IMG/VR virus record: IMGVR_UViG_3300037418_002133
Coordinates: 52,087-116,086 of that record
Reading direction: 5' to 3' (one strand)
DNA length: 64,000 nucleotides
DNA from: a virus
In this document: piece after piece, positions 1-64,000 of the stretch
Position numbering within the stretch: the first letter of the stretch is position 1
Layout: every line of letters begins with the position of its first letter
Notes under the pieces: generated by a model
Told to the model about the DNA's origin: nothing
The model's database searches: none
Seen by the model: only the letters and a program-made list of their open reading frames with translations
Made by a program: the position numbers and the translations under genes

Positions 1-534
1 CAACGGGCGCACGAAGCGAAAGCCCGCCTTCTGGCCGAACAGATTGAACTTCGACATCGAGGACTGGATCTCCATGAAGGTGTTGCCCTCCATGCGCGAG
101 ACCAGGTTCATCATCCGGTAGCCGCAGCCGATGCCGCGATACATGGTGTCCACGACGAACCGCGAGACCACACGGAAGTTCTTGTTGATGAACTTGTACC
201 GATAGGTGTTGGTGATCTTGGTGTCGCCGGCGCCAGGCTTGAGATTCTTGAACACCAGATGCCGCTCCTTGAGCAGCCCCTTCGGGTTGCCGGTGACCAG
301 CACGCCAATGGTCTCGCCGAACAGCGTCAGTTTCCAGAAATGCGGCCCGATCGGCAGGTTTTCCGCCTTGTAGTGAAGATCGTGCAGCAGATTCCAGTCA
401 GAAATGTCTCCCTTCTCGACAAACATGCTCTCAAGCAGCGGGAAACAGGGCGCCGGTGCGTCCACACGCTCTATCAGCGTATCATATGCGTCAGCACTCT
501 CGGACGCACCGGTGAGCTTCTCTGCGAACGGCAT
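1..534 (-). CDS. GNAT-fold acetyltransferase, putative phage DNA-modifying (Mom-like) enzyme; runs off the window edge
   Basis: Not in the ORF track (no stop in window). Manual translation from ATG 534: MPFAEKLTG...DWNLLHDLHYK...VVSRFVVDTMYRGIGCGYRMM...NLFGQKAGFRFVRPL. Has the GNAT acetyl-CoA motif (V...YRGxGxG) and N..F..KAGF motif; lies downstream of an ABC ATPase. Confidence 0.8.
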   Translation of the reverse strand, partial: MPFAEKLTGASESADAYDTLIERVDAPAPCFPLLESMFVEKGDISDWNLLHDLHYKAENLPIGPHFWKLTLFGETIGVLVTGNPKGLLKERHLVFKNLKPGAGDTKITNTYRYKFINKNFRVVSRFVVDTMYRGIGCGYRMMNLVSRMEGNTFMEIQSSMSKFNLFGQKAGFRFVRPL

Positions 535-536
535 GG

Positions 537-842
537 TCAGTCGACGATCTGCCAATCCTCGGCGAGAAGATCGGTCTGCGACGCGACCCACGGCACAACA
601 TCGCCTTGAGCGGTCTTCATGTCGATGTGACCGTGATACTGGATCTCGGTGCCTTCCGGGTAGATCCCCAGAAGCGGCGGGCGATTCACCTTGAAGGTCG
701 AGCCACGCACCAGAAACAGGAACATGCCCTTGCCGTTCCAGCCGGCACGGGCGACGCGCGCTCCATCCTTGATCGCAACGAGGGCGCTGGAAAACGAAAA
801 GCCACCCTGTCTGGTTCGCTGCGTCAAAACTTCTTCGGTCAT
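537..842 (-). CDS. DUF2829 / Tad2-like (Thoeris anti-defence sponge family) protein
   Basis: FSSALVAIKDGARVARAGWNGKGMFLFL...VPWVASQTDLLAEDWQIV is the typical DUF2829 pattern. Confidence 0.8.
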   Translation of the reverse strand: MTEEVLTQRTRQGGFSFSSALVAIKDGARVARAGWNGKGMFLFLVRGSTFKVNRPPLLGIYPEGTEIQYHGHIDMKTAQGDVVPWVASQTDLLAEDWQIVD

Positions 843-1474
843 TCTGTCTTCTCCAGTTCAACTTTCTCGCGGAAACGCTTTGTCACCTTCAATGAGGCGC
901 CGATCTCATCCGCCAGATCGGTGTGGGTGGTCGCGACGATCAGGGTCTTGCCGAGACGCCGGGCGGTCTTCTGCATCGAATAGGCGACACACTTCGCGGT
1001 GACGCGGTCGAGCACGGCGCCGAACTCGTCGGCAACCCAGACGTCGGCGCCCTTGTCCATCAGCATTGCCAGCTTCAGCCGGTAGCGCTGTCCGTCGGAG
1101 AGTTCATTCGGCTTGCGGATATAGATCCAGGCGTCGGAAATGCCGGCCTTCGCCAACAGATCGGCCGCTTCGGTCGTGGTGTCACCAACGCACTCGATCA
1201 CCGGCTTGTCCGGCGCCTCTAGCGCGTTCAGATCGGCAACCTTGAGACCCTTCTCGATCATCTGGTCGCGCAATTCGCGCAGCAGCAGCGACTTGCCAGA
1301 CCCGGATTGACCGGTGATGTAGACCACGTCGCCCTGCCTGACCTCGACTTCGAGATCGTCGTAGATCACGAAACGCTTGTCCGAGAGACCAAGTCCAAAG
1401 GCTTCGGCAACTTCCAGTACGCGCGGCGTGCGGTCGACCGACGAGCTGAAGGACTTGTTGACGAGGTATTTCAT
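839..1474 (-). CDS. Stand-alone ABC-family ATPase
   Basis: Walker A GQSGSGKS, signature LSDGQ, Walker B VWVADEF, H-loop ATTH; no permease nearby. Confidence 0.9.
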   Translation of the reverse strand: MKYLVNKSFSSSVDRTPRVLEVAEAFGLGLSDKRFVIYDDLEVEVRQGDVVYITGQSGSGKSLLLRELRDQMIEKGLKVADLNALEAPDKPVIECVGDTTTEAADLLAKAGISDAWIYIRKPNELSDGQRYRLKLAMLMDKGADVWVADEFGAVLDRVTAKCVAYSMQKTARRLGKTLIVATTHTDLADEIGASLKVTKRFREKVELEKTE

Positions 1475-1836
1475 GCGCCGGGATCCTCGGGATCGTCATC
1501 GACGCTTTCTTCTTCCTCAATCTCGGCCAGGCGATCGCGATAACCGTCGATTTCTTCGCGAATTTTCATCTTCACCGAGTCGACCGCAAGATTGACCATC
1601 GCCAGTTGCTCGATGGAGGTATCCATGCGGCTGACCAGCGCGCAGATCGGATTGTTCTGGTGAAGACCGGCAATAACCAGATGCGTCAGATCACCGGTCT
1701 TGATGCGCTCAAGGATGTCCTCGCACAGCGCCAGTGATGTCTTGTCGACTTTCGGCTTACTTGCTTCGGTCGGATCGGGCGCGACAAACGCCTTGCGGGT
1801 AAAGGCGTTGATGACCTTTGGGCTGTCGTCGCTCAT
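1471..1836 (-). CDS. hypothetical protein
   Basis: Overlaps both neighbours by 4 bp in the operon; acidic C-terminus. Confidence 0.7.
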   Translation of the reverse strand: MSDDSPKVINAFTRKAFVAPDPTEASKPKVDKTSLALCEDILERIKTGDLTHLVIAGLHQNNPICALVSRMDTSIEQLAMVNLAVDSVKMKIREEIDGYRDRLAEIEEEESVDDDPEDPGA

Positions 1837-2495
1837 GCTGCCTGCTCCAATACGAACAGCAGCGCGTCAACGCCGGTCTTGTCGACCTTTCCCTCGATAA
1901 TGGTGAGCAATTCCCGGATCTTGCGGCTCTGCTCGACGGTAACGCGCTTGAAACCAAGCGCGTCGGAGACTGGCGCCGCGGAGTGATCGACTTCGGCTTC
2001 CTTCGCCGAATTCTCCTCTTTCTGCTTTTCAACCGCCGTGGTGATGTTATCGACGAACATGCCATCGTCGATATCGGCGAAATCCGAGGTCATTCGGGTG
2101 ATCTCGCTCTCGTCGAAGCCGATCGTGTCCATGTCGAAGCCGTCCTCGGCCAGTTCGGTGAGGGCCTGCTGAAGCAATTCGGTGTCGTATTCGGTCGAGG
2201 CGACCTGATTGTCCGAGAGCCGCAAGGCGTCCGCCTCGGCTTCGGTGAGATCGTCGCGCACCACGACGGGAATCTGGGTCCAGCCCAGCGACAATGCGGC
2301 GAGCCGGCGCCCATGACCGGTAATGATGGTGCCGTCGGGGCGAATGTTCAGAGGGTTGGCGACGCCGAATTTCTGGATCGACTTGGCGAGCTTGGCGACG
2401 TGAGCGTCCGGGTGCTTCTTGGCGTTCTTCGGATGCACGACCAACTTGTCGATCGGCCACAACACAACAGGTCGTTTGGAATCAATTGTCGTCAT
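1833..2495 (-). CDS. ParB/Srx N-terminal domain protein
   Basis: HPKNAKKH...LAKSIQKFG...IITGHGRRLAA...IPVVV...LRLSDN. Confidence 0.88.
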   Translation of the reverse strand: MTTIDSKRPVVLWPIDKLVVHPKNAKKHPDAHVAKLAKSIQKFGVANPLNIRPDGTIITGHGRRLAALSLGWTQIPVVVRDDLTEAEADALRLSDNQVASTEYDTELLQQALTELAEDGFDMDTIGFDESEITRMTSDFADIDDGMFVDNITTAVEKQKEENSAKEAEVDHSAAPVSDALGFKRVTVEQSRKIRELLTIIEGKVDKTGVDALLFVLEQAA

Positions 2496-2667
2496 CGTCG
2501 TTCATTCCTGAATAAATCGCCATCAATTCGTCGTCGTTGAGTTCGCGATCCTTGAATTTCTGCTCGAAAAACTCGCCAGCGCCGCAGTTTAGGCATCGCC
2601 GGGTAATTCGCGTTTCGCTGAAAAACTTGCAGTCCCGGCATTCCGGATGGCGAGGCTTGACGTACAT
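2482..2667 (-). CDS. small CxxC...CxxC zinc-binding protein
   Basis: CRDC and CLNC pairs; in operon between the two ParB-domain genes. Confidence 0.6.
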   Translation of the reverse strand: MYVKPRHPECRDCKFFSETRITRRCLNCGAGEFFEQKFKDRELNDDELMAIYSGMNDDDDN

Positions 2668-3330
2668 TCAGTCCTCAACGGCTCCGAAAAGCTGATGCAC
2701 GAGGGCATCGCCGGCGTTCGTGAGGTCATCCGATGCGTTGAAATTCTGGCGCTTTCGGATCTTGCTGATCAGTTCGGTGATCTTCTCGGCATCGCCGAGT
2801 GTCACCTTGAAGCGCATGATGGTGTGGGTCTTCGGTGCGCGCTCGGGTTTGGGTTCGTCCGGCGCGGGCGCCTCGTCATATCCCGTCAGATCGTCGAGTT
2901 CATCGAGCGCTATACTAACGGAATTGAAGATATTGTTGATATCGGTCTCAGTGAACGGCAGGAATTCCTTAACATTCGCGCCCTCTTCCATACTCTCCAG
3001 CATTTCAGCGAGGCGAATGGTGTCGTCGGCGCCGTAACGGGCGTTATCAGCGAGCGAAATCTTCTTCGCCTTGTCGTCGTTGATGTCGCCGAGATTGAAG
3101 ATTGGAACCTGTTTCAGTCCCGCCGCCTTCGCGGCTTGCCAGCGATGTTCGCCGCCGATGATCTCGTAGGGATGATCCTCATCGTTAGTTTCGCGCACCA
3201 CGATCGGCTTGAACAAGCCAAGCCGGCGGATCGATTCCGCCAGTTTCTCCTCGTTTTCCGGAGAGACGATGTTGATGTTGAAGCTGTTCGGCCGAAGCAG
3301 GTCGATATCGACCATCATTTGAACTGGCAC
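2668..3330 (-). CDS. ParB/Srx N-terminal domain protein (second copy)
   Basis: LRPNSFNIN...LAESIRRLGLFKPIVVRE...IIGGEHRWQAAK; start at GTG 3330 or ATG 3318, since the track start at 3471 overlaps the divergent gene. Confidence 0.85.
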   Translation of the reverse strand: MPVQMMVDIDLLRPNSFNINIVSPENEEKLAESIRRLGLFKPIVVRETNDEDHPYEIIGGEHRWQAAKAAGLKQVPIFNLGDINDDKAKKISLADNARYGADDTIRLAEMLESMEEGANVKEFLPFTETDINNIFNSVSIALDELDDLTGYDEAPAPDEPKPERAPKTHTIMRFKVTLGDAEKITELISKIRKRQNFNASDDLTNAGDALVHQLFGAVED

Positions 3331-3349
3331 CGAAGCGAAAACCTTATAT

Positions 3350-3365
3350 AAGTCAGAACTGACTT
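3350..3365. promoter_or_regulatory. operator palindrome AAGTCAGAACTGACTT in a divergent intergenic region
   Basis: One of about 15 copies in the window. Confidence 0.8.
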
Positions 3366-3400
3366 TTACATAACCACGAAGATTGGTCCTTTGCAAGCCC

Positions 3401-4993
3401 ATGCCTGAAACCATTACCATTGCCAGCAATGCCGTCATCGCCAAGATCATCAACGCCACCAATCCGGTCAAGGATCTGGTGTCGCAATGTCTGAGCTATG
3501 TCGTTGAGGGCGCTGAATTTATGTCGGCGTTCGCAACGTCCGGCTGGGATGGGCGTTCGAGCTTCTTTGCACGGCGCACCTGTACGTTCCCGGCAGGCTT
3601 CGTGCATATGGTGCATGGCGAACTCAAACGCGCCGGCTACGAGGTTCGCATCGTCAAGCGCCCCAATCCTTTGCCGCTCGGTCCGGAAAATCCGATCGTC
3701 GACGAGTTCGGCAATGACGATCCCCGCTACGACTTTCAGCCTCGAACGCTGCGCCAGATCGAAAAACACGGGCGCGGCATCGTTCAGGTCGCAACGGGCG
3801 GCGGAAAAAGCAAGATCGCCAAGCTGATCGCCATGCGTTACGGGCGCCCGACGCTGTTTCTGACCACGCGCGGCGTGCTGATGTACCAGATGAAGGACGC
3901 CTTCGAGCAGGATTGCAAGGTTCGCACCGGTGTCATTGGTGATGGTCACTGGGCGCCGACCAAAGGGTTCAACGTCGGCATGGTGCAGACCCTGGTGTCG
4001 CAGCTCGCCGAACCGGATCTCAACGCGGAGATTCGTGAAGTTCTGCGCCAGAACACCGAGAAGGGCGAGGGTCGAACCAAGGCGCAATGCACGGAACTGG
4101 GCAATCAGCGGTTCACGCTCAAGACCAAGATTCGCGCCCGTGTCATCAAGTTCCTCGAAATGATGGAAGTGGTGATCGGCGAGGAAGCGCATGAAGCCGG
4201 CGGAAACTCCTATTACGAGATCCTGAAATACTGCAAAAACGCCAATATCCGGGTTGCCCTGACCGCGACGCCGTTCATGCGCGAGAACATGCTCGACAAT
4301 ATGCGGCTGATGGCTGCATTCGGGCCGATTTTGATCAAGGTGTCGGAAAAGACGCTGATCGATCGCGGCATTCTGGCAAAGCCCTACTTCATGTATCGCT
4401 CGCCGGCGCCGCATCCGAAGCTGCGCAAGACCTCGCCCTGGCAACGCGCCTACGAACTGGGTGTGGTCGAAGGGCCGCATCGCAATGCCGATATTGCCGC
4501 ACTAGCCAAGACCGCGGCCAATCATGGTCTGTCGGTGCTTATTCTGGTTCAGCGCAAAAAGCACGGCCCCTTTCTGAAGAAGCTGCTGGAATCTCAAGGT
4601 TTGCGGGTCAAGCAAATTCAGGGCGAGAACGACCAGAACGAGCGCAAAAAGGCGCTGAACGATCTCGCGGCCGGACGCATCGACGTTCTGATCGGATCCA
4701 CCATCGTCGATGTCGGCGTCGACGTGCCCTCGATCGGCATGGTCATTCTTGCTGGCGCCGGCAAGGCAGAGGTGGCGCTGCGTCAGCGCATCGGCCGCGG
4801 AATGCGCGCCAAGAAGGTTGGCCCGAACGTGGTGTTCATCGTCGATTTTACCGACGAATTGAACAAGCACCTGCGCGAGCACGCGAAACAACGCCGCGCC
4901 ATCGTCGAAACAACCGACGGCTTTGTGCAGGGCATTCTGCCAAAGGGCCAGGATTTTCCCTGGCACCTGTTCGCGAAAAAGAAAGCAGCGTGA
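3401..4993 (+). CDS. superfamily 2 DNA helicase (UvsW / type III Res-like)
   Basis: VATGGGKS, IGEEAHE (DExH variant), ALTATP, VGVDVPSI, QRIGRGMR. Confidence 0.9.
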   Translation: MPETITIASNAVIAKIINATNPVKDLVSQCLSYVVEGAEFMSAFATSGWDGRSSFFARRTCTFPAGFVHMVHGELKRAGYEVRIVKRPNPLPLGPENPIVDEFGNDDPRYDFQPRTLRQIEKHGRGIVQVATGGGKSKIAKLIAMRYGRPTLFLTTRGVLMYQMKDAFEQDCKVRTGVIGDGHWAPTKGFNVGMVQTLVSQLAEPDLNAEIREVLRQNTEKGEGRTKAQCTELGNQRFTLKTKIRARVIKFLEMMEVVIGEEAHEAGGNSYYEILKYCKNANIRVALTATPFMRENMLDNMRLMAAFGPILIKVSEKTLIDRGILAKPYFMYRSPAPHPKLRKTSPWQRAYELGVVEGPHRNADIAALAKTAANHGLSVLILVQRKKHGPFLKKLLESQGLRVKQIQGENDQNERKKALNDLAAGRIDVLIGSTIVDVGVDVPSIGMVILAGAGKAEVALRQRIGRGMRAKKVGPNVVFIVDFTDELNKHLREHAKQRRAIVETTDGFVQGILPKGQDFPWHLFAKKKAA

Positions 4994-5253
4994 GAGCGCT
5001 ATATTCTGATCATGCGCAGATTAGTCGACCCCATTCACCTGTTTGACGCCAAGGCGCGGCCACTCTCTTCCTACGATGCCATGGAAAAGCGGATAGCGAT
5101 GCTGGAACGCCAGCTCGCGCGCGTGTTGCGGCTGCTTCGCGGTCAGCGACTGCGAGACGGACCCTCCCCGCCCGACGACAAACCGATCATTCATTAGCTC
5201 GCTCAACGACCTGAGCGGGCACAGTCACGCCTTATAAAGAAAGTCAGAACTGA

Positions 5254-5865
5254 ATGACAAACCCCGACAGTCTTCCCCGCTACATCGGCATTTGCGGCAA
5301 TCCGAAGTCCGGTAAGTCGCTGGTTCAGCAGATTCTGATGGAACATTACAACGTCACGCCGGTCGATGACGGTTTCATCCTACGTTCGATCGCCATGCAG
5401 CATATGGGCGCCAGTCACAACGACGTTCACACCCAAGAAGGCAAGGCGCAGTTGGCCTATTGGCCCGACAAGACGCCGATCCTTGATGATCGCACCGGCG
5501 AGCATATGACCTGGCGTCTCGTGCTCGGTCGCGTTGGTGAACAGCTTGAACGTCTGATCGGCCCCTATGTAATGCCGATGACCGCGTGCGCGGCGTTGAG
5601 CGGCCCAGGCCCCTTCTCGTTCGGCTCGGTGCGCAAGGTGCAGGGCCGCTACTTCAAGGAGCGCGGCGGACTGATCATCGGCGTGCGCAACCCGATGGCG
5701 CAGCCGACCGGCAATGCTTTCGACGTGTTCGACGAGAGCCTGGTCGACGTCTGGATCGAGAACGACGCGCTCTACCGCGGACTGAGCCATCGCGAGGCAT
5801 TGGCGGATCTGGAAACCAAGGTTGATCAGCTTGTTGCTGACTGCTCTTGGGCGCGAGCCGCCTGA
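5254..5865 (+). CDS. P-loop kinase, likely deoxynucleoside monophosphate kinase
   Basis: N-terminal IGICGNPKSGKS; size and layout of phage dNMP kinases. Confidence 0.65.
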   Translation: MTNPDSLPRYIGICGNPKSGKSLVQQILMEHYNVTPVDDGFILRSIAMQHMGASHNDVHTQEGKAQLAYWPDKTPILDDRTGEHMTWRLVLGRVGEQLERLIGPYVMPMTACAALSGPGPFSFGSVRKVQGRYFKERGGLIIGVRNPMAQPTGNAFDVFDESLVDVWIENDALYRGLSHREALADLETKVDQLVADCSWARAA

Positions 5866-6683
5866 TGGACAAGAAATCCGACCTTCTTCAGGTGATCTAC
5901 GACAATCAGCATGTCGGCTGGTTGAGCGATCATTACGGCGCCGGCATCATGAAGCGGAATCCGCGATTCATTCGGGTCATCAGAGACACGCTGGAGAGCA
6001 CTCTGGACGTTGAATCGGTCAAGTCGGAGACTGTCGATCTTCCTCTGATCGTGCGCAAATTTCGGATCGACGAGGCTGAACTTGTCTCTCGGAAATTCGA
6101 TCGGCCTCTGATCGATGTGCCGCCTTATGCCGTCGAAAATCGCTCTCCTCTCGATTGTAGCGTCACCTATCACTGGATCGCCGCGCTGATCACTCTCGAT
6201 CAGTACGAATGGCTGTTCGATCGGGAAACCTTCATTCCGACCGACACCATGCCGGCTCTCGAAGAGATCAAGTCTTTTTCGGGAATGAAGCCGACGCGCG
6301 TGTGGCTTGATGAATATTTTGAATCGCCCGTGCCGATGTTCGACTCGGCAGAAGAAGCGCACGCCTACGACCCGCTTGATGCGATTTTGCCCAAGAAGAT
6401 GCCGTCCTTCCACATCAAGGCGGAAGACATCGTCGCCGGCACGGTCACATCAACCAAGCTCACGTCGGGGCCGAGGCTCGCCGACTATGTCGAGACGCCG
6501 CGCAAATACGGCAAATCCATCATGTTGGAAAAGGCAAAATCGGAGATCATCGCGAAGCTGGAAGCTGATTTCGCCAAGTCAATGACAGTTGGTCTTTCTG
6601 AACCAGAATATTCTAGGTCGGGTGTTCTAACCGCTGAGAAGGTCCGCGAGGTCATGATGAAGCTGGAGTCGATGAAGCGATGA
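5865..6683 (+). CDS. hypothetical protein
   Basis: TGATG overlap with the upstream stop; long ORF in operon. Confidence 0.65.
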   Translation: MDKKSDLLQVIYDNQHVGWLSDHYGAGIMKRNPRFIRVIRDTLESTLDVESVKSETVDLPLIVRKFRIDEAELVSRKFDRPLIDVPPYAVENRSPLDCSVTYHWIAALITLDQYEWLFDRETFIPTDTMPALEEIKSFSGMKPTRVWLDEYFESPVPMFDSAEEAHAYDPLDAILPKKMPSFHIKAEDIVAGTVTSTKLTSGPRLADYVETPRKYGKSIMLEKAKSEIIAKLEADFAKSMTVGLSEPEYSRSGVLTAEKVREVMMKLESMKR

Positions 6684-7132
6684 GCGTCGAAAAGGAATAT
6701 TTCAAAACCTCGACGATATCGAACGACTTCTTTCGTTTAATTGCTGGTACGCAGTTGGGCGCAGGCTGCTTTCGCGAAGTTTATCGGTGCAGCATCGATC
6801 CTACGATGGTTATCAAATTCGAGGTCGGCTCCGGCGACTTCAACAATGTTGCCGAGTGGGATATCTGGAGCAATCTGAAGGATCACCCCAAGCTCGGTAA
6901 ATGGCTGGCGCCGTGTATTGCCATTTCGCCATGCGGGTCGATTCTGCTTCAGCGCTATGCCGGGCCTCTGCCGGACAACAAGCTGCCCAAGAAAGTTCCG
7001 GCATTCTTCACCGACATCAAGTCCGACAACTGGGGCCTGATCAACGGTCGGCCGGTCTGTCGCGACTACGGCCATCATCGCCTTTATACCGTCGGACCCT
7101 CCGCCAGGCTGATCAAGGCCAATTGGCGCTAA
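6680..7132 (+). CDS. minimal protein-kinase-like fold protein
   Basis: Gly loop LGAGCFREVY, VIK lysine, helix-C Glu, catalytic DIKSDNWG, DYG. Confidence 0.7.
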   Translation: MSVEKEYFKTSTISNDFFRLIAGTQLGAGCFREVYRCSIDPTMVIKFEVGSGDFNNVAEWDIWSNLKDHPKLGKWLAPCIAISPCGSILLQRYAGPLPDNKLPKKVPAFFTDIKSDNWGLINGRPVCRDYGHHRLYTVGPSARLIKANWR

Positions 7133-7174
7133 TTTAGGCTTTTCCGAATCAACACCGTGCTTTATGGAACTCTC

Positions 7175-7190
7175 TTTAGCGATTTAGCGA
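7175..7190. promoter_or_regulatory. tandem TTTAGCGA repeats upstream of parA (putative autoregulatory/centromere site)
   Basis: Two tandem 8-mers; the same motif clusters at 20.96-22.15 kb and 55.63 kb. Confidence 0.55.
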
Positions 7191-7209
7191 AATCGTTAAG
7201 GGGAAATTC

Positions 7210-7845
7210 GTGATAGCAATCGCCTGTCTGTCGCAGAAAGGCGGGGTCGGTAAATCGACCCTCGCCCGGCTCATCGCCAAGACCTATGCCTCGGGGCAAT
7301 GGCGGGTCAAAATCGGCGATTTTAACGTCAAACAGAAAACCTCGGTCGATTGGGCGGCAATCCGGCTCAGTCAGAACGTCGAGCCCGAGATCCAGGCCGA
7401 AGCCTTCAACGACGTCACCAAGGCCATGCGTGACGACTTCGACCTGATGGTGTTCGACGGCAAGCCCGATTCAGACACCCAGACCATCCGGCTTGCCCAG
7501 GAAAGCGTCCTTACGGTCATTCCAACCGGGGTCTCCTCGGACGACCTGGTGCCACAGGTGCGGTTCGCTCAGGAGCTGAAGATCCGCGGCATCGACAGCC
7601 GCAAGATCATCTTCGTCCTCAACAAGACCACAGACTCGCTCGCAGCCATCATGGATGCGCGCAACTTCCTCAAGACGGCCGGCTTTACAGTGGCGAAAAG
7701 CTGGCTCCCGATGAAAACCGCCTACATCAACGCCCACAATTCCGGTCGAACGTTGTCGGAGACTGACTTTCCGACCCTCAACGATCGTGCCGAAGCTCTT
7801 GCACAGGAGATCATCGACCATGTCACCAGCCTCGAACGGGCCTGA
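7210..7845 (+). CDS. parA: ParA partition ATPase (type Ib, no N-terminal HTH)
   Basis: Deviant Walker A SQKGGVGKST; 211 aa. Confidence 0.92.
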   Translation: MIAIACLSQKGGVGKSTLARLIAKTYASGQWRVKIGDFNVKQKTSVDWAAIRLSQNVEPEIQAEAFNDVTKAMRDDFDLMVFDGKPDSDTQTIRLAQESVLTVIPTGVSSDDLVPQVRFAQELKIRGIDSRKIIFVLNKTTDSLAAIMDARNFLKTAGFTVAKSWLPMKTAYINAHNSGRTLSETDFPTLNDRAEALAQEIIDHVTSLERA

Positions 7846-8119
7846 AACCAAGGGCGTCAAAGTCCCCTCGCCTCCCCAGCGTCGCGGCATCATCGCCCAA
7901 GTCCCAACACCCGTCGCGGCGCCGGACAACCTGTCCAAGCCCAACTCCGGACTACAGGATATGAATTTCAAGATGTCGCCTGAATTTCATCGCGCCTTCA
8001 AAATCACCGCCTCGATCCGCGGCATGGCGATGAAGGATTTGCTTGAAGCCTCGTTCCGATGCTGGGTAGAACATTACGGCGACGATCAAGCCAAAGCTCT
8101 CCTTCCTCCGAAAGAATGA
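7820..8119 (+). CDS. small ribbon-helix-helix centromere-binding protein (ParG-like)
   Basis: Follows parA; flexible N-terminus then MNFKMSPEFHRAFKITASIRGMAMKDLL. Confidence 0.7.
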   Translation: MSPASNGPETKGVKVPSPPQRRGIIAQVPTPVAAPDNLSKPNSGLQDMNFKMSPEFHRAFKITASIRGMAMKDLLEASFRCWVEHYGDDQAKALLPPKE

Positions 8120-8120
8120 C

Positions 8121-8351
8121 ATGCGTTCACTGATTTTGCTGTCCACGCTTCTGCTCGCCGGCTGCGGAGGTGGCTGGAATAGACTCGACCCGCCCCTGAT
8201 TGATATGTCCGGCGTCGATCGCGCCAAGTACGACCAGGATCTCGCCTATTGCACCAAGCTCAAGGCGGAATCGACCTTCGTGGGCAATGCGCAGTTGATT
8301 AGCCGCTGCATGACTGAACGCGGCTACCGGGTCACCAGCGCCAGAACGTAA
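8121..8351 (+). CDS. small lipoprotein
   Basis: Signal peptide with lipobox LLAGC. Confidence 0.7.
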   Translation: MRSLILLSTLLLAGCGGGWNRLDPPLIDMSGVDRAKYDQDLAYCTKLKAESTFVGNAQLISRCMTERGYRVTSART

Positions 8352-8369
8352 ATCGATTTGAGGTTCACG

Positions 8370-8585
8370 ATGTCACTTCACGACGATCTCTTGCGAATGG
8401 CGCGTCTGGTTCAAAAGGACGAAGCGCGCATCGGCGTCTACTCTACCGGTGAGGTCATTGCTGTCGCGCTCATTCTCAATCGACCGGATCTGCTTCCACC
8501 CAGATACAGCAAGATCCTCGAAGCGGTTGATCGGCTTGGCGAAGAGTGGTTCCAGGTCGCCATCCAGGTGCAGCGCGAACTCTAG
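8370..8585 (+). CDS. hypothetical protein
   Basis: GAGG RBS upstream of ATG 8370. Confidence 0.6.
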   Translation: MSLHDDLLRMARLVQKDEARIGVYSTGEVIAVALILNRPDLLPPRYSKILEAVDRLGEEWFQVAIQVQREL

Positions 8586-8998
8586 CCTGCGACAAGGTTA
8601 GGGCAATATTCCTATTGGTGCGGGGATCCGGATGATGTATCCGGGAGTTGGCATGGGTCAATTCTTGTGACAAGGTTAGGACGGAAAAGCTGTCGAGGGG
8701 CCAGAAGGCAATGCCTTCGCTGCATCGCACAAAAACCTAAGACATCGCATCTGTTGCAATTATGCAACACACGACGCGTCCCGCGAAACGCGTGACATTT
8801 CCGCAACACAGCGTTTCTTGCGATTCTGTGTTTGTGCAGCGCACAATAAAATAAACACGATTTCGCATTGCAACATGCTATGCGCAAAATGCATAACACG
8901 ATTTAGTTAAGTAGTGATAATTATGTCACACGTGCTGCTGCAACAAATCTGTAGCATGATCAAGTCACGAATTGTTACACTCTGTAACATCATGTGAT

Positions 8999-9028
8999 TT
9001 GTTCGCGTTGCTGTAACACGTTATAACT
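8999..9028 (+). promoter_or_regulatory. sigma70-like promoter for the island genes
   Basis: TTGTTC-N17-TATAAC about 47 bp upstream of ATG 9075. Confidence 0.45.
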
Positions 9029-9074
9029 TAGTCACGTTAGCAATGACGCTAACACTACAGAGTGAGAAACGACG

Positions 9075-9692
9075 ATGACGAAAGTTAATGACAAGATCGC
9101 GAACTACGTTGCAGAACTCAACAGCGCGCTTGACGCTCGCGCTTCGTATGAACACGACAAGAGCGCTGCGAACGACTCGATTCAGACGTGCATCGCAGCG
9201 CTTCGTAAGAGCGTCACACACGTCGATATTGCGAGCGTGCTACTCTCATGCGACGTCGATTCAAACTTCATCAATCGCAGCGAGCGTTCGAATAATCGTT
9301 ATAACGTCTACGCTGCACAGAAAGTCGACAACGTCGCGCGCGCTGTCAAAAGCGTTGCAGAACTGAATCACTATTCGCTTGCGATCTTGCGCGTTGCGCT
9401 CGCTGTCGAAAAGATCGACTCTAAGCTGTCGCACAAAGACGCTGTAGCAGCGTGCAGCGCGTCTGTGAAGCACAGCGACGCGAAGCGCGAATCAATCATC
9501 AAGTCGCTACGCTACGCAAAGCACGTCGCTGCAAATACAGCGTCAACGCAATCGTCGTCGTCGATTAACGCGCTTCAAACGTGTCACATTCTGAGCGAAG
9601 CGCGCGATGCTGCGAACAACATCGTCTACAGCGTCAATCGCGAGAGCGAAGCGTTCAAGACGCTCGCGAAGAGATACGAACTCGCGATCTGA
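9075..9692 (+). CDS. Gly/Pro/Trp-free protein, paralog of 11993-12802; putative DNA-binding immediate-early factor
   Basis: Colinear similarity to the 11993 protein (FINRS..RYNVYA vs FVNRS..RYNVYA; TASTQSSSSINAL vs TAPTQASSTMQAL). Confidence 0.85.
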   Translation: MTKVNDKIANYVAELNSALDARASYEHDKSAANDSIQTCIAALRKSVTHVDIASVLLSCDVDSNFINRSERSNNRYNVYAAQKVDNVARAVKSVAELNHYSLAILRVALAVEKIDSKLSHKDAVAACSASVKHSDAKRESIIKSLRYAKHVAANTASTQSSSSINALQTCHILSEARDAANNIVYSVNRESEAFKTLAKRYELAI

Positions 9693-9702
9693 CAACGCAA
9701 TG

Positions 9703-9730
9703 CAGAGTGACGCTTCACAGCGTCACTCTG
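9703..9730 (+). terminator. hairpin after the island gene, built without GG/CC
   Basis: CAGAGTGACGCT-tcac-AGCGTCACTCTG 12-bp stem. Confidence 0.55.
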
Positions 9731-9773
9731 TAACATCACTTAATCAAGTCACCGCAAACACAGAGCTAGAACA

Positions 9774-9959
9774 ATGCAGCATGAGAAACGACTAATGAAG
9801 CAACGCGAATCAGCGCGCGTCGAAAAGTACAAGCGCGCGTTTGACTGCGACTCTGTTGACGCTGATTATCTATTCGACGACGTCGCACGCGACTGTGACG
9901 CGACGTTAGCAGCGATCGAACTGCGAGAATCGATCACGCGCTACGCGATAGCGCACTAG
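9774..9959 (+). CDS. small Gly/Pro/Trp-free hypothetical protein
   Basis: 61-aa ORF inside the GG/CC-free island, followed by a hairpin. Confidence 0.6.
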   Translation: MQHEKRLMKQRESARVEKYKRAFDCDSVDADYLFDDVARDCDATLAAIELRESITRYAIAH

Positions 9960-9970
9960 ACGCGTGACAT

Positions 9971-10011
9971 AGTCGAAAGTCTATAGACGAAAGTTTATTA
10001 GACTTTCGACT
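9971..10011. terminator. inverted repeat closing the island
   Basis: AGTCGAAAGTCTA ... TAGACTTTCGACT 13-bp arms. Confidence 0.5.
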
Positions 10012-10543
10012 GTGACATTTAAGCCTCACTGTTGCTCTGAAGCCACTGTGGTATGCCCGCCACAGTGGCATTTTTGCCACAGGCGAACCCCATGGGGAGG
10101 GTAAGGCAGACCTGAAATCCCAAGGATTTCAAGCGGTCTGCCGATCCCATGGATCCCACCGGTTCCTAATCCCATACCTAGTGACCGGTTCCCATGCCCA
10201 TCCATGGCGATCGGTTCCGGACGCCAAAACCCATGGCAGGCTTCCTTGCCGGACAGGGCACCCATAGCAGGCGCCCTCTCCTTTTGGCTGCTGGCTACTC
10301 CTCGGCTGTGCCAGGCACCATCCACACCGACGAGGAAGCCCCGTAGACGTCAGTACGACGAGCGAACATCGACGACATGCGAGCGATTTCCATGAGCTTG
10401 TTTATGCATCCGAAGCGCATAAGCCCAAACGTATTCAACTTGGGCTGATAGAGGATGATCATGGTGTTTTCCTCAGATGAAGAAGGCGGCGATGATGAAG
10501 GCCCCAACGATCATGATGGGGTAGCTGATGAACTCGTCGAGCA

Positions 10544-10780
10544 TCACTGGAACTCCACCGGTACGAAGCCGAGGCTGCGGCTGGCGTTCTCCAGGTGCGA
10601 CCGGGCGATGTCGAGGGAATATATTCCGCTCTCGTCCTTGGAGATTTGCTTCACCGCAGCGTTGAGCCAGGTCAGGGCGTAGCGCAGGTGTTCCTCAGCG
10701 TCGGTATCGGCGAAGCGACCGATAGCGTTCAGGACGCTCATACGGGCGCGATTGACGAGTGCGAGGCGCTTGCTTCTCAT
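10544..10780 (-). CDS. hypothetical protein
   Basis: GGAG RBS; CC-N9-CC box at 10831-10843 upstream. Confidence 0.65.
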   Translation of the reverse strand: MRSKRLALVNRARMSVLNAIGRFADTDAEEHLRYALTWLNAAVKQISKDESGIYSLDIARSHLENASRSLGFVPVEFQ

Positions 10781-10990
10781 TTTCGATCTCCGTGTTTGCT
10801 CAACACAAAGATCGTCGCATATCGCCTTGTGGGATGCGGTCGGGCGTATAAGGCGAGTTTATACGGCCTGGCGTTTACGGACCGGCCTGGCGATGGAAGA
10901 CGGCCTGGCCGAGGATGACCGGACCGGCCTGAAGCCCATGGAGCGCCATGCCTGCCCATGGAGGACCGAGGGATCTCTAAGGGCGCGTAA

Positions 10991-11024
10991 AACCCTATAG
11001 ATATATAAATATATCTATAGGGTT
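10991..11024. repeat. 16-bp perfect inverted repeat next to a CC-N9-CC box
   Basis: AACCCTATAGATATAT-aa-ATATATCTATAGGGTT; box at 11025-11037. Confidence 0.85.
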
Positions 11025-11037
11025 GGGATGCGAACGG

Positions 11038-11304
11038 CTACGCGAGGCAAAGCTCGCTGGACTGACGGGCTGCTTCTTCGATGCACAGCGCGACGAGGTG
11101 CTGGGCGTTGAAGGCTTTCTCGTGGAGCATCGCTTCGTTGATCGCGGGATCGATCTTGCTGATGGTCATTTCGTTGGTGTCGTAGTTGTAGGACGACGTG
11201 AACAGCACGGTATCTTTGTAGATCGCGCTGAAGGCGCATTCGGGGTTCATCGGGTGCGCGTCGTTGGAAAGCTCGATCTTGATGGTCTTGAGGGTGCTTT
11301 GCAT
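11038..11304 (-). CDS. hypothetical protein
   Basis: Own promoter (box 11353-11365); GAGAG-type RBS. Confidence 0.7.
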   Translation of the reverse strand: MQSTLKTIKIELSNDAHPMNPECAFSAIYKDTVLFTSSYNYDTNEMTISKIDPAINEAMLHEKAFNAQHLVALCIEEAARQSSELCLA

Positions 11305-11367
11305 GTTAGCTCTCGTTTGTGTGAACGTGAGAACTATCTCACGTTCACTTTTGGGATGCGAACGGGC

Positions 11368-11658
11368 TCAGACGGTCATGTCGAAGGAGATCTTCATGGT
11401 CTCGTCGACGATCAGCTTGCGGAGGGTTTCACTGGAGTTGCAGCGGTAGTAGACGCTGTCTCCCGCAGCAGCTTGCGCGTCGTTGGGATCGAACTCGCTG
11501 TCATGGAGCTGCGTGACGCGCACAGCGAAGCATTTGGTGTCGTCTTTGGCGATCGCGCACGCTTCGATGACGGTCCTTTGGTTCATGACGGAGAAGAAGC
11601 GCTCGCCTAAGTCTTGCGACATGAGGGAATCGAAAGTGGTTTTGTCGATCTGGTGCAT
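11368..11658 (-). CDS. hypothetical protein
   Basis: Start MHQIDK at 11658, downstream of an operator copy at 11681. Confidence 0.7.
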   Translation of the reverse strand: MHQIDKTTFDSLMSQDLGERFFSVMNQRTVIEACAIAKDDTKCFAVRVTQLHDSEFDPNDAQAAAGDSVYYRCNSSETLRKLIVDETMKISFDMTV

Positions 11659-11992
11659 GTTTTGCTCTCGCTGTGAAAATAAGTCAGTTCTGACATACGA
11701 CAGTATAGCTAGGAATGCGAGCGGCGGCTCGTGGTGCGTCCGTTGGGGTATCGAGCTGGGTCTGTAGCTTAGGAGCGCTAAGGACGCACCATGGGGCTTC
11801 CCTAGCGATTTCCCATGGGAAGCCATGGTTCGCCTCGGGACACCACGGCCGCGCCCTCTCCAAAAATCCGCCTTGGTTCGCCAATCGGTCGGTCCCATGG
11901 ACCCCACCGGTTCCAGATACCAAGGATGCCCCATGGTTCACAATTCGCCACAACGAAGGGGAGCCGAAGCTCCCCTCGCTGTCTCGTTCGCC

Positions 11993-12802
11993 TTACGCTG
12001 CCTTCGCGAGCACCGCTTCGAGCTTGGCGACCGCAGGGTGATCGGTCAGCTCGAACGTCGGGTTCTTGTGCGACCCCGAGCGCTTGACGATCCCGAGCGT
12101 TTCGAGCGCCTGCATCGTCGAGGAGGCTTGGGTCGGCGCCGTCGACGCTCCGACAGTGTGGCGGATCAGGATCGCCTTCACCGCGCCTTCGACGCGGATC
12201 TTGTCGGAGGCAGCGGCTTTCGCCAACTCGCCGGTGAACGTGATCCCAGCTTTGCGACAGGCGAACAGCGAGCGCATGATGGCGAAATTGATCTTGTTGG
12301 TGATTTCGCCACCACTGAGACCGACGATCGCATCGGCGAGCTTGCCGAACGCGTAGACGTTGTAGCGCTTGCCATCGTGTACGCTGCGGTTGACGAACGC
12401 CTCGGTGACACCGCACGCCAACAGCACCGCACCCGCTCGCGTCGAGGACAACTGGGCGCGCGCCTTCTTGAGCGTCTTCTGGATGTTGTCGTTGCCGTTC
12501 GCGAGTTCGAAGTCCGCACGCTCGTCGACGGCATTCGCCATCTTGACCGTCGCTTCGATTTTCGCCTCATCGCTGATGTTCGCCATCATGTCGTCGAAGC
12601 TCTGGATTTCGCCATCGGCCTGGACTTCGAGGACCGGGTCGATATTCGCCTCATCCTCGATCAGCGCCTCATCGATCGCCTCAAGCTCGACGATTGCCTC
12701 GGCCGACGCCTCATCGAGCATGTCGAGCGCCATGAACTGCACGGCGTTGCTGGTCTCGGTTTCGAGCGCGGCGATCTGAGTCTTCGTGGTCTTCTTTGCC
12801 AT
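11993..12802 (-). CDS. acidic N-terminal protein, paralog of island gene 9075-9692
   Basis: Start MAKKTT at 12802; hairpin at about 11958-11977; promoter box 12868-12880. Confidence 0.85.
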   Translation of the reverse strand: MAKKTTKTQIAALETETSNAVQFMALDMLDEASAEAIVELEAIDEALIEDEANIDPVLEVQADGEIQSFDDMMANISDEAKIEATVKMANAVDERADFELANGNDNIQKTLKKARAQLSSTRAGAVLLACGVTEAFVNRSVHDGKRYNVYAFGKLADAIVGLSGGEITNKINFAIMRSLFACRKAGITFTGELAKAAASDKIRVEGAVKAILIRHTVGASTAPTQASSTMQALETLGIVKRSGSHKNPTFELTDHPAVAKLEAVLAKAA

Positions 12803-13239
12803 TGTCGTTCTCTCGTTTCGTTGTCGTCGCGTCATTGCGACAATCGAACTATCTCAGAACGAGGCAAGGGAAGCGGTCGGCAAAACAGTAGGCGAATAGG
12901 CAAGGTGTAGGCGAAAATGGGTGAGGCGAACCGCGGGCCGGACCATGGATTTTCGCCACCTTTCCGCTAAGAGAATCTATCTACTAGATATATATCTTAT
13001 ATAGTGAAGAGACGGCTTTTTTCGCAGACACATTCCGGACGTCTAAAAGGTTCGCCATGGAGACTCAAGGGGCTCCGGTAGCGACTGATTTTACAGGGAA
13101 TTCAGACCCCGGCCGTGGAATGCCATGGGAAGTTATGGCGAACCTCGGCGACGCCATGGGTGTGTAGGCGAAAAGCCCTTGGTTTATAGGCGAAAATCGT
13201 GGGGAGAGCATGAGGCGAATTGGAATGCCACGGCGCGCT

Positions 13240-13830
13240 CTCTAATCTACCTTCTTCACCTCCTCTATTCGTACCCTCTCCCTCTCTTCAGACCCCTCAC
13301 CTCTTCACCACTGCTCTCTAGGCTCTCTCGCTCTGTAGGTTCTCTCTACGGTTCTTGAGAGTTTTAGGTTGAGGTCTTGGTGCTATTCGCTTTGGTGCTG
13401 GCTCTGACCGTTCCCTTTGTTTGATATATCGGTTGAGGTCTCTCTACCGGTTCCTGAAAAGTTGATGGTTGTTGTTCTGCTGGTTTTGGGGATTGTTGAC
13501 CCTCGTGTTCTGCTCTCTGAAAATTTTGCTTTGGGGTCTCTCTTGGGGAGTGCTGATTTTGGGTTCTGAAATCGCTTGTTTTGCTGGGAAAGTTGAGTGT
13601 CAACCTTTTGCATTTTCGAGGTGGGGTTGACGAAACGTTGACAAAAAGTAAACCAGAACTGACTTATACGGTAATCTGGTAGTGATATCGGGATTTGGGA
13701 GGTTTACTTCTGGTTCACATGTAAACCATTTTGAGAGCTGGAATTGGTATTGGTTTGAGAAAATCAGGGATTTTTGACGGGTTTTCAGCCGTTTGGTTTA
13801 GATCTTGGTTTACATGGTTGACAAACCATG
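13240..13830. other. non-coding, strongly strand-skewed region with GGTTTAC/GTAAACC repeats (possible origin or packaging region)
   Basis: Pyrimidine tract about 13240-13350, A-poor G/T tract about 13360-13620, repeats about 13649-13827. Confidence 0.4.
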
Positions 13831-13858
13831 GGGCCGGAATGGTCTGAAAGAGGGGCGT

Positions 13859-14359
13859 TTAAGCCCTCTCCTCTACCTTAATATCAGCCCTTGGCCTTGG
13901 CGTCGTCATAGCCGCGGTTGTAGTGAGCCTTCTGCTCGTCGGTCCAGTGGCCCCAGGGGCTCCTTGCCCAGCCGTAGGCGTGGTGTGTCTGGCCGAGGCG
14001 ATAGCAGTCCTGGTCGGTCGGGTTGTCCTGGATCCGACGGTCGTTCTCGGCGTAGTTGATTTCAGCCATAGTGAACTCCTCACCCCCTTTCTAGCAGACA
14101 TCGGCTCGATCGCGAAGCCGTCCGAGATTATCTGGGTCGTGGTCTCGACGATTTGGATGCCCGCCTCGTTGAGATCGCCATCATAAGCTGCGCCACCTCC
14201 ACCAGGATCAAGAAGAGACGTTAGCGCATCCTCGACGTGTTCGACGACATAGGTGCGATCTTCGGTGCAGTCGCGCATGTGTTCGGTTGCGACCTTGAGG
14301 AGCTTCTTCTCGTCGAAGACCTCGATCTCCATTTCCAGGCGGTAGGTCTTTTTGGTCAT
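13859..14359 (-). CDS. hypothetical acidic protein (3' part overlaps the next gene)
   Basis: GGAG RBS; N-terminal ~90 aa look coding. Confidence 0.5.
   Translation of the reverse strand: MTKKTYRLEMEIEVFDEKKLLKVATEHMRDCTEDRTYVVEHVEDALTSLLDPGGGGAAYDGDLNEAGIQIVETTTQIISDGFAIEPMSARKGVRSSLWLKSTTPRTTVGSRTTRPTRTAIASARHTTPTAGQGAPGATGPTSRRLTTTAAMTTPRPRADIKVEERA
13884..14069 (-). CDS. hypothetical protein
   Basis: GAGGAG RBS upstream. Confidence 0.6.
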   Translation of the reverse strand: MAEINYAENDRRIQDNPTDQDCYRLGQTHHAYGWARSPWGHWTDEQKAHYNRGYDDAKAKG

Positions 14360-14441
14360 GTGTCGTTCTCCATCAGTACCTTGGTGACCAGCGCTGTTAA
14401 GGCCAGGATCCCGAGGATGGCGCCGGCGTGCGTTATGACGA

Positions 14442-14774
14442 TCATCTAGCCCTCACAGCGACGGCGCTTTCCGATGTCAGGTCTGGATCGAAATTCCACA
14501 TCGAATTGACGTGGGTGAGAAACTCACGGCAAGCAGCTTCATCGGGCAAACGATAGTGGCTTGAGATACCGTTGAGGTGGCGCATATCTTTCGGCTCCAT
14601 AACGGTATCGTCAGGAAGAAGGGTGATTTCGCCGAGGTGATATTTCTGTCCGTCTCCTCGTTCGCAGGCGAGGATTTGGACAAAATAGCGTCGGTTCACG
14701 AGCGCCTGATAGCGCTCGCAACAATCACAGTCGAGGTCGGCCGGGTTTGCGGTGAAATATCGGGAGATATTCAT
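14442..14774 (-). CDS. hypothetical protein
   Basis: Tightly packed small-gene array. Confidence 0.6.
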   Translation of the reverse strand: MNISRYFTANPADLDCDCCERYQALVNRRYFVQILACERGDGQKYHLGEITLLPDDTVMEPKDMRHLNGISSHYRLPDEAACREFLTHVNSMWNFDPDLTSESAVAVRAR

Positions 14775-14775
14775 G

Positions 14776-14997
14776 TCAGCTTACTCCGATCGCGATTTCT
14801 TCGATGTTGTCCATCCGGATCCAGGTGTCAGGTGTATCGTCGTCCTCGATCCTCAACAGTAGCCATTCCTCGCTGTGTGCGACGACCGTGGCGCCGTTGA
14901 AGGTTCGGCCGGATTTGAGGATGAGGACATCGAGCCAGTAAGCCGTGCCCGCTTCGTCGAGCGTGGTCATCCTGGCGTTTGGTGATGCTTGGGTCAT
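14776..14997 (-). CDS. hypothetical protein
   Basis: Small-gene array. Confidence 0.6.
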   Translation of the reverse strand: MTQASPNARMTTLDEAGTAYWLDVLILKSGRTFNGATVVAHSEEWLLLRIEDDDTPDTWIRMDNIEEIAIGVS

Positions 14998-15004
14998 CTT
15001 TCCC

Positions 15005-15295
15005 TTACTCCGCGATCATATCGGGCTCGAAATCGCCGATATAGGCGAACGAGATTGTGTGGGAATGAATATCGAGATGACAGTCGATGTAGACCTCGCC
15101 CTCGACGTCCCAGCCGCGCACCTGAAGCACGTCGAGACTGAACGCCGTGGGAAGTCGATCGTGGTTCGGCATCGATTCGATCAGCGCCAGAAGACCGTCG
15201 ACTCTCGCCTTGTCCGTGATCTCCTCGTGATCGTAGTCGTAGTCTTCCGGGACGAATTGGTCGAAAAGGTTCTCGTAGTCGCCAAGAGTTCGCAT
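15005..15295 (-). CDS. hypothetical highly acidic protein
   Basis: Small-gene array; D/E-rich. Confidence 0.6.
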   Translation of the reverse strand: MRTLGDYENLFDQFVPEDYDYDHEEITDKARVDGLLALIESMPNHDRLPTAFSLDVLQVRGWDVEGEVYIDCHLDIHSHTISFAYIGDFEPDMIAE

Positions 15296-15302
15296 TGTCA
15301 GA

Positions 15303-15452
15303 TCACCCCTGCATATATTCGGAGACGGCGTCTTCCGCGCTCTCGACGCATTCGCGGATCGTGAGGAAGTGCTCTCCGAACTCCTTCATCATGTTCTTTC
15401 GAACGTCGCGCGCCACGCGCAGAATGAGCTTTTGCTTGTCCGATTTAACCAT
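15303..15452 (-). CDS. small hypothetical protein (49 aa)
   Basis: Manual translation MVKSDKQKLILRVARDVRKN...; GG/CC-free leader 15451-15502. Confidence 0.5.
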   Translation of the reverse strand: MVKSDKQKLILRVARDVRKNMMKEFGEHFLTIRECVESAEDAVSEYMQG

Positions 15453-15581
15453 TGCGACTCTCGCTCTCGTTGTGTTAGAGAGAATATCGCATATATTTCA
15501 ATGGTTTACTACTGGCGATGCTATGTCCCAGTAGCTTTCCGCGCAAGGCCAGCTATATTCAGAACAGCAGGAGCGACGTTG

Positions 15582-15782
15582 ATGGCGACGATGGTGACCG
15601 AGGTTTACGATGCGCTGAAATCCGCTGGCGTGGCGGAGGACAAGGCGCGTTCGGCTGCTGTCGCCATGGCGAACTATGAGCCGCGGTTTGCCGGCCTCGC
15701 CTCTGACCTGAACCTGGTGAAATGGATGGTCGGCTTCAATCTGGCGCTGACGGTCGCGGTGCTGTTCAAGCTGTTTCACTGA
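15582..15782 (+). CDS. DUF1640/CCDC90-like small membrane-anchored protein
   Basis: EVYDALKSAGVAEDKARSAA...LVKWMVGFNLALTVAVL; AGGAG RBS. Confidence 0.65.
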   Translation: MATMVTEVYDALKSAGVAEDKARSAAVAMANYEPRFAGLASDLNLVKWMVGFNLALTVAVLFKLFH

Positions 15783-16258
15783 CCTTGGTGCGGAGTTCTT
15801 CCAGCGCCTCGACACCAATCTTGTTCAGTTTGCCATTCGCCGCGAGTTCGACCAGACGCAGTTCCTGAATCGTCAGATCATTGCCATCGTGAGACTTCTG
15901 AAGGATCTCGATGGCAAAATTCTGCTGAACAATGCGCTCCTCGATCCATTTGCTATCCGTAGGTAGGGAAAGACGCTCCCTTTCCTGTTGAGTAAAGCGG
16001 GTGGCGCTGGGAAAGCTCGTCCAGCCCAGTTCGTTCGACCAGAAACCATCGTCATCATCGGTCGCTTGAATCACCCAGGTCATAGTCCTCTCCCGATCGC
16101 CATCAGTTCGTCGATGATGTTGTCCGTTTGTTGCCAGCCGATGGATTCGCGCCAATCAGGCCAGACGGTCGCGAACCATGTCCGCATCTGTCGTTGGTTT
16201 AAATCGCCTGGGTTGCCATGCTTGGCAACGAGGTTCTCGGCGATTTCGCGGCTCTCGG

Positions 16259-16579
16259 TCATGTCGCACCGCCAGTTTTGACGGTGACTGACAGAGCCGC
16301 CTCCAACTCCTTGCACCGCTCCGCAAGCTGGCGCGGCGTCAGGCCGGTTTCATGGGCGACGGTGAAGGCTTCCGCGATCAGATTGGCATTCGCGACGGCT
16401 TCGCGCTGACTTACAGCGGCATCCCATTCGTAAGGATAAAACCCACCTGGACGAACAATGGTCTTATCTTCATCGTCGACGGAATTGACGGATAACGGCC
16501 AACCGCTCCATTGACCGCCATCATCACAGATAAAGACGCTGGCAGGCCCCTGCGTGAACATTCTGCGGCTTTCGGTCAT
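16259..16579 (-). CDS. hypothetical phage protein
   Basis: ANANLIAEA motif; overlaps neighbours. Confidence 0.6.
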   Translation of the reverse strand: MTESRRMFTQGPASVFICDDGGQWSGWPLSVNSVDDEDKTIVRPGGFYPYEWDAAVSQREAVANANLIAEAFTVAHETGLTPRQLAERCKELEAALSVTVKTGGAT

Positions 16580-16956
16580 TGCGATTGAGCCTTCTGATAG
16601 GCGTTCCAGGCGTCAACCGCGCGGCCGGTATCGCCTGCTTCATGCATCCAGTGACGACGTTCCTGATCGCTTAGATTGTTCCACCATTTCATCCCAGCCT
16701 CGTCGTTTGCGCGATCTCGATCTGGCGTTTTACCAGACTTTAGAAACTCGTTGAGGTCGCGGCCGACGGACGTTTCACCGGGACACGGCGGTATGTCGCG
16801 CGGCGCCACTTCATAGCTTGGTTCGCCATCGTAGGTGCATGAATAGAACTTCCAATCATGCCGACCCCACGAGCCGTCGTCCTGATAGCAATACAGGCTT
16901 CGACCGTCGCGATAGTAGACGCGACAGTTGCCGTTGTCTTCCGAGTCAAATTTCAC
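16576..16956 (-). CDS. hypothetical protein
   Basis: Overlaps neighbours by 4 bp. Confidence 0.6.
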   Translation of the reverse strand: MKFDSEDNGNCRVYYRDGRSLYCYQDDGSWGRHDWKFYSCTYDGEPSYEVAPRDIPPCPGETSVGRDLNEFLKSGKTPDRDRANDEAGMKWWNNLSDQERRHWMHEAGDTGRAVDAWNAYQKAQSQ

Positions 16957-17294
16957 GCCACGATCCTCCCCTTCTCCATCGCTTCCTTGGCGTAGGCGCT
17001 GATCGGCTTGTCGCCTTCGAACGATCGATCACGCTCGACTGGCAGACCCAGTTTACCGCGAATCTGAATAACCTCATTCATATCCACATAGCCCAGCTCG
17101 GGCTCGCCGTGACCAAGGTCGCAGAGACCGAACGCCATACCCGTCTCGTCGATATCGGTCAGGAGCCAGGTACATTGGGCGTCGGGCGTAAACAGCTTCA
17201 CGACGGGGACGAAATCGTGTTCGCCCTTTTCCATCGTTCCTCGATTGGCGAGGAGCTGGCGATAGTCCCTTTCGGTCAGAATCCGGAATCTCAT
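16953..17294 (-). CDS. DUF2958 family protein
   Basis: PVVKLFTPDAQCTWLLT...AFGLCDLGHGEPELGYV...LPVERD. Confidence 0.85.
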   Translation of the reverse strand: MRFRILTERDYRQLLANRGTMEKGEHDFVPVVKLFTPDAQCTWLLTDIDETGMAFGLCDLGHGEPELGYVDMNEVIQIRGKLGLPVERDRSFEGDKPISAYAKEAMEKGRIVA

Positions 17295-17362
17295 GCGAAC
17301 CTCATCGTTTCGCGAATTTATGCGTCACTCTCGCACAACGCGCAACGGAATGCGGCTGGCAA

Positions 17363-17557
17363 TCAGGTGGTTTCGTCGATCTCCACCTCTTCGAGCTTGG
17401 TTTCGTCCCCGCAGGTGTTGCAATAGGCGTGGTCATAGGTGTCTCGAAGCACCCAGCGTTGATCTTCCACGTCCCACTCCGCCCAGGCGTCACGAACCAC
17501 ATCCTCAGAGCGACAGTCGCGACAGACGATGCGAATTTTCTTCGGTTTGTCGGTCAT
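17363..17557 (-). CDS. small zinc-ribbon protein
   Basis: CRDCRS...DAWAEWD...CNTCG. Confidence 0.6.
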   Translation of the reverse strand: MTDKPKKIRIVCRDCRSEDVVRDAWAEWDVEDQRWVLRDTYDHAYCNTCGDETKLEEVEIDETT

Positions 17558-17825
17558 TGAATGTCCTTCTTGGGATACTTGGCGATAGAGTAGACGTCGA
17601 CCTCGCGGAATTTCTCGTAGACCGCGGGCTCGTCCTTCAATTCCTGCATAAGATCACCCATGATCTCCGCGAGTTGCTGCGCGCCGCGGACGTCAGAGGT
17701 CGCGATGGCGATGTTGACCGGCCCCGCATGGGCTCGCAGGATCGGTTCGGCGTCATTGCCGATCTGCCGTGCGGTCCCGCCGAGGTCGATAACCGATTGG
17801 TCTTTGCGGAAAATACCGAGCCTCA

Positions 17826-18056
17826 TCATTCCCAAATCTCCGATGATTGGATCTCGAAGCGCTCGTCGTCGGCACATTCGAAATAACGGTCGATCGCCGC
17901 GTCCTTATCTGTCGGGATCGGCTCATTGGCGTTTACGCGTCGGTTCCACCATTCCTTGATGTAGGCGAACACGGCGTTCACAGCGGCCGACCGGGATCGA
18001 AAGACCCGCGTGTCGTTGCCGTCCTGATGATCGATCCGCATGACCCAGACGCTCAT
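17826..18056 (-). CDS. hypothetical protein
   Basis: GGAG RBS; promoter box 18110-18122. Confidence 0.6.
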   Translation of the reverse strand: MSVWVMRIDHQDGNDTRVFRSRSAAVNAVFAYIKEWWNRRVNANEPIPTDKDAAIDRYFECADDERFEIQSSEIWE

Positions 18057-18125
18057 TGTCGTTCTCCGTCTCGTGCGTTGTCACAAAGAACAGTCGCACG
18101 AGACGCTTAGGTTGTCGGTTGGCAG

Positions 18126-18554
18126 TTACTTGGCAGTCAGCGAAACCTTGCTTTTGCCAAAGTTGATGATGATTTGCTTGGCGCCGCGGTCGATGTAGTT
18201 CTTGATCGACTCGGCCCAGGGCAGCGTCTCGCCGAAATCGTCGCCACCGACAGCGTCGTGGGCGCGATCGTACCAATCCTTGTCGGTCTCGGGGTTGTAC
18301 CCCTTCGCGTAGACGACGTAGCGGGAGAAGTGCTCGTCTTTCGCCTTGGATGGATCCGCCGGGTCGCCAGGCGTTCCGTTTGACATCAGATACAGACCGC
18401 GATCCTTGACCAGAATCACGGACGGACCTTTGGGCGCTTCGGTAATCGGATTGAAATCCTTGTCGTAATCAACGAGGACTTCGCTCTGTTTGTTGGCGAT
18501 GGAGTGCTCGACGACCCGCTTCAGCGCGGCAGCGTCGAAAACCAGCTTTGCCAT
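18126..18554 (-). CDS. DUF3085 family protein
   Basis: LVKDRGLYLMSNG...VVYAKGYNP...VGGDDFGE. Confidence 0.8.
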   Translation of the reverse strand: MAKLVFDAAALKRVVEHSIANKQSEVLVDYDKDFNPITEAPKGPSVILVKDRGLYLMSNGTPGDPADPSKAKDEHFSRYVVYAKGYNPETDKDWYDRAHDAVGGDDFGETLPWAESIKNYIDRGAKQIIINFGKSKVSLTAK

Positions 18555-18600
18555 GATCTGTTGTCTCCTGTTTGCGATGATTAATCGTCGCACAGTCGCG

Positions 18601-18957
18601 TCAGGATTGCGGTTGGGAGAGCGCTCTGGGCTTCAGGTAGACACGCACGCGATAGGCCGTGTTTTTTGCCTTCATCATGCCGGTCAACAGGCACTTCGAT
18701 ATAAACTTGCCGTGGACTGTGCATCCGTAGCCATTGTGATAACTATGGATATAACCGTCGGGCTCCCCTCGCCTGCCCATCGCCTCGTCGACCGTGAGCC
18801 AGACGTGACCTTCGAAGCACGACGGAATCGGATCGCCATTCGGGAAGAACGGCTTCTCATAGACCGTGGCGCGTTCGATGCCGGCCCAGACGTCCGATAG
18901 ATCGTTCCAGTAGAGCCGCCCTTCCGGCGCCCGCTGGTTTGCCATGACGTAGCTCAT
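18601..18957 (-). CDS. hypothetical protein
   Basis: Overlap with upstream gene. Confidence 0.55.
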   Translation of the reverse strand: MSYVMANQRAPEGRLYWNDLSDVWAGIERATVYEKPFFPNGDPIPSCFEGHVWLTVDEAMGRRGEPDGYIHSYHNGYGCTVHGKFISKCLLTGMMKAKNTAYRVRVYLKPRALSQPQS

Positions 18958-19229
18958 GCCTCGTCTCCAGCCTGTATATTTTCCTCTACAAGATCCACGA
19001 CCGGTTCCTCATCCAAGAACCCGTGAATTGTCATCGAAGGCGAAAGACTGACTTGTGGAAGATCTGGATCATCGCACTTCAAATCCGAGATCAGATCGCA
19101 TCCGCCGGCATTGTCGACCTCGATATCGTCAAACTGGATTGTCTTGGCTAGTTCGATCGCTTCCGCTTTTGAGTTCGCCTTGATGTAGGCGGTCGCAACA
19201 ACCTCGATGTCGATGGAGTAAAGGTTCAT
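18954..19229 (-). CDS. hypothetical acidic protein
   Basis: Start MNLYSID at 19229 with AGGAG RBS. Confidence 0.6.
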   Translation of the reverse strand: MNLYSIDIEVVATAYIKANSKAEAIELAKTIQFDDIEVDNAGGCDLISDLKCDDPDLPQVSLSPSMTIHGFLDEEPVVDLVEENIQAGDEA

Positions 19230-19927
19230 GTTGAATGCTCCTGCGAAATTTGAATAAGAGTTGCACGACGCGCACTGGATAGCTTCCGGCGGCGTCAGGG
19301 TGTTGCGAGCGTTTCTAAGCGTCACAGAGCGTCGGGTTTGAGAGCGTGTCTCTTCACACAGCGAGACGACGCAAACGCATAGAAACGCAAACCTGAGCGT
19401 CTACGCAGCGCTCCCGTCGCTCTTTCGCTCGTGAAGTAGTTCGAGAAACTGCGGAAGGTCGGATTTCTTGCCGTCGGGCAGCGGTTTGAACCCCACGGAA
19501 ATGCTGACCAGGGTGTCGATCGGTGTCATCAGCCAGGTGTTGTCGATGGTGTTGCGCCCGTAGATGTCCGTCGGTGTAACCCGCACCGAGTCGATGCGGA
19601 AAACGCTGCCGTTCTCCAGGTTCAGATCGATGAAGGAAATTGCGTCTTGGTTCTCAGGATTGAGAAGGTGGAGCGCGCTAATCAGATTGCGAAACCCCTG
19701 CCTCATGGCGTCGTCACCCGCTCGACGTGCTTGGGATCCGAGGCGATCAAGGCGGCGCCGACGCACCGCATCATACTGCGTCGGTCGATCGGCCGCATAT
19801 CGCTCCAAGCCGGCACAGGATTGACCCGGTCTGGCGTCCGCCGGGTGAACTCACGGCGTAATTCGCGGACAAAGGCTTCGGTTGAGACGGCGAGCGTCGT
19901 TGCATCAGGAGTCGGCATGTTACCTCA

Positions 19928-19945
19928 TAAGTCAGAACTGACTTA
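19928..19945. promoter_or_regulatory. operator palindrome TAAGTCAGAACTGACTTA
   Basis: Just upstream of GAGG-ATG at 19918. Confidence 0.8.
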
Positions 19946-19981
19946 ATTATCGTGCGAAAACAAACGGTTGTCGAATGGTGT

Positions 19982-20365
19982 TCAGTTAACTTCCAGATGT
20001 TCCATCACCCGTTTGACAGTCACGGCGAACCAGACGCCACGACCGGATGGTGTCTCAACCTGATGTTCGTTGAGGTACTTGGCGATGTCGCGCAGACCGG
20101 TTCGCCCTTGGGCCTTGGCCTCGGCGATGACCGGCGCAATCTCGTTGCGAAACTTGACGGCTTTCAATTGCCGGACACGAACGGCGTCCTCACGCATCTT
20201 GTCCATGTCCGGATTGCCGTATTCCGCTGCAAGCGCGACCTTGGCCTGCTCTTTCAAATTCGACAAGGCCGCGGCAATCCCCTCGCCGGCCGGATCCAGG
20301 TCGATCACGGCCTGGGCCAGTTTCTTGAGGAGCTGTACGCGGCTCTCGTTGGACTTCTTGGGCAT
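19982..20365 (-). CDS. protein with only the C-terminal DNA-binding part of a serine recombinase
   Basis: GLRDIAKYLNEHQVETPSGRGVWFAVTVKRVM; no catalytic resolvase domain. Confidence 0.6.
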   Translation of the reverse strand: MPKKSNESRVQLLKKLAQAVIDLDPAGEGIAAALSNLKEQAKVALAAEYGNPDMDKMREDAVRVRQLKAVKFRNEIAPVIAEAKAQGRTGLRDIAKYLNEHQVETPSGRGVWFAVTVKRVMEHLEVN

Positions 20366-20366
20366 C

Positions 20367-20624
20367 TTAGTGAGTGGTTCCCACAATCTCGGGGTCTTTG
20401 GCCATCTGGAATAGAATATCCATGATCGCCGGCACCTTCAACGCCACAGAGAGCGCAACCAGTGTTTCACCAATCTTGAGTTGTTCGGGGGTGAACTGAG
20501 AGGGATCCGAGACGTTGTAGGTATTGAAAATCTGGACCGATCCGTCGGCCTTGATCACCAGGCCAGCATCGCCATCGGCGATCGGAGAGACAGGAGGTAC
20601 GAGTTCTTCGATGGAAAATGGCAC
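20367..20624 (-). CDS. hypothetical protein
   Basis: Promoter box 20681-20693 with GCTATA upstream. Confidence 0.6.
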   Translation of the reverse strand: MPFSIEELVPPVSPIADGDAGLVIKADGSVQIFNTYNVSDPSQFTPEQLKIGETLVALSVALKVPAIMDILFQMAKDPEIVGTTH

Positions 20625-20963
20625 GTCAGATCCTTTGAACGTTAACTGCTGCGATACGCACAGTATAGCGTCAGAGCGTTGGCGAGCGCACGGTTATGCC
20701 AAGGTCTGCGAATCAAAAGCCCCGCGACGGGGTGTGCGGGGCTTCCGTGAATAGAGCTTCTTGCTCGGAATAACGCGACCGCGTCGGTGCGGATCAGGAC
20801 ACCAACGGGTCGGAATGCGCTGGTTCAGTTTGTCGAAATCGACCTTTTTGAGACGCTTTGCCATGACAGATCACCTTTACAAAATTATTCCCAACTTTTT
20901 TCGGAATTATGCATTCCGGATACTGGTTTTTCTTGTGCGGACTCGACCCACATTATATCGCTT

Positions 20964-22148
20964 TTTAGCGTTTTCGCTAAATGGCGACGACGTAGGTAAA
21001 AAATCCGCGCTAATAAGACAAAAATCCTGTTGACCAGCTAAAGAACATACAGGAAACATGGTCAGTACCCTCGCCTGTCATCAAGGAGATTATTATGAGT
21101 TACCATAGTGTCGAGGAGTTCGCAGAAATGCGGTCTTCTCTTGCTCAACAACTAGTGTCCACCGCTGCTCGGTTTGCCGACGATCGTGGTTTGACGAAAC
21201 TGAACGAAGCGGCGTTGCGACAACTCTCGACTCCTGTGAACGACGTGGCTTTGGAACTCCTTGTCTTTGGCGCCGATGCCTGGCCCGAATATGTTCGGCT
21301 CGACAACGGTAGCGATTTCGCGAAAATGCTAAATGGAGAAAACGGCTCTTAACGAAAACTGCCTTTCGCGAAACCGCTAAATCGTCCTTTCGTTATTGCG
21401 CTAAAGGACGATTTAGCGAATTGTTACCTCGATCGAATCCCAGGTCCGCTCCTCGCCCGCTTCGTCGAGAAGTTTGGTAAGCGCCTTCTGAGTTGCCTCC
21501 GTTGGCGTCGCGCCGCTGGCCTCGACCGTCCGGATCCGCTGATGGGCCGCGTTATACGCAATCGCCATTGCCGTAATCAGTGCCATTTTCCATCGTTCTT
21601 TCGTTAAATCGTTATTTCGCCCAAGCGCTCTTTAGCGAATTGACGCCACGGAGCGCCTCCTTTGCATCGTAATTCGGGTGATTTTGCCACCATTTCAGTT
21701 TTCGCTCGCAGATGGTAAGTTCTTTTGCCGCCTGCATTTTCTCCGCTGTCGTGCCATTCTGATGCATAAAGGTCAGATATAGCAGGTTTTCGTAGTGTCT
21801 GAGGTAGCCCTTCACAGCATTCAGCTTGTGAAAGTCGACGGCGCCGGTGAACGGCTCGCGCTGCTCGGAATAAATCAGGCTCATCGCGTTCTCGCTAAAT
21901 CGCTAAATCGTGAATTAACGATAGCGCGTCGCACGTCGGGATGCGGCTGGCGATTGCACCCGTCGAACGGCAATCGCTAAAGAGCGAAATCGCTAAATAG
22001 CTCGTTCGCTAAAACGCGATTAGAGCGTCACTGAGCGTCGGATCGATTGAGACGTACAATGCAGCGTTAAGACGACGACAGCGCATCAGCGCGCGTTCCT
22101 GCTCGATCCCGGTGATGCTGTAGATCGCGAAATAGCGTTTTCGCTAAA
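20964..22148. repeat. cluster of TCGCTAAA/TTTAGCGA 8-mers (putative centromere)
   Basis: Copies at 20974, 21412, 21631, 21892, 21900, 21974, 21990, 22006, 22141 plus near matches. Confidence 0.65.
21612..21884 (-). CDS. hypothetical protein
   Basis: Promoter box 21938-21950 upstream. Confidence 0.65.
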   Translation of the reverse strand: MSLIYSEQREPFTGAVDFHKLNAVKGYLRHYENLLYLTFMHQNGTTAEKMQAAKELTICERKLKWWQNHPNYDAKEALRGVNSLKSAWAK

Positions 22149-22456
22149 TCGCGATCTAACAAAGCGGTGAATAATAGTTCATTTCACGTGGAACGAATTA
22201 ACGGAACTTTAAACAGTTCCACCCTTCGCCTGATAGGCGGGGCAACCCTCGCAGTCCGAGGGGTATTTCAACAAATGGCCGGCGAGGGCGTTGCGCGAGA
22301 GCCACCTGGGCACGTTGAGCAACTGGTCCGGCGCCTCATCCATTGCCCAGCCACACAGCATCGGACCCTCGATCTGGCGCTGATCACCGGTGAGGGCGTC
22401 CACCTCGACAGCATTCTCGGCGCGCTGGGCGAAACGACAGGGGATCATGACGGATC

Positions 22457-22816
22457 CTAGGTCTGGGGGAGGGGGCGCCAATGCGTCGCCTTGAAGAAAA
22501 AGAGCCCATCTCCATTGTCGCGGTAAACACCGCGTTCTTCGCAGGCTGTGAAATTTGGCTTTGTCGAAATAGGGCGCCAGATGTTCGGCGGAACCGCGAC
22601 ACGCAGCGGCTCAAAATTGTCGGCAAAATAGTCCGCAGCGACTAGCCATTTGTCGGCGTGGTTCTTCGGGTTGCGAGCGATCATGTCACCGGTCTTGGGT
22701 GATCCATCAGCCGCATCGACGGCGGAAACACTCACGCCGCTCATGTCGAAGTCTGGCGTCCAGGGCTGCATTTCCGCGATTTGCGTTCTGCGGTACTGGG
22801 TGAAAGTGTCGCTCAT
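22457..22816 (-). CDS. hypothetical phage protein
   Basis: Start MSDTFTQY; GDMIARNPKNHADKWLVAADYFADNFE. Confidence 0.65.
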   Translation of the reverse strand: MSDTFTQYRRTQIAEMQPWTPDFDMSGVSVSAVDAADGSPKTGDMIARNPKNHADKWLVAADYFADNFEPLRVAVPPNIWRPISTKPNFTACEERGVYRDNGDGLFFFKATHWRPLPQT

Positions 22817-23009
22817 GGGCGTAGCCCTCCCAACTTGTGCTTTGTTCGTTGAAGACGGCGTCGCTGTGCGCGGGTCAGTTCCGGCGGTGCAAAAACGGAC
22901 GCTTCTTTGATCGCCAGTTCTTCGCGATTCCGCGCCTGCGCTTTGTGAAACGCCTCCAGTTTTGCCCGATAGTAGTCGTCGGGCGACATGGGATGGTTGA
23001 AATCCACCA

Positions 23010-23702
23010 TCACACCGCCTCCACGCGCTCAAATCGACCATCTTCGAACTCAGCGACAGGACGGACCCAGTAGCGATCGTCATCGCCGCGGTAGATCACA
23101 ACCTCATCCTCGTCCTGGAGGACGGTCTCGGCCGCGATCTGCAACGTGCCGCGCCCGATCTCGGTGTAGGTTGTGCCGCGCTTCTTGTGGCGCCAACGGG
23201 GAAGGGGATCTGCCGAGGGATAAGCCTGTGTCACCACAGGCTCACTCTCTCCCGAAGGTAGAGAGCTGAGACAACCCTCGGCAGAACGACTACCTGGTAA
23301 ACCAGGTTCGTCATCGTAGGCCGCGGTTTCGATTGCGCTACACCATGCGTCACGATGCGTTCGGCAATCTTCCAACGCCTCCCGCAGCACATCGTCACCG
23401 GCCTTGGCGGGCTCGGGGATGAGGGCGGATGTCATGTTGTCAATTTGCGTGAGAAGCCCGATCAAGTCGCCAGTTAACGGCTTCCATTCTGGAGCGGTGG
23501 CCTTGTAGTGCTTTTCCCAAAGCGCAACAGCGAGACGCTCGGCGTAAGCCGCCCCCGCGCTTGACGCTGCGGCGAGACGTAGGGCAGCGACTACTTCCGT
23601 CGACTGACGAATGCCAAGCTGTTGCGGCCTATCGCCGTGCATCGTGAAAAGGCCATCCGATGCTTCGATTTGATCCGCCAGCGTCGTGTATTTGTCGGTC
23701 AT
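23010..23702 (-). CDS. mosaic hypothetical protein with C-terminal DUF1653-like domain
   Basis: RWRHKKRGTTY...VVIYR...WVRPVAEFEDGRFE; GGAG RBS before MTDKY. Confidence 0.6.
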   Translation of the reverse strand: MTDKYTTLADQIEASDGLFTMHGDRPQQLGIRQSTEVVAALRLAAASSAGAAYAERLAVALWEKHYKATAPEWKPLTGDLIGLLTQIDNMTSALIPEPAKAGDDVLREALEDCRTHRDAWCSAIETAAYDDEPGLPGSRSAEGCLSSLPSGESEPVVTQAYPSADPLPRWRHKKRGTTYTEIGRGTLQIAAETVLQDEDEVVIYRGDDDRYWVRPVAEFEDGRFERVEAV

Positions 23703-23721
23703 GCTTGTCTCCAAGAAAGGC

Positions 23722-24056
23722 GTGGGGGCTGTGTGACCTTGAACCCTGTCGAGACCCCATAGGAGCGGGAAGCCGAGCAGGTCACTTTTCGTTGTTCGCC
23801 GAGCCCCGGCAGCGTCAAAACTAGGCTTCCCTTCGCGAAACGGTTGAAACACTTGGCAGGACTGCGACAGATCACGGGTGAGCAAACTTGGAGGAAAACA
23901 CACTCGCAATTGATATGGCGGGGCAATCGCCACGTCGCAGTCCAGCTAAATGTTTCGAGAGACATGCGGGAGTGCGACCCGCTTCAACGCCAATAACTCA
24001 GCTCCACGTATTCGCACTCCCTGCAATCGATAGCCGCGGCTACCAATTGGTCTCGA
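23722..24056 (-). ncRNA. candidate large structured ncRNA with pseudoknots
   Basis: At least 7 complementary helix pairs in a 335-nt intergenic region (see findings). Confidence 0.55.
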
Positions 24057-24752
24057 TCAGAGCGCCTTCAGGCGCTCCGCAATCTTCGAATTCGGGTTGA
24101 TCGTCAGCGTCTGACCCGAACGTGATGCGATGCCGACGACGTCGAACAGCACCATGATCTGACCCGCTTGCGAGCGCGCCGTGCCTTCGTTGTAGCCAGC
24201 ACCCGAACGGCTCGAACTGGCGCGCAGCGCAGCGACGAGATCGGCGTTGGTCACCTCACCCTTCGCGACGAGAGCCTCGAAGCACGCCATCACGTAGACG
24301 CTGGGCTTCTTGCCGACCGACAGAGAGCGGAACAGATTGTCGAACTTCTCCGCGATTTTCTTCTGGGTCGGCATCCGACCGATAACCTTCGCCTGATTTT
24401 CGATCAGATCGTCGGTGTCGCCGGCGAACGTCGTGTCCAGGATGAAGAAATCGGGATCGATGCTCGAAAGCTCCTTCGGAGCGCGGGGCGTCGCCGCCTT
24501 CTTGGCCTTCGCAGGCTTGGCAGCTTCGACAGCCTTCGGCTCGGACGCCTCGACATCGACGGTCGAAACTTCCTGATCGGCGTAGGCTTCGTCCATCGCT
24601 TCCGTGACCTCGATCGCCGAAAGATCGTCGGCGCTCAAGGACTCGATGACGAGATCCTCGTTTTCTTCGCCGATATCGTCCATGTCCAGATCGGCGAGCA
24701 TTTCGTCAACGCTGCTCGCGGCGTTGACCTCTTCGTGCAGAATCTTTTCCAT
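24057..24752 (-). CDS. acidic N-terminal protein with putative C-terminal winged-helix; distant relative of 11993/9075
   Basis: YNEGTARSQAGQIMVLFDVVGIASR resembles VGASTAPTQASSTMQALETLGIVKR; promoter box 24822-24834. Confidence 0.75.
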   Translation of the reverse strand: MEKILHEEVNAASSVDEMLADLDMDDIGEENEDLVIESLSADDLSAIEVTEAMDEAYADQEVSTVDVEASEPKAVEAAKPAKAKKAATPRAPKELSSIDPDFFILDTTFAGDTDDLIENQAKVIGRMPTQKKIAEKFDNLFRSLSVGKKPSVYVMACFEALVAKGEVTNADLVAALRASSSRSGAGYNEGTARSQAGQIMVLFDVVGIASRSGQTLTINPNSKIAERLKAL

Positions 24753-25475
24753 TTCACTCTCCTCGTTGCTGTCTTGTGTCGCGTCGTTCGCTACAGTCGA
24801 GAATATAGCGTGCTCACTTTTGGAATGCGGTTGGGACATTGCTACTTCTCAGTGGCAGTTGTCGTCGCCGGCGCCAGGCGTCCGAACAGCCCAAGACCGA
24901 GCAACAGAAAGCGCGCCACGGTCCAGCCGAGCAGTTGCCCGATGATCGAGAGAAGACCCATCACGACAGCGAACAGCGGCGTTCGCAGACATTGCCAAAG
25001 CGAAACGGGCGCCCACCAGATGCTCTCGGCGATGCCCATGCGAACCGATTGAAGCCAGTCGCTGTTCTTGCCGAATTTCACGCGAGGAGTGCCCTTGCGC
25101 TTCGCAGCCTCGGCTTCCGCCTTCTTGCGACCCGTCACCGCGTCGAGCGCCTCAACCAGATTATCGATGGTCTTTTCCTGGTTCCGGAGCTGATTGCTGG
25201 CAATATCGATGATGGTTTTCAGTTTGCCGATGACATCGAGCGAGTGATCCATGATCGACTTGATCGGGACGTGGAGATCCATCAGATCATCCTTGTCGCA
25301 GCCCAATTCAGCCGCGATATAGTCCAGATCCTTGCTGTCCCGGTAGAACAGAGCCCAGGCGCGATCATTGTCGAGAGGGGCGGTCAATGCAGCTTCTCCT
25401 GCTTCAGGACGAGATAAACGAGCGCGGAAAAGCTGCCTGTGAACAGGCAGCAGTAGACCGCGATTTCGAGCGGGC

Positions 25476-25949
25476 TCATTTCTTGGCGAGCGATTTGCGG
25501 TAGCGGGTGAGGCGGGCTTTGAACTTGGCGAGAAACTCAAGGCTCTCGGCGTTCAGCTTTTCGTTCCGCTTCTTGCTCATATTCCAGCGCGGATCTTCGA
25601 CACGATAACTTGCGTAGTGATCGGTCATATCCTCGAACGAGGTCCAGCACCGACAACCGGCGATGATGTAGAACTTCTTGCCGTTCGGTTCGATGAACAT
25701 GGCGAATTCATACTTGTCCGAACGCTTGAATGTCTTGCCGACGATCATCGGCTTGGCGCGCGACGCCGTGACGACTTGGCTATCTTCCTTCGCATAGTCG
25801 GGGTCGAAGTGTTCGGTATAGGATTCGTTCAAATTGATGAACTTGATCACACCGTTACGTTCTCGTTCGACCAGAACCGCGTTTGTTTTCACGCAATAGT
25901 CGCTCTCGTACACGAACCGATCGCCAGGCTTCAGTGCTGCCAAATCCAT
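25476..25949 (-). CDS. hypothetical protein
   Basis: Start MDLAALKPG; YIIAGCR motif. Confidence 0.6.
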   Translation of the reverse strand: MDLAALKPGDRFVYESDYCVKTNAVLVERERNGVIKFINLNESYTEHFDPDYAKEDSQVVTASRAKPMIVGKTFKRSDKYEFAMFIEPNGKKFYIIAGCRCWTSFEDMTDHYASYRVEDPRWNMSKKRNEKLNAESLEFLAKFKARLTRYRKSLAKK

Positions 25950-25959
25950 TTCTTTTCTC

Positions 25960-26517
25960 CTATGCCGCAAGCGCAACGGCGCCTGTTTCGATTTTGAACC
26001 AACCCCAGTCGAGCCCGCGAAAGAACGCCTGTGCTGTGCAGTCCACGTCGTAATCTGCGGCGTGCGCTTTCGTCGGGTCGTAGGGAATGTCGAGCGCCCA
26101 GCACAGCGCGCCGAGGTTGGGCACCGTGCCCATTGGCGTCGCAAATCGACCCATCAGCATGGTGTCGAAGGTGGGCTTGGTGAGTCTGGGCAGCTTGATC
26201 CGCTCCAGCTCGAAATTGATGAAGGGGGCGTCAAAGCCGTCCCAGTTGTGACCCACGACAAGATCACAACGTTCCATGACCTTGCGTAGATCGCCGGCGA
26301 CGTCATCCCAGACCGGACAACCTTCAAGATCCGAGATCGAAATCTTGTGAACGGCCTGCGCCGCGGGTTGGATCGTTCGCATCGGATGGATGCGCTTGAA
26401 ATAGTGACCTTTCTTCGTTCGGGTCGTCAGATCATAGAGGCCGACGTAGACCTCTATGATCCGGTGATCGCCGATCTCCAGACCGGTCGTTTCAGTATCG
26501 GCGACGCCAATCAGCAC
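25960..26517 (-). CDS. DnaQ-like DEDDh 3'-5' exonuclease
   Basis: ADTETTG, VGHNWDGFD, AHAADYD. Confidence 0.92.
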   Translation of the reverse strand: MLIGVADTETTGLEIGDHRIIEVYVGLYDLTTRTKKGHYFKRIHPMRTIQPAAQAVHKISISDLEGCPVWDDVAGDLRKVMERCDLVVGHNWDGFDAPFINFELERIKLPRLTKPTFDTMLMGRFATPMGTVPNLGALCWALDIPYDPTKAHAADYDVDCTAQAFFRGLDWGWFKIETGAVALAA

Positions 26518-26775
26518 TACGACGCCCTCGCCGAACGAAGGTGGGCGTTGTTCGCGTCATTGGCGACGACGCCGACGGAAGCCGTCATCAGCCGGCGGAG
26601 AACGCTGATACGATGATTGGTGTCGTCGATCTCCTTGAGGAGATTGTTGACCTTGTAGAGGTCAATCTCGCCGTTGGCGCGGCGCGGGAAGCGACCGCAG
26701 ATGATGATCTGTTCCAGAAGATCGTGCGTCTCAGCCTTCATGGCTTTGCTCCACAGTTGAGAAGGGCAGGGTGGT

Positions 26776-27198
26776 TTAGTTGCGGGGTTTCTCTGGTGCG
26801 TTGAGCTTCGCGGTCTCGTTGCGGATCCAGGATTTCAGGAGATCCAGACCGGGATTGACCACGTCCTTGACCGTGTCGGATTTGACCAGCTTCTCGCCCA
26901 TTTCAGAGCCGGCGATCAGAAGCATGGTTTGACGCGAAGGAACGAAGATCAGGCTTAGAAAGCAAACCAAAAACAGAATTATCTCAATTCGGAAGACCTT
27001 CTTCGTCTGAGCGATTATCTCTTCCTTCGCGTTCTTGTAGAAATCGAGGTGCATAACATCGCTGTCCGGAAGCCGACAGAGAAACTGAATCCCGGTGAAA
27101 ATTGCCGCGATGATTGTGATGGTCAGGATGATCCCACATGCATCGCGAAACTGATCGACCAATTGAATCAGATAGACGAACCAAGAGAGCGAGTTCAT
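26776..27198 (-). CDS. membrane protein
   Basis: Two hydrophobic segments; PSRQTMLLIAG. Confidence 0.6.
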   Translation of the reverse strand: MNSLSWFVYLIQLVDQFRDACGIILTITIIAAIFTGIQFLCRLPDSDVMHLDFYKNAKEEIIAQTKKVFRIEIILFLVCFLSLIFVPSRQTMLLIAGSEMGEKLVKSDTVKDVVNPGLDLLKSWIRNETAKLNAPEKPRN

Positions 27199-27415
27199 TG
27201 GGGATCCTTTCAGCGCATCGTGTTTGCGGGAGTAGCGTCTGAGTCGTACCGACGCTGCCGATTGAGAAAATTCTGAATCTGCGCCTCTCGCGCGTAGCGA
27301 GAGTCGGCGATCGGATAGTTGATGCGGCTGTAGAACCGCTTGCCGGCGTGATCGATGAAAACGTCGGTGCAAGGATGCCCTTCCGACGACACGCGGGCTT
27401 TGATGATTGCTGTGG

Positions 27416-27955
27416 TCATACGTGCGTCCAAGTTCTTCGCGCTCGAATGTCGCGAATCGTCTTTTTGCTAACTTTGAGACTTTGCGCTAAATCGCTGAGG
27501 CTTCCGGCTGGCGCCTGACGGATGATCAGCACCTGTGCCGGCGTCAGCTTGGAATTGCCGTTCGACGTTCCGCGGCTGGTTTTCAGGCCCTCACGATGGG
27601 CGTGCTTCTCGTTGTTCGCCTTGGACGACCATTCGAGATTGCAGACGGGATCGCGATCGAACCGCTCGATCCAGTTGTGCGACTTCACACCGTCGATATG
27701 ATTGACCTGGGGCAGGTTGTCCGGGTTGGGCAGGAACGCCAGCGCCAGAACCCGATTCACCAGCACTGATTTCGAAATGCCTTCGAACGTTAGGGTGAAG
27801 TAAATGCGACCGGTCTTGGCGTGGGTCGAGAACACGATCTCCTTGAGACACATGCCGCCCGGCCGAAGAATCCGACCGTCCTTGTAGGGACGAATGGCGC
27901 CAGCGGCGATCGCGCGCAGAATCCACTCGTCCTTTTTGAACGCTGGATTACTCAT
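27416..27955 (-). CDS. HNH homing-endonuclease-like protein
   Basis: VNRVLALAFLPNPDNLPQVNHIDGVKSHN...NLEW...NEKHA. Confidence 0.85.
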   Translation of the reverse strand: MSNPAFKKDEWILRAIAAGAIRPYKDGRILRPGGMCLKEIVFSTHAKTGRIYFTLTFEGISKSVLVNRVLALAFLPNPDNLPQVNHIDGVKSHNWIERFDRDPVCNLEWSSKANNEKHAHREGLKTSRGTSNGNSKLTPAQVLIIRQAPAGSLSDLAQSLKVSKKTIRDIRARRTWTHV

Positions 27956-28082
27956 GATTTCCACGTCCACTTGAACAACCAGAGCCACGCAACGGCGCAG
28001 ATGATGAAAATGCCGATAAATCCGCCGACCAGACCGATCCAGGTGACAACATCGACGGCGACGCCAGCGAAGCTCAGATCCG

Positions 28083-28298
28083 TCATTTGAGGTTGTCCTT
28101 GAGGTTCTCGCGCACCTCGTAGATCAGCTCCCAGGCATCCATCGGGATCAGACCTTGGGTGACCGCTGCAATCGTGTCTGCGACCAGCCACAGCGCGGCG
28201 TTCGACAGCCGACCCTCTGAATTGCGGAAAACCTGATCCTTAAGATGATCGAGCGATTTTCGCGCCAATTCAGAGCTATGGTCGGGCCAGTCAGACAT
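28083..28298 (-). CDS. hypothetical protein
   Basis: Overlapping operon gene. Confidence 0.55.
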   Translation of the reverse strand: MSDWPDHSSELARKSLDHLKDQVFRNSEGRLSNAALWLVADTIAAVTQGLIPMDAWELIYEVRENLKDNLK

Positions 28299-28983
28299 TC
28301 AGGCCGCGCTCCTCTGCAAGAACGCGAAAGCGGCTCAGGAAGCGCTCCTCAGCTTCTTCCGGCGTCCAGTAGTGAAACATCGGAACGTCGCCGGCGAAGT
28401 CTTCCGAGAGGTAATTGGCCGCGTTGGAGACGATGTTGCGCTTCAATTCGGCGCCCACGACCACTTCGTCAGCCCAGCGCACTTGCTCGGGATAGGGGAA
28501 GACAAGATTGAACCGGTTCGCGATCGCCACCTCGATCTGGCGTTCCAGCTTCAGGTAAATGTCGCTGTAGACGGGCAGATATTTCAGCGGACGAATGACG
28601 TCGCCAATGTACGCCTCAGCGCCATCATGTAGCAGCGCCTCAAGCGCGACCTCTCGCTTGACGACCATCGAGCACAGAATGCAGTGCTCGGCGACGCTCA
28701 TCCAGCGCTTCGTTGCGCCGCCAAATCGACAGATACGGGACAGATGCCGCGCGATATCGTCGATGAAAACCTCTTCCGGCCGCGGATCGCAGGAGAAGAA
28801 CAAGCGACCGTGCGCCGTGTATTGATAGTTCCCGATGCGATCGGGAAAGCCTGGGGCGTGAACAGCGCCCATCAGATCCGCAATCGACAGTCCATCGGCG
28901 ACTCGCTTGATCTGCTCTGGCGACAAATCGAGACCCTTGGGTGTACCCGTCTTTGGCGTGCCACCCATCGTCATTGCGTCCAT
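28291..28983 (-). CDS. HD-domain phosphohydrolase (YfdR/YfbR-like)
   Basis: DIARHLSRICRFGG, SVAEH, LLHDGAEAYIGDV. Confidence 0.88.
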   Translation of the reverse strand: MDAMTMGGTPKTGTPKGLDLSPEQIKRVADGLSIADLMGAVHAPGFPDRIGNYQYTAHGRLFFSCDPRPEEVFIDDIARHLSRICRFGGATKRWMSVAEHCILCSMVVKREVALEALLHDGAEAYIGDVIRPLKYLPVYSDIYLKLERQIEVAIANRFNLVFPYPEQVRWADEVVVGAELKRNIVSNAANYLSEDFAGDVPMFHYWTPEEAEERFLSRFRVLAEERGLNV

Positions 28984-29004
28984 TTTATCGTTCCTTTCAG
29001 AGGG

Positions 29005-29051
29005 TGTCGCGCGCTATAAGTCAAAACTGACTTACATTATAGCGCGCGACA
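29005..29051 (-). promoter_or_regulatory. promoter/operator enclosed by a 15-bp inverted repeat
   Basis: TGTCGCGCGCTATAA ... TTATAGCGCGCGACA around TAAGTCAAAACTGACTTA. Confidence 0.75.
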
Positions 29052-29070
29052 ACAGGGAGCAGACTGCTCG

Positions 29071-30264
29071 TTAGGCCGCTTTACGGATCAGGTTGCGCGA
29101 CAGAGCGTCCCGATCCAGCTTCAGCTTGTCGGAGATCTGACGAAGGGATCCGCCGTCGTTCAGCATCCGCTGCGCCTTGACCAGCTTCTTGAGGTATTTC
29201 GGGTCCAGATCGGCCAGGTGCGGTCGATTGGCGATCAGCTTCTTGAGCATCCGCACGTCCTTCGGGTCGATCTTCGCAGCCTTGACCGCGTCCTTCGGGC
29301 TGTTGCTGGTCTTGGTGATCTTCTTCACCGGCTTTTGCTTCTTCCGCTGGACACGATCAGCCTTGACCTCGACCTTCTTGACTTCGATCTGGCCGAGGCC
29401 CGTCACCTGCACCGTCTCGCTGATCGGCGCGTGTTGACCGGCGACGACTTCCGACAGAAGTTGAAGGGCCGACGGAATGTCGTGGATCGACTGGCTGTGG
29501 TACGCGATATCGATGCCATCCTGCTCCGAGAAACGCGCGGCGATATGATAAGCCGCAACGCGCATCTTGGTGTCCTCGTTGAGGGGAACAGCGATGACGT
29601 CCTTCGGCTGAATCTTCACCAGACAGAGTCGACTGTTGGCGTACCAGAAACCCTTCAGATACGGACGGGACGCAATATGAAGCCCGGTCGAACACGCGAC
29701 ACGTCGATTGTCGTCGACCTTCGAGTCGGGCATGTAGACGAGCGAACCGACGTGCTGTCGAACCTTCTTCGAATGATGATCGACCATCGTGTCCTCGTCG
29801 ACTTGGGCGAGAATCTTAAAGCCGATGATCGAGCCATCGTCAGCGATCGGCAGGTCGGCGTTCTTCATGAACTTGGTCAGTTCGTCGATGGTGTGCTGGC
29901 GCTTGATTTCCTTGAACTTTTCCAGGAAGCGCTTGAAGCCTTTGGCGCCGTCGGCGTAGGCCCGATCGACGTGCATCTGCAAGGCGTCGGCGTCGACCGT
30001 GTGATTGCCGACCTGCACCTTGTTGCTGTCGTTTGCGGCGACAGTGACGGCGCCGTGCGTCAGCTCCTCGATCTGACGACCGATCGAGAAATCGCCGAGT
30101 TCGATTTCAGCCGTCTCGCCTTTGGCGATCTTCGGCATGATCGCCTCGACGATATCCGCAGTTCGAAAGCTGGCTTGCGGCAGCACTTCCGTATTGCCGT
30201 CGGCGAAAAACAGAGTGATGCCGACGTTATTGACGGCAGCACCGGTCACAAGTTTCTTTACCAT
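29071..30264 (-). CDS. rIIB: rIIB-like protein
   Basis: LPIADDGSIIGFK...VDDNRRVACSTGLH...VKIQPKDVIAVP; follows rIIA. Confidence 0.85.
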   Translation of the reverse strand: MVKKLVTGAAVNNVGITLFFADGNTEVLPQASFRTADIVEAIMPKIAKGETAEIELGDFSIGRQIEELTHGAVTVAANDSNKVQVGNHTVDADALQMHVDRAYADGAKGFKRFLEKFKEIKRQHTIDELTKFMKNADLPIADDGSIIGFKILAQVDEDTMVDHHSKKVRQHVGSLVYMPDSKVDDNRRVACSTGLHIASRPYLKGFWYANSRLCLVKIQPKDVIAVPLNEDTKMRVAAYHIAARFSEQDGIDIAYHSQSIHDIPSALQLLSEVVAGQHAPISETVQVTGLGQIEVKKVEVKADRVQRKKQKPVKKITKTSNSPKDAVKAAKIDPKDVRMLKKLIANRPHLADLDPKYLKKLVKAQRMLNDGGSLRQISDKLKLDRDALSRNLIRKAA

Positions 30265-32762
30265 TGGTCTCTTTCTCCGTTGTAAACCTTATTCATCGGG
30301 ACGATTTGTGTGAGCGGCGGAATATCGCCGGCGAGGAAGCGTTTGCCCTCGGCTTCGATCAGTTCGATCACCCGATTGACTGTCTCATCCGTTGCGCCGC
30401 GAGTGCGATGCGCGACGTTGTAGGGCTCGATGACTTGGGCGAGGAATTTCAGGTGGACAAGGTCGTCCCTCGTGACCCCCTGGAACCGAAACCGCTTCAA
30501 AAAGTGCATGAATTCCTTCGACACATACTGTTCGAAGGAATTGAACAGATCGTGGAAGCGCTTTTGGTCCGCCGTGAAGTGCTCGAATTCCGCTTCGTCG
30601 AGCCAGGCAGATTTGCCCTTCAAATTGCTGTTCGTGAAAAAGGATCTGGCGATGCGCCAGGTCTTGTAAGCCTCGTCGAGCTTGGCCGACGGCTTATAGG
30701 GCTGCATGAACAGCGCCGAGACCATACGTCGGCTCAATCCAGCCAACGCATTGATCAGATTGACCTCGTTGCCGGATCGCGCCACAGATCCGAAGCGCTC
30801 GAACAGCGAGGCGTAGGCGACGAAGGCGTGTTGTTCACTTCGAGGATTGACGACACGGCGCAATCGATCAAAGACCACGCTGGACAGGCGGGGAATGCCC
30901 ATCTTGACCAGACGATCGCGCTCCTCGGTCGAGATCGGCAGACAGGCATCGTCCGGCATAAGGTCTTCGTTGAGGTCACGCTGAAGGCTGTAGAGCACCG
31001 TCGGCTTGATCCGCTCGATTGTCGGCTGCATTGGTCCGATTGTGACGTACTTCGGCTTGACCTGGACTTTCTTGCGGGTCAGCGCGACCGGGTGAAACAT
31101 CGAGGGTGTTTCGATGCTCGGCGCCTCGGCGACGAAATATTGGTTGTAGTTGCGATCCTGAATGGATTTGGTGAACTTGAACGGGGTGAACAACATCGAT
31201 TTCGGCGCGTGTTCGCGCACAATGACGCTGCGCCGGAGACGCTTCTGCGCCTCGACAGCCTTAACCCTAAGTCGGAACCACCCCGCACGCCGGGTCATTT
31301 CCTCGATCTGTTCGGGCGTGATCGATTTGGAGATAATTCCGAAGCCGTAGCACTCGCTTTTCTGGAAAGCTGTGACCGATGGCGCGACAGTGAGGAGATC
31401 GTAGGAGTTGTAAGTGAGAGACGCGCGGCGCGTCTTTGTCAGTGACTGCGGCGCGCTGTCAAATCCGTACTTGAAGTACAGCTTCGCGTCTGGAATATCG
31501 ACGATCAGCCGCGCCAGACGAGAGACCATCAGCCGGTGATAGTCATTCTCCCAGCGCATATCGGGATAGTTCTTTCCGATGATGGACCTAAGCAAATATT
31601 TGCGGTGATCGCGGTAGTAGTCCGCGAGAGTCCGAACTGTGGCTGGCTCTATGCCGCCCCTTTGATCGTTCAGTTTGGCGTGCGCTATCAAACGCGCGGC
31701 TTTCTCTGCACCAATAAATCCGTCGTTTTCCGGGAATGGTTCGCCGATAGTGCTGGCCCGAGAAATCAGCTTTGAACGATCATATCCTTTGAACCGCTCG
31801 ATGACGATTTCCTTCGTTACGCGACCGTACACGCTTTCAAGCTCATGCGCGGCCCGACGCATCATTCGCATGAGAGCATTAACGGTCTTCTCGTTGTAGC
31901 CCAGACCCTCGCGTGAGGGCTGAACCGACAGCGAGGAGGGCGACGCATAGAAGACGAAGGAAAACCCGTCGCGCCGGAACTTGCGCAGACGTTCGGCGAA
32001 CGGTCGCAGCGCATCATTGATGTCGATCGGGTACAGAACGTGTCCATAAAGGACGCTGAAACTGCTCCGCGCGAACCGCTCGTCATCATCGACCTCGAAT
32101 AAGCCGAAACCAGCATCCTCCAGGCCGGAATAGTCACGACCATTCTCGAACAACTTGCCGTTCAAATTGATCGGCAAGCCACTATTGCGCGCGAACGCCG
32201 AGAGCGCTCGCTCGAACGGGTTTCGATACTTCTCCTCGATCGGGATCGAGACCAGCAGGCCGCTTTCCTCCGTCGGACCCGTCGCCATCACCTGAGCAGT
32301 CGGCTTGCCGTCGGTATCGTCGTTGCCGATCGACAGCAGATAGGTGCGCTTCGTTCCTTCATGATGACTCGTGATCATGAAGTGATCGGTCAGACAGAAG
32401 GGCGCTTTACAGCCGAGCCCAAACCCGCCGATCTGTTGATCGTCGTGGGTCTTGGTCGAGCCGAAATACGTCAGGTAAATCTCGGAAATCTTGTCGTCCG
32501 GAATGCCGGCGCCATAATCTCGAAAAGTGAGCGTTGTATCCGAGAGCGTAACCTCGATCGGACGATCGGCGATGCCGGCAGCGACGTGGGCGTCATAGAC
32601 GTTGCAGATGGTCTCGCGGACGATCGCCATCGGCTTGTCCTGGTACAACGCATCGGACAAAATCTTGAAGGCGTGCGCTGACGCCGCGATCTGAAATGAA
32701 TGCTGTTTTCCGCCGCCAAGAACAGCGTACTTGTCAGATTCGTATGCCTGACTGACTTGCAT
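30258..32762 (-). CDS. rIIA: rIIA-like protein (N-terminal GHKL ATPase)
   Basis: AFKILSDALY...VRETICNVYDAH, DYGAGI, GSTK, IGGFGLGCK. Confidence 0.88.
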   Translation of the reverse strand: MQVSQAYESDKYAVLGGGKQHSFQIAASAHAFKILSDALYQDKPMAIVRETICNVYDAHVAAGIADRPIEVTLSDTTLTFRDYGAGIPDDKISEIYLTYFGSTKTHDDQQIGGFGLGCKAPFCLTDHFMITSHHEGTKRTYLLSIGNDDTDGKPTAQVMATGPTEESGLLVSIPIEEKYRNPFERALSAFARNSGLPINLNGKLFENGRDYSGLEDAGFGLFEVDDDERFARSSFSVLYGHVLYPIDINDALRPFAERLRKFRRDGFSFVFYASPSSLSVQPSREGLGYNEKTVNALMRMMRRAAHELESVYGRVTKEIVIERFKGYDRSKLISRASTIGEPFPENDGFIGAEKAARLIAHAKLNDQRGGIEPATVRTLADYYRDHRKYLLRSIIGKNYPDMRWENDYHRLMVSRLARLIVDIPDAKLYFKYGFDSAPQSLTKTRRASLTYNSYDLLTVAPSVTAFQKSECYGFGIISKSITPEQIEEMTRRAGWFRLRVKAVEAQKRLRRSVIVREHAPKSMLFTPFKFTKSIQDRNYNQYFVAEAPSIETPSMFHPVALTRKKVQVKPKYVTIGPMQPTIERIKPTVLYSLQRDLNEDLMPDDACLPISTEERDRLVKMGIPRLSSVVFDRLRRVVNPRSEQHAFVAYASLFERFGSVARSGNEVNLINALAGLSRRMVSALFMQPYKPSAKLDEAYKTWRIARSFFTNSNLKGKSAWLDEAEFEHFTADQKRFHDLFNSFEQYVSKEFMHFLKRFRFQGVTRDDLVHLKFLAQVIEPYNVAHRTRGATDETVNRVIELIEAEGKRFLAGDIPPLTQIVPMNKVYNGERDQW

Positions 32763-32840
32763 GATTTCCCCTTGTGTAACGTCGTTCGCTAAGAAGAACA
32801 TAGCGAACGACGCTGCGGATTGCGGTTGGTAGAGTGTCGG

Positions 32841-33863
32841 CTAGATGTGGCAGTCGACGATGGCGATCCACGTCTCGGGCGACAGACCGTCGAGCATTTC
32901 GGCGACCTTCTTCTGCCACTCGCTTTCGCTCATTTCGTCGGACGACATGCCGAACCAGCCCATTTCGCCCTTCTGATACCAGCAGCCGTCTTTGACGATG
33001 GCATAGGTCTGAAGGACGCGAGCGCGAGCAGCCGCGACGTAATCGTCAACCGAACCGCTGTAGGCGATCAGATCGTTGTCGCCGTTGAAGAAGCTGACGA
33101 GATTCGCCTTCTGAAGGTCGAGGTGAACCTGATCCTTGCGGTATTCCTCGCGCGCTTCGTCGATCCGTTCGGTGCCGAACTTGTCGAGCGTGTCCTTCCA
33201 GAGGACAATCGGACGGCCGGCGATGATTTCCTGCGCCTTGTTGAACTGTTCGAGGGCTTTGGCGCCGGCTTCATCGCGAAGCGCATCGAGTGGAATATCC
33301 TTGAGTTGCGCGATATTTCCGATGTTGCGCCAGTTGGTCGGCCATTTCGGCTTGCCGTCCTCGTCGATGTTCTCCGGATCGGTCGACGGGTCATATTCCG
33401 GCTTGAGCATACCGCTCCAGCGACCACCAACTTGCCACCAATCCCACTTCTTGTTCGGATTGGTCTTTTGATAGTAGCGACCGTCCCGTGCGCCTTCCTC
33501 GATGCCGAAATGATCCTCGGCACACTCATCCATCGTCTTGTAGCCGATGCCGATCTGCCGAGCTTCATCGGCCGATACCGTCTTTTCGACGGCGCCTTCG
33601 GGCAACTTCCACGTCTTACAGCGGTCGTCCGTGATGACGTAACACCGATCGTCGTAGCGGCTGATCATGGAACCATCGGCGAGAACGACGACCTTCTGAT
33701 CGCGGTTGAAAATCTCAAGGACTTCGTCGGTAATGTCCTCTTCGACCACGTATTGATCGACAATGCCGGTGCATTCGTATTCGTGCCAGGGCTGAAGGAT
33801 CGGCGCCAGCGTTTCGTCATTCAACTCCTTGTCGTGAATGACCATGACCGAGAAATGGCTCAT
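32841..33863 (-). CDS. phage hypothetical protein
   Basis: MSHFSVMVI, NPNKKWDWWQVGGRWSG, IVDCHI; promoter box 33916-33928. Confidence 0.8.
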   Translation of the reverse strand: MSHFSVMVIHDKELNDETLAPILQPWHEYECTGIVDQYVVEEDITDEVLEIFNRDQKVVVLADGSMISRYDDRCYVITDDRCKTWKLPEGAVEKTVSADEARQIGIGYKTMDECAEDHFGIEEGARDGRYYQKTNPNKKWDWWQVGGRWSGMLKPEYDPSTDPENIDEDGKPKWPTNWRNIGNIAQLKDIPLDALRDEAGAKALEQFNKAQEIIAGRPIVLWKDTLDKFGTERIDEAREEYRKDQVHLDLQKANLVSFFNGDNDLIAYSGSVDDYVAAARARVLQTYAIVKDGCWYQKGEMGWFGMSSDEMSESEWQKKVAEMLDGLSPETWIAIVDCHI

Positions 33864-33942
33864 TGTGTCCTCTTGCGTGTTGTGAAAGTGAAGAGACGAT
33901 ATCGAGCTATCATCTGGAATGCGGTCGGTAGATCGCTGGCGT

Positions 33943-34551
33943 TTAGTGGTGGACGATCTGTTTGGACTGCGCGGCGATCTCCCCCATTCGCCGATAGATG
34001 ATCTGGCAAGCCAGGTCGCGGCGATCGTCCATATGCGTCGTGTCGAGCCGACTGACGTACATATGAGGCTCGACCAGGCTCGCAGCGCCCTCGATCAGAA
34101 GCTGGACGCAACGCTGATAGCCAAGGTTCGGCGGGGGCGACTTGGGATCCGCCGTATAACTGGCGAGCGGCCCGACAATGATGACAGTGTCGAAGTGGCG
34201 AATCGCCTCGTCGAGGCATTGGTCGACGTACTTGTTGACCCTCTCGCCAAGCTCGACCGATGAATTGTGCATGGTGATCTCGCCGAGCATGTAGCCGATC
34301 ATGTCGAGTGGCGTGCGATCAGTGATCAGCGGGCGAGGGGCCTTTTGCAGATTCTGGAGGTAGCGCTTGAGCAGAAATTCCTGCGCCTCTACCCGCTGCT
34401 CCAGCGGAATATCACCCACGGCGTTGATGCCGAATTCGGCCATCAGCTTCGTGGTGCTGGCGTCGAAATAGTGCATTCCCAGGGCTTCCGAGACTTGCTT
34501 CGCCAGTGTCGTCTTGCCGGACCGGTGACAGCCGCTGATTGCAAATGCCAT
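33943..34551 (-). CDS. P-loop nucleotide kinase / AAA_28-like protein
   Basis: SGCHRSGKTT, ITDRTPLD. Confidence 0.75.
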   Translation of the reverse strand: MAFAISGCHRSGKTTLAKQVSEALGMHYFDASTTKLMAEFGINAVGDIPLEQRVEAQEFLLKRYLQNLQKAPRPLITDRTPLDMIGYMLGEITMHNSSVELGERVNKYVDQCLDEAIRHFDTVIIVGPLASYTADPKSPPPNLGYQRCVQLLIEGAASLVEPHMYVSRLDTTHMDDRRDLACQIIYRRMGEIAAQSKQIVHH

Positions 34552-34552
34552 G

Positions 34553-35173
34553 TCAGACTCCCGTTGAGCCGTAGGCGCCGGTGCCGCGACCCGTCTCGGA
34601 CAGATCATCGACCTCGTAGAGATACGCCTTCCAGCGCGGCTGAAACACGAGTTGAGCAATCCGATCACCAGGCTTGACCTGAAAAAGCTCCTTGCCGGCA
34701 TTGTAGAGAATGACGCCGATGCCGCCCCGATAGTCGGGGTCGATCGTTCCGGGGCTGTTCAGAACCGTGATGTGCTTCTTGAGCGCCAAACCGGAACGCG
34801 GTCTAACCTGTGCTTCCACGTTCGACGGCAGATTGAGAGCGATATTGGTGATGATCAGGCGAGTTTCACCTGGCGGGATCGAGGCGTCCTGGTCGGCGCA
34901 CAAATCCATGCCGACAGCTTGATCGGTCGCATACTTCGGCGCGATCGCTGTACTGCTAAGGCGCTTGAACGAAATGCCGACCTCGTTGGTGCAACGATAG
35001 GACGGCGCCTTTGACAGATCGCCAAAAAGCGATCGTGATTGTCCGATGGCGGGAGTGGGATAAACGTCATCAAAAGAGGGCTCGACATATTCGAAACGCT
35101 CAAGATCGCCGCTTTCATTGACGCGAACGCTGGGAGTGCGAAACCAATTCAAGAAAGACATTGAAAACCTCAT
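34553..35173 (-). CDS. dut: trimeric dUTPase with N-terminal extension
   Basis: GMDL, RPRSGLA, GTIDPDYRG, GDRIAQ, RGTGAYGSTG. Confidence 0.93.
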   Translation of the reverse strand: MRFSMSFLNWFRTPSVRVNESGDLERFEYVEPSFDDVYPTPAIGQSRSLFGDLSKAPSYRCTNEVGISFKRLSSTAIAPKYATDQAVGMDLCADQDASIPPGETRLIITNIALNLPSNVEAQVRPRSGLALKKHITVLNSPGTIDPDYRGGIGVILYNAGKELFQVKPGDRIAQLVFQPRWKAYLYEVDDLSETGRGTGAYGSTGV

Positions 35174-35220
35174 GAAAAGAGGAGGCTTAGACCTCCTCTG
35201 TTGGCGCCGGCGTTGTTTGA

Positions 35221-35430
35221 TCAGGCGATCAAATTGCTGAGGTTCTTGAGCGTCTTCTCGGCGCGATCAGCGTTGGCATCGGCCTGAGCCGCATTCACCT
35301 GTGCGAGACGCTGTTCCTCGCGATGCTTTTCAGCCTTGGCGCGATTGCTCGCGACGAAGGTGTCAAGATCGCGCTGGATCTTGGTGAAGCCGTTAATGAT
35401 GCTGTCGTAGGTCTTTTCGAAAACTGCCAT
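35221..35430 (-). CDS. hypothetical coiled-coil protein
   Basis: GGAG RBS; hairpin at about 35178-35200 downstream. Confidence 0.6.
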   Translation of the reverse strand: MAVFEKTYDSIINGFTKIQRDLDTFVASNRAKAEKHREEQRLAQVNAAQADANADRAEKTLKNLSNLIA

Positions 35431-35463
35431 GATAACTCCGTGGGTTGGCGTGTAGAGAAAGGA

Positions 35464-35643
35464 TTAGGAGAGGGCGATCTGCCCAGCGGCGATCTGACGC
35501 TGGCGCCGTTCGCGCTCCCGCTTGCCGTTGGGCGCGTACTTCTTCGATCGGTTGATGCCGGTCGTGTAGGTGACGCGCGGATCGAAGGGGCGGTCGCCGA
35601 GAAATTCCTTCACAGCGCGGGGCGGAACCTTGAGAAGTTTCAT
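35464..35643 (-). CDS. small basic hypothetical protein
   Basis: Manual translation MKLLKVPP...; GAGG RBS after operator 35657-35672. Confidence 0.55.
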   Translation of the reverse strand: MKLLKVPPRAVKEFLGDRPFDPRVTYTTGINRSKKYAPNGKRERERRQRQIAAGQIALS

Positions 35644-35688
35644 GTTTTCCTCGAAAAAGTCAGTTCTGACTTATAATATAGCGCAAAA

Positions 35689-36636
35689 TTACAGACACTC
35701 GTTCGGAAGCATTTTGCGGTACTGGCGGAACCCGACGAAGTTGCCGTGCTGATGAGGATTGAACCAACCGAACCTACCGAAGCCAAGCCCGCCGATATCA
35801 TCAGCCTGCGCGACATGCTCGCAGGGACTGGCGTGAAGCGGCGTCGAGGCCACAAGTTTGTCGTGCAGGGCGATGGCGCGGTCGAGCGTCATGTCGAAGC
35901 CGTCAACGGTCTTGTAGGAGGTCGAGGCACAGCGGGCGACGGATAGCTTGCGTAGAGCCAGACTTATGCGTTCATTAGTTGGATTGATCTTTACTCCATT
36001 GCGAAGGTAATCGATCGTCAGACGAACATCGTCAGGCTGAACAAATGGCATGTGCCACTGACCCGGCTCCAGCGTCTGGATCGTGCTTTCATCGTCCAGA
36101 CACTTCCGAACCTCACGCGCCAGCATCGCAATGTGCGGTTCGGCGTCGGGATGATCGCGCAGCGCGAGGAAGTTGGACCAGGCGACCAGATCCATGCCGG
36201 ACGCGAGCACCGTGATGTGCATCCACGGCTCGATCAGGCGGTTCACGATTTGCTTATGGTAGCCGGCCGCGTCAAAGGCTTCGGCAATGCGAATGACATT
36301 GTCGCGAGCCTCAAGCCACGCTGCTTCGGGCAAGGACGGGCAATCCGTGCCGTCGAATCCGCGATACCGTACCGGCTCGTTGCACTCCTCGAACGCCTGC
36401 ATTCCCTTCTGATTCTTGCCCCAATGCAGCGGCACGAACGGATCGTCCTTGATCGACTGAATCAGTTTGGCGACCGGAATGGCGCGGGAGCTGGCCGAGT
36501 TCTTCGAAAGCATTCGGTGCGTCATGAACTCGGCGTGGATACAGCGCGGATAGCGGAGCAATAGGGTGCTCAACACCTTGTCCGACGATGCTGCGTTACG
36601 GCTGCGAAGAATGGTCTTGGCCGAAATCGTGGTCAT
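35689..36636 (-). CDS. thyX: flavin-dependent thymidylate synthase-like protein
   Basis: IHAEFMTHRMLSKNSASSRAIP, HKQIVNRL, FLALR, HASPCEH. Confidence 0.8.
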   Translation of the reverse strand: MTTISAKTILRSRNAASSDKVLSTLLLRYPRCIHAEFMTHRMLSKNSASSRAIPVAKLIQSIKDDPFVPLHWGKNQKGMQAFEECNEPVRYRGFDGTDCPSLPEAAWLEARDNVIRIAEAFDAAGYHKQIVNRLIEPWMHITVLASGMDLVAWSNFLALRDHPDAEPHIAMLAREVRKCLDDESTIQTLEPGQWHMPFVQPDDVRLTIDYLRNGVKINPTNERISLALRKLSVARCASTSYKTVDGFDMTLDRAIALHDKLVASTPLHASPCEHVAQADDIGGLGFGRFGWFNPHQHGNFVGFRQYRKMLPNECL

Positions 36637-36932
36637 GCTGCGTTGTCCATGTCCGTTTCTTGAATTTGAAGTTCCTTGCCGGCATAACCCATCGCCACGA
36701 GCGAACGCGCGACTAGATGCCAGACGTGAATTGCAAGGCGGGGATATTTCCGAACAAAGCCGGATCGCTGAGAAGTACGCCGATCAAGATCCTCTTTGGA
36801 GCGACCCCGTAGCGTGGTGCAGGAATAATCGCCCTTGGTCGCCGTGCCGCCGATATTGCAGATGTGCATCCGCGCCAGTTCAGAAACCTCGCCTGTGATA
36901 GCGGAATGTAATTCGACCCGAACAACGATCAT
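36633..36932 (-). CDS. hypothetical protein
   Basis: Overlap with thyX. Confidence 0.6.
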   Translation of the reverse strand: MIVVRVELHSAITGEVSELARMHICNIGGTATKGDYSCTTLRGRSKEDLDRRTSQRSGFVRKYPRLAIHVWHLVARSLVAMGYAGKELQIQETDMDNAA

Positions 36933-36935
36933 TTG

Positions 36936-37304
36936 TTACCACCAAGAAGTGTAGTAGACCGATCGTCCGTCCTCGATCGCTGCGCGCGCCAACCGGATGA
37001 ATTCGATATCCTCACCGATACGATCGGGCGTGGTCTGGCCGAAGAAAAATCCTGATGTCTCGGGGAGAGATTGACCAAGGACGACCTTCTCCAGCGTATC
37101 GAGATCGGCGCTGGTGACTTCAACGGTGTTCAGGTTAAAGTCCTCGCTGGTGCCACCCTTCAATCTGTATAGATTGTGCATCCAACCATGCAGATTCGGA
37201 TGCTTGCGCCAGTAGTACAGCTCCTCGTCAGCTTCGAGTTCTTCGAAGTCCGCCGGCTTGTCGAATTTGCCGTCGCGAACCTTCGCATACATGTCGAGAC
37301 CCAT
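36936..37304 (-). CDS. phage hypothetical protein
   Basis: MGLDMY, YWRKHPNLHGWM, LPETSGFFFG, YYTSWW. Confidence 0.75.
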   Translation of the reverse strand: MGLDMYAKVRDGKFDKPADFEELEADEELYYWRKHPNLHGWMHNLYRLKGGTSEDFNLNTVEVTSADLDTLEKVVLGQSLPETSGFFFGQTTPDRIGEDIEFIRLARAAIEDGRSVYYTSWW

Positions 37305-37461
37305 CATGCCCTCTATTCATTTAATCACCGCGCCCTGGCTTTTCGCCAGGGGCGGGATTTGTGCTGCCGGTACGGGATGGTCTGAAATCAACGCATGATC
37401 GCCTCCTGTGTTTCCCGGTAGATCAGATTCGAACAAAAGTCAAAACTGACTTATTCAATGA

Positions 37462-38040
37462 TCACTTTATAGCAGAAATGACGCGGGAAGCGACCGGCTT
37501 GTGAAGGGGCTGATAAAGCGTCGTCTTTGAATTCCTGCCGGCGTCCCAGACGCACCACATGACCTCCATCGTCGGTCGGCCGAGACCGAGGAAGTCAGGG
37601 CGCCATAGCAGCGGCAGCACCGCAGCCGGACGATGTTTCCGGAATAGGCTCGAACGGCTCTTGGCGTGCCAATAGGTCGATTTGAGCACCATCGCCATGC
37701 GTCGGGGTTTCAGCACCTCCTGGCAATGAACGATGATGTCCTCGGCCAGATTGAAGGGCGGATTGGTGACGATGTTGTCCGCCAAAGGCTCCTTGATATC
37801 GAAGATCGAGGCTTGCGAGCCGTAACCGCGATCGACGAGATCGGTGCCGACCACGTCATAGCCGTGCCGTTCGAGGACACGAGCCATGGCGCCGTCACCA
37901 CAGCAGCATTCATGCATGGTTCCAGAGAACCTGATGGTTCGACACAGAGCCTCGGTAACCTCGTCCGGTGTCGGATACCAATCATCGTCCTGGCGACCCT
38001 CGGAAGGATCGCCACCCGCCATTGCCGCGCCAAGACCCAT
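37462..38040 (-). CDS. amino-DNA methyltransferase (N6-A/N4-C)
   Basis: DDWYPTP, ECCCGDG SAM motif, IVTNPPF; TAATG overlap with nrdJ. Confidence 0.85.
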   Translation of the reverse strand: MGLGAAMAGGDPSEGRQDDDWYPTPDEVTEALCRTIRFSGTMHECCCGDGAMARVLERHGYDVVGTDLVDRGYGSQASIFDIKEPLADNIVTNPPFNLAEDIIVHCQEVLKPRRMAMVLKSTYWHAKSRSSLFRKHRPAAVLPLLWRPDFLGLGRPTMEVMWCVWDAGRNSKTTLYQPLHKPVASRVISAIK

Positions 38041-40499
38041 TACGCAGCCTTCTCGGCCGCGAAGTCCACAGGACAGGCGCCACCTTCGCAATCGACATGC
38101 TCAAAGCCGACGTCCTCCTGCATACCATCAGCAGCGATCGCCGCAGCGATATGCTCGAACTCAGCCTTGGTGACCGCCTGTTCCGGCTGATATTCGAACG
38201 CCGTGGTGTCGATCTGCGGCATCACCGAGCAGCAGCGAATCTTGAACTGCCCCTTGATCAGCGTGTCCAGGAAGCGGTCGAAGGTGATCTCCTTCGGCTT
38301 GTACTTTAGCGTATAGGAGACCTGGTTGCCGGTTTCGGGAAGCGGCGTCACGCCATCCGCTTCGACGCCCGTAAGCCAGTATTTTTCGAGCAGTTGCAGG
38401 AAGCGATATTGCTCCTCCGGTGTCGCCTCGGCCGCGGTGACCACCCAATCGCCACCATCGAGGTCGCAGATCGCCGGCTTGGTCGGGAAACCAACGACGG
38501 TCGTGCCCTCGTAAGTCTTGAGGCGCTTGATCGGGTAGCCTTTTTCCTCGTATTCCTTGACCAGCGGATCGTCGTTGCGGAATTGCACCCAGCGCAAGAA
38601 CTCGCGCATCGAGGGCAGGTGGGCGCCCTCTGTCAGTCCGAACAGCTTCGAGGTCGTGCCGGCGGGCTTGAATGTCGTGTTGGTGTGCGGCGTATTGACG
38701 CCGAGTTGCTTCGAATAATATTCAGCCTCCTCGACGATCGCCCGCTTGAACCGCGACATGGTCAGCCACAGATCCTTGGACTTCTCCTCGTCGATCAGAT
38801 CGTGCCAGGTGTATTTGAACCGGGCATAGGCCCATTCGTGGAAACCTGTGATGCCGACGCCGATCCGGTTGGTGCGGGTGACCTCGCGCTTGTAGAGGAA
38901 GTCCATCAGATTGACGCGGATAAGGGCGCGGGTCGCGGTCCGGAACGCATCTTCAGCGTCATCGTCGTTCTTGGCGTGGAACGGCACGACGTCTGCAATG
39001 GTGCAGTAGCCGCCCAGCAGCAGCAGCACGATTTCGCCGCAGGGATTGGTGATGACCTTGTAATTCAGGCCAATCGCAGCCTTGGCCAGCGCCTGCATCA
39101 ACGGCAAGGACTCGGTGTCGAGTTTGAAGCGCGAGCTTTCCGCAAACAGACCGTCAGCGTATTCCTCGATGCCGGAATTGTTCTGGGTCAGGCGATCCTG
39201 ATTGATGATGCCCGGCTCGCCGGTCTTGTCATAATAGGCGGCTTCGGCGATTGCCATCATGACCCGGTATGCGTGCGCTTCTTCTGCCGAAATACGCCGT
39301 CCACGCAGCAACCAGGCGATCTTCTCCTCGTCGTTCCGGAAGCCTCTAAATTCAGCGCGACCGTCGGTCATGAACTTGCGAACCTTGAGCACGGCGTCCC
39401 GGAAGTCCTGGTCGACCGTGACCGAGTTGTTCGACGACCACAGAAAACCGCCGCGCTTAACCTGGATGAAGTCCAGAACGCTCTCGTCTCGCCAATACTT
39501 GGTGGCCATACGGGCCGCACGACGCGCTCCACCCACGAGAACGCATTCCGCGGCATAATGGTCGGCGTACATCGCAGCGCGCCAGGGAGCCATCCCAGCG
39601 TCCCTGAGCTTGGCGATATTGACGATGGCGCCCATCAACGGGCCGGGACCGCTCGCGGGGCGGCCCTGCATCCCCATGATCGGCGCGTTCTTCGGTCGAA
39701 CCCCGGTAAAGTCCAGGATCAGGACTTCGTCGCGCCGACCCTCGAACGCCATCCGCTCGATTGTCTCGAACGCCTTGGCCCAGCCCTCGCGACTGTCGGG
39801 GACGTCGAACGTGGTGATCTTGCGCCCTGAATAGAGGTGCTCGGCGTCGCGCTTGGTCTGGTAGCCCTGGATGATGCCCTTTTCGACGTCCTTGTGGCTC
39901 CAATCGATCGTACAGACCACGATCGGCATCTGGTTCAGGTCCGCCTTGATCATCGCATCGTCGTAGGCGCGGCCGACGCCGGATCCATTGAGTAGCAGGT
40001 AGAACAGGATGAAGGTTGAGGCGCTGGTCGAACAGTTGGTGAAAACTTCGCCGGGACGGCTCGGCTGCGTTTCATCGCCGTGTTGCAGATGCCGGCCCGA
40101 CATCAGAAGGGACGCCTGGCGCAGGTGATGCCGAAGTTGCTCGCGCTCTGGCAATTGGAAAAGTGGACGCGGTTCCAGAAGAGAATTGCCGAGAGCGACA
40201 CGCTCAGCGACGTCTTCCCACTCCTCGACTTCCTGCCGGCCGATTGCCCAGAAATGACCCGACACCGCAACATCATCGCCGTGCGCGACATGATATTCGC
40301 CGTTCGTCACGTAACCCTGATTTTCGGCGTGCTTGACGATCTGAATATCCAGCGACTGATTGTCGTCGCGAGGAACTAGGAATTTAATCCGGCGGGGTTT
40401 CTTGTATGTGCGGACGATCTTGCGGTTGATGGTGCGGTCTGCAACGGCCTTACCCATTGCTCCAAAGTAGTGACGTGCGGACGTGGAAAGCCGGCTCAT
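38040..40499 (-). CDS. nrdJ: class II (B12-dependent) ribonucleotide reductase
   Basis: TNPCGEI, RIGVGITG, KPAGTTS, C-terminal CEGGACP. Confidence 0.9.
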   Translation of the reverse strand: MSRLSTSARHYFGAMGKAVADRTINRKIVRTYKKPRRIKFLVPRDDNQSLDIQIVKHAENQGYVTNGEYHVAHGDDVAVSGHFWAIGRQEVEEWEDVAERVALGNSLLEPRPLFQLPEREQLRHHLRQASLLMSGRHLQHGDETQPSRPGEVFTNCSTSASTFILFYLLLNGSGVGRAYDDAMIKADLNQMPIVVCTIDWSHKDVEKGIIQGYQTKRDAEHLYSGRKITTFDVPDSREGWAKAFETIERMAFEGRRDEVLILDFTGVRPKNAPIMGMQGRPASGPGPLMGAIVNIAKLRDAGMAPWRAAMYADHYAAECVLVGGARRAARMATKYWRDESVLDFIQVKRGGFLWSSNNSVTVDQDFRDAVLKVRKFMTDGRAEFRGFRNDEEKIAWLLRGRRISAEEAHAYRVMMAIAEAAYYDKTGEPGIINQDRLTQNNSGIEEYADGLFAESSRFKLDTESLPLMQALAKAAIGLNYKVITNPCGEIVLLLLGGYCTIADVVPFHAKNDDDAEDAFRTATRALIRVNLMDFLYKREVTRTNRIGVGITGFHEWAYARFKYTWHDLIDEEKSKDLWLTMSRFKRAIVEEAEYYSKQLGVNTPHTNTTFKPAGTTSKLFGLTEGAHLPSMREFLRWVQFRNDDPLVKEYEEKGYPIKRLKTYEGTTVVGFPTKPAICDLDGGDWVVTAAEATPEEQYRFLQLLEKYWLTGVEADGVTPLPETGNQVSYTLKYKPKEITFDRFLDTLIKGQFKIRCCSVMPQIDTTAFEYQPEQAVTKAEFEHIAAAIAADGMQEDVGFEHVDCEGGACPVDFAAEKAA

Positions 40500-40546
40500 T
40501 TTCGAGTCCTTCAGTTTTGAATTTGACGGGAATCTGCAATCCTAAA

Positions 40547-40564
40547 TAAGTCAGAACTGACTTA
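40547..40564. promoter_or_regulatory. operator palindrome upstream of nrdJ
   Basis: TAAGTCAGAACTGACTTA. Confidence 0.8.
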
Positions 40565-40598
40565 CAAAGGAGATATTTCTTTTTCTTGGGGTTGACGA

Positions 40599-41201
40599 TC
40601 AGGCGGCGTTTGCCGGCACCGTTCGCCACAAGGCGAGAAGCTGCTGGAACTGATCGGTCTTGATGCCGGCGTGGGCAACGGCAACGGCGTCGGCGACGTG
40701 TTCCTCGCTGTCACAGATAGCGCCTTTGCGTCGAATGACCTTGCCCTTGCGAGTGAGATCAGCCGGGTAGCGCTGCCATGGCGCCTTGGGATAATGCTCG
40801 CCGGCCCACTCGATGATTTCTTCCTTCGAGGCGGTCTTGGTGCCGACGGTCGCCAGTTTCGTCTCTTCCGGCTGAACCTGAATGACAGGGACGGGACTGG
40901 ACGCGACCAAGGCTGTCGCCGCGCCAAAAGCAAAAGCGGCGCGGGCGCTCTGCGCGCCAACCGGAATTTCAGCGAACACGATGCGACAGGGGCGAACCAG
41001 TTCGTGATAAACGCCGATGATTTGCTTGCAGCGTTTCAGATCGTCGGAGTTGCGCCGGACCTGTTTCGACTTGTCCTTTTCGGTGACGATCGTGGTGAGG
41101 CTTTCGACCGCAAATTCAAGCGTTTCGAGCCGCAGCAACAGCCTGGCGACACCAAAATGCGTCAATGACGGATCTAACGCAGCAATACGCACAACCGTCA
41201 T
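40599..41201 (-). CDS. ruvC: RuvC-like Holliday junction resolvase
   Basis: IAALDPSLTHFG, VFAEIP, ASKEEII, EHVADAVAV. Confidence 0.8.
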   Translation of the reverse strand: MTVVRIAALDPSLTHFGVARLLLRLETLEFAVESLTTIVTEKDKSKQVRRNSDDLKRCKQIIGVYHELVRPCRIVFAEIPVGAQSARAAFAFGAATALVASSPVPVIQVQPEETKLATVGTKTASKEEIIEWAGEHYPKAPWQRYPADLTRKGKVIRRKGAICDSEEHVADAVAVAHAGIKTDQFQQLLALWRTVPANAA

Positions 41202-41743
41202 TACCAGCTTCCCCAGGTCGGATTGTCGGAATAATTCTCTTGTTTTTCTTCCTTTTTGGCGTCCCGTCGTTCCAATTCGTTCTTTCGACGCTTGCGCTGT
41301 ACGATTCTCTTGCCCTCCGCCATCTTGCGAACAAGAGCCTGATGAACCGCGCCGGTAATGAACTCTGCGCGCCCTTCGTTCAATCGCTCGTATTCCTGAT
41401 CTATAGCGATCGGCGTGAAGACCGAAACGAAATAGGGATAGTAGCTGTCGTAGTGGTTCGTGCCGACTTCACCCCAGACATGTTTGATGATGGTGTCTTC
41501 GAGACGATAGCCCTCAAGGCCATCCTCCTCATTGACCTCGACGACCTTCACGTAGGCGAGCGGCTCGCCCGACAAGATCAGACTTTTAAGTGTCGCCGCG
41601 TCCTTGACGACCGCGATATCCTGCAACGACGATCGATAGCCGTCTTCTTCATCCTCGATCACCTCATAGATCGTGTCGTCGAGTTTGAAGCGATTGCCAT
41701 CGGCGCCGTAATAAGCGACCGTTTTGCCGACGAGATCCTTCAT
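41201..41743 (-). CDS. hypothetical protein ending YSDNPTWGSW
   Basis: Coupled to neighbours. Confidence 0.7.
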   Translation of the reverse strand: MKDLVGKTVAYYGADGNRFKLDDTIYEVIEDEEDGYRSSLQDIAVVKDAATLKSLILSGEPLAYVKVVEVNEEDGLEGYRLEDTIIKHVWGEVGTNHYDSYYPYFVSVFTPIAIDQEYERLNEGRAEFITGAVHQALVRKMAEGKRIVQRKRRKNELERRDAKKEEKQENYSDNPTWGSW

Positions 41744-42243
41744 CACCAGCTTCCCCAAACCGGATTGTCTGAATATTCGTTCGCAAGTTCAGCATTGCGG
41801 GCTTTCTCGGTCGCGACCTCTTCCTTACGAAAGGCGTCTCGCGCCGTCTTCAAGAAGGCTTTTTTGACAGAATTCCAGGTTGCGTCTGCCGGGCAGGGCT
41901 CAGGGCCGATGATGGCAACAGCCAGCATCTGCTCGAAACCGTCGAAGACGTCGAAGACCTTCTTCTCGTCGATCTCCAGCCATTCGTAATCGTCCGGCTC
42001 AAGCGGCGTGAACAGAAAGATGAATTGGCCGCGAACCCCAGTGGTCACACCTTTGAAGGTAAAATCGACGTTGGCGTCGAATTTCTTGGTACGGTAGCTG
42101 CCGTCGGTTCGCTTGACGCTGGACGAAAACATCTTTGAGTTTTCGAACGCGATGCTGTCGGCATGAACATTTGCCATGATCTTTTCGATCAAGGCGTTAT
42201 TGGCGGACACAATTGCTGAATCCGCCAATGTTTCTCTTTTCAT
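41743..42243 (-). CDS. hypothetical protein ending YSDNPVWGSW
   Basis: Downstream of operator 42256-42271. Confidence 0.7.
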   Translation of the reverse strand: MKRETLADSAIVSANNALIEKIMANVHADSIAFENSKMFSSSVKRTDGSYRTKKFDANVDFTFKGVTTGVRGQFIFLFTPLEPDDYEWLEIDEKKVFDVFDGFEQMLAVAIIGPEPCPADATWNSVKKAFLKTARDAFRKEEVATEKARNAELANEYSDNPVWGSW

Positions 42244-42281
42244 AATCGGGCCCTAAAGTCAGTTCTGACTTACATTATAGC

Positions 42282-42695
42282 TCAAATGCTTCGGGTCACA
42301 TCAGGCTTTTCAGAAAATTCTTCAGCCAGTGTAATCAGGAACGTTTTGATCATCTTGTCGAGGATCGGCGCCCTCTCAGGGAGACGCGATAGCCCGGTGC
42401 CGAGACCGTCGGCCGGGATGACGACGTCGAAGCCCTGTTCGAGCTTGGCGCGAATTTTCATTAGATCCTGCTGAATAATTTCAGCACAACGCGGCTCGTC
42501 GTCGGAGAAGAACGACCGCGAAAGGTTGTCGGGAGCCCACTTCGTTGCTACGCCGATCGCGTTCGGCTCACCACGCATGGCATTAGCCTGACCTCCTAAA
42601 CCCTTGCGGCGCGTATTGTCGCCGAACACGTAGAAAGTGCCGGGGTTGTTGCGAACATCCTCGCGCGTGATCCACTTTTGAAATCGAATGGGCAT
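42282..42695 (-). CDS. phage protein, possible macro-like fold
   Basis: YVFGDN..KGLGGQA..RGEPNAIGVATK...PADGLGTGLS. Confidence 0.6.
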   Translation of the reverse strand: MPIRFQKWITREDVRNNPGTFYVFGDNTRRKGLGGQANAMRGEPNAIGVATKWAPDNLSRSFFSDDEPRCAEIIQQDLMKIRAKLEQGFDVVIPADGLGTGLSRLPERAPILDKMIKTFLITLAEEFSEKPDVTRSI

Positions 42696-42986
42696 TTTAC
42701 CACTCCTCGAATAGGTCGAATTCATTCCCCGACAAGGACGAATAGGGCTCATATGATGATTCGTTATCGGTGAAGGTCATCGACCCGCCGTTGCTGAAGT
42801 TAATCACCAACGATCCGTCGGCGCTTGTGATTGTGCCAGCGGTTAGCGAGCCCATTTCGGCTTTGATCGCGTTCAATTCCTCGACCGAAACGATCGGCGG
42901 AATAATCTCTTGCGCGGGTGCTGCTGGCGCAATCTTCGCGGCGATCGGCGCCGTGGCGAAAAGACCAAGAAGTGAGCGGCGATTGA

Positions 42987-43250
42987 TCACCAGAGATCCT
43001 CCGAGAAAAGCTGATAGGCGTTAAACCTGGGCGCGCTGATCTGTTTCGCGGCGAGAGCGATCTTGAGCGCTTCCTCGCGACTGACGAAACGACCCGTGTT
43101 CGTAAGAAACCCTTGTTCTTCGGGTTGAATTAACTCTGTGCAGCCTGCGGCGTGATAGGCATAAAGCAGCGTATGATGCCGCGCCGGCGGAAGGTCGGAA
43201 ATTGTCACATTCTTGATGCGAAGCGCCGCGGCGACGATACGTTCGGTCAC
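42987..43250 (-). CDS. phage hypothetical protein
   Basis: RHH...QGFLTNTGRFVSREEA...LFSEDLW. Confidence 0.7.
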   Translation of the reverse strand: MTERIVAAALRIKNVTISDLPPARHHTLLYAYHAAGCTELIQPEEQGFLTNTGRFVSREEALKIALAAKQISAPRFNAYQLFSEDLW

Positions 43251-45184
43251 GACAGCGCCTCCTCGACGGTCGATTTGCCGTCGACCTTCTTGACCGTGAT
43301 CGTATTACGGATCCAGTCCTTCAAGTCGCTATGCGAAATGACGAAAACCGAACCGCGATCCCTGGCTTTCTCTTCCAGGATCGTCATCAACCGCTCGCGA
43401 CCGGCATTGTCCAGCGCATCGTCGATTTCGTCGCCGATGAACAGCTCGATCGGCTTGCTGGCCCGGCGCCCGACCAGATCCTGCAAGGCGAGGGCGCAGG
43501 CAATCCGAACCTTGCGTTTTTCGCCACCTGAAATGCTCTTGAAGGTCTCACCGGCTGAGGCGCTCGTCACTTCGATGGAGAACTTCTCGCGAAGCTCGCC
43601 CTTGGCTGTCTTGACGAGCGTGGTCCAGGTTGCGGTGATATGTCCGTCGGTCAGGGTGCCGAGATACTTCGCGGTTTGATCGTTCAGAAACGGCGTCACC
43701 TCGTCGAGCAGAAACGCCCGAACGCCTGTGGGACTGAACACCTTCGCCACCGTCGTTGCGACCTGAATAGCCTTTTCGACCTCGTAATAGTGGGCTTTGG
43801 CCTCGATCAGATCGGTCTCGGCTTTACTCAGCGCGTCGGTCAGCCGCTCGATTTCAGCGTCGATCGGGTTAGCCTCGTCGCGCCTGGTCTTTATCTGACC
43901 CACAAGCGACGCCAGGGTCTTTTTATAGCTCGAAATTTTCAGTTCCGTCTTCTCAATTTCGGCCATCTGCTCTTGCAGGGAAGCTCGTAGAGCGTAGGTC
44001 GCAGACAGATCAGTCATCGTAGCGCGAAACGCTTCCAAAGCGTCTGTCGCGCTCTTGACGCACTCTGACGCTGCATCCTTCTTCGCTCGCGCTTCGATCA
44101 GCGCGTGATTTGCTTTGGAGATTTCGTCCATTGCCAGCTTCTTCGCCGGCAGAATGTCCGCCTCGGTGAACGGACGCGCACAGGTGCTGCACGGACAGCC
44201 GACCTTGTGATCCAACGACTTGAACTTGGCGTTGCTGGTCTTGAGGGTGTTGTCGAACACCGCAAGATCGGTCACGGCCTGTTCCAGACCCCGCTTGGCC
44301 TTCTCGACGGCAACGACGTACTCACGTTCCTCGACCTTCTCAGCCGCGGCGCCGGCGATGTTTGCATCCAATGCCTTGATGCGATTGGCAACGATCGTCT
44401 TGTCGCCCTTGGACACCAGGCTTGTCTCCAACGTGACGATCTGCAATTTGCAGTCCTTGGCGTCCGAATGCAGTTCGCGGATGGCGACGAGGCGATTTTC
44501 CTCGAATTCCTTGCGACGAACCTTCATCGCTTCGAGGTTTTCGGTCTTGTGCGCCACACTGAGCACAGCCGTATTGAGAGCCATATTTGCCGCTGACAGA
44601 TCTTTTTGCTTGTTATTCAGACGCTTGTTGGCTTCCTGGTAGGCCGCTTCGAGCAGCGTCGCACCGGACGCCTCCTCGATCAGTACCTTCAGTTGCTTGT
44701 CAGTCATGCTCGGCAGATCGGGCATCTTCTCCTGACCCGAATAGACCGCGCCAGTGAAGACCTCGTGCGTACAGCCAAGGATCTGCTCGACCACCTTTTG
44801 CGTCAGAGCGGTTGTGCCCTTCGTCAGGTCGGTTTCATCCTTGCCGTCCTTATACTGGACGACCTTCAGCGAATTCTTGCCGGTTGGGTGCTTGCGATAG
44901 CGGGCGACGACATACATCAGATCGCCTTCGGCAATCGTCACGGTGACAACCGTGCCCTTGCCAGCCGTTCGATTGACAACTGCATCACCATCCTCGCCGC
45001 GCGCTGTCACGCCATAGAGGCACCAACTGATCGCGTCGAAGATCGAGGACTTCCCGGCGCCGTTCGAATCGGCCGATGTTTCGTCCGTCTCGCCCTGAAC
45101 ACCGACCAATCCGCGATCAGCGAGGGAGACGTTCGCGTTGCTGATTGCGAGGAAATTGGAGATATCCACGTTTACGAGTTTCAT
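43247..45184 (-). CDS. sbcC: SbcC/Rad50-like ATPase
   Basis: SNGAGKS, coiled coil with CSTC hook, ISGGEK, FIGDE, VISH. Confidence 0.92.
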   Translation of the reverse strand: MKLVNVDISNFLAISNANVSLADRGLVGVQGETDETSADSNGAGKSSIFDAISWCLYGVTARGEDGDAVVNRTAGKGTVVTVTIAEGDLMYVVARYRKHPTGKNSLKVVQYKDGKDETDLTKGTTALTQKVVEQILGCTHEVFTGAVYSGQEKMPDLPSMTDKQLKVLIEEASGATLLEAAYQEANKRLNNKQKDLSAANMALNTAVLSVAHKTENLEAMKVRRKEFEENRLVAIRELHSDAKDCKLQIVTLETSLVSKGDKTIVANRIKALDANIAGAAAEKVEEREYVVAVEKAKRGLEQAVTDLAVFDNTLKTSNAKFKSLDHKVGCPCSTCARPFTEADILPAKKLAMDEISKANHALIEARAKKDAASECVKSATDALEAFRATMTDLSATYALRASLQEQMAEIEKTELKISSYKKTLASLVGQIKTRRDEANPIDAEIERLTDALSKAETDLIEAKAHYYEVEKAIQVATTVAKVFSPTGVRAFLLDEVTPFLNDQTAKYLGTLTDGHITATWTTLVKTAKGELREKFSIEVTSASAGETFKSISGGEKRKVRIACALALQDLVGRRASKPIELFIGDEIDDALDNAGRERLMTILEEKARDRGSVFVISHSDLKDWIRNTITVKKVDGKSTVEEALS

Positions 45185-45376
45185 CGATAGTCCTCAGTGA
45201 GAAATCAGGGAAAGGCAGTAGAAGAACGAATGACCGGCGCGACATTCATTCCAAACGTCGAATTTCACCCACACCGAAAATAGCAACAGCGCGGTAAAGC
45301 CGAACGCCAGAATCACATAGGGAAGGTCGCGTTTAATGCCGATCCAAACGTTCTTCATATTCGAACCACCTTGTTT

Positions 45377-45750
45377 TTATTCGTTGTCCGCTTCGAGCTT
45401 GTCGGCGCAGTTTCCACACATATTGTCACAGCCGTCGCCAACGGTGCCGTATTCGGGTGTTCCAGGGAATGCGCCACATTCGGTACAGGCGCCGGCTTCC
45501 TCGTTCCGGACATAGACCCAGCCCATGACGTAGGCGCCATCTTCGCCACGCGAGACGACAGCGTTATCGTCGATCTCCACGTCGCCGTCGGAGCCGAAGC
45601 CGTACTGTTCCTTCGCCTCTTCGACGAATAGTTTGTCGACCACTTCATCAGCGGCTTTGATCGCCAACCTCTCGACCAAATCCGGACAAACATCGGCACA
45701 GCGCTGCATAATCACGCGCTTTTCTTCGGGGCGAAGGTCGATCCAGCTCA
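45377..45750 (-). CDS. hypothetical protein with C-terminal CxxC motifs
   Basis: Start MSWIDL; EIDDNAVVSRGEDGAYVMGWV. Confidence 0.55.
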
Positions 45751-45917
45751 TGGTCTGACCGCCTTTAGTCCAAAAAGCTCCGACGTGGACATGATTTCGT
45801 GATTGGGATACAGGGTTTCCGCCAATTCGTGCGCATCCCATTCGCCGATAGCGTAAATGATCACACCGCCCTCGATCGTGTGGTCCGAGTGCAGTCGTAA
45901 ACGCACGAGAAACGGTC

Positions 45918-46211
45918 TCACGCCGCGTCCTCCCAGAGGTATTCCGGACGATGCTTGGTGTTGATCCAGATCCCGTAATGCTCTCGCATGGCTCGCTGGA
46001 AATGTCGCCAGTCGCTCAGATCGCACGGGCCTGGCTTACAATCCAGGCATTGCTTGCCAAGCGCGAGCTGGGATGCGCCGTCGTGGTGGACGTCGATGCC
46101 GTTCACAGAGAATCGACCCACGCAACAGCCGTCTTCGGCGTTGACCCAGACAGTCCTGCCGTCTGAGACGATTTCAAACGAGCCGTTGATTTCGGAAAAC
46201 GGGATCATCAC
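45918..46211 (-). CDS. hypothetical protein
   Basis: Operon overlap. Confidence 0.55.
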   Translation of the reverse strand: MMIPFSEINGSFEIVSDGRTVWVNAEDGCCVGRFSVNGIDVHHDGASQLALGKQCLDCKPGPCDLSDWRHFQRAMREHYGIWINTKHRPEYLWEDAA

Positions 46212-46561
46212 GCAGCCTCCGTACCGAGAGCCGCGCCCAGGTCGCCGCTGATCGCAGCCTCGACCGTGTCAATCGCCGGCGCGATGTCTTCCGACGTGAC
46301 ATGCGCGGGTGCATCGTCGGCGCGCTCGTAGTAGTCGCGGCGTGCGGTACGAACCGGCGCCTCGGACGTCATCGCCTGGCGCGTGATTTTGACGCCGTTG
46401 TGTGGAAACCTGAATTGATAGGCGATCGCGGCGGAATGCGGCAGATCGGTGATGACGTAGGAGATCGTCTCGATCCGCTCGTTGACGCGGCGCCCTGTAT
46501 CCGGGTCGTAGCTATAGACGAACTTGTTGCGGAACATTTCGACGGTGTATAGCTGCGACAT
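46208..46561 (-). CDS. hypothetical protein
   Basis: Promoter box 46618-46630 upstream. Confidence 0.65.
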   Translation of the reverse strand: MSQLYTVEMFRNKFVYSYDPDTGRRVNERIETISYVITDLPHSAAIAYQFRFPHNGVKITRQAMTSEAPVRTARRDYYERADDAPAHVTSEDIAPAIDTVEAAISGDLGAALGTEAA

Positions 46562-46649
46562 TCTAAATTCCCCGGATCGTTTGTAACTTCTGCGATCAGT
46601 ATAGCGCTACTGATCGCGGAAGTCGGTTGGCAGCGTCAGGTAGATGCGT

Positions 46650-47030
46650 TCAGCGAACGTCGATGCTCGGCAGGATCGTCGACGGCTTGAAGGTCACACG
46701 GTAGAAGTACGTGCCGACCTTCGCCTCCTCCATCTGCTCGGAGAAGTAGGTGACGTTGTCGCTAAGGCCGAGGAAGTGCTTCTTGTACATGCCGGGACCG
46801 GTCTTGCAGGTCACGGAGAGCTTGCGCGCTTCGTGGGTCTGCGAACAGAGTCCTTCGATCGTCAGCATGTAGTCGCCGGTGATGCCGTTGTAGAACACGA
46901 TCCGGCGATTGATTTCGAAGTTGTCCGCTGCCTGGGAGAGGTTGCGCGACGCCACGTCCGCGTCATTGGAGCAGCCAGTGATGCCAACAGCGATGCCGAT
47001 CAGCGCAAGTCCAAGGATGGTCTTCTTCAT
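46650..47030 (-). CDS. phage lipoprotein
   Basis: Signal peptide + ITGC; DADVASRNLSQAADNFEINRRIVFYNGITG. Confidence 0.8.
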   Translation of the reverse strand: MKKTILGLALIGIAVGITGCSNDADVASRNLSQAADNFEINRRIVFYNGITGDYMLTIEGLCSQTHEARKLSVTCKTGPGMYKKHFLGLSDNVTYFSEQMEEAKVGTYFYRVTFKPSTILPSIDVR

Positions 47031-48121
47031 ATCGTAACACTCCGGATGGTTGAGAGAATGTCTGAGGCGCTCTCCTTGGTCATCAAGGCGAGATCCTCAT
47101 CGAGCGACAGCCCGTCGATGTATTTGTCGACCGACTCGTCTAGGGTTGAGGCTTTAGCCAGGGTCGAACCTGACCGGGCTGATACGACCTCGCGCGTGAC
47201 CTGAAACGTCACACCACACGCACCCATTTCTTCGAGTTCGGCGCGCATCGTGTTGATTTCGGAATCGGTCAGTTTGAGCCCTCGGATGCGGACGTAGTTG
47301 TCATCGACGAGGAGAGGTATCTCTTCCGGATCATCGTCCCCGGTGATTTCGATGAACGATGGCGCATGACTGGCGCAGAACTCCAGACGGTCCGGATAAA
47401 CCAGCAGAAATCCCGCCTGGGATCCAATGTCACCCCATTGTTGATGGGTCGTTGCCCCAATCGATACGACCTTGCCATCTTCCATGACCTTGTGATTGTG
47501 ATAGTCTCCCGCGAAGACGCGCTTGAAGCCCCATCCCGCGACCTCCGCGGCCGACAGACCGGAATCGGGCACGCCCGTCAGCACCCCGTCGATGCCGACG
47601 TGAATGATCAGATCGATGTCCGATAGCGAAATGCCCTTCGAAGTGAGTTCTTCGGCGATCTGCGCAATCTTGAGCCGCAGTTGCGTCTTATTGGCCTGCC
47701 AGGGGACCATCGCGACCGTCGTTGTGCCTCCGACGTTAATCAGGCTCCAGTCGGTCGTGATCAGGAAATTATCCAGGGCGCCCAGCGACTGAAATGCGTT
47801 GCCGAGTGCCGTCGTGTCCTTGCCGACCAGATCGTGGTTGCCGGGAATCGCCCAGATGAAAACGCCTTTGGCGAGGATCCCCTGAAACGCCTCGTGAACC
47901 GGATTGAACACTTCCGGGTCGATCGAGCCGCGAACATGGAAGAGGTCACCAGCGATGAACATGTTGTGTCCACCCCGGTCGAGCAGCTCCTGCGCCGCCC
48001 GTTTCAGTTCGTCGATGATGATCTGAAGGCGCGAATTGACGCCATCCTCGTTGACGGTCGAGAACGCACTCCATTTGTGCGCGTGAATGTCGGAGACGAT
48101 CAGATAGGGCGCTTCGGACAT
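47027..48121 (-). CDS. sbcD: SbcD/Mre11-like metallophosphoesterase nuclease
   Basis: SDIH, AGDLFH, PGNHD, GDYH. Confidence 0.9.
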   Translation of the reverse strand: MSEAPYLIVSDIHAHKWSAFSTVNEDGVNSRLQIIIDELKRAAQELLDRGGHNMFIAGDLFHVRGSIDPEVFNPVHEAFQGILAKGVFIWAIPGNHDLVGKDTTALGNAFQSLGALDNFLITTDWSLINVGGTTTVAMVPWQANKTQLRLKIAQIAEELTSKGISLSDIDLIIHVGIDGVLTGVPDSGLSAAEVAGWGFKRVFAGDYHNHKVMEDGKVVSIGATTHQQWGDIGSQAGFLLVYPDRLEFCASHAPSFIEITGDDDPEEIPLLVDDNYVRIRGLKLTDSEINTMRAELEEMGACGVTFQVTREVVSARSGSTLAKASTLDESVDKYIDGLSLDEDLALMTKESASDILSTIRSVTI

Positions 48122-48486
48122 CACGCAGCCTTCATCGTCACGGGCTTGGCGGCGTGCTTGGCGCGGCATTCCTCCTTCTTGGCGAGGATGCGCTCGATCT
48201 CCTTCAACGTCTCAATACGGACGTCGTAGCCGAGCACTTCCGCCAGCGAATAGAGGGTGCATTGCACGCCGGCGATCTCCTGCGGAACGTCACCCTTCTT
48301 GCGGACGTAGTATTCGTAGCAGAGCATCGCCGCGAGCTTGTCGAACGGCATTCCTGCCGCCCGAACCAGTTCGAAGAATTCCTCGGCGAAGCGCAGCAAG
48401 CGCTCCTCTGGATTGGTCATGTTCTCGACGCCAAAGACTTCGGTGCCGGCTGACACGGTATGTTCTTGAAGGTCCAGATCGCGCAT
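48121..48486 (-). CDS. MazG-like nucleotide pyrophosphohydrolase
   Basis: RFAEEFFEL...QEIAGV; operator 48498-48514 upstream. Confidence 0.6.
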   Translation of the reverse strand: MRDLDLQEHTVSAGTEVFGVENMTNPEERLLRFAEEFFELVRAAGMPFDKLAAMLCYEYYVRKKGDVPQEIAGVQCTLYSLAEVLGYDVRIETLKEIERILAKKEECRAKHAAKPVTMKAA

Positions 48487-48565
48487 TGTGTCCTCAATAA
48501 GTCAGAACTGACTTGAACAATATAGCGAGAAAGCAGCGGGAAGCGATCGGCAGATGCACCCCTCT

Positions 48566-49099
48566 TTAGGAGGAGGGCTCCTCGAATGTGAGTACCTTGA
48601 CAACGGGATGCTCGTGAACGTCAAAGAAAATAGTTAAGACCATCTTGGCGAGATTGTAGATCGACTCACCATTGTCGTCCCGATTGTTCAATGCGACCGT
48701 GTCGAGCGGAATGGTGTACATCTTGTAGATGTCGTGGGAAAGGTCGACAGAGAGGTCCGTCGTTCCAAAATTGATAACAAGGTCGATTTTGTCGTCCTTA
48801 TTGATTGGGCCATAGATATCGAAAACAAGACCGCTAGGGCGCACAAACATGAAGAATGCGTCGATCGGCGAGTTCTTGAAGAGAGCGTTCTTCGTCAGGG
48901 CCAACGTGCTGTCGAGGACTTGCAGGCGCTTCTTCAGCGTTGACGTGCTGGTCTTCCGATAGATTGTCCCGAGTCTGGTCTCCGGGTCGAATTGCGGCTT
49001 GTAGGTGGAGGTCGACTTGTAGTCGGGCGTAATCAGGCGTCCGCCGAGATCGGCCGGCTGAGAGGACTTGCGACCGAAGAGGCGAGAGAAGAAAGACAT
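48566..49099 (-). CDS. hypothetical protein
   Basis: Operator 49123-49137 upstream. Confidence 0.65.
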   Translation of the reverse strand: MSFFSRLFGRKSSQPADLGGRLITPDYKSTSTYKPQFDPETRLGTIYRKTSTSTLKKRLQVLDSTLALTKNALFKNSPIDAFFMFVRPSGLVFDIYGPINKDDKIDLVINFGTTDLSVDLSHDIYKMYTIPLDTVALNNRDDNGESIYNLAKMVLTIFFDVHEHPVVKVLTFEEPSS

Positions 49100-49185
49100 G
49101 GTAGATTCCTTTTGGTGGAGAAAAGTCAGAACTGACTGACAATGACAAGCGGACTAAAGCTGTTCAGTCCGCTTGTTCGCCAAGA

Positions 49186-49713
49186 TCAAGCTGCGAGCTT
49201 TGCGAGCTGGGCGTTCGTGTAGGTCTTGCGAATGATCGCCTTCGCCGGACCCTTCAGGTTCGCGATGATGGAGACAAGACCGCCGATATCTGGTGCCATT
49301 TTACGAACCTCGCCAATCGTGCAGTCACCGAACGCCTTGCCGTTGGGCATCGGACACTCCATGTAGCCGACGGTCATGAAGTGACGAGCGCCGATCTTCT
49401 GCATTTCAGCCACCTTGGCGGCGATCGCTTTCTTCCGAATAATGCGCTGACGGGGCGTCACCGACTTGCGAGGTTTGCGCGGTTGGAGCTTGCTGTCGAG
49501 AAGCGGAAACATCGCCTCCAGAAAATCTCGAAGAAGATTGGCGTTGCGCGGCGTCATCATCGCGCCGACCCAGACATCGCGGCGTTCTTCGCGAGTCATA
49601 GTTGGGTCTTCGGCATTGATTTCAACGAGCAGCGCCGTCGGTGTTGCTGGTTGCGGCTTCTTGACTCGCGAAAGAGCGCGGGAACTGATCGAGGTGGTAG
49701 AAAGCGCAGTCAT
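49186..49713 (-). CDS. basic hypothetical protein
   Basis: AAGGAG RBS; hairpin 49147-49175 downstream. Confidence 0.6.
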   Translation of the reverse strand: MTALSTTSISSRALSRVKKPQPATPTALLVEINAEDPTMTREERRDVWVGAMMTPRNANLLRDFLEAMFPLLDSKLQPRKPRKSVTPRQRIIRKKAIAAKVAEMQKIGARHFMTVGYMECPMPNGKAFGDCTIGEVRKMAPDIGGLVSIIANLKGPAKAIIRKTYTNAQLAKLAA

Positions 49714-49730
49714 GATGGTCTCCTTTGTGT

Positions 49731-50201
49731 TTAGACTGGTAATCCGTGTGAACGTGCGTATTGGCGACAGATTGTATGAGTTTTCCAAGTGACGGAAATT
49801 CCATGCGAACGTGCGTATGCAATGGCATACGCATTCTTCTCTGATTGAGCGGTGTTTTTTTGTTTAATTTTTTCAGGGTTATTTTTTGCCCACTCTTTCA
49901 CTTTCAGACGATCATATTCTGGATTTTTCAATCGAAATGATTTTCGACAACAAGTCTTTGAGCAATAGAGTTGCTTCGTTGTTTTCGATGTAAAACTTGC
50001 GCCGCAATGGATGTATGCACAACAACGATTTGAACGCGCAATTGCACGAATAACACTAACTAAATGAACGCGAGGCTTATTGTATTGGACGAAATAGCAC
50101 TTTCCGCAACAATAGCGTGTACCCATGCGCTTATGCGAAATATCCACGCCGCACGCCGGGTTCGCGCAAATTCGTGTCGAAATCTTCTTCGCTCGCGCCA
50201 T
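49731..50201 (-). CDS. Cys-rich, AT-rich hypothetical protein
   Basis: Two C..C/YC..C zinc-like units; lower GC. Confidence 0.55.
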   Translation of the reverse strand: MARAKKISTRICANPACGVDISHKRMGTRYCCGKCYFVQYNKPRVHLVSVIRAIARSNRCCAYIHCGASFTSKTTKQLYCSKTCCRKSFRLKNPEYDRLKVKEWAKNNPEKIKQKNTAQSEKNAYAIAYARSHGISVTWKTHTICRQYARSHGLPV

Positions 50202-50280
50202 TTGTCATCGTCTCGCAAAGTCAGAACTGACTTGATGTTGAGACTATAGCGAGAATCACACGGAAAACGATCGGCAGTCG

Positions 50281-50664
50281 CTAAATTTTCACAGAACCCG
50301 GCCGATGGCGAAATTCGCTCAATGGCAACATGCGACAACGCACCCGCGTCATCTTGCCAAGTTCGACTGGAACGGCCTTGGAAGACTGGAATTGCTGGAG
50401 CGAGGCTAAATATTTGTCGCCGGTTTCCCGCACGATGACGCCAATCATCTTGATGCCCTTGGCGTTGCAATCGATCAGATCACTCTCGGAGATCGCCCAG
50501 CCGGCGACGCCCGCGCGCACCGCAGCGCTCAGATCCTTTTGTGCGACGCGGTGCATCTGCCAGAGGTTCTTGTAGACGAAATAACACCGTCGGCCGTCCG
50601 GCGCAGTATAGGTGATGCCTATCTTGCGCCGGCCCCGCTTGTCGATCTTCTTGGCGATCGTCAT
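50281..50664 (-). CDS. hypothetical protein
   Basis: Operon position. Confidence 0.6.
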   Translation of the reverse strand: MTIAKKIDKRGRRKIGITYTAPDGRRCYFVYKNLWQMHRVAQKDLSAAVRAGVAGWAISESDLIDCNAKGIKMIGVIVRETGDKYLASLQQFQSSKAVPVELGKMTRVRCRMLPLSEFRHRPGSVKI

Positions 50665-50884
50665 TTAGTGGAAGGGGCGTTCCAGCCATGCGTAGAACGA
50701 CTCCATTTCAGCCTCCATATCAACGACCTTCTCTTTCATAATCTTGAGCAAGTTTTCCTTGGTATGGACGACCGAGCCTTCCTCGTCATCATCAACGACG
50801 ATCTTAAACCGATCTTTTTTCAGCCGATAAACGACAAAACGGCTGGTCTTACTGGCATTCTCGAAATCATACTTATCCGTCATA

Positions 50885-51310
50885 TCAGCTCCTTTGAAAA
50901 TTCCAGATACCCTGACGCCCAACGACAGGGATGGGACGCGCGAAGAACTCGGGCTCATAAAGACGCCAGGCGTACCGACCGGGCTTCCACCAGCCGTAGC
51001 ACTGTTCCTCTTCGTTGACGTCATCGAGGTCGTCTTTCGTGATCACGGCGTAACTGTGGACCAGCACCGTGCCCAACAGATAGCCATGGGGCAGATCGTC
51101 GAGCCCCGGCAATCCGGTGTGACCGTAGTAGTGCTGAAATCGCTCATCGGCGAACAATGCGCGCTGTTCGGACTTGATCGTCTTGGTCGACGCAATGCCA
51201 ATGCGCGTGCCAAGAATGGATGCCGGCGCAGCGTAGGATCTGGTTTCGTTCAGCTTGAAGCCGTGAACAATCAGGCTCGCGTAGGGATTCCAGATCGAAA
51301 CGCAGCGCAT
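50885..51310 (-). CDS. ASCH domain protein
   Basis: SIWNPYASLIVHGFKLNETRS...GRYAW...PIPVVGRQGIW. Confidence 0.85.
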   Translation of the reverse strand: MRCVSIWNPYASLIVHGFKLNETRSYAAPASILGTRIGIASTKTIKSEQRALFADERFQHYYGHTGLPGLDDLPHGYLLGTVLVHSYAVITKDDLDDVNEEEQCYGWWKPGRYAWRLYEPEFFARPIPVVGRQGIWNFQRS

Positions 51311-51374
51311 TGTCTTTCCCCGAAGTGATCGCGCGTAGACTTTACGCGAGCGACCAGATCGGGGAAAGGAGGAT

Positions 51375-52445
51375 TTACGCAGCTTCTTCGGCATCGTCGG
51401 TGACAGGCGGCGGATCGTAGGTCGCCGGCAACAATGCCGTCAGCTCGTGGAAGGCGTTGCGCTTTTCGATATCACGCGCGAGCGCCTCCTTCGAAACCTG
51501 CTTCTCGTTCCAGATCACGTAGCCAGGCTTGCCGGTCTTGAGGAGCTTCTCGGCGACGAGGAAATCCACCAGCGAACGTTCAGTGTCGAAACGACCGGTG
51601 CCATCTTTCATGAACATGAAGCGCCACGACGCCTTCAGGAATGGGCGGTTGACCTTGTTCTTGATGGTGCGACCGGTCACTTCCATGCCGATCACTTCCT
51701 TGTTTGCACCTTCACCCATCGCGATCTTGCTGGCTGCGAGCCGCAGACGCTGGCTGTAGTAGAACTCCTTGGCGTCGCCGCCTGGCGTATAGATCGGATC
51801 GCCATACATCACGCCGGGCTTGGTGCGGAGCTGATTGAGGATCATGACGCAGATGCCAAGATCCTCAGCCTTCTGCGCAACAATCGGCAATTGCTGCGAT
51901 GCAGCCGTCGCCAGTGCGAGATTGTCCTTCATGTTGCGCTCGGTCGGATCGCGCGGCTTGCCCTTGCTGTCGTAGAGCAGGGCGCGCGGCACCATCGCGG
52001 CGAGACTGTCGAACACCCAGGCGATCGGCGCATCGGCTGCGATCAGCTTGTTCTCGCGGATAAAGGTCGCAGCGCGCACCATCAGCGCGAAGCTCTCCTC
52101 CAGCGTCTCGGGCTTCTTATAGATGAAGCGACCCGGCGAAATGTCGAGGCCCAGCAACGGCGCCAGCTTAAGTGAAAACGACCGTTCGTGATCGAAGAAC
52201 GCGGCGATCCCGCCGGCCTTCTGCGCCGCAGCCATCACACGGGTCGAGATCGCGGTCTTGCCGGCACTCGGCGGGCCGGAAATCTCAACAACGCGGCCGA
52301 CAGGGAAACCGCCGTCCCATTGACCGCTCAAAGCGTGATTGAGCGGCGGGAATCCACTATCTAAAAAACGGCGGACCGTTGCTTCTTCGTCGTTAAGGCC
52401 AATAATTCCTTCCAGCCCTTTTGCTATTTCTTTCGATGACGCCAT
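51375..52445 (-). CDS. recA: RecA recombinase
   Basis: GRVVEISGPPSAGKT, VFDSLAAM, LNQLR, TPGGDAKEFY, KNKV. Confidence 0.93.
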   Translation of the reverse strand: MASSKEIAKGLEGIIGLNDEEATVRRFLDSGFPPLNHALSGQWDGGFPVGRVVEISGPPSAGKTAISTRVMAAAQKAGGIAAFFDHERSFSLKLAPLLGLDISPGRFIYKKPETLEESFALMVRAATFIRENKLIAADAPIAWVFDSLAAMVPRALLYDSKGKPRDPTERNMKDNLALATAASQQLPIVAQKAEDLGICVMILNQLRTKPGVMYGDPIYTPGGDAKEFYYSQRLRLAASKIAMGEGANKEVIGMEVTGRTIKNKVNRPFLKASWRFMFMKDGTGRFDTERSLVDFLVAEKLLKTGKPGYVIWNEKQVSKEALARDIEKRNAFHELTALLPATYDPPPVTDDAEEAA

Positions 52446-52978
52446 TAGAGCCAACTCCATGAGTGCTTGTGAACGATTCGGAATATCTGCATTTGTGATA
52501 CGTGAAAGATCGCCGCTACATTGCGTTGTTTCTCACCTGCGGCAACTCTTCGTCGAATTTCTAAAACCTGATCGCTTGTTAGTTTACTGGTTGGTTGTTT
52601 AGTTCCGCGAACGTCTGTTCCGTGAATCAATCTGTCAGCTTGATTTTGAACAGGAGTGTCCCATCGAAGATTGAACAACGTATTGTTGTCGCGACTCCCA
52701 TCATTATGACACGCCTGATGCTGTGAACTCGGCGGCTCTCCTTTGAACGCGAGCAGAACGAGACGATTGATCCTGAAATACGAATATCCACGATCAATAT
52801 TCTTTAGATTGACACGAAGATACCCATCTTTGTCAGGACGAGGTTTTATCAATTTTGGAACGGATAATAAAACGTGACCCGGCCCGTTTTTAAGCCACGT
52901 TCTAACACGGCCGAAATCTGATACTTCGTACCTATTTTCAAATCCAGGTACAGAGCGCCAGATTTCAGACGATGCCAT
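52445..52978 (-). CDS. NUMOD4-HNH homing endonuclease
   Basis: EIWRSVPGFENRYEVSDFGRVR; RLVLLAF; HNDGSRDNN..NLRWDT; low GC. Confidence 0.9.
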   Translation of the reverse strand: MASSEIWRSVPGFENRYEVSDFGRVRTWLKNGPGHVLLSVPKLIKPRPDKDGYLRVNLKNIDRGYSYFRINRLVLLAFKGEPPSSQHQACHNDGSRDNNTLFNLRWDTPVQNQADRLIHGTDVRGTKQPTSKLTSDQVLEIRRRVAAGEKQRNVAAIFHVSQMQIFRIVHKHSWSWL

Positions 52979-52987
52979 GATCGCTCC

Positions 52988-53437
52988 TTAACCGTCGATG
53001 AAGCCGGATCCATCCGGCTCTTTCTTGATTGATGTCGGCTTCTCGAAGATCGGAACTTCCTCGATAACGGGTTCGCCATTGTCGATCAGACGTCCGGTCG
53101 CCTTGAGCCGCGTCGGCCCCTTGTCGGTCGTCTTGATATCCGACGGGTGACTGACCGTCACAACAGGTTTCGACGGGACTGACGGAAGATCCATGTCGAG
53201 TGAGAACTCGGCGCGGGTGCTGGCTGTACTGGCGGAAACCACGATCAGATCGCGGATCATCGCGTCGAGGCGCAGCTTGACGTATGCCTCGATCTTCCGG
53301 ATGACCTCTTGGTCCAGGATAATCGAGAACTTATCGGCGTTGGACACCATCAGTCGCATCGACTTTGCGACCATATTGGCGCGATTCTCCAACAAGGCAC
53401 GCGCCTGGTCCTTGTTGAGTTGGATTCGTTTCTTCAT
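52988..53437 (-). CDS. hypothetical protein
   Basis: ATGA overlap with the exonuclease stop. Confidence 0.55.
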   Translation of the reverse strand: MKKRIQLNKDQARALLENRANMVAKSMRLMVSNADKFSIILDQEVIRKIEAYVKLRLDAMIRDLIVVSASTASTRAEFSLDMDLPSVPSKPVVTVSHPSDIKTTDKGPTRLKATGRLIDNGEPVIEEVPIFEKPTSIKKEPDGSGFIDG

Positions 53438-54441
53438 GCTGCCTTCTCCATCATATTTCCAGTGAACGGCTCTAGCCAGCCGTCCAGATCCTTGACGATC
53501 GAATTGAAAAGCATCCGCTTGCAGAAATCGGAGAACTTGTCCGGATCGATCGCGCCGTGGACGATCTTCGGATTGATCCACTCGGGGCGCTCGGGACTGC
53601 TCAGATCCATCAACTGCATATTGCGGCGGAAAATGTCGTGCTTTTCCTCGCTCGTGGCGAAATCACGCAGCTTCTTGGTGAGCGCACCCACGTTGATCGT
53701 CTTGTCGGCGACCTGGTTGAAAAAGCTACCGACAGAGCCGTAGGTCGTGATCAGATCGATGGCGCCGCGCGGGCCGATCCCGCCGACACCCGGAATGTTG
53801 TCGGAAATATCGCCCATCAGGGCCTTGATTTCGAGCCAGGCGCGTGGCGAGGGGACACCAATGAAATCCGTGACATCCTCGCTCTTGCAGACCGAAAATC
53901 GTCCCTTCTCGGGAACGTAGCCCAGCCGTGTGCTGATATTCTTCGAGGTCAGCCGCGCATCGCGCATCGGGTCGATCCAGACGACGTTCGGCCGCAGGAG
54001 CTGCACCCAATCCTTGTCGCCGGAAATCATCACCAGCTTCTTGTCCATTGGCGCATAACGCTCGATCAGAACGCCGGCGAGGTCATCGGCTTCGTAATTT
54101 AGAGCCGACATCTGGCGAACACCGAGATAGCTCACGGCCTCACGGATCAGCGGAATCTGCTGTTTCGCCTCGTTGCGCGCCTTTTCGGCGATCTTGTCGC
54201 TCTTGGTGACAGCGCCCTTGACGCGCTGTGCCTTGTATTCGGGGTAGTGCATCTTGCGCCAACTGGCGCCATCCCACAGCACGATCGGCGTCAGCATCGA
54301 GTAGATGTTGACCATTGGTCGCAGGCTGCGAAGAAATCCGTAAATCGCCTGGGTCGGCTGATCGCCAACGCTCAAGGCTTTGTTCGAGTTGGCCGCGTGT
54401 GCGATGTTGGACGCATCGATTAGAAGATAGCCACGGCTCAT
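53434..54441 (-). CDS. 5'-3' exonuclease / flap endonuclease (PolA N-terminal-like)
   Basis: LLIDASN, YPEYKAQR, EADD, SGDKD, GDISDNIPGVGGIG. Confidence 0.92.
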   Translation of the reverse strand: MSRGYLLIDASNIAHAANSNKALSVGDQPTQAIYGFLRSLRPMVNIYSMLTPIVLWDGASWRKMHYPEYKAQRVKGAVTKSDKIAEKARNEAKQQIPLIREAVSYLGVRQMSALNYEADDLAGVLIERYAPMDKKLVMISGDKDWVQLLRPNVVWIDPMRDARLTSKNISTRLGYVPEKGRFSVCKSEDVTDFIGVPSPRAWLEIKALMGDISDNIPGVGGIGPRGAIDLITTYGSVGSFFNQVADKTINVGALTKKLRDFATSEEKHDIFRRNMQLMDLSSPERPEWINPKIVHGAIDPDKFSDFCKRMLFNSIVKDLDGWLEPFTGNMMEKAA

Positions 54442-54464
54442 ATTCAAAATCCAAATACGTTGAG

Positions 54465-54498
54465 AAAAAACGCCCGGCAGGGGGAAACTGCCGGGCGC
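54465..54498 (-). terminator. rho-independent terminator after the SSB-like gene
   Basis: CGCCCGGCAG/CTGCCGGGCG stem with T-run on the minus strand. Confidence 0.75.
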
Positions 54499-54544
54499 TG
54501 GTCGAAGTCGAGCGGGACAGGAGGAACCCCGACTTCGAAACTTG

Positions 54545-55582
54545 TCAGTCGGCGCCGTCGAGTTCAGCGAGCATCCGCTCGACTTCGTCGTCGGTTTCAG
54601 TCGCGACCGGAGCAGTTGCAGGCGAGGCAACCGTCTCGACCTTTGCCGCCTTCTTACTGACGACGGAGGCCGCAGCAGCTTTGGTCTTCGCTTCCTTCGC
54701 CTTTTTGGCCTTGAGTGCCGCCATCCTCTCTTCCATTTCGCGGATCTCGCGATCTTCATCGCTCTCCACGACCTCGGGCTCAGGCTCGGGCTCGGGCAGC
54801 TTGACCTCGGCGCGCAGTTCGGCGATCTCCGGATCATCCTCGATGACCGCGTCGTCCACGACGCTCGACGTGAGCCGCGCCGTTGTGGTCTTCGGACCCG
54901 TCAGACGCGCCGAACTCGACACGTCGGTCCCGGAGAAGTCACCGATCGCGCGCAGCGCCTTCGGCTCGTCACCCCGGAACAGTTCACGCTCGATATGAGC
55001 GTCGAGATCGGGTAGGCGATCGTAGACGTCGGGCGGCACCGGCTTCGACTTCGGCATCGTCATCACGTTGTATTCCGTGTTGAGTCCGCGGCCAACGCGC
55101 TCGATGATAAAATCGACGCCATCGCTCGGGCTCATGATGTCGATGTCTTGGAGCTGGTACTCCTCGATCGTGCCGGCGATCTTGTTCCAGGTAGTGCCGC
55201 TGAGTTCGAGAATCTGCGGATCGGCGCTGGCATCGGGGCCGGAACGGATCAAAGCGGTGACGAGCACGCTGCTCTTTGCGCGCCACTTTTTGATGATCTC
55301 CAGCTCCTCGTCGGTCGCGCCCTTCTTGGCGATCTCGATTGCTGCACAGATCGCACACGGCTTGCCGTAGACCTCCTCGCTGCAACCGGTGACAGCGACC
55401 GGCGGGCCATCTTCTTCGGTCTTGATCCAATGAATGCCGATCTCACGCCAGAAGTCCTCGTTTCCCTTCTGGAGAAGCCGAACGACGGTCTTGCCTTCCT
55501 TCAGCTTGAGGGTGTTGCCGCTTCGCGCAAACTTGTTCTTGGACTTCTTGAGCTTGGCGAGCAGGGCTGGGTCAATTGCCAT
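54545..55582 (-). CDS. gp32-like single-stranded DNA-binding protein
   Basis: VRLL..HW..C..CAIC core, G.DF.I.R.G.GLNTEY, acidic tail; replication context. Confidence 0.65.
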   Translation of the reverse strand: MAIDPALLAKLKKSKNKFARSGNTLKLKEGKTVVRLLQKGNEDFWREIGIHWIKTEEDGPPVAVTGCSEEVYGKPCAICAAIEIAKKGATDEELEIIKKWRAKSSVLVTALIRSGPDASADPQILELSGTTWNKIAGTIEEYQLQDIDIMSPSDGVDFIIERVGRGLNTEYNVMTMPKSKPVPPDVYDRLPDLDAHIERELFRGDEPKALRAIGDFSGTDVSSSARLTGPKTTTARLTSSVVDDAVIEDDPEIAELRAEVKLPEPEPEPEVVESDEDREIREMEERMAALKAKKAKEAKTKAAAASVVSKKAAKVETVASPATAPVATETDDEVERMLAELDGAD

Positions 55583-55712
55583 TTTGGGTACTTTCAGTGC
55601 TTGGGTGACTGGATCAAACTGTCTCGCAAATTAGCGATTTAGCGAATTAGCGATAACAGTATAGCGAAAAATCTTCGGACTGCTTGTGGCAGTTAAATGG
55701 TTGATGTTCCTG

Positions 55713-56294
55713 CTAATTCGGCGAAACATACGCATAGACGCGAGAGGCGGGGTAAACCGCTTCTGCCACGCGATTGTTGTGATTGCCGGAAATCACGATC
55801 GGATCGCCGGTCTTGGTGAAACCCGATACGACGCCAACGTGACCGCCTCCGCGACGGTGCATCACCGCAATGGCGCCGACCCGCTTCGAGGTCCGCGGCA
55901 GCTTGGCGAACGAACGCGCCATATCCGATCCGGTGCCGTGATGACCGGTACGTTGCAGCACGAAATTGACGAACCTGGCGCACCACAGATGCGCTCGACC
56001 GAACCGCGGGCCGGATCCGATATACTGGCGTGCCTTCTCGACGATGCTGGGAGCGCCGTAGACGGGCGTAGTGATCGCGGGCCGCGATACAGCGACCGAG
56101 CGTTTTGAACGCTTGGTGGGTCGCTTGGCGCGTTCCTGGGGCTCGTCGCAGAAGAACAGAAAACATTCGGGTGCGGGTGCTGCGACCACGCGCTGATGAT
56201 GGGTGCGATGACGAGGGCGTGCGTCGGCCGAGTAGATCAGTGCGGACTGTGAAATCAGGGCGCAGAAAATCCCGACGGTCAGGCGTCGTTTCAT
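55713..56294 (-). CDS. secreted CHAP/NlpC-P60-like (TIGR02594-like) peptidoglycan hydrolase
   Basis: Signal peptide; LWCARFVN, GGHVG, ISGNH. Confidence 0.75.
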   Translation of the reverse strand: MKRRLTVGIFCALISQSALIYSADARPRHRTHHQRVVAAPAPECFLFFCDEPQERAKRPTKRSKRSVAVSRPAITTPVYGAPSIVEKARQYIGSGPRFGRAHLWCARFVNFVLQRTGHHGTGSDMARSFAKLPRTSKRVGAIAVMHRRGGGHVGVVSGFTKTGDPIVISGNHNNRVAEAVYPASRVYAYVSPN

Positions 56295-56315
56295 ATTTAC
56301 TCCAATCAGTGCGGT

Positions 56316-56573
56316 TTAGTTGTCGAACATTCGGCGAAGCTGGCGTTCGTGCCGGCGAATCATGAACGGGCGATTCTCGATCCAGCCCCAGATGCCGACG
56401 ACCAGGATCACCACCAGCAGGACGAAGAACGCCGCTAGAAACACGGCAACGACGAACGGCAAAGGCCACATCAACAGCAAAAGCCAGCCGAGCAGATTCG
56501 CCGAATTGAACGTGGTGCCGATAAACATGATATGCAGAAAGACCCCGATGCCGAGATAAAGGATGACGCGCAT
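56316..56573 (-). CDS. small membrane protein
   Basis: Highly hydrophobic, 2-3 TM segments. Confidence 0.6.
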   Translation of the reverse strand: MRVILYLGIGVFLHIMFIGTTFNSANLLGWLLLLMWPLPFVVAVFLAAFFVLLVVILVVGIWGWIENRPFMIRRHERQLRRMFDN

Positions 56574-57118
56574 TAGCTTGCCCTTACCGTTGCCTTGCGC
56601 ATTTCCTCTTGCTTCTTGAGGATGCGAGCCTTGCGCGCTTCGGCTTCTTCGGCCGCTGCGACGGAGGCGGTCATGCGCAGTTCGCCGGCGAGTTCGACGC
56701 GATCCTTGGCGCCGTGCTGAACCAGCATATCCTTGCGCTGCTGGAAGCTCTCGACGGCGCCCTTCGCGATCGCCTCGACTTGCTTCGCCTCGTTGATGGC
56801 GCGCTTGATGGCGATCACGGTCGGATGAACCGCAACTTCCTTTTCAAGCATCGCCTCGGTGATCTTGGTGCCCTTCTCGGTGTAATCCTCGCGCAGGTCG
56901 CGATAAACCTGCGACTCGCGAACCTCCAGAAGGAGCTTGAAATCGTTGACCTGGCGGGACGCTTTGGCTGCGACCTCGGCATAATGCAGATGCAGTCCAG
57001 GCTGCTCCTGCATCGCGCTGGAAAGATCCGTCAGCGAATAGCTGATGTCCTTCTTGATCTGATCCGCATCGAGCGGATTCTTGACGGTAATCTTTCGAGT
57101 TGATGCCTCTTCGGCCAT
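56573..57118 (-). CDS. coiled-coil protein, possible UvsY-like recombination mediator
   Basis: Helical; KITEAMLEKEV...ESFQQRKDML; replication cluster; operator 57133-57147 upstream. Confidence 0.5.
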   Translation of the reverse strand: MAEEASTRKITVKNPLDADQIKKDISYSLTDLSSAMQEQPGLHLHYAEVAAKASRQVNDFKLLLEVRESQVYRDLREDYTEKGTKITEAMLEKEVAVHPTVIAIKRAINEAKQVEAIAKGAVESFQQRKDMLVQHGAKDRVELAGELRMTASVAAAEEAEARKARILKKQEEMRKATVRAS

Positions 57119-57184
57119 GTCGCCCTCGTATGAGTCAGTTCTGACTTATATTATAGCGCAAATTTCTCGGAAGCGAACTGGCAG

Positions 57185-60100
57185 CTATTCAAGCTGCTCT
57201 GACACCACGCGGAACACCTCGTTCAGCAGGACTTGCTTGTCCGGATCGTGCCAGATTTCGCCGGGGTTGAAACCGACAACCAGATTTGCATCCAGCTCCT
57301 TGTTATAGACCACCTTGCCAGCGCTCTCGGACGCCTTACCCTTGAGATCAGGTAGGAAGTGGCGCACGGTGATCGAGCCCAACAGAACGATGACGGGCGG
57401 CTTCAATAGGGCGATTTCTTCCTTGAGATAGGGAAGGTAGATATCGATCTCCTTTGCCGAAACCTGTTTTCCCTCCTTCGGCCGCTTGATCAGCGCCGTG
57501 TAGTAGCCGGACGCTTTGGTCAGATCGTTCTCCATCAGCGCTTCCAGCGTCGAACTGAACGCCTCGCTCTGGGTCATCTGACCCTGTTTTTCCTCGCCGG
57601 AATTGGGCGCATCGTAGATCACCATGAACTTCGCTGCGCCGCCCATCATCGGCTTGACGCAGATGCCGTCCTCAACGCGTTCGGCGCGATACTGCGCGAC
57701 CAACTCGCCAAGTTTCGCCTTGGTAAACTTGTCAGTCGCCATGTCGTGATCGATCGGCACGGTCGCATCAATCAGACCGGGAATGAGGTCGCGTTGATCT
57801 TTGATCCGGCTCGGATCCTTGGCCGCGGGAGTTCCAGGCATGACGCTGGCGAAGGCGCCGATCAGATCCAGCTTCTTGATATGTCCGACGTTGCAGCGCC
57901 GGCGTTCGACCCGCTCGGACAGATTGTCGATGCTAGTGAACGGTCCATCCATTCGTGCCTTGACGATCGCCTGAGCGCTCGGCGTGCCGATACCTTTGAC
58001 CCGATTGAATGGGATTGACAGACGGGTATCGGTGAGGATTTCGAACTGGTCGGTCGACAGATTGATATCGGGCATGTCGATCTCAATCCCGGACCGCGAC
58101 GCATCCTTGAGGATCGCCGGCAGCTTGTCTTCCTTCATCAGCGACAGCGCTGCGGCAAAGAACTCGACCTGGAAATTGGTCTTGAGCCACATCGCCTGGT
58201 AGGAGATCAGGGTGTATTCGACCGAGTGCGACTTGTTGAAGCCGTAACCGGCGAATCCTGCGATCTTCTCGAACAGATCGACGGCCCACTCCTCGGTGCA
58301 GCCGACTGTCGCGATACAGCCCGCGACGAACTTGCCACGTTCTTTCTCCATCGCCTCGGGCAGCTTCTTGCCCATGATCTTGCGAAGCTTGTCAGCGTCC
58401 GGCGCCGAATAACCGGCGATCGCGCGCGAGGTCTGCATGACCTGTTCCTGATAGACGAACACGCCAAATGTCGGCTTCAGGATCGGCTCCAGCAGCGGGT
58501 GATCGTATTCGATCGTCTCCAGACCTTGCTTGCGCTTCCAGTAGCTATCCATCATGCCCGATTCCATCGGACCCGGCCGATAGAGCGCGGTTGCTGCCGT
58601 GATGTCCTCGAACGTAATGACGCCGTCCTTGCCCAGCTCCTTGAGCAGGCGACGCATTCCGCCAGACTCGAACTGGAAGATTCCGGTCGTCTTGGCTTCG
58701 GCAAAATTCGCCAGCACCTTCGGGTCATCGAGCGGAATCTGCATCAGATTGACCTTCTTCGAGTGACGCTTGCGAATATAGTCCAGCGTCAGCTTGATGA
58801 TATCCAGCGCTTCAAGCCCCAGAATATCGACTTTGACCAGGCCCTGATCCTCGATAATGTGCTTGTCCCAGTTCATCGTGGCGCCGTCTTTGCGCCGCTC
58901 GATCACGCCACGATCGACCAGATCACAACCACCCACGACGACGCCGGCAGCGTGTCGGCCGTAATTGGTCATGACGCCTTCGAGACGGGTGCAGAATCCC
59001 CAAACCTCGGGTAAGCTGTCGCGGAATTTCGCGATTTCGCTGACCATTTCAGCCGCAACTTCCAGCTTGATGTTGGCGCCGTGTGCCTTCGGTGTGAACT
59101 TGGAGCAGTTGTAATCGGCTTCGGATAGCTCGAACGCCTTACCGACGCCCCTGATCGAGGAAGCCGCGGCGAGCGTTGCAAAGTTCGAGATGCCGGCGAC
59201 GCGCGCCTTGCCGTACTTCTCGGTCAGATATTCGATAATTTCACCGCGCCGACTGGACATAAAATCCAGGTCTGCATCGGGGAGGTCGATACGGTCAGGA
59301 TTGATAAAGCGCTCGAACAGGAGATCGAATCGTATGGGGTCGCAGTCGGTGATTCCAACCAGGTAGGCGACCAGCGACCCGCCGACAGAGCCGCGCCCAG
59401 GGCCGACGAAAATACCGTTGGATTTTGCATAGTTGACAATGTCCATCACGAGCAGGAAGTAGCCGGCGAACCCGAGTTTCTTGAGAACGCCAAGCTCATA
59501 GGACAGTCGCGGCTTGTATTCAGCCGCAAGCTGTTCTTTCGTCGGGTGATGCCCGAACGCCGGCTTTGACAGCCGATCGGACCAGCCCTTAACGCAAGCC
59601 GCAACCAGCGTCCCGAATTCATCGTCAGCCATCTTCGGAAGCGACACAGGCGCTTTCGACCAGGTATAGTGGACCTTGGCCGCGAGCAGGGCGGTGTTTC
59701 TGATGCCGTGATTGAACGGTTTTCGCGCGTCGATGCCACGCTTGGCAAGATTCTCGACCGAGATTTTGCTGGCGCTGATCAACTCGGCGTTGGTCATCGG
59801 GTGCAGATCGGTGAAAACCGGCCGCTCCACCCAGATATCGGACAGTTTGTTGTTGTCCGACACCGTGCTGAAAACATCGCGCGCATCCGATTTCCCGGTT
59901 TCGTAGAGCACCGGGCGCGTCACCAAGGTCGACCACGCGAACTTCTCGGCAAGCTCGATGCCACGCTTGTTGATCGAATCGTAATAGGGTGAATTGATCG
60001 GCGTCAGGGTGACGTAGAAGCTGTCATAACCGACCCTGTTCTGGATCCGAATTAGGGTCGCTTCGGCGTCGGGATGGGTGATCAGGCTTTGCATATCGCC

Positions 60101-60526
60101 GGTTGCGATCGCCACGTCATCGCCCGACAGACCGTCCAGCTCCTTGATGATATCCTCGATGCCTAATTTGGCCGAGAAATAGAACCGCTCGTCTGAATTC
60201 GCCAATGTTAGCAGGCGAAACAACGCCTTAAGCCCGCGCTCGGACATGACGTACCAGGTCAGATAGTATTCGGGCGGCGTTTTCTTGTTTTCCTTGGTCT
60301 TGCGCCATGCGACATCATCGACGATCCGGAGCCGACAGCCGATGATCGGCGCAATGCCGGCTTCCTTGGCTTTGCCGGTAAACTCGATCAAGCCGGTGAC
60401 TGACATTGTATCGGTCAGGGCAACCGCTGTTGCGCCGGCCTTCTTGGCATTTTCGACCAGTTGTTCGACGGTCAGAATGCTTTCGCCGATAGAGAATGTG
60501 GATCGTGCAGCAAGAACCGCGTGCAT
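57185..60526 (-). CDS. dnaE: DNA polymerase III alpha subunit with C-terminal uracil-DNA-glycosylase-like domain
   Basis: PHP N-terminus, GPGRGSVGGSLVAY, FERFINPDRIDLPDADLDF, GYGFNKSH; C-terminal LKEEIALLKPPVIVLLG. Confidence 0.95.
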   Translation of the reverse strand: MHAVLAARSTFSIGESILTVEQLVENAKKAGATAVALTDTMSVTGLIEFTGKAKEAGIAPIIGCRLRIVDDVAWRKTKENKKTPPEYYLTWYVMSERGLKALFRLLTLANSDERFYFSAKLGIEDIIKELDGLSGDDVAIATGDMQSLITHPDAEATLIRIQNRVGYDSFYVTLTPINSPYYDSINKRGIELAEKFAWSTLVTRPVLYETGKSDARDVFSTVSDNNKLSDIWVERPVFTDLHPMTNAELISASKISVENLAKRGIDARKPFNHGIRNTALLAAKVHYTWSKAPVSLPKMADDEFGTLVAACVKGWSDRLSKPAFGHHPTKEQLAAEYKPRLSYELGVLKKLGFAGYFLLVMDIVNYAKSNGIFVGPGRGSVGGSLVAYLVGITDCDPIRFDLLFERFINPDRIDLPDADLDFMSSRRGEIIEYLTEKYGKARVAGISNFATLAAASSIRGVGKAFELSEADYNCSKFTPKAHGANIKLEVAAEMVSEIAKFRDSLPEVWGFCTRLEGVMTNYGRHAAGVVVGGCDLVDRGVIERRKDGATMNWDKHIIEDQGLVKVDILGLEALDIIKLTLDYIRKRHSKKVNLMQIPLDDPKVLANFAEAKTTGIFQFESGGMRRLLKELGKDGVITFEDITAATALYRPGPMESGMMDSYWKRKQGLETIEYDHPLLEPILKPTFGVFVYQEQVMQTSRAIAGYSAPDADKLRKIMGKKLPEAMEKERGKFVAGCIATVGCTEEWAVDLFEKIAGFAGYGFNKSHSVEYTLISYQAMWLKTNFQVEFFAAALSLMKEDKLPAILKDASRSGIEIDMPDINLSTDQFEILTDTRLSIPFNRVKGIGTPSAQAIVKARMDGPFTSIDNLSERVERRRCNVGHIKKLDLIGAFASVMPGTPAAKDPSRIKDQRDLIPGLIDATVPIDHDMATDKFTKAKLGELVAQYRAERVEDGICVKPMMGGAAKFMVIYDAPNSGEEKQGQMTQSEAFSSTLEALMENDLTKASGYYTALIKRPKEGKQVSAKEIDIYLPYLKEEIALLKPPVIVLLGSITVRHFLPDLKGKASESAGKVVYNKELDANLVVGFNPGEIWHDPDKQVLLNEVFRVVSEQLE

Positions 60527-60985
60527 TTACAGCCCCATATCCTTGAGACGAGTAATGGTTAATTCAGCGTTGACATGGGTAATCCATTGTCCGCCGGCTC
60601 TAATCCAACGCTCTCGATACTTCGGCCAGTCATCGATCAGAATGTCACCCGGCTGACTATGCAGAAATTTTTCCGCCGATCGGCAGGTAATCATTCGAAC
60701 ATCCGTACCGAGATACTTGTCGATCCAGGCGCGTTTGTTTGCCGGCGCTTCCTCAACAGAATGAGGCACGCCTGTCAGAACGACGGGCCTGTAACGATGA
60801 ATATACCCCCAGAGAGCCAGAAAATCCGACATGGGCGGCAAATCGCGATAGAAGTTCGGCGTGTTGCGCACCAGCTCCCAATCGACATTGTCGTCGGCCT
60901 TGCTTGGTGCAACACCAAAACGCATTCCATAGCCGGTGTCGAAGTCGGCCAGCACTCCGTCCATGTCGCAAAATAGCTGGATCAT
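60527..60985 (-). CDS. HAD-family 5'(3')-deoxyribonucleotidase-like protein
   Basis: FCDMDGVLADF, ILIDD. Confidence 0.85.
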   Translation of the reverse strand: MIQLFCDMDGVLADFDTGYGMRFGVAPSKADDNVDWELVRNTPNFYRDLPPMSDFLALWGYIHRYRPVVLTGVPHSVEEAPANKRAWIDKYLGTDVRMITCRSAEKFLHSQPGDILIDDWPKYRERWIRAGGQWITHVNAELTITRLKDMGL

Positions 60986-60988
60986 CGG

Positions 60989-61528
60989 CTACAGTTTCCT
61001 CATTCTGAATTGACCATTGATTTCGTCAGCGGCGCCGACCGCGTGAAGCGCCTGGACCGTCTGCAAGGCGTAGGCTTCGGCCGTCCCTTTGCTGACTTTC
61101 AACGCCTGCATGAAAGCCTGCGTCATTTCCATCCGCGTGATGCCTGCATCGCCGCGACTGAGCAGCATATGCGTGGCGACAAACAGGAACCCGAACTTCG
61201 TCTTGCGGAACGGATTGACGCGCCGCTTCAGTGATTCAAGGATTTTGATGCCCTTGGCGTCGATCTCGGTCAGCAAGGCTCTGATCCGCGCCGGCAACTT
61301 GGTGTTGTAGACAACGGATGCGGGATTGACGGGTGTGGACTTCGTCGATCGGGGCTTGTCAGAAACGACCTTGATGCCGCATTCCTCGCGCAGAACGGCG
61401 AGTTGCTTTTCAGCGACCGGACCGCATTGCGCTGCGAATGGGCAACTTCGACATTCGGTCGAGCCGGCCTTGTAAAGAAGGCTAATTCCATAGCATCCTG
61501 GCGCCATCGAAATGTCGAGTTCATCCAT
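60989..61528 (-). CDS. Cys4 N-terminal + putative winged-helix protein
   Basis: GCYG...CRSCPFAAQC; VSKGTAEAYALQTVQALHAVG. Confidence 0.65.
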   Translation of the reverse strand: MDELDISMAPGCYGISLLYKAGSTECRSCPFAAQCGPVAEKQLAVLREECGIKVVSDKPRSTKSTPVNPASVVYNTKLPARIRALLTEIDAKGIKILESLKRRVNPFRKTKFGFLFVATHMLLSRGDAGITRMEMTQAFMQALKVSKGTAEAYALQTVQALHAVGAADEINGQFRMRKL

Positions 61529-62159
61529 CGATCAGGCGCTCCAGTTCTGCATAAGCCTTCAACTCCGCGAAAACCTGTTTCCGCTTCGTCTTGTCACAGC
61601 CCATCAGGTCAAAGACCAAGGCTGAACTGACTTTCCGCTGTGACGGCGCGGCGGGAACACCACGCGACAAGGCGTATTCACGACGCGCCTGTGTTGCGTC
61701 GAGGATCGCGAAAAGCTGCGGGGGCGGGCTCTCCAAAATGCGGATGAATTGCAGCGCATCCTGCGACAGAATCTGATCGTACTCCCGAATGCGATCCGCA
61801 CGCATAATGATCTCGTCGGGCATTTCAGCCTTCGGATCCGCGATCAGTCCGTGGAATTCCGTATCGTTGTCGTCGCTGCCCGTCGCATCGAGATTGAGCC
61901 GAGAATTGCTCTCCATTATCTCTTTGCCAACCCAGCGATTGAGATGATGCCGCGCGCCACGAACGAGGAACGCAACGAACGGGACATTGTGCTCGGGTGA
62001 CCATGCGTCACGCGCCTTGCACCACGCGATGCAGATTTCCTGAAACACGTCCTCGAACTGAACGGACGAGGCACCGGCGTTAAAGCAACGCCGGTGAACC
62101 TGGTGCGCCAGTTTCAACAGCAACTTTCGGTGCTGTTCAAACTCAACTTGCGCTGTCAT
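61521..62159 (-). CDS. sigma-factor-like protein (region 2-like)
   Basis: FEDVFQEICIAWCKARDAWSPEHNVPFVAFL resembles DL.QE...L..A...F.P..G..F.TY. Confidence 0.6.
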   Translation of the reverse strand: MTAQVEFEQHRKLLLKLAHQVHRRCFNAGASSVQFEDVFQEICIAWCKARDAWSPEHNVPFVAFLVRGARHHLNRWVGKEIMESNSRLNLDATGSDDNDTEFHGLIADPKAEMPDEIIMRADRIREYDQILSQDALQFIRILESPPPQLFAILDATQARREYALSRGVPAAPSQRKVSSALVFDLMGCDKTKRKQVFAELKAYAELERLIDG

Positions 62160-63384
62160 TCCCGAAGTACCTCTGAGCGAGTTCGGAAGCGACCTGTTTG
62201 TCAACGACGGTCAGACGATTGGAAAAGGCGAGTTGCATCGCCCAGTTCCAGTGGCCGCCGCGCAACGCGACGATCTTCGCCGCCTCGATCAATTCGCGAG
62301 GCGAGGGCGTCTGCGACACCTTCGCGGCACGGAATTGCTTGCGAAAGTCGGTCGCAAAACTGACGATCTTGGTGGCGTCGCTCATCTTGATGCCGGACTG
62401 ACGCGCGATGATCGCCGATTCGACCTTCGGATCGGGGTAATCCACCTCGATCGTCATGTTGAACCGTGAGTAGTTCGCGGCGTTCTGGATCTGGGTGCCC
62501 TGATAGAGACCCGTCTCGTCGCCGCTGCCGTTGGTGTTGCCCGTCGCAACGAACCGGAAATTCGGATGCGGTCGAATCATCCGCAGCTCGGGCGGCGCGT
62601 CCTTGATGTAGAGCGGCTTGCCTTCGAGCACCGGCTGATACAGCATCGAGACGGCGGGAATGGCCGCGTCGTATTCGTCGGCGCAGTAGACCCAGCCGTT
62701 GAGCATCGCCATCGGCAACGGGCCGAGATTGAATTCGGTGACAGACACCGGCTTCTGGCGAATGGCTTCGTTGCCGTCGCTGTCAGTGTAAACCTCGTCG
62801 ACGATCTTGGTGCGGACCATGTATTGCCCAAGAACGTGACCCTCTTCGGTGCCGATCGTGTGCTGGACACGGAGGAACGGTCGACCCGTTCGAGCTGCGA
62901 CCTGTTCGAACAGGGTTGTCTTGCCGGTGCCGTGCAGACCCCAGGCGTACATGGTCTTGCCCAGTTCATACGCCATCAGCACGATCTTGGTGTTCTCGAT
63001 GCCGAAAACATAGTTGTTGTCGATATCTGGGACCAGCGTGTCGTCGTTGTCGACCAACTCTTCGGTCGAGAAGACGTGAACCTTGAGGGGTTCGCCGCGT
63101 CCGTTGAGCGTCTTCTCGACGGGCAGATCGAACACCGACGCCATCGTCTTACGAACCAGCTTTTCGTCCGCAGCCTTGTCGATCAGCTCGGCACGACGCG
63201 CCTCGACGATGCGCTTGCCTTTGGCCGACAGGATCGGCGCGCCTGGATATGCTTCGAGGTAGCGGGCGACGTTCCAGTCCGGGTGATGTTTGCGGAGATA
63301 AAGCTCGATCGAGTGGGTCAGTCCACCATCAATCTCGCAACGAATTTTGTCGCCAACATAATGCGACGTTTCGACGTCCGACAT
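62143..63384 (-). CDS. CobS/MoxR-type AAA+ ATPase
   Basis: GLHGTGKT, ADEYD, HPNFRFVATGNTNG, SPREL. Confidence 0.88.
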   Translation of the reverse strand: MSDVETSHYVGDKIRCEIDGGLTHSIELYLRKHHPDWNVARYLEAYPGAPILSAKGKRIVEARRAELIDKAADEKLVRKTMASVFDLPVEKTLNGRGEPLKVHVFSTEELVDNDDTLVPDIDNNYVFGIENTKIVLMAYELGKTMYAWGLHGTGKTTLFEQVAARTGRPFLRVQHTIGTEEGHVLGQYMVRTKIVDEVYTDSDGNEAIRQKPVSVTEFNLGPLPMAMLNGWVYCADEYDAAIPAVSMLYQPVLEGKPLYIKDAPPELRMIRPHPNFRFVATGNTNGSGDETGLYQGTQIQNAANYSRFNMTIEVDYPDPKVESAIIARQSGIKMSDATKIVSFATDFRKQFRAAKVSQTPSPRELIEAAKIVALRGGHWNWAMQLAFSNRLTVVDKQVASELAQRYFGNDSAS

Positions 63385-63449
63385 TATAAATTTTCCCCTT
63401 TTGCGTTGTGCTGTCGTGATTCTAATTTACTGATTTACATACGGGATAC

Positions 63450-63465
63450 AAGTCAGAACTGACTT
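63450..63465. promoter_or_regulatory. operator palindrome AAGTCAGAACTGACTT
   Basis: Upstream of the CobS-like gene. Confidence 0.8.
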
Positions 63466-63481
63466 TCTTTTGCAGGGACTT

Positions 63482-63736
63482 TTAAGCGCGGCCGGTCCAT
63501 GACGAACTCCGGATCGGCGCGGATTCAGCCTCGACAGGTAGAGGTTCGCTCTCGACGGGCGAAGCATCCGGTTCGTCAAATTCTTCCCACGGTCGACGGC
63601 CGTACCGCGCGAAATACTCCGCACGCAACAAAGCGAGACGACGGTTAGCGTCACGGCGTCTCGCCACATAAGCGAGAACCTCGTCCTTAGTCCGATAGCG
63701 TAGTTTCATGACGCGCCGTTGCTTGCGACCGATCAT
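63482..63736 (-). CDS. hypothetical protein
   Basis: Overlap with the upstream ORF. Confidence 0.5.
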   Translation of the reverse strand: MIGRKQRRVMKLRYRTKDEVLAYVARRRDANRRLALLRAEYFARYGRRPWEEFDEPDASPVESEPLPVEAESAPIRSSSWTGRA

Positions 63737-64000
63737 TTGCGATATCCCGCTTTGATCAACTGTTCGGCAAGATGCTCAACATATTGCCGTGTCAGCGAAT
63801 TCGGACTAGAGAAGTCCTGATCCGCCTTGATCAGATCCTGCACCAGCGCCTCATGCGGAGAGGGGCGTGGGACTGACGGCTCAGGATCGGGTAGGGCGTA
63901 AGCGCAGTCCGCGCACATGATCGCCCGCTTGTCGCCGATGAAGACGCGCTCTGCTTCCGGCTTGCTGGCACAACCATCACCGTGACATCGAGACAGATAA

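Follow-up and report, generated by a model that had tools for sequence, protein, structure and literature searches.

A phage-plasmid operon purged of the dinucleotide GG/CC

We find that one operon of an alphaproteobacterial soil phage-plasmid is kept almost entirely free of the duplex step GG/CC by continuing selection at the nucleotide level. The operon lies in a 64-kb window (the whole stretch of DNA analyzed, G000:C1:52087-116086) of a 116,086-bp genome (G000). From 8803 to 10023, a span of 1221 nt, there is no GG and a single CC, against about 148 GG+CC predicted by base composition (A 354, C 311, G 291, T 265; G+C about 49%). The steps CG and GC number 145 and 124. The one CC falls between the ORF1 stop (9692) and the ORF2 start (9774). 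This depletion is far beyond chance. The two longest GG/CC-free gaps of the whole genome, 951 and 272 nt, adjoin each other and jointly form this island, while the third longest measures 84 nt. Nothing else like the island exists in the genome, and no other dinucleotide class leaves a comparable gap anywhere in it. Its edges are sharp: immediately upstream GG stands at 18 per 100 nt, and immediately downstream GG or CC number 7-18 per 100 nt. On the sense strand, the GG-free zone extends over 1343 nt, compared with 151 nt for the next-longest GG-free run of the genome. The 5' edge of this zone is marked by a conserved boundary element, found as GGCAT-N25/26-TAAGACTTCGA at eight loci, including those of V1VFA-S and a Shinella plasmid.

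The original prediction had described zero GG and one CC at about half G+C, two proteins lacking Gly, Pro and Trp, sharp boundaries, and a purge that spans promoter-proximal DNA, ribosome-binding sites, ORFs, and two hairpins. All of these observations hold (Table 1). It had also proposed strong selection on one transcription unit against a 2-bp word. This is borne out by the resampling, codon-junction, and non-coding counts given below, and the loci of relatives, where normal GG/CC would have spoken against the proposal, are purged instead. When GG and CC are counted over the full genome and five related ones, each genome has one island.

Cumulative GC skew gives no signal near the island. 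A blastn search of 8000-11000 against a phage collection returned no match, an Rfam search of 8500-10400 (E up to 1) found nothing, and a tRNA scan of the window detected no tRNA. Four soil and rhizosphere read runs contained only contigs identical to the window, with no polymorphism.

Table 1. Features in and around the GG/CC-free island (window positions)
Feature	Position	Strand	Details
Zone without sense-strand GG, 1343 nt	8707..10050	+	Longest GG-free run of the genome
Conserved boundary element GGCAAT-N25-TAAGACATCG	8707..8748	+	Holds the last plus-strand GG
GG/CC-free island proper	8803..10023	.	0 GG, 1 CC
Sigma-70-like promoter candidate ATAACA-N17-GATAAT	8893..8921	+	Consensus scan only
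Sigma-70-like promoter candidate TTGTTC-N17-TATAAC	8999..9027	+	About 45 nt 5' of ORF1; read from sequence
Ribosome-binding site GAGTGAGAAA	9058..9069	+	GG-free, purine-rich
ORF1 (P0001, 205 aa)	9075..9692	+	Predicted short winged-helix protein, paralogue of the longer phage regulators; 0 Gly/Pro/Trp
14-bp hairpin 3' of ORF1	9701..9732	+	No GG/CC; -23.8 kcal/mol, z -6.0
Sole CC of the island, inside GTCACCGCAAA	9752..9753	+	Tolerated CACCG context
ORF2 (P0002, 61 aa)	9774..9959	+	Acidic; 0 Gly/Pro/Trp; lineage-specific cargo gene
Long hairpin at island 3' end	9964..10018	+	No GG/CC; -30.1 kcal/mol, z -7.6
Canonical intrinsic terminator (GC stem and T run)	10042..10069	+	Contains GG/CC; just outside the island
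CCATGG-centered repeat array	10070..10300	.	Very GG/CC-rich; adjoins the island
Second-tier gene, 88 aa	11038..11304	-	Own-sense GG 0 (12.6 expected), CC 25; GAGAGC ribosome site
Second-tier gene, about 96 aa from ATG at 11657	11368..11657	-	3 sense GG; GAGAGC ribosome site
Second CCATGG-repeat array	11790..11940	.
Long paralogue, 280 aa	11993..12835	-	Normal GG/CC, Gly, and Pro; acidic N-terminal extension; ORF1-type recognition helix (T-Q-SS..AL)
Second long paralogue, 260 aa	24057..24839	-	More divergent

The purge acts on nucleotides, not on protein

Synonymous resampling of ORF1 with genome codon usage (5000 draws) gives 54.1±5.9 GG/CC, with a minimum of 33, whereas none is observed. Shuffling of its codon order predicts 33.6±4.3 GG/CC at codon junctions, where again none is seen. 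The 419 non-coding bases of the island contain 1 GG/CC against 35 expected. These counts show that the purge operates at the level of the nucleotide sequence and that selection keeps the whole unit free of GG/CC. The absence of Gly, Pro, and Trp from the encoded proteins is thus a consequence of an operon nearly devoid of GG/CC. Explanations based on tRNA depletion or on amino acids were rejected in view of the purge of junctions and non-coding DNA.

It is hardly credible that a need for proteins without these residues, or a CC-specific deaminase eroding the region, produced the pattern. The island proteins do carry no Gly, Pro, or Trp, as the former would require, but the junction and non-coding counts contradict it, and the rule is common to unrelated cargo proteins. 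A deaminase would leave the opposite footprint, since CG and GC are enriched while AG, GA, and AA are not. Mutational bias also fits poorly with a protein that is well conserved and has invariant motifs.

The same purge is kept at about 25 related loci, down to 27% protein identity, and almost all of 70 ORF1 homologues (41-79% identity) have no Gly, Pro, or Trp. There is one island per genome: 1279 nt in V1VFA-S, 724+151 nt in the Shinella plasmid, 1531 nt in the IMG/VR record G002, 979 nt in G004, and 2.3 kb with three genes in G005. Ten more related loci are also purged. Scanning of genome contigs recovered one locus (Faunimonas pinastri), and scanning of metagenomes three. Cargo genes within the islands that are not homologous to one another are purged as well, and the rule therefore belongs to the transcription unit. 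The exception is the homologue on the M. oryzae plasmid, which has 18 GG (42 expected) and 53 CC (80 expected) although its protein contains no more than 2 Gly and 1 Pro. This is a relaxed lineage, in which the purge is decaying and the Gly/Pro-poor protein has been retained; its decay indicates that selection is continuing elsewhere. Comparison of gene content between the purged genomes and this single relaxed genome identified only a RIIB-like gene as present in all of the former and absent from the latter, with a RIIA-like gene in four of five purged genomes. With one relaxed genome, this link is a lead only. Salmonella phage SSU5 shows weak depletion only, its longest GG/CC-free run being 154 nt (95692-95846).

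Sense GG is always more strictly avoided than CC, which is a new finding. Across loci, the zone free of sense GG always encloses the zone free of CC. At locus L079, for example, 2 of 30 expected GG remain compared with 28 of 60 CC, and at L076 the numbers are 0 of 38 and 10 of 50. Some neighboring genes are purged of sense GG only. The sites left over also have a preferred context. ACC accounts for 52 of 95, compared with a background of 21%, and CACC(G) is the commonest form; leftover GGs read CGGTG, the reverse complement of CACCG. Tolerance of GG falls in the order GGT > GGC > GGA > GGG. Because leftover ACC occurs in all three codon phases, and ACC/CACCG or CGGTG is tolerated in any frame, these sites point to a reader of DNA. 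We infer that selection comes from an agent whose target is DNA, not protein, and which recognizes 5'-CC-3', least well after A (ACC, CACCG). The polarity suggests that CC harms expression most when it is on the template strand.

The operon and its phage-plasmid

The genome is that of an approximately 116-kb siphovirus-type phage-plasmid of the RHEph10/pLM21S1/V1VFA-S kind, a group recognized here by replicons of 105-125 kb that combine plasmid partition genes with a siphovirus module for structure and replication. It encodes a portal, a tape measure, a tail J-like protein, a DnaE-type polymerase, RNR, SbcCD, and a RecA/UvsX-like protein, as well as CobS/CobT-like and RIIA/RIIB-like proteins and the partition proteins ParA and ParB_N. 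Its core genes have 40-76% identity to those of V1VFA-S and of Shinella and Methylobacterium plasmids. Phage-plasmids of this type are relatives of the AB group and the SSU5 supergroup (PMC7969092). The 127-bp repeats at the termini of G000 and G004 are overlaps from assembly, and the GenBank records have no repeat annotated close to the island.

The island is a self-contained operon, with a regulator paralogue first and then one or two small cargo genes that vary between relatives. Sigma-70-like hexamers spaced by 17 nt precede it here and in relatives (as sequence matches only), the relatives having CTTGAC-N17-TATTCT in the place of the candidate at 8999..9027. ORF2 has the ribosome-binding site CAGAGCTAGAA, and AGAGAGA stands 8-12 nt 5' of the ATG in 9 of 14 related loci. 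Ribosome sites elsewhere in the genome are mostly GGAG, GAGG, or AGGA, and the rest of the genome has a separate promoter class, TGCC-N7-TTCCG-N10-GCTATA, with GG-type ribosome sites. From its sequence, the island appears to rely on host RNA polymerase in unmodified form, starting at sigma-70-like promoters, and on GG-free ribosome sites of the GAGAGA type for translation. ORF2 has no homologue in six related genomes and no Pfam or PHROG match below E 0.01; other loci have different purged small genes in its position. CCATGG arrays like the one adjoining the island lie just upstream of the island at loci L037, L041, L043, L044, L045, and L047. The palindrome TCAGAACTGACTT stands 5' of the second-tier gene at 11368..11657.

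The AF2 model of ORF1 (pLDDT 95.8) has a C-terminal winged helix, in which helices 136-143 and 153-169 are followed by strands 173-177 and 183-187, forming a helix-turn-helix (HTH) and a beta-hairpin wing. Fold comparison (VIA) gives Z 7-8, a value within the range of common arrangements, with rmsd 2.3-3.0 over 74-83 residues. The matches include BpsR (Z 8.2; rmsd 2.3 over 77 residues) and histone H1/H5 globular domains (Z 7.7-7.8). The predicted structure is thus a MarR-like winged helix. A Foldseek search of the PDB with ORF1 gave no match at E 0.001 or better, and neither ORF1 nor the two long paralogues has a Pfam or PHROG match below E 0.01. ORF1 therefore resembles MarR/ArsR-type regulators in predicted fold but not in Pfam or PHROG membership. 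Its recognition helix is invariant in the close family and has a motif common to the long paralogues (T-Q-SS..AL). By its model and the shared motif, ORF1 is a short version of a winged-helix DNA-binding regulator that the phage also encodes in long form, with Gly, Pro, and Trp recoded away. The C1 repressor of phage P1 acts at many scattered operators. A similar trait is seen here, where one palindromic operator-like site recurs about 32 times across the genome, in 5' leaders.

Candidate readers of GG/CC

Our best guess, which we regard as possible rather than probable, is that the phage itself turns CC on the template strand into an obstacle to elongating host RNA polymerase. It would stop the host enzyme there either by means of modified bases in the virion DNA or through a shut-off factor resembling T4 Alc. 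Ordinary GG/CC-containing genes would then be unreadable by host polymerase alone, while the operon would escape because it contains no target, and could start, or keep running, the regulatory program. T4 Alc halts elongating host RNA polymerase depending on the state of the cytosines in the transcribed DNA. A factor of this kind would give strand-dependent selection across a whole transcription unit, although T4 spares its own genes by hydroxymethylcytosine, whereas here the target word itself has been removed. Phage DNA marking at short, context-dependent motifs, as proposed here, is seen in Mu Mom and in phage CAjan, which carries dPreQ0 at GA and GGC (PMC7544227). GGC (= GCC) is among the contexts most strictly avoided here, but GA is not avoided in the island and, unlike in those systems, no DpdA/TGT or methylase match was found.

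The original prediction had favored a GG/CC mark on virion DNA that hinders host polymerase. The host-type promoter, the stricter avoidance of template CC, and the symmetric tolerated context fit this idea. No marking enzyme of a known class supports it, although one of another class may exist: a six-frame HMM search of the whole genome, with positive controls, found no match to PF01702 (TGT/DpdA), PF00145 (C5 methylase), or PF01555 (N4/N6), and the only modification-related leads are one weak ThyX-like match and one dNMP-kinase-like gene. Other points also count against a polymerase block. For an element that can also persist as a plasmid, a lasting block to host polymerase would be awkward, and the purge of the non-template strand in the core operon is left unexplained. 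The sense GG-free zone also extends past the nearest promoter candidate by 100-400 nt on the upstream side, and the model thus needs a start further upstream or some other reason. Furthermore, the strand polarity fits an agent that reads GG in RNA equally well.

Such an agent, an RNase or a CmdT-like ADP-ribosyltransferase that hits single-stranded RNA at GG and so requires needed transcripts to be GG-free, strikes us as unlikely. Sense GG is indeed the primary, and sometimes the sole, purged word, ribosome sites have changed from GGAG to GAGAGA, and the canonical terminator, with its GG/CC in a paired stem, sits just outside the zone. A precedent exists in dinucleotide-specific mRNA modification by the CmdTAC defense, in which, as outlined in a preprint, CmdT ADP-ribosylates GA dinucleotides in mRNA (bioRxiv 10.1101/2024.02.24.581662). 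CmdT resembles the agent sought here in being dinucleotide-specific, acting on single-stranded nucleic acid, and blocking expression, but it reads another dinucleotide and predicts avoidance in mRNA only. Sense-only avoidance is seen in the second-tier genes, while the core operon avoids both words; there, CC would have to be avoided on the added assumption that antisense read-through RNA must also be GG-free. The tolerated context is reverse-complement symmetric (sense CACCG, sense CGGTG), which one RNA reader would not predict unless through antisense RNA. GG is also missing from hairpin stems as well as loops, the GG-free zone reaches 5' of the nearest promoter candidates, and no RNase candidate was identified. 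A DNA reader of the phage's own making, namely its promoter factor, would account for the leftover context differently. It would read GCC/TCC at two invariant CCs one helical turn apart, so that any GCC/TCC in the operon would act as a roadblock or give rise to spurious promoters, particularly in antisense; half-sites would be removed and the unread ACC tolerated. The element TGCC-N7-TTCCG-N10-GCTATA was verified at 12 sites, with its invariant CCs after G, T, or C in 23 of 24 cases, leftover island sites are mostly ACC, and antisense-oriented half-sites (sense GG) are the most strictly removed. This self-avoidance is nevertheless rather improbable, as the promoter needs two spaced CCs and a -10 element, the removal of about 150 single CC/GG far exceeds that need, and thousands of GG/CC are tolerated in the other genes of the phage.

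Evasion of immunity in the first-entering DNA, through loss of CRISPR PAMs (NGG for Cas9, CC for type I-F) or of restriction sites, had been offered as an alternative in the original prediction, and we give it little credence. V1VFA-S and B1VFA have fixed ends with terminal repeats of 3.6-3.9 kb (PMC12509600), and a defined first-injected segment therefore exists in these phages. In Autographiviridae, motif loss in the early-injected region suffices against type I restriction (PMC12455610), and the variable cargo genes here resemble anti-defense islands. By analogy, the island might be likened to the T5 pre-early region and T7-like leading regions, which are read by host polymerase, lack infection-stopping sequences, and carry variable host-takeover or anti-defense cargo. 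However, those regions avoid host restriction sites of 4-8 bp, while the word avoided in the island has 2 bp, and its avoidance depends on strand and flanking base and has led to wholesale recoding of proteins. PAM recognition would be independent of the base before CC and of the transcribed strand; depletion of PAMs would affect all GG/CC equally on any flank or strand, and in the island both matter, with ACC tolerated, which weakens this alternative. General avoidance of restriction sites is unsupported because the common 4-6 bp palindromes GCGC, CGCG, TCGA, and GTCGAC are abundant in the island. In addition, shielding 1.2 kb would leave the other 115 kb open to DNA-cleaving systems. A further idea is that nucleic acid physics removed sense GG from a very heavily transcribed unit, as a source of R-loops, G-quadruplexes, oxidation hot spots, or consensus pausing by the polymerase (G-11 G-10). 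It fits the polarity, sense GG being worse than sense CC, and the tolerance order, which tracks purine-run length. We consider it very improbable: such effects are graded and would not yield 0 of about 70, and no other highly expressed phage gene follows the rule. R-loop energetics were dropped because GC and AC steps, which also favor hybrids, are enriched rather than avoided.

That phage genomes avoid restriction sites and PAMs is already known, and a full-text literature search found no description of a two-letter word banned outright from a whole operon. The stricter avoidance of sense GG, the ACC/CACCG leftovers, and the one relaxed lineage that has kept a Gly/Pro-poor protein are also new. 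The ban removes three amino acids from the proteins concerned and persists across lineages with as little as 27% protein identity. It implies a reader of GG/CC in infected cells, with a specificity that tolerates ACC/CACCG and concerns the template strand foremost. The family has cultured members available for experiments, namely V1VFA-S and B1VFA, with Rhizobium leguminosarum as host. We also suggest, quite tentatively, that phages of several unrelated groups use an agent that reads CC on the template strand, stops host polymerase, and tolerates ACC, with target-free ‘bootstrap’ operons as its footprint. If this is true, bootstrap operons that encode no Gly, Pro, or Trp would be a means of finding the CC-reading agent, be it a DNA mark or a polymerase-associated factor.

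A transcription unit free of GG and CC

The island at 8803-10023 (1221 nt, about 49% G+C) contains no GG and one CC (9752-9753, within GTCACCGCAAA), while about 148 would be expected from base composition; it also holds 145 CG and 124 GC. The original prediction of a purged island is thus confirmed, as are two hairpins built without these dinucleotides and the lack of Gly, Pro, and Trp in both encoded proteins. The two longest GG/CC-free gaps in the whole 116,086-bp genome, of which the window covers 52087-116086, measure 951 and 272 nt, are adjacent, and jointly form the island. The third-ranking gap spans just 84 nt, and none of the other dinucleotide classes leaves a gap on the scale of the island anywhere in the genome. 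On the plus strand, the GG-free stretch exceeds the island (8707-10050).

Synonymous resampling of ORF1, the regulator gene, from the codon usage of its own genome gave 54.1±5.9 GG/CC (minimum 33 in 5000) versus 0 observed. Shuffling its actual codon order gave 33.6±4.3 at codon junctions, again versus 0 observed, and the 419 noncoding bases of the island hold 1 versus 35 expected. These counts rule out a protein-level need and a tRNA-level explanation as causes of the purge. Mutational bias is also ruled out: CG (odds 1.96) and GC (odds 1.67) are overrepresented but AG, GA, and AA are not, whereas deamination would leave the reverse pattern.

Islands have a ribosome site made of repeated GA, which reads AGAGAGA at 9 of 14 loci; most other phage genes have GGAG, GAGG, or AGGA. 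Relatives carry a candidate promoter, CTTGAC-N17-TATTCT, about 40-80 nt ahead of the start codon. In eight loci, distant ones included, a conserved GGCAT-N25-TAAGACTTCGA element marks the 5' limit of the stretch lacking GG. Roughly 60-90 nt upstream of this element, contigs from three independent soil/rhizosphere runs all end within about 35 nt (8619-8653), which variation between strains, repeated sequence, or the end of a molecule could explain. CCATGG repeat arrays, very rich in GG/CC, adjoin islands. Two border the cargo region that separates the island from a long ORF1 paralogue, and six relatives have such an array immediately upstream of the island. These arrays may serve as an origin, as a centromere, or as binding sites for a regulator.

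The AF2 model of the ORF1 protein is confident (pLDDT 95.8) and places a winged helix at residues 90-203. VIA matched the model to BpsR (Z 8.2) and to histone H1/H5 globular domains (Z 7.7-7.8), and Foldseek returned weak MarR, ArsR, and ORC winged-helix matches. The recognition helix, NTASTQSSSSINALQ, does not vary within the close family of ORF1, and a helix motif of this type is also present in two longer paralogues in the same genome, whose Gly, Pro, and GG/CC content is normal and which carry an acidic N-terminal extension. ORF1 is thus a shortened and recoded version of a regulator of the phage, and we infer that its DNA targets are identical or similar to those of the long forms.

Conservation and strand polarity in relatives

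We find 70 ORF1 homologues (about 200 aa, 41-79% identity), almost all devoid of Gly, Pro, and Trp. GG/CC scans of the full genome and its relatives recovered exactly one island in each genome scanned, and ten further loci are purged as well. The island proteins of V1VFA-S and of the Shinella plasmid are only 27-31% identical to ORF1, which makes the rule an old one. The genes following the regulator vary by locus (products of 57, 61, 63, 85, 138, 146, and 231 aa) and are purged too. Thus, the rule is a property of the transcription unit and not of one gene.

The sense-GG-free zone encloses the CC-free zone in every locus, and in leaky loci CC comes back before GG (GG 2/30 versus CC 28/60 expected in L079; 0/38 versus 10/50 expected in L076; 4 versus 24 in L044). 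Selection on a single transcription unit, as originally proposed, is supported by the nucleotide-level counts and the purged cargo. Several neighboring genes are purged of sense GG alone. The two such genes in the window are small and convergent with the island; each has a GAGAGC ribosome site and is followed by CCGTTCGCATCCCAA.

One lineage is relaxed. The homologue on a Methylobacterium oryzae plasmid has 18 GG (42 expected) and 53 CC (80 expected), regained at synonymous and junction sites, and its protein nevertheless has just two Gly residues, one Pro, and no Trp. This matches the expected look of decay once the constraint is lost. A RIIA/RIIB-like block is absent from this plasmid and present in purged genomes, which at n=1 is only a lead. 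In Salmonella phage SSU5 (JQ965645), SSU5_119 and SSU5_120 (record 95659-96765) occupy the syntenic place beside helicase and ParB genes and are only weakly depleted of GG/CC, with no clean run above 154 nt.

The phage-plasmid and its regulatory sequences

The element, found in soil and rhizosphere metagenomes, is a phage-plasmid of the RHEph10/pLM21S1 kind (PMC7969092). It encodes structural proteins (portal, tape measure, and J-like tail protein), a DnaE-type polymerase, ribonucleotide reductase, SbcCD, a RecA/UvsX-like recombinase, two DnaB-type helicases, and CobS/CobT-like, RIIA/RIIB-like, ParA, and ParB_N proteins. Relatives include Rhizobium phages V1VFA-S, B1VFA, RHph_X66, and RHph_N1_10; plasmids of 116-119 kb from Methylobacterium, Shinella, Rhizobium, and Sinorhizobium sp. 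LM21; and a 109-kb contig of Faunimonas pinastri. V1VFA-S and B1VFA are siphophages with fixed ends and 3.6-3.9 kb terminal repeats (PMC12509600). Conservation within the family peaks (59-76% identity) in the genes for a 411-aa protein (PHROG 886) and an ABC-type ATPase of 211 aa, which adjoin the ParB_N genes and terminase and surpass the capsid or portal genes in this respect.

The main promoter class elsewhere in the genome, TGCC-N7-TTCCG-N10-GCTATA, was verified at 12 sites by sequence match; its fuller form, TGCC(G/A)-N7-TTCCG-N10-GCTATA(N)T, has two invariant CC one helical turn apart. The palindrome AGTCAG-AA/TT-CTGACT (AGTCAG-NN-CTGACT) has about 32 genome copies, 26 of them perfect, with 0 expected in shuffles. 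The copies lie in 5' leaders, almost without exception 4-70 nt ahead of a start codon and just past the phage-promoter -10. About 40 are present in relatives, against 7 imperfect ones on the Shinella plasmid and none in V1VFA-S. The palindrome probably serves a global regulator as its operator. Two features conserved in the family, a dNMP-kinase-like gene and a weak ThyX-like match that barely clears the Pfam cut-off at 26 bits, might hint at an unusual nucleotide metabolism, with non-standard handling of pyrimidines.

Coordinates of the features discussed (window positions unless marked)
Feature	Location	Strand	Details
ORF1, regulator	9075-9692		205 aa
ORF2, cargo	9774-9959		61 aa
Strong hairpins without GG/CC	9701-9732; 9964-10018
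Canonical terminator	10042-10069		GG/CC present; after hairpins
Candidate promoter TTGTTC-N17-TATAAC	8999-9027		sequence match only
Candidate promoter ATAACA-N17-GATAAT	8893-8921		sequence match only
CCATGG-centered arrays	10070-10300; 11790-11940		irregular spacing; TTAGGAACCGG-type units
Long ORF1 paralogues	11993-12835; 24057-24839
Sense-GG-purged gene	11038-11304	minus	GG 0/12.6 expected, CC 25
Sense-GG-purged gene	11368-11657	minus
Sense-GG-purged gene	G005 (related genome) 97635-97940		GG 0/23 expected
Sense-GG-purged gene	G005 98252-98899		GG 5/44 expected
Sense-GG-purged gene	V1VFA-S 23098-23442
V1VFA-S island			1279 nt
Shinella plasmid island			724+151 nt
G002 (related genome) island			1531 nt
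G004 (related genome) island			979 nt
G005 island			2.3 kb; three genes; about 4 GG and 24 CC
M. oryzae plasmid homologue	L007/W01 (NZ_CP090351.1) 44971-45579
TGCC-class promoters	57152, 55660, 50245, 48521, 46600, 42276, 37468, 24804, 20664, 13185	minus
TGCC-class promoter	15557	plus
TGCC-class promoter	genome position 9987	minus	outside window
AGTCAG palindrome, example copies	3351, 5242, 19930, 29019, 35658, 40549, 49124, 57133, 63451
ThyX-like match	35689-36636	minus
dNMP-kinase-like gene	5254-5865	plus
411-aa and 211-aa genes	genome G000:C1:51712-53560 (window up to 1474)	minus

The agent behind the purge

Leftover sites, read in CC orientation (n=95), comprise 52 ACC (background 21%), 24 GCC (background 41%), 15 TCC, and 4 CCC, although a few leaky loci weigh most heavily in these statistics. 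The chi-square P is 1.6e-9 for the first 44 sites, 28 of which come from one locus. The commonest form is CACC(G), and the rare leftover sense GGs are CGGTG, the reverse complement of CACCG. GCGGAAAAG was seen once, in L044. ACC occurs in 17 Thr codons, at 16 junctions, and before 4 Pro codons, so that all three phases are tolerated; GC|C at codon junctions was never seen among leftover sites, though GC-ending codons are common. Because the tolerated context is the same on either strand and independent of reading frame, these sites point to an agent that reads DNA, not codons or one single RNA.

We tentatively favor a template-strand block on host RNA polymerase. Elongation would be stopped at CC, and an operon without the target would escape. 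Selection over a whole transcription unit, strongest on the template strand and following a strand-symmetric rule, fits such a block. It could be a mark carried by virion DNA, as originally proposed, or a shut-off factor similar to T4 Alc, which likewise senses cytosines. The genome encodes no C5 methylase, N4/N6 methylase (PF01555), or TGT/DpdA, which counts against this reading.

An RNA-level reader of GG, which would account for the polarity and the rewritten ribosome sites, is unlikely, as the CC purge and the symmetric exception would then require antisense RNA. Somewhat less probable still, the operon might avoid the phage's own promoter factor: this factor reads GCC or TCC and hardly ever ACC, which neatly explains the ACC tolerance, but the total purge far exceeds the need. 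Avoidance of PAMs or restriction sites in first-entering DNA, raised in the original prediction, is improbable given that it is contradicted by the dependence on flank and strand and by the abundance of common palindromes in the island. Physical effects are the most doubtful, since they are graded and no total ban would be expected.

A full-text literature search found no description of dinucleotide-free phage operons. The nearest concepts are the loss of restriction sites from early-injected DNA (PMC12455610) and motif-specific hypermodification (PMC7544227). Under a template-strand block, the host-type candidate promoter and the recoded regulator paralogue would fit a bootstrap role for the operon.

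Follow-up and report, generated by a model that had tools for sequence, protein, structure and literature searches.

The gene at 9075..9692 (+ strand; the island copy) and its neighbour at 11993..12802 (- strand; the normal copy) are the products of one old duplication of an uncharacterised regulator, and the first of them lies in an island (8801..10024) from which the dinucleotides GG and CC have been purged by a ban that acts on nucleotides, not on codons. The island copy has been rewritten in an alphabet of 17 amino acids, with the same fold still predicted with high confidence. The window, that is, the whole stretch of 64,000 nucleotides analysed here, comes from a soil phage-plasmid of 116 kb that is of the Rhizobium RHEph10 / V1VFA-S / pLM21S1 type.

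Two paralogs of an uncharacterised regulator

In BLASTP the two proteins are 31% identical over 159 aa (E 4e-20), and a profile-profile alignment of the two families spans 191 columns (hhalign probability 99.9, E 3.6e-31). When all 951 ORFs of the 116-kb genome were searched with HMMs, exactly these two members were retrieved, the next match having an E value of 0.05. In the tree, the island and normal families lie on opposite sides of a single branch (SH-aLRT 99), which indicates one old duplication. The original prediction had held that the proteins are paralogous over about 190 aa; all the alignment blocks that it quoted were recovered by BLASTP, and the phylogeny agrees with it. The two copies are found 2-4 kb apart, in either relative orientation, in 12 of the 12 relative loci with enough flank, and the family also includes, as distant members, the island genes of two isolated phages, V1VFA-S and RHph_N1_15.

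The normal copy has an ordinary composition (269 aa; 48 sense GG and 42 sense CC). Its start is most likely at 12802, as in public data; starting from the in-frame ATG at 12835 instead, the protein would have 280 aa. On a helical and winged-helix body it carries an acidic N-terminal extension of ~73 aa that is predicted to be disordered. The acidic N-terminus that had been claimed for this copy is real, since in 42 members of the normal family the extension has a median length of 90 aa with 23% Asp+Glu versus 6% Lys+Arg.

Structure prediction, suggested together with the original prediction, gave a winged helix and a helical N-terminal domain in both copies, and the AlphaFold2 model of the island copy has a mean pLDDT of 96.6. 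The C-terminus of this model consists of a helix (153-169) and then two strands (173-177 and 183-187), a predicted helix-turn-helix with a beta-hairpin wing like that of the MarR, PadR, ArsR-like and linker-histone fold. Winged-helix structural matches were obtained with Z 8.1 for the island copy (rmsd 2.7 over 79 residues) and with Z 9.3 (rmsd 2.8 over 83 residues), and those to MarR, PadR and histone H5 have Z scores of 7.7-9.3, a range in which only a common fold can be claimed for the predicted structure and nothing closer. Neither copy matched Pfam, PHROG or NCBIfam, the island proteins as a group likewise having no PHROG match, and sequence membership of the MarR, PadR or HxlR type was not found. 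A PDB sequence search gave no meaningful match, the nearest ESM Atlas clusters are nameless, and the N-terminal helical domain had no structural match. Homology to the Rep family of iteron-type initiators was found for neither paralog; the RepC of the element (RP-C and RP-C_C domains) is encoded elsewhere in the genome. The recognition helix is near-identical in the two copies (NTASTQSSSSINALQ in the island copy, STAPTQASSTMQALE in the normal copy), with the common pattern T-A-[SP]-T-Q-x-S-S-x-x-x-A-L.

A ban on GG and CC at the nucleotide level

On both strands of the island (8801..10024) there is no GG and a single CC (at 9752), whereas ~150 GG/CC would be expected, the density in the window being 0.12 per base. 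The rest of the genome has the normal GG/CC density, also 0.12 per base, with no genome-wide depletion. This is the sole such island in the genome, and no other dinucleotide has a comparable gap anywhere in it. Matching islands occur in the relatives L001-L009, L013-L015 and L020-L025; 14 islands pooled (14.9 kb) contain 9 GG and 14 CC, and these two are the only depleted dinucleotides. That the ban is on nucleotides follows from the absence of GG and CC at codon junctions (0 against 33.7 expected, a value equalled by 0 of 2000 shuffles) and in non-coding DNA, as the island leaders, spacers and upstream DNA are also free of both. The codons GCC, ACC, TCC, CGG and AGG are absent from the island. 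Inside the island genes G+C is still 50-57%, CG and GC being increased in compensation.

Selection against a short DNA word in a mobile element is also seen in the avoidance of restriction sites and CRISPR PAMs. Such avoidance acts statistically across a whole genome, on PAMs or on sites of 4-6 bp that are mostly palindromic; in contrast, the ban described here is absolute, covers ~1% of the genome, concerns two letters, is strand-biased and prevails even over conserved Gly/Pro positions. Elsewhere in the genome CCNNGG shows no depletion (431 observed, 450 expected). We rejected ordinary restriction or CRISPR motif avoidance, for which a genome-wide and strand-symmetric depletion would be expected: the density elsewhere is normal and the residual in the island genes is strand-biased.

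None of the 205 residues of the island copy is Gly, Pro or Trp. Throughout its family, 70 homologs with identity down to 41%, there are 34 Gly, Pro or Trp in 14,021 residues (0.24%), compared with 8.2% in the shared columns of the normal family. All 13 of the 13 conserved Gly/Pro columns, defined by a Gly/Pro share of 50% or more among 46 members of the normal family, are replaced by A, S, N, E, Q, V, H, R or D in the island family (50 members compared). The substitutions from which the original prediction had been drawn (CGV>CDV, HDGKRY>RSNNRY, AFGK>AAQK, TAPTQ>TASTQ, LGIV>CHIL) are all confirmed and belong to this family-wide pattern. In L011, L019 and L010 the ban is relaxed or lost, and it is therefore not essential everywhere; in ban-relaxed lineages Gly and Pro return at the normal-family Gly/Pro columns (island positions 31, 63, 115, 171 and 192). 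Taken with the purged junctions and non-coding DNA, this replacement across the 70 homologs and the return on relaxation uphold the claim that the depletion overrides protein conservation, and show that a candidate reader of the GG/CC word outweighs that conservation in the island copy.

GGN, CCN and TGG specify precisely the three amino acids that are missing, and tRNA genes and RtcB are present in relatives, as would suit a constraint on the protein or its translation, under which Gly/Pro/Trp-free proteins are wanted (for EF-P- or tRNA-independent translation) and the DNA pattern is a by-product. We rejected this explanation as very unlikely: it is contradicted by the absence of GG and CC at junctions, in the codons of other residues and in leaders and spacers, and neighbouring genes keep Pro yet are without sense GG. 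Several of the Gly/Pro replacements (G>D, G>N, P>S) need no more than one or two transitions, which raises the question of a mutational scar, left for example by a CC-specific deaminase, rather than a selected feature. However, G+C is maintained and CG and GC are increased, the ORF is intact and better conserved than the normal paralog (mean column identity 50% versus 34%), its fold is confidently predicted, and the ban persists through divergence down to 41% identity. These conservation data contradict a scar, and we consider it extremely improbable.

The island unit, its neighbours and the CCATGG arrays

The island is a self-contained unit in which two ORFs lie between a promoter-like region with palindromic half-sites and a terminator, and its ribosome-binding site is GG-free. 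The upstream and leader region (8966..9074, + strand), a putative promoter as read from the sequence, has repeated GTCAC / GTAACA half-sites, and a GG-free purine-rich ribosome-binding site, GAGAAACGAC, precedes the island copy at 9064-9073. The same site is repeated (9783) ahead of the second small ORF (9774..9959, + strand; 61 aa), where it is followed by an in-frame ATG at 9795 that would give 54 aa. Gly, Pro and Trp are likewise absent from the 61-aa protein, which matches no family in Pfam or NCBIfam; annotated relatives also have a small second gene downstream of the island copy. Directly after the island is a hairpin resembling an intrinsic terminator, followed by a T run (10042..10069, + strand; 11-pair stem with 7 G-C pairs, tail ATTTTTGCCA), and the first GG/CC past the island falls at or within this hairpin. 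In relatives, an AAGTCA-N4-5-TGACTT palindrome lies over a sigma-70-like -35 box and the ribosome-binding sites are of the GAGA type.

An 88-aa gene (11038..11304, - strand) with a GAGAG leader has 0 GG and 25 CC on its sense strand; its protein contains Pro and lacks Gly and Trp, and the + strand is CC-free from 10994 to 11462, spanning the gene. A 95-aa gene (11368..11655, - strand), also with a GAGAG leader, has a GG-poor sense strand, with 4 GG versus 20 CC. The leader of the normal copy (12803..12863, - strand; ribosome-binding site GAGAGAACGAC) is free of GG and CC, within a 64-base gap from 12799 to 12863, and resembles the leader of the island copy (9040-9067 versus 12811-12838, 71% complementary).

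Sixteen of the 27 copies of CCATGG in the genome are found within 3.7 kb. Array A (10084..10250; copies at 10090, 10147, 10202 and 10231) is a GG/CC-dense spacer and shares a 38-nt repeat with array C (11789..11936; copies at 11789, 11813, 11823, 11895 and 11931). The copies of array B (10936..11024), at 10936 and 10956, are followed by a perfect 16+16-nt palindrome (10991-11024), and array D (12943..13230; copies at 12943, 13055, 13123 and 13154), upstream of the normal copy, also holds TAGGCGAA repeats. CCATGG arrays between neighbouring genes are conserved in relatives, and V1VFA-S has CCTAGG arrays instead, together with an altered recognition helix. Co-occurrence and this one co-variation event suggest that the arrays are likely candidates for the binding sites of both paralogs.

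It is possible, although we are doubtful, that the paralogs are antagonists at shared operators, that is, a CI/Cro-like or repressor/activator pair in a lysis-lysogeny or plasmid-maintenance switch, in which the short island copy would be a competitor or repressor and the long, acidic-tailed copy an activator. The near-identity of the recognition helices in proteins that differ by an acidic disordered tail is consistent with this, as are the strand-switch regulatory region beside the par genes, rich in operator-like arrays, and the palindromic operators over the island promoter in relatives. Such a pair matches the anatomy of the island equally as well as an early-acting copy does. A Cro/CI-type HTH protein encoded elsewhere, in a 20-kb stretch that also holds repC, could however be the repressor, and antagonism, which is compatible with either kind of reader considered below, leaves the dinucleotide ban unexplained on its own.

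Strand asymmetry and the candidate reader

The ban is strand-asymmetric, sense GG being purged more strictly than CC, a feature that is new in this analysis. The residual in the island-family coding sequences is 28 sense GG versus 114 sense CC (P 9e-15), against a baseline of GG 6.4 to CC 6.0 per 100 nt, and CC exceeds GG in 8 of the 8 lineages that hold any residual. On the + (sense) strand, the GG-free zone (8707..10050, 1343 bases) encloses the island and extends further upstream than the CC-free zone; it is the longest GG-free stretch in the 116-kb genome, the runner-up being 151 bases. The whole inferred transcript, leader and ribosome-binding site GAGAAACGAC included, is thus without sense GG, and the purged zone is approximately coextensive with the putative transcription unit. 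This match and the strand bias favour a reader whose target is the RNA or the transcribed template. In L007, L009 and L013 the purge begins ~40-100 nt upstream of the ATG, and L007 has one GG within the promoter spacer; in this window it reaches 270-370 nt upstream of the ATG, so that an RNA-level reader would require the leader to be long or a second transcript to exist.

The banned word could instead be read as a GG/CC step in duplex DNA, by an enzyme that restricts, nicks or marks DNA or by a silencer that coats it. The island would have to stay free of this reader and might, for example, be the segment that enters first, as happens in phage T5, with the island copy a regulator needed there. 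Both strands are purged in most lineages, non-coding DNA included, and in this window the purge reaches far upstream of the gene. Features reminiscent of T5 occur in relatives, namely direct terminal repeats, two ligases, a 5'-nucleotidase and a protein annotated as A1, and a cluster by the terminase, consisting of two ParB_N proteins and an ABC-type ATPase, is conserved up to the island-bearing Pseudomonas phage nickie. We nevertheless think a duplex reader rather unlikely. GG on one strand is CC on the other, and a symmetric reader can explain neither the sense-strand bias nor the single-strand purge of neighbouring genes. The promoter itself is unpurged in several relatives, the ORFs that were scanned yielded no methyltransferase, TET, glycosyltransferase or transglycosylase domain, and a cut or CRISPR hit elsewhere would still be lethal to the phage, unless the island alone is exposed.

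Our best explanation, to which we give about an even chance, is that both paralogs bind the conserved CCATGG arrays separating the genes of the regulatory cluster, that the reader acts on the transcript or the transcribed strand and not on duplex DNA, and that the island copy serves while GG-bearing genes are silent. A transcript-level reader is suggested because the purge tracks the unit, sense GG is the most protected and the neighbouring genes are purged on the sense strand only; the simplest rule would be that each RNA from the cassette must be GG-less. The reader may be a factor that cuts or binds RNA; alternatively, it may be a lesion or mark carried by CC on the template strand. Such a reader would imply that the island copy supplies the DNA-binding activity during a period in which expression of GG-bearing genes is blocked, most probably the very beginning of infection, and the normal copy with its acidic tail would then add or take over a further function. 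This putative timing, which the original prediction had put forward as a bootstrap copy expressible from incoming DNA and an acidic-tailed copy expressed later, fits the anatomy of the island, with its own promoter-like region, GG-free ribosome-binding site and terminator. The near-complete loss of sense CC counts against transcript-level reading and calls for an extra assumption, for instance that an antisense transcript must also be GG-less. Among ~130 ORFs scanned, many of which have no family, there was no RNase-type Pfam domain, and no RNA-binding, methyltransferase or other domain that would be a candidate reader was found in the ORFs scanned.

More tentatively, and with the odds against it, we speculate that widespread large siphophages and phage-plasmids have or face a factor that disables GG-containing transcripts or templates, under which a GG-less cassette keeps working. 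If this is true, a cassette with a 17-amino-acid regulator would function while ordinary genes, its normal twin included, stay off, the equivalent in nature of the engineered, motif-free 'single protein production'. In that system, ACA-less mRNAs escape MazF; T4 RegB cuts GGAG in early Shine-Dalgarno sites, and CmdT marks GA in mRNA. Here too, the whole inferred transcript, from the leader and ribosome-binding site onwards, is without a very short sense-strand word, and the ribosome-binding sites are of the GAGA type instead of GGAG. The word here is, however, a dinucleotide, most lineages are purged of CC as well, the template strand rather than RNA may be what is read, and a matching RNase or RNA-modifying enzyme was not found among the scanned ORFs of the element.

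The first-step-transfer (pre-early) region of T5 is classically without EcoRI sites, and in both T5 and the element described here one short segment lacks a word that would be harmful there. The two are large siphoviruses of comparable size, each with terminal repeats, and in both a small gene set that includes a DNA-binding protein may work before or apart from the rest. Unlike in T5, the word here is a dinucleotide and not a 6-bp site, the ban is strand-asymmetric and it removes three amino acids from the proteins. T5 A2 is an essential pre-early DNA-binding protein (bioRxiv 10.64898/2026.04.02.716235), and B1VFA has direct terminal repeats of 3.6 kb (PMC12509600). The 'A1 protein' is annotated in the relative RHph_N1_15, outside the island, and an NT5C (5'-nucleotidase) domain is encoded within the window.

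The GG/CC-free island and the paralog pair

Within the island at 8801-10024 there are no GG and a single CC, against about 150 GG/CC dinucleotides expected; the plus strand is GG-free from 8707 to 10050, and nothing similar is seen for any other dinucleotide or elsewhere in the genome. The island is also present in all relatives compared, where it is 0.7-1.7 kb long. A mutational scar is one possible reading of the missing dinucleotides, but the ban persists in these relatives through protein divergence to 41% identity, and we therefore reject it. In 14 pooled islands (14.9 kb) we counted 9 GG and 14 CC; CG and GC are raised and the remaining dinucleotides are near normal. The observation is genuine, conserved and far from random. 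Literature searches turned up no account of GG/CC-free islands or of phage proteins lacking Gly, Pro and Trp. In the same 14 pooled loci the trinucleotide CTA is about six times commoner on the island sense strand than genome-wide.

The original prediction, made from the sequence alone, was that the island gene (9075-9692, plus strand, 205 aa) is a recoded paralog of a normal neighbour (11993-12802, minus strand, 269 aa, or 280 aa if started at the upstream ATG). Every alignment block quoted in its support was recovered. The two proteins align over 159 residues with an E-value of 4e-20, and the profiles of the two families over 191 columns with an E-value of 3.6e-31. The phylogeny of both copies that had been proposed as a check was run as a maximum-likelihood tree of 116 sequences, in which 68 island-type and 48 normal-type proteins fall on either side of a single branch (SH-aLRT 99). 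As judged from these alignments and the tree, both families derive from a single old duplication. Searches with single sequences and three profile HMMs, covering all genome ORFs of at least 40 aa, found no paralogs beyond the island and normal copies. In every locus with enough flanking sequence the paralogs are 2-4 kb apart, on the same or opposite strands. The island genes of the Rhizobium phages V1VFA-S and RHph_N1_15 are distant members of the family (hhalign E 2.9e-10 and 1.3e-4, respectively), and their exact placement in the tree is unsure because of long branches. The recoded pair has so far been demonstrated only in the Rhizobium-type clade.

It was also proposed that the ban overrides conservation of the protein, and the family comparison bears this out. 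Gly, Pro and Trp are absent from the island copy, and in 70 island-family homologs these residues account for 34 of 14,021 core residues (0.24%), against 8.2% within the shared columns of the normal family. At thirteen columns where the normal family mostly has Gly or Pro, the island family has A, S, N, E/Q, V, H, R or D, and in lineages where the ban is relaxed Gly and Pro return at those columns (island positions 31, 63, 115, 171 and 192). The island gene has no GG or CC at codon junctions, while shuffling its own codons gives a mean of 33.7, with none of 2000 shuffles reaching zero; the codons GCC, ACC, TCC, CGG and AGG are among those missing from it. The constraint therefore acts at the nucleotide level, and an explanation at the level of codons or amino acids is rejected.

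Because one paralog is under the ban and the other is free of it, in the same genome and a few kilobases apart, our results show that the absence of GG and CC is selected and is no accident of composition. They also show that this selection is strong enough to strip every conserved glycine and proline. The pair is a built-in control, one family in one genome with the ban on one copy only, and it gives a direct experimental handle on the ban. The suggestion that the island gene may be a 'bootstrap copy', expressible from incoming DNA, is plausible. In two metagenome relatives, L011 and L019, the ban on the island-family gene is largely lost (17 GG and 49 CC, and 5 GG and 32 CC, respectively), so that in some lineages the constraint is dispensable or absent.

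Predicted fold and candidate binding sites

Structure prediction, also proposed as a check, was run with AlphaFold2. Both copies were modelled confidently, with a mean pLDDT of 96.6 for the island copy and 85.4 for the normal copy, whose first ~65 residues are modelled as disordered, and the order of secondary-structure elements is identical in the two models. The acidic N-terminus noticed earlier in the normal copy is seen across its family, in which the extension has a median length of 90 aa and is 23% Asp+Glu. The C-terminal half of both copies is a predicted winged helix, with Z-scores of 8.1 and 9.3 to MarR/PadR-type and linker-histone domains, a likeness from which the fold alone can be claimed. 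Conservation in both families is highest in the pre-wing helix (STAPTQASSTMQAL in the normal copy, NTASTQSSSSINAL in the island copy). Neither the paralogs nor their small neighbours have a family match in Pfam, PHROG, NCBIfam or PDB sequences, and Foldseek found no match in the PDB at an E-value of 0.001 or better. A BFVD search returned two unnamed viral proteins with the same fold, and the matches in the ESM Atlas are unnamed clusters. The pair further shows that a predicted winged-helix DNA-binding fold needs no Gly, Pro or Trp, and that natural sequences of this kind have outlasted deep divergence, which is relevant to reduced-alphabet protein design.

Sixteen of the 27 CCATGG sites in the genome are within 10090-13826, in four intergenic blocks between the cluster genes. 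CCATGG arrays, often with sites 10 bp apart, adjoin the pair in nearly all relatives, and from this arrangement they are likely to be binding sites of the paralogs. Outside the arrays, CCNNGG is not purged in this genome. In V1VFA-S (L004 6400-9700) the same intergenic spacers have CCCTAGG repeats, there is no CCATGG in 16.5 kb, and the normal copy has an altered recognition helix, NTASTQKSSTMTALK. This co-variation of array and helix is suggestive only, because it is a single event. A perfect 16+16-nt palindrome, AACCCTATAGATATAT / ATATATCTATAGGGTT, is found at 10991-11024, between CCATGG array B and an 88-aa gene, and upstream of the normal copy (12889-13196) CCATGG sites are interspersed with TAGGCGAA / GTGTAGGCGAAAA repeats. 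An AT-rich stretch at ~12970-13010 is similarly palindromic.

Upstream of the island gene are repeated GTCAC/GTAACA half-sites, and in relatives an AAGTCA-N4-5-TGACTT palindrome overlaps a sigma-70-like -35 box. The ribosome-binding site of the island gene is GAGAAACGAC, and a second copy of it precedes the second small ORF. GAGAG-type ribosome-binding sites are also found at the normal copy and at both small minus-strand genes, and the leaders of the normal and island copies are alike. A terminator-like hairpin at 10042-10069 is exactly at the point where GG and CC return.

Strand asymmetry and candidate readers of the banned word

The few GG and CC that remain are unevenly divided between the strands. 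In the island-family coding sequences of 17 loci the sense strand has 28 GG and 114 CC (binomial P 9e-15, with sites that are not independent), against a baseline of 6.4 GG and 6.0 CC per 100 nt in the ordinary genes of this genome. CC outnumbers GG in all eight lineages that have any residue, and in L012 and L019 the sense strand is GG-free or GG-poor and CC is common. At 10994-11462, a stretch of minus-strand genes, it is the plus strand that is CC-free; the 88-aa gene has 25 CC and not a single GG on its sense strand. In many loci the GG-free zone extends further upstream than the CC-free zone, as it also does in the Pseudomonas phage nickie. The purge starts just 40-70 nt before the start codon in L007, L009 and L013, and L007 has one GG inside the promoter spacer.

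Recognition of the word in duplex DNA cannot yield a strand bias, because GG and CC are the same step in a duplex. Such a bias is possible if the word is read on the transcript or on the strand undergoing transcription, and it narrows the search to something coupled to transcription or RNA. We propose that every RNA from the cassette would be without GG, as would an antisense RNA over the main island. Such a rule, together with the antisense RNA, would explain why the purge affects two strands, why the GG-free and CC-free zones are offset, why the neighbours are purged on one strand only and why some lineages show no purge of CC.

A scan of ~130 ORFs from outside the tail-gene part of the genome (~20-44 kb) turned up no domain of the methyltransferase, TET, transglycosylase, glycosyltransferase or RNase kind. 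The annotation of RHph_N1_15 (L017/L018) includes an RtcB RNA ligase, a homologue of the T5 'A1 protein', PhoH, two ATP-dependent DNA ligases and an HslV-like peptidase, and tRNAs are also encoded in relatives. Just upstream of the terminase are two ParB_N-domain proteins, a small ORF and an ABC-type ATPase (842-3471, minus strand; L030 3383-6849 in nickie), a cluster common to this phage-plasmid and nickie, each of which has a GG/CC-free island. RtcB, the tRNAs, PhoH, the A1-like protein, the ligases and the ParB_N/ABC-type ATPase cluster are candidate leads only. The nickie protein annotated as a 'DNA methyltransferase' was rejected, as it matches ParB_N alone, weakly and below the Pfam cut-off.

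The nickie island is 1,137 bp long (L031 5938-7075; record 103,937-105,074) and holds gp019, a protein of 184 aa with no Gly, Pro or Trp and no detectable similarity to the island-copy family. The plus strand is GG-free from L031 5637, so the zone also spans the opposite-strand gene gp020, whose product has Gly and Trp and lacks Pro. Nickie gp001 was considered as a relative of the normal copy and rejected.

Comparable systems and the host element

A reader with two-letter specificity would amount to a novel mechanism of host takeover or of immunity, should it prove to be a weapon of the phage or a defence of the host. Motif-free mRNAs, which survive sequence-specific RNA toxins, are one of the nearest analogies. 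Others are the avoidance of restriction sites or PAMs and T5 pre-early DNA, which includes the gene for an essential DNA-binding protein, A2 (bioRxiv 10.64898/2026.04.02.716235). In none of these does a word of just two letters occur together with an absolute local ban, strand bias and the disappearance of three amino acids.

The window covers bases 52087-116086 of one 116,086-bp contig. The element encodes a DnaE-type DNA polymerase III alpha (57185-60526, minus strand) with a C-terminal domain of the uracil-DNA-glycosylase superfamily (Pfam UDG, residues 965-1077), rIIA/rIIB, ribonucleotide reductase, SbcCD, RecA and CobS, as well as a small ParA with a ribbon-helix-helix partner, RepC, terminase and tail genes. 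Its phage relatives are the Rhizobium siphophages RHEph10, RHph_N1_15, V1VFA-S and B1VFA, and its plasmid relatives, of ~117 kb, are found in Methylobacterium, Shinella, Rhizobium and Sinorhizobium (pLM21S1). Relatives have been described as phage-plasmids (PMC12509600; PMC5537653), and B1VFA has 3.6-kb direct terminal repeats (PMC12509600). The plasmid and phage collections searched held no DNA near-identical to the window, which occurs in rhizosphere and soil metagenomes and was found in no RNA run. A 150-aa ORF at 6680-7132 (plus strand), with no Pfam match, has a glycine-rich loop resembling the ATP site of protein kinases (GAGCFREV...VIKFE), and NT5C and ThyX domains are also present in the window.

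Follow-up and report, generated by a model that had tools for sequence, protein, structure and literature searches.

Putative phage promoters with a 13-nt box, a host-type -10 and a GG/CC-free footprint in a phage of alphaproteobacteria

The 64,000-nt stretch of viral DNA analyzed in this study (the window) carries a recurrent GG-N9-GG motif on its plus strand, nearly always upstream of minus-strand genes, which an earlier note interpreted as a class of CC-N9-CC promoter boxes followed by DNA devoid of GG and CC. The locus raises the questions of whether these sites are promoters, what reads them, and why the two dinucleotides are excluded behind them. All 19 of the listed sites were located in the window. 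Read on the minus strand, they have more in common than two CC pairs: the box is a strand-specific, 13-nt element, (G)CC-N3-CGC-W-T-Y-CC, with the fuller consensus tGCC(a/g)N(c/t)CGC(a/t)T(t/c)CC. A PWM derived from the listed sites yielded, at a cut-off of ≥14 bits, 15 matches on the minus strand and none on the plus strand, compared to 1.1 in Markov shuffles, and the untrained pattern CCNNNCGCWWYCC gave 16 and 0 matches, respectively. The strand bias of the box is total and agrees with gene direction in three phages. Two more strong sites lie beyond the window (genome positions 10004 and 12786) and four weaker ones within it, while the PWM search revealed no such box in the structural region.

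All of the candidate promoters are on the minus strand. The one at 57125..57181 (box 57169-57181, its core shifted by 1; -10 TATAAT at 57150-57155) precedes gene 56573-57118, and a palindrome operator is situated directly past its -10. Site 55677 (55612..55689) lacks the CGC core and lies 94 nt from the ATG of the gp32-like SSB gene (54545-55582); its leader contains TCGCTAA repeats. Site 50262 (50199..50274), which has a leader palindrome, stands before ORF 49731-50201, site 48538 (48493..48550) before 48121-48486 (MazG-like, a weak match), and site 46618 (46575..46630) before 46208-46561, with a 10-bp-arm inverted repeat across the -10. Site 37485 (37418..37497; leader palindrome) is atypical, being 180 nt before 36936-37304. 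Next in order are sites 33916 (33870..33928, before 32841-33863), 32817 (32771..32829, before the rIIA-like gene 30258-32762, with a 12-bp-arm inverted repeat across the -10), 24822 (24762..24834, before a winged-helix paralogue at 24057-24752), 21938 (21879..21950, before 21612-21884), 20681 (20633..20693, before 20367-20624), 18604 (18568..18616, before the DUF3085 gene 18126-18554), 18110 (18067..18122, before 17826-18056, with an 11-bp-arm inverted repeat across the -10) and 17347 (17301..17359, before 16953-17294). Site 12868 (12800..12880) precedes the winged-helix gene 11993-12802 and shows one CC 3 nt past the box, followed by 64 free nt. Site 11712 (11653..11724, before 11368-11658) has a poor -10 at the regular distance and a leader palindrome, site 11353 (11294..11365, before 11038-11304) a 12-bp-arm inverted repeat across the -10, and site 10831 (10788..10843, before 10544-10780) one GG 4 nt past the box. 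At the atypical site 11025 (10993..11037) no gene lies behind the box, which is followed by a terminator-like 16-bp-arm hairpin and T-run. The weaker members comprise site 42293 (42274..42305), a CC-N9-CC without the CGC core followed by GCTATAAT and then a palindrome, before 41743-42228; site 19966 (19946..19978), a CC-N9-CC with GATAAT and a palindrome; site 19277 (19257..19289; PWM 9.5 bits), before 18954-19229; and site 15503 (15483..15515), before 15303-15452, with a 52-nt GG/CC-free leader and a GAGAG-type RBS. The genes served are of prereplicative types, including the gp32-like SSB, the rIIA-like protein, a phrog distantly matching UvsY and the weak MazG-like match.

A hexamer, (T/G)ATAnT, occurs 3' of the box; at 20 of 21 sites it is 13 nt away (8 sites) or 14 nt away (12 sites). 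Its second position is A (A-11) in all 21 sites and its sixth T (T-7) in 19, and GC stands immediately 5' of it (G-14 C-13) in 15 of the 21. The promoter consensus can be written as CC-N3-CGCATTCC (box) plus GC-TATAnT (-10). The spacing is the same as that given previously for a GCTATA-like -10, since 13-14 nt to the hexamer equals 11-12 nt to the GC. The box lies 48-69 nt from the ATG at 16 of 19 sites, all of them serving minus-strand genes, and Shine-Dalgarno sequences lacking GG (GAGAG or GAGA), also reported previously for several sites, were read by eye from the sequences at 8 of 20. It seems highly improbable that the boxes are instead sites of termination or processing of upstream transcripts, or of replication or recombination, with coincidental -10-like hexamers. 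Five sites with long unique inverted repeats spanning the -10, and the terminator-like site 11025 with no gene behind it, would suit such roles, but the fixed spacing between box and hexamer, the constancy of A-11 and T-7, the distance of about 50 nt to the start codons and the strand bias all argue against them.

The -10 region is of host type, whereas the box does not resemble a host -35. The alphaproteobacterial RpoD consensus has been described as CTTGAC-N17-CTATAT (PMC2873474) and as TTGaCgS / GCtANAWC (PMC8144410); the phage -10 fits it, including the GC at -14/-13, but the box is unlike CTTGAC. No CTTGAC-like -35 was found at 17 bp from the -10 of the box promoters; (C/T)CGCAT stands there, the box core (C)CGCAT being 16-17 bp from the -10, in the exact place of a -35 hexamer. 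A few late promoters of the phage read CTTGAa-N17-TATAnT, and the contrast between box and host-type -35 is therefore found inside one genome; GC-TATAAT is present also in phage promoters without the box. The promoter of a GG/CC-free island at 8802-10024, previously called sigma70-like, matches the consensus only weakly.

The box, its spacing and the exclusion of GG/CC recur in Rhizobium phages RHph_X66 and RHEph10, as well as in elements of a Methylocystis MAG and of Faunimonas pinastri, such that the relatives span different host groups (several alphaproteobacterial families). In the Faunimonas genome, the pattern of box plus -10 has 13 matches versus 5 in the controls, 4 of the 13 being on the phage-plasmid contig. 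The 9 matches outside that contig, in this one complete host genome, represent no enrichment of a box regulon over the 5 controls, and all of them have GG/CC in the spacer. A phage-coded reader, as the earlier note had proposed, is therefore likely. The same counts, together with the dissimilarity of the box to CTTGAC, make it quite improbable that these are host-only promoters, in which the box would be an unusual -35 or a host-factor site and a phage protein would be unnecessary, even though the -10 is host-type and a conserved host factor would permit the box to be kept in phages of several families. The box sites very probably constitute a real, phage-specific promoter class that requires a phage-coded factor.

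Windows of 44 nt after the box are free of GG/CC at 15 of 21 sites, compared to 0.42 expected from composition-matched shuffles. The exclusion is independent of the manner of site selection: of the 16 boxes picked by sequence alone, 12 have a run of ≥35 nt without GG/CC behind them, where about 0.3 would be expected (1.9% per random position). It spans from about -26 to about +19, i.e., some 45 bases, which include untranscribed DNA and cover nearly the whole polymerase footprint downstream of the box. In the 26 nt between the box and +1, which are untranscribed, 4 GG/CC were observed versus 50.8 expected; the corresponding values are 9 versus 38.9 at +1 to +19, and 47 versus 64.7 beyond +19. 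The GG/CC-free windows of the earlier note are thus borne out, and the melted region to which it had assigned them is indeed purged, but that region is too narrow. Single GG/CC steps occur 2-4 nt past the box at three sites (10831, 11025 and 12868). The effect is class-specific, with an observed/expected ratio of 0.26 in box-promoter leaders versus 0.80 and 0.95 in other leaders, and late-gene leaders show no purge. Because of this restriction to one promoter class, PAM avoidance fits poorly, as had been argued before. Since both strands and untranscribed DNA are affected, the exclusion acts on DNA rather than on RNA. To our knowledge, no known promoter class keeps its polymerase footprint clear of GG and CC.

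Purging also extends, in grades, across the island and its neighbors. The genome-wide GG/CC ratio is 0.77, and most phage genes are near it. The island, which encodes only two proteins, is fully purged. The two box-driven genes that adjoin it are depleted of GG on the sense strand (0 GG and 25 CC in 11038..11304; 4 GG and 20 CC in 11368..11658), and a weaker sense-strand depletion of island-adjacent genes is evident in RHph_X66. The GG/CC content of the sigma-like gene at 61521-62159 is normal. One explanation would be that the virion DNA is marked at CC/GG, with the box recognized through the modification of its CC pairs and the remainder of the promoter purged so as to carry no mark; such a scheme is compatible with either of the candidate readers considered below, but we regard it as unlikely. 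It would account for the purge on both strands and in untranscribed DNA, for its restriction to the class needed on incoming DNA, with late-gene leaders unpurged, and for the graded purging of the island and its neighbors. A ParB / ParB / ABC-ATPase operon beside the packaging genes may also be counted in its favor, as may the T4 precedents, in which cytosine modification alters MotA-box use (PMC2988021). However, none of the three common kinds of DNA methylase domain (N6/N4, C5 or D12) was found in the genome, nor was a modification enzyme identified there. In addition, many positions of the box besides CC are conserved, for which plain sequence reading accounts. Most genes keep their GG/CC, so any such mark must not impede elongation at later stages of infection.

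Two phage proteins are candidates for the box reader, and both of those put forward in the earlier note appear structurally able to read DNA. The first is a winged-helix family, represented by the gene at 11993..12802 (minus strand; 269 aa, no Pfam domain), whose model (AF2 pLDDT 87) consists of a variable acidic N-terminus, a helical domain and a C-terminal winged helix. A GG/CC-free paralogue (9075..9692, plus strand) lies within the island, and a third, divergent one is encoded at 24057..24752 on the minus strand (25% identity in alignment A1). The family has at least 282 homologues, many of them on contigs of ~110-118 kb. Residues 155-269 of the 11993 model match 2qvo (Z 9.3, rmsd 2.8, 83 aligned), and the next matches are consistently MarR/ArsR/ORC winged helices; Foldseek assigns probabilities of 0.9-1.0, although its E-values exceed 0.04. 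The segment of the recognition helix hardly varies, matching the constancy of the box. A match of this middling strength concerns the predicted fold and not the function, and the family may just as well consist of replication initiators or of other proteins that bind specific sites. Clusters of CCATGG repeats adjoin the genes of the family.

Our preferred reading is that the box sites would be prereplicative (early/middle) promoters of about two dozen early genes in a ~116-kb phage-plasmid of soil alphaproteobacteria. Host RNA polymerase with its primary sigma would recognize the host-type -10 (G-14 C-13, (T/G)ATAnT, A-11, T-7), and the 13-bp box, at about -39 to -27, would stand in for the host -35 (CTTGAC). 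By analogy with the MotA box, a phage-coded protein bound to the box would recruit or redirect the polymerase, the winged-helix family being our first choice. The GG/CC-free paralogue at 9075-9692 may be made first and activate the box promoters, among them the ones that drive its full-length paralogues. The island-adjacent, box-driven genes are GG-purged and the sigma gene is normal, suggesting that the box promoters of these adjoining genes probably fire with only island products present; this order assumes that purging marks the order of expression. The stretch between the box and about +19, over which the initiating polymerase sits, would have to contain no GG/CC, presumably since the agent that stripped the island of every GG/CC, either a DNA mark or a factor reading the GG/CC step, also blocks initiation complexes. 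We assign a probability of roughly 0.4 to the full statement, i.e., box promoters used by host sigma plus a winged-helix reader, with a required GG/CC-free footprint.

As in T4 middle promoters, a host sigma-type -10 is retained and the -35 is replaced by a phage box at a fixed distance, in dozens of copies per genome that serve prereplicative genes (SSB gene, rIIA). The T4 MotA box lies 12 ± 1 bp from the -10 (PMC2988021), compared to 13-14 bp here. The present box is 13 bp, G+C-rich and centered near -33, whereas that of T4 is centered at -30; the candidate reader is a winged helix rather than the double wing of MotA, and T4 has nothing similar to the GG/CC-free footprint. With a cut-off of E 0.1, the genome yielded no homologue of T4 MotA (activation and double-wing domains) or AsiA (PF09114, PF09158, PF09010), in searches of uncertain sensitivity, as their controls were likewise silent.

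A broader proposal, which we offer tentatively, is that a superfamily of alphaproteobacterial phage-plasmids discriminates templates by the GG/CC word, through an agent that blocks host polymerase, in a tiered cascade. Candidates for the agent are a mark added to the DNA during packaging and a factor acting on GG/CC at initiation and on a single strand at elongation. The tiers would then run from the fully purged operon, through the sense-strand-purged genes, to the ~20 footprint-purged promoters, whose only CC steps would be the two read by the activator. T4 Alc acts on cytosine DNA, and T5 has first-step-transfer DNA. The likeness to both is the idea of early transcription units with a sequence that lets them escape a factor directed at other DNA; the difference is that the discriminating word here is GG/CC, excluded from promoter footprints and a few whole genes.

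The second candidate reader is the sigma-like protein encoded at 61521..62159 (minus strand; 212 aa), one of a family of 368 proteins of ~210 aa. It matches Pfam Sigma70_r2 (E 2e-9) without a Pfam match to region 4, and its model (pLDDT 90) shows sigma domain 2 at residues 1-83 and domain 4 at residues 111-212. Domain 2 resembles 8b3z (Z 9.6) and the complex of sigma-A domain 2 with -10 DNA (3ugo; Z 9.2, rmsd 1.6), while the domain 4 scores are middling (3mzy, 8.0; CnrH, 4cxf, 7.4; SigD4, 3vep, 6.8). Phage-coded sigmas displace the host sigma on core polymerase in SPO1 and phiEco32. The box may similarly be the -35 of this sigma, with domain 4 on the box and domain 2 on the -10, replacing host RpoD on the core, a reading we consider possible but doubtful. 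It would be a simpler reader of a bipartite promoter than a winged-helix protein plus host sigma, and it fits the strict spacing and the canonical -35 place of the box core. Moreover, a sigma of this type is encoded by every relative with box promoters, and in the present genome its operon precedes all of them in transcription order. On the other hand, the -10 region keeps the host-specific G-14/C-13 and T-7, for which regions 1.2 and 3.0 of primary sigmas are needed, and the two-domain model has neither; GC-TATAAT, moreover, is not confined to box promoters. The sigma is merely 28-30% identical among box-sharing phages, with a moderately conserved putative recognition helix, and its gene is unpurged, whereas the GG-free genes beside the island are already box-driven. 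Two-domain phage/ECF sigmas (SPO1 gp28, the phiEco32 sigma; see also PMC12276001) are alike in having domains 2 and 4 only and bipartite, strictly spaced promoters, but ECF-type sigmas use a CGT-motif -10, unlike the primary-sigma-like -10 found here. Neither a GGAAC-like -35 nor a CGT-like -10 was found in the box promoters, and the box is about twice the length of a usual -35. Sites other than the box promoters may be envisaged for the 61521 sigma, three GTGAAGAGACGGCT elements being an example.

The minus strand, which carries nearly all of the genes of this virus, displays a recurrent 13-nt box, tGCC(a/g)N(c/t)CGC(a/t)T(t/c)CC, followed by a -10 hexamer; the two together are termed here a box promoter. 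Read on the plus strand as GG-N9-GG, the motif is present at all 19 coordinates recorded in an earlier note. The two conserved CC pairs described there (CC-N9-CC) were confirmed, but conservation extends to further positions of the box. A matrix built from the sites identifies 15 minus-strand places and no plus-strand place at 14 bits or more, compared to 1.1 in Markov shuffles, and the untrained pattern CCNNNCGCWWYCC has 16 matches on the minus strand versus none on the plus strand. Box and hexamer are separated by 13 or 14 nt at 20 of 21 sites, and the hexamer has A in position 2 (21/21), T in position 6 (19/21) and GC directly 5' of it (15/21). The distance from box to start codon is 48-69 nt for 16 of the 19 sites in the window. 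Four weaker sites are located within the window, and two further strong ones outside it, at genome 10004 and 12786, precede replication-type genes. K-mer enrichment in intergenic DNA revealed no other abundant motif besides the box, the -10, a palindrome and GTGAAGAG.

Judged by sequence, the -10 of the box promoters appears host-like, whereas the -35 does not. The element GC-TATAnT agrees with the published consensus for the alphaproteobacterial primary sigma factor, reported as CTTGAC-N17-CTATAT for Sinorhizobium (PMC2873474) and GCtANAWC for Caulobacter (PMC8144410). The canonical -35 position holds (C/T)CGCAT, which bears no likeness to CTTGAC; the form CTTGAa-N17-TATAnT is found at a few late-gene promoters of the same genome. 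If transcription starts 6-8 nt past the hexamer, the box would span approximately -39 to -27. Box promoters precede a gp32-like SSB gene, an rIIA-like gene, a phrog with a distant UvsY match, a weak MazG-like gene, DUF3085, genes of a winged-helix family and many small ORFs, and in the structural block of about 40 kb the matrix scan gave no score as high as 14 bits. The box promoters thus appear to form a prereplicative class. Box, 13-14 nt and GC-TATAnT can serve as an annotation rule for the promoters of these phages.

Depletion of GG and CC (the "purge") past the box, as claimed in the earlier note, proved to be real: 15 of 21 windows of 44 nt are free of both dinucleotides, versus 0.42 expected from composition-matched shuffles. 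When sites were picked solely by their box sequence, a stretch of 35 nt or more without GG or CC came next in 12 of 16, compared with 1.9% of random positions. Upstream of the box there are about 7 GG/CC in 60 nt. In the 26 untranscribed nt past it we observed 4 versus 50.8 expected, at +1 to +19 9 versus 38.9, and at +20 to +44 47 versus 64.7, the last being near the ratio for the whole genome, 0.77. The target of the purge is therefore DNA, and the purged span matches the part of the template downstream of the -35 region that a polymerase occupies during initiation. Its usual downstream limit is the GG of the Shine-Dalgarno sequence, and GG-less sites of the GAGAG type noted earlier (GAGAG/GAGA) occur at 8 of 20 sites.

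An RNA-level process (Rho loading, stray Shine-Dalgarno pairing or an RNase that cuts at GG, such as T4 RegB) was dismissed as a full explanation of the purge, because the 26 untranscribed nt are its most strongly purged part. Avoidance of PAMs or restriction sites was likewise rejected, since other leaders are not purged: the observed/expected ratio is 0.26 for box leaders, 0.80 for leaders with only the palindrome AAGTCAGnnCTGACTT (see below) and 0.95 for the others. The earlier note had rightly considered PAM avoidance a poor explanation.

The same promoter form occurs in Rhizobium phages RHph_X66 and RHEph10, in a Methylocystis MAG and in a 109-kb contig of Faunimonas pinastri. RHph_X66 contains about 26 box promoters on its coding strand, in the form CCGCTCAC-N2-CCTgCCGCAyTCC, 11-12 nt, GCGCTATAA, and then no GG/CC until the RBS. 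When occurrences of CC-N9-CC with 35 or more GG/CC-free nt after them were counted, the coding and other strands yielded 27 and 1 in this phage (Markov expectation 7.2), 27 and 1 in RHph_X66 (4.8), and 15 and 0 in the partial RHEph10 sequence (5.7). The pattern of box plus -10 has 13 matches in the Faunimonas genome versus 5 for controls; 4 of the 13 are on the phage-plasmid contig and the remaining ones have GG/CC in the spacer, from which the host would seem not to use the motif.

Every relative examined holds a GG/CC-free island of its own. Here the island (8802-10024) consists of runs of 951 bp and 272 bp without GG or CC, encoding proteins of 205 aa (without Gly, Pro or Trp) and 54 aa. 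The adjacent minus-strand genes, 11038-11304 and 11368-11658, have 0 and 4 GG on the sense strand versus 25 and 20 CC, and their counterparts in RHph_X66 (5770-5898 and 5970-6308) have 2 GG versus 6 expected and 8 versus 28. The 88- and 96-aa products of the two genes here matched no known family. The purge affects both strands at promoter footprints and in the island, and only sense-strand GG in the next two genes; GG/CC content is normal elsewhere. Either of two hypothetical agents would account for this pattern: a mark carried by virion DNA, or a factor that acts on GG/CC and halts host polymerase working unassisted. No N6/N4, C5 or D12 DNA methylase domain was found in the genome. A ParB / ParB / ABC-ATPase operon of unassigned role adjoins the packaging genes.

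Two candidate readers of the box were considered, and the choice between them is close. We place first, at a probability of roughly 0.4, the winged-helix family represented by 11993-12802 (-) and 24057-24752 (-), and by the GG/CC-free island gene 9075-9692 (+), a paralogue of the former. The family lacks a Pfam domain and has at least 282 homologues (42-75% identity), many of them on contigs of about 110-118 kb, with homologues also in Methylobacterium. The model of the 11993 protein (pLDDT 87) has a winged helix at its C-terminal end, and the recognition-helix segment is nearly invariant in the family. A protein-atlas look-up with this protein and the 88-aa GG-free protein returned only unnamed clusters and winged-helix look-alikes. 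The other candidate, a phage sigma-like protein of 212 aa (61521-62159, minus strand), is a member of a 368-protein family with lengths of about 210 aa. Pfam matches it in region 2 only, its model (pLDDT 90) combines sigma domain 2 with a C-terminal part that corresponds to domain 4, without domain 3, and a sequence search of the PDB matched nothing useful.

That this sigma reads the box is the somewhat less probable proposal. In its favour, the box core occupies the place of a canonical -35 element and a sigma with two domains would be a simpler reader; in addition, the 11993 gene lies among clusters of CCATGG repeats that could be its true target. The winged-helix family is ranked first because the -10 retains host-sigma features, because box and recognition segment both stay almost unchanged between distant relatives, whose sigmas are only 28-30% identical, and because the GG-purged island-adjacent genes use box promoters, while the sigma gene is not purged. 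The combination of box promoters and sense-strand GG purge in those genes suggests that they fire while island products alone exist.

Like T4 middle promoters, in which the box lies 12 +/- 1 bp from the -10 (PMC2988021), the box promoters combine a host -10 with a phage box, and by this analogy they may work similarly. They would not be members of the T4 system, because no MotA or AsiA homologue was detected in the genome and the candidate binder has another fold. Phage-specific promoter classes are well known, whereas a class defined in part by the absence of a dinucleotide over the polymerase footprint is not, and this feature is common to Rhizobium phages and elements of Methylocystis and Faunimonas. 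A literature search found no paper combining phage-plasmid, Rhizobium, sigma factor and promoter. The GG/CC-free early operon, the strand-specific purge of the next genes and the prereplicative promoters form one testable cascade; RHEph10 (Rhizobium etli CFN42) and RHph_X66 are cultured, so experiments are possible. These could uncover either a novel mechanism for redirecting the host's polymerase or a DNA mark or reader of a new kind.

The IMG/VR virus record is 116,086 bp long, the window being its final 64 kb, and carries a repeat at its ends that, being 127 bp long, could be the assembly overlap of a circular sequence. In gene content and order it matches RHEph10, RHph_X66, RHph_N1_10 and B1VFA only distantly, sharing with Rhizobium phages the order CobT, CobS, sigma, DNA polymerase III alpha/UDG, gp32-like SSB, exonuclease, RecA and rIIA/B. 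RHEph10 is included in phage-plasmid surveys (PMC7969092 and its preprint). The best phage nucleotide similarity is one 90-bp match, megablast against plasmids gave no match, and IMG/VR searches with the sigma and 11993 proteins found no close relatives. For window positions 10500-20400 the listed sequencing runs are all DNA runs from soil and rhizosphere, with no RNA run among them. The product of the DNA polymerase III alpha gene (57185-60526, minus strand) ends in a domain resembling uracil-DNA glycosylase (PF03167, E 1e-6), a fusion also present in RHEph10 and RHph_X66. A Tad2-like gene (Thoeris anti-defence 2; 537-842, minus strand; PF11195, E 2e-25) lies inside the ParB / ABC-ATPase operon.

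Several other elements occur near promoters. The palindrome AAGTCAGnnCTGACTT has 34 genome copies with up to 2 mismatches (0.3 expected), for example at window 57132, 50218, 48499, 42256, 40548, 37437, 35657, 29018, 19929, 11681, 3350 and 63450. It is intergenic, at early and late genes alike, either directly past a -10 (10 cases) or filling the 17-bp spacer of host-type late CTTGAa-N17-TATAnT promoters. In relatives the matching places hold other palindromes, TAAGTAAnnnCTTACTTA in RHph_X66 and AGTCAGTAAATATTGACTGACT in RHEph10, and the set looks like operators of a fast-evolving repressor, by analogy with P1 C1. Inverted repeats with arms of 10-16 bp (null 99th percentile 7) straddle the -10 at five box promoters (46575-46617, 32771-32816, 18067-18109, 11294-11352 and 10993-11024), and similar ones occur at the Methylocystis locus. 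A shared operator was rejected because the sequence differs from repeat to repeat; they may form hairpins in transcripts that read through from the upstream gene, serving termination, processing or RBS masking.

CCATGG has 27 sites in the genome, 16 of which cluster at window positions 10090-13826, in intergenic DNA rich in GG/CC around the 11993 gene and the box promoters that lie close to the island; iterons, or a site for packaging or partition, are possible roles. An AT-rich stretch followed by TATA-GTGAAGAGACGGCT has three copies, at window 13004 (+) and, outside the window, at genome 51372 (-) and 17040 (-). One precedes the gene before the terminase-like genes, another is some 200 nt upstream of the promoter of the 11993 gene, and related elements are at matching places in RHph_X66 and RHEph10. 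The element could be a third promoter class, an origin or a packaging signal. Finally, tandem TCGCTAA / TAGCGATTT repeats (window 55600-55660 and 21890-21915; RHEph10 about 25770-25830) are found in the leader of the gp32-like SSB gene here, in RHEph10 and in RHph_X66, and may be a site of self-regulation, as in T4 gp32.
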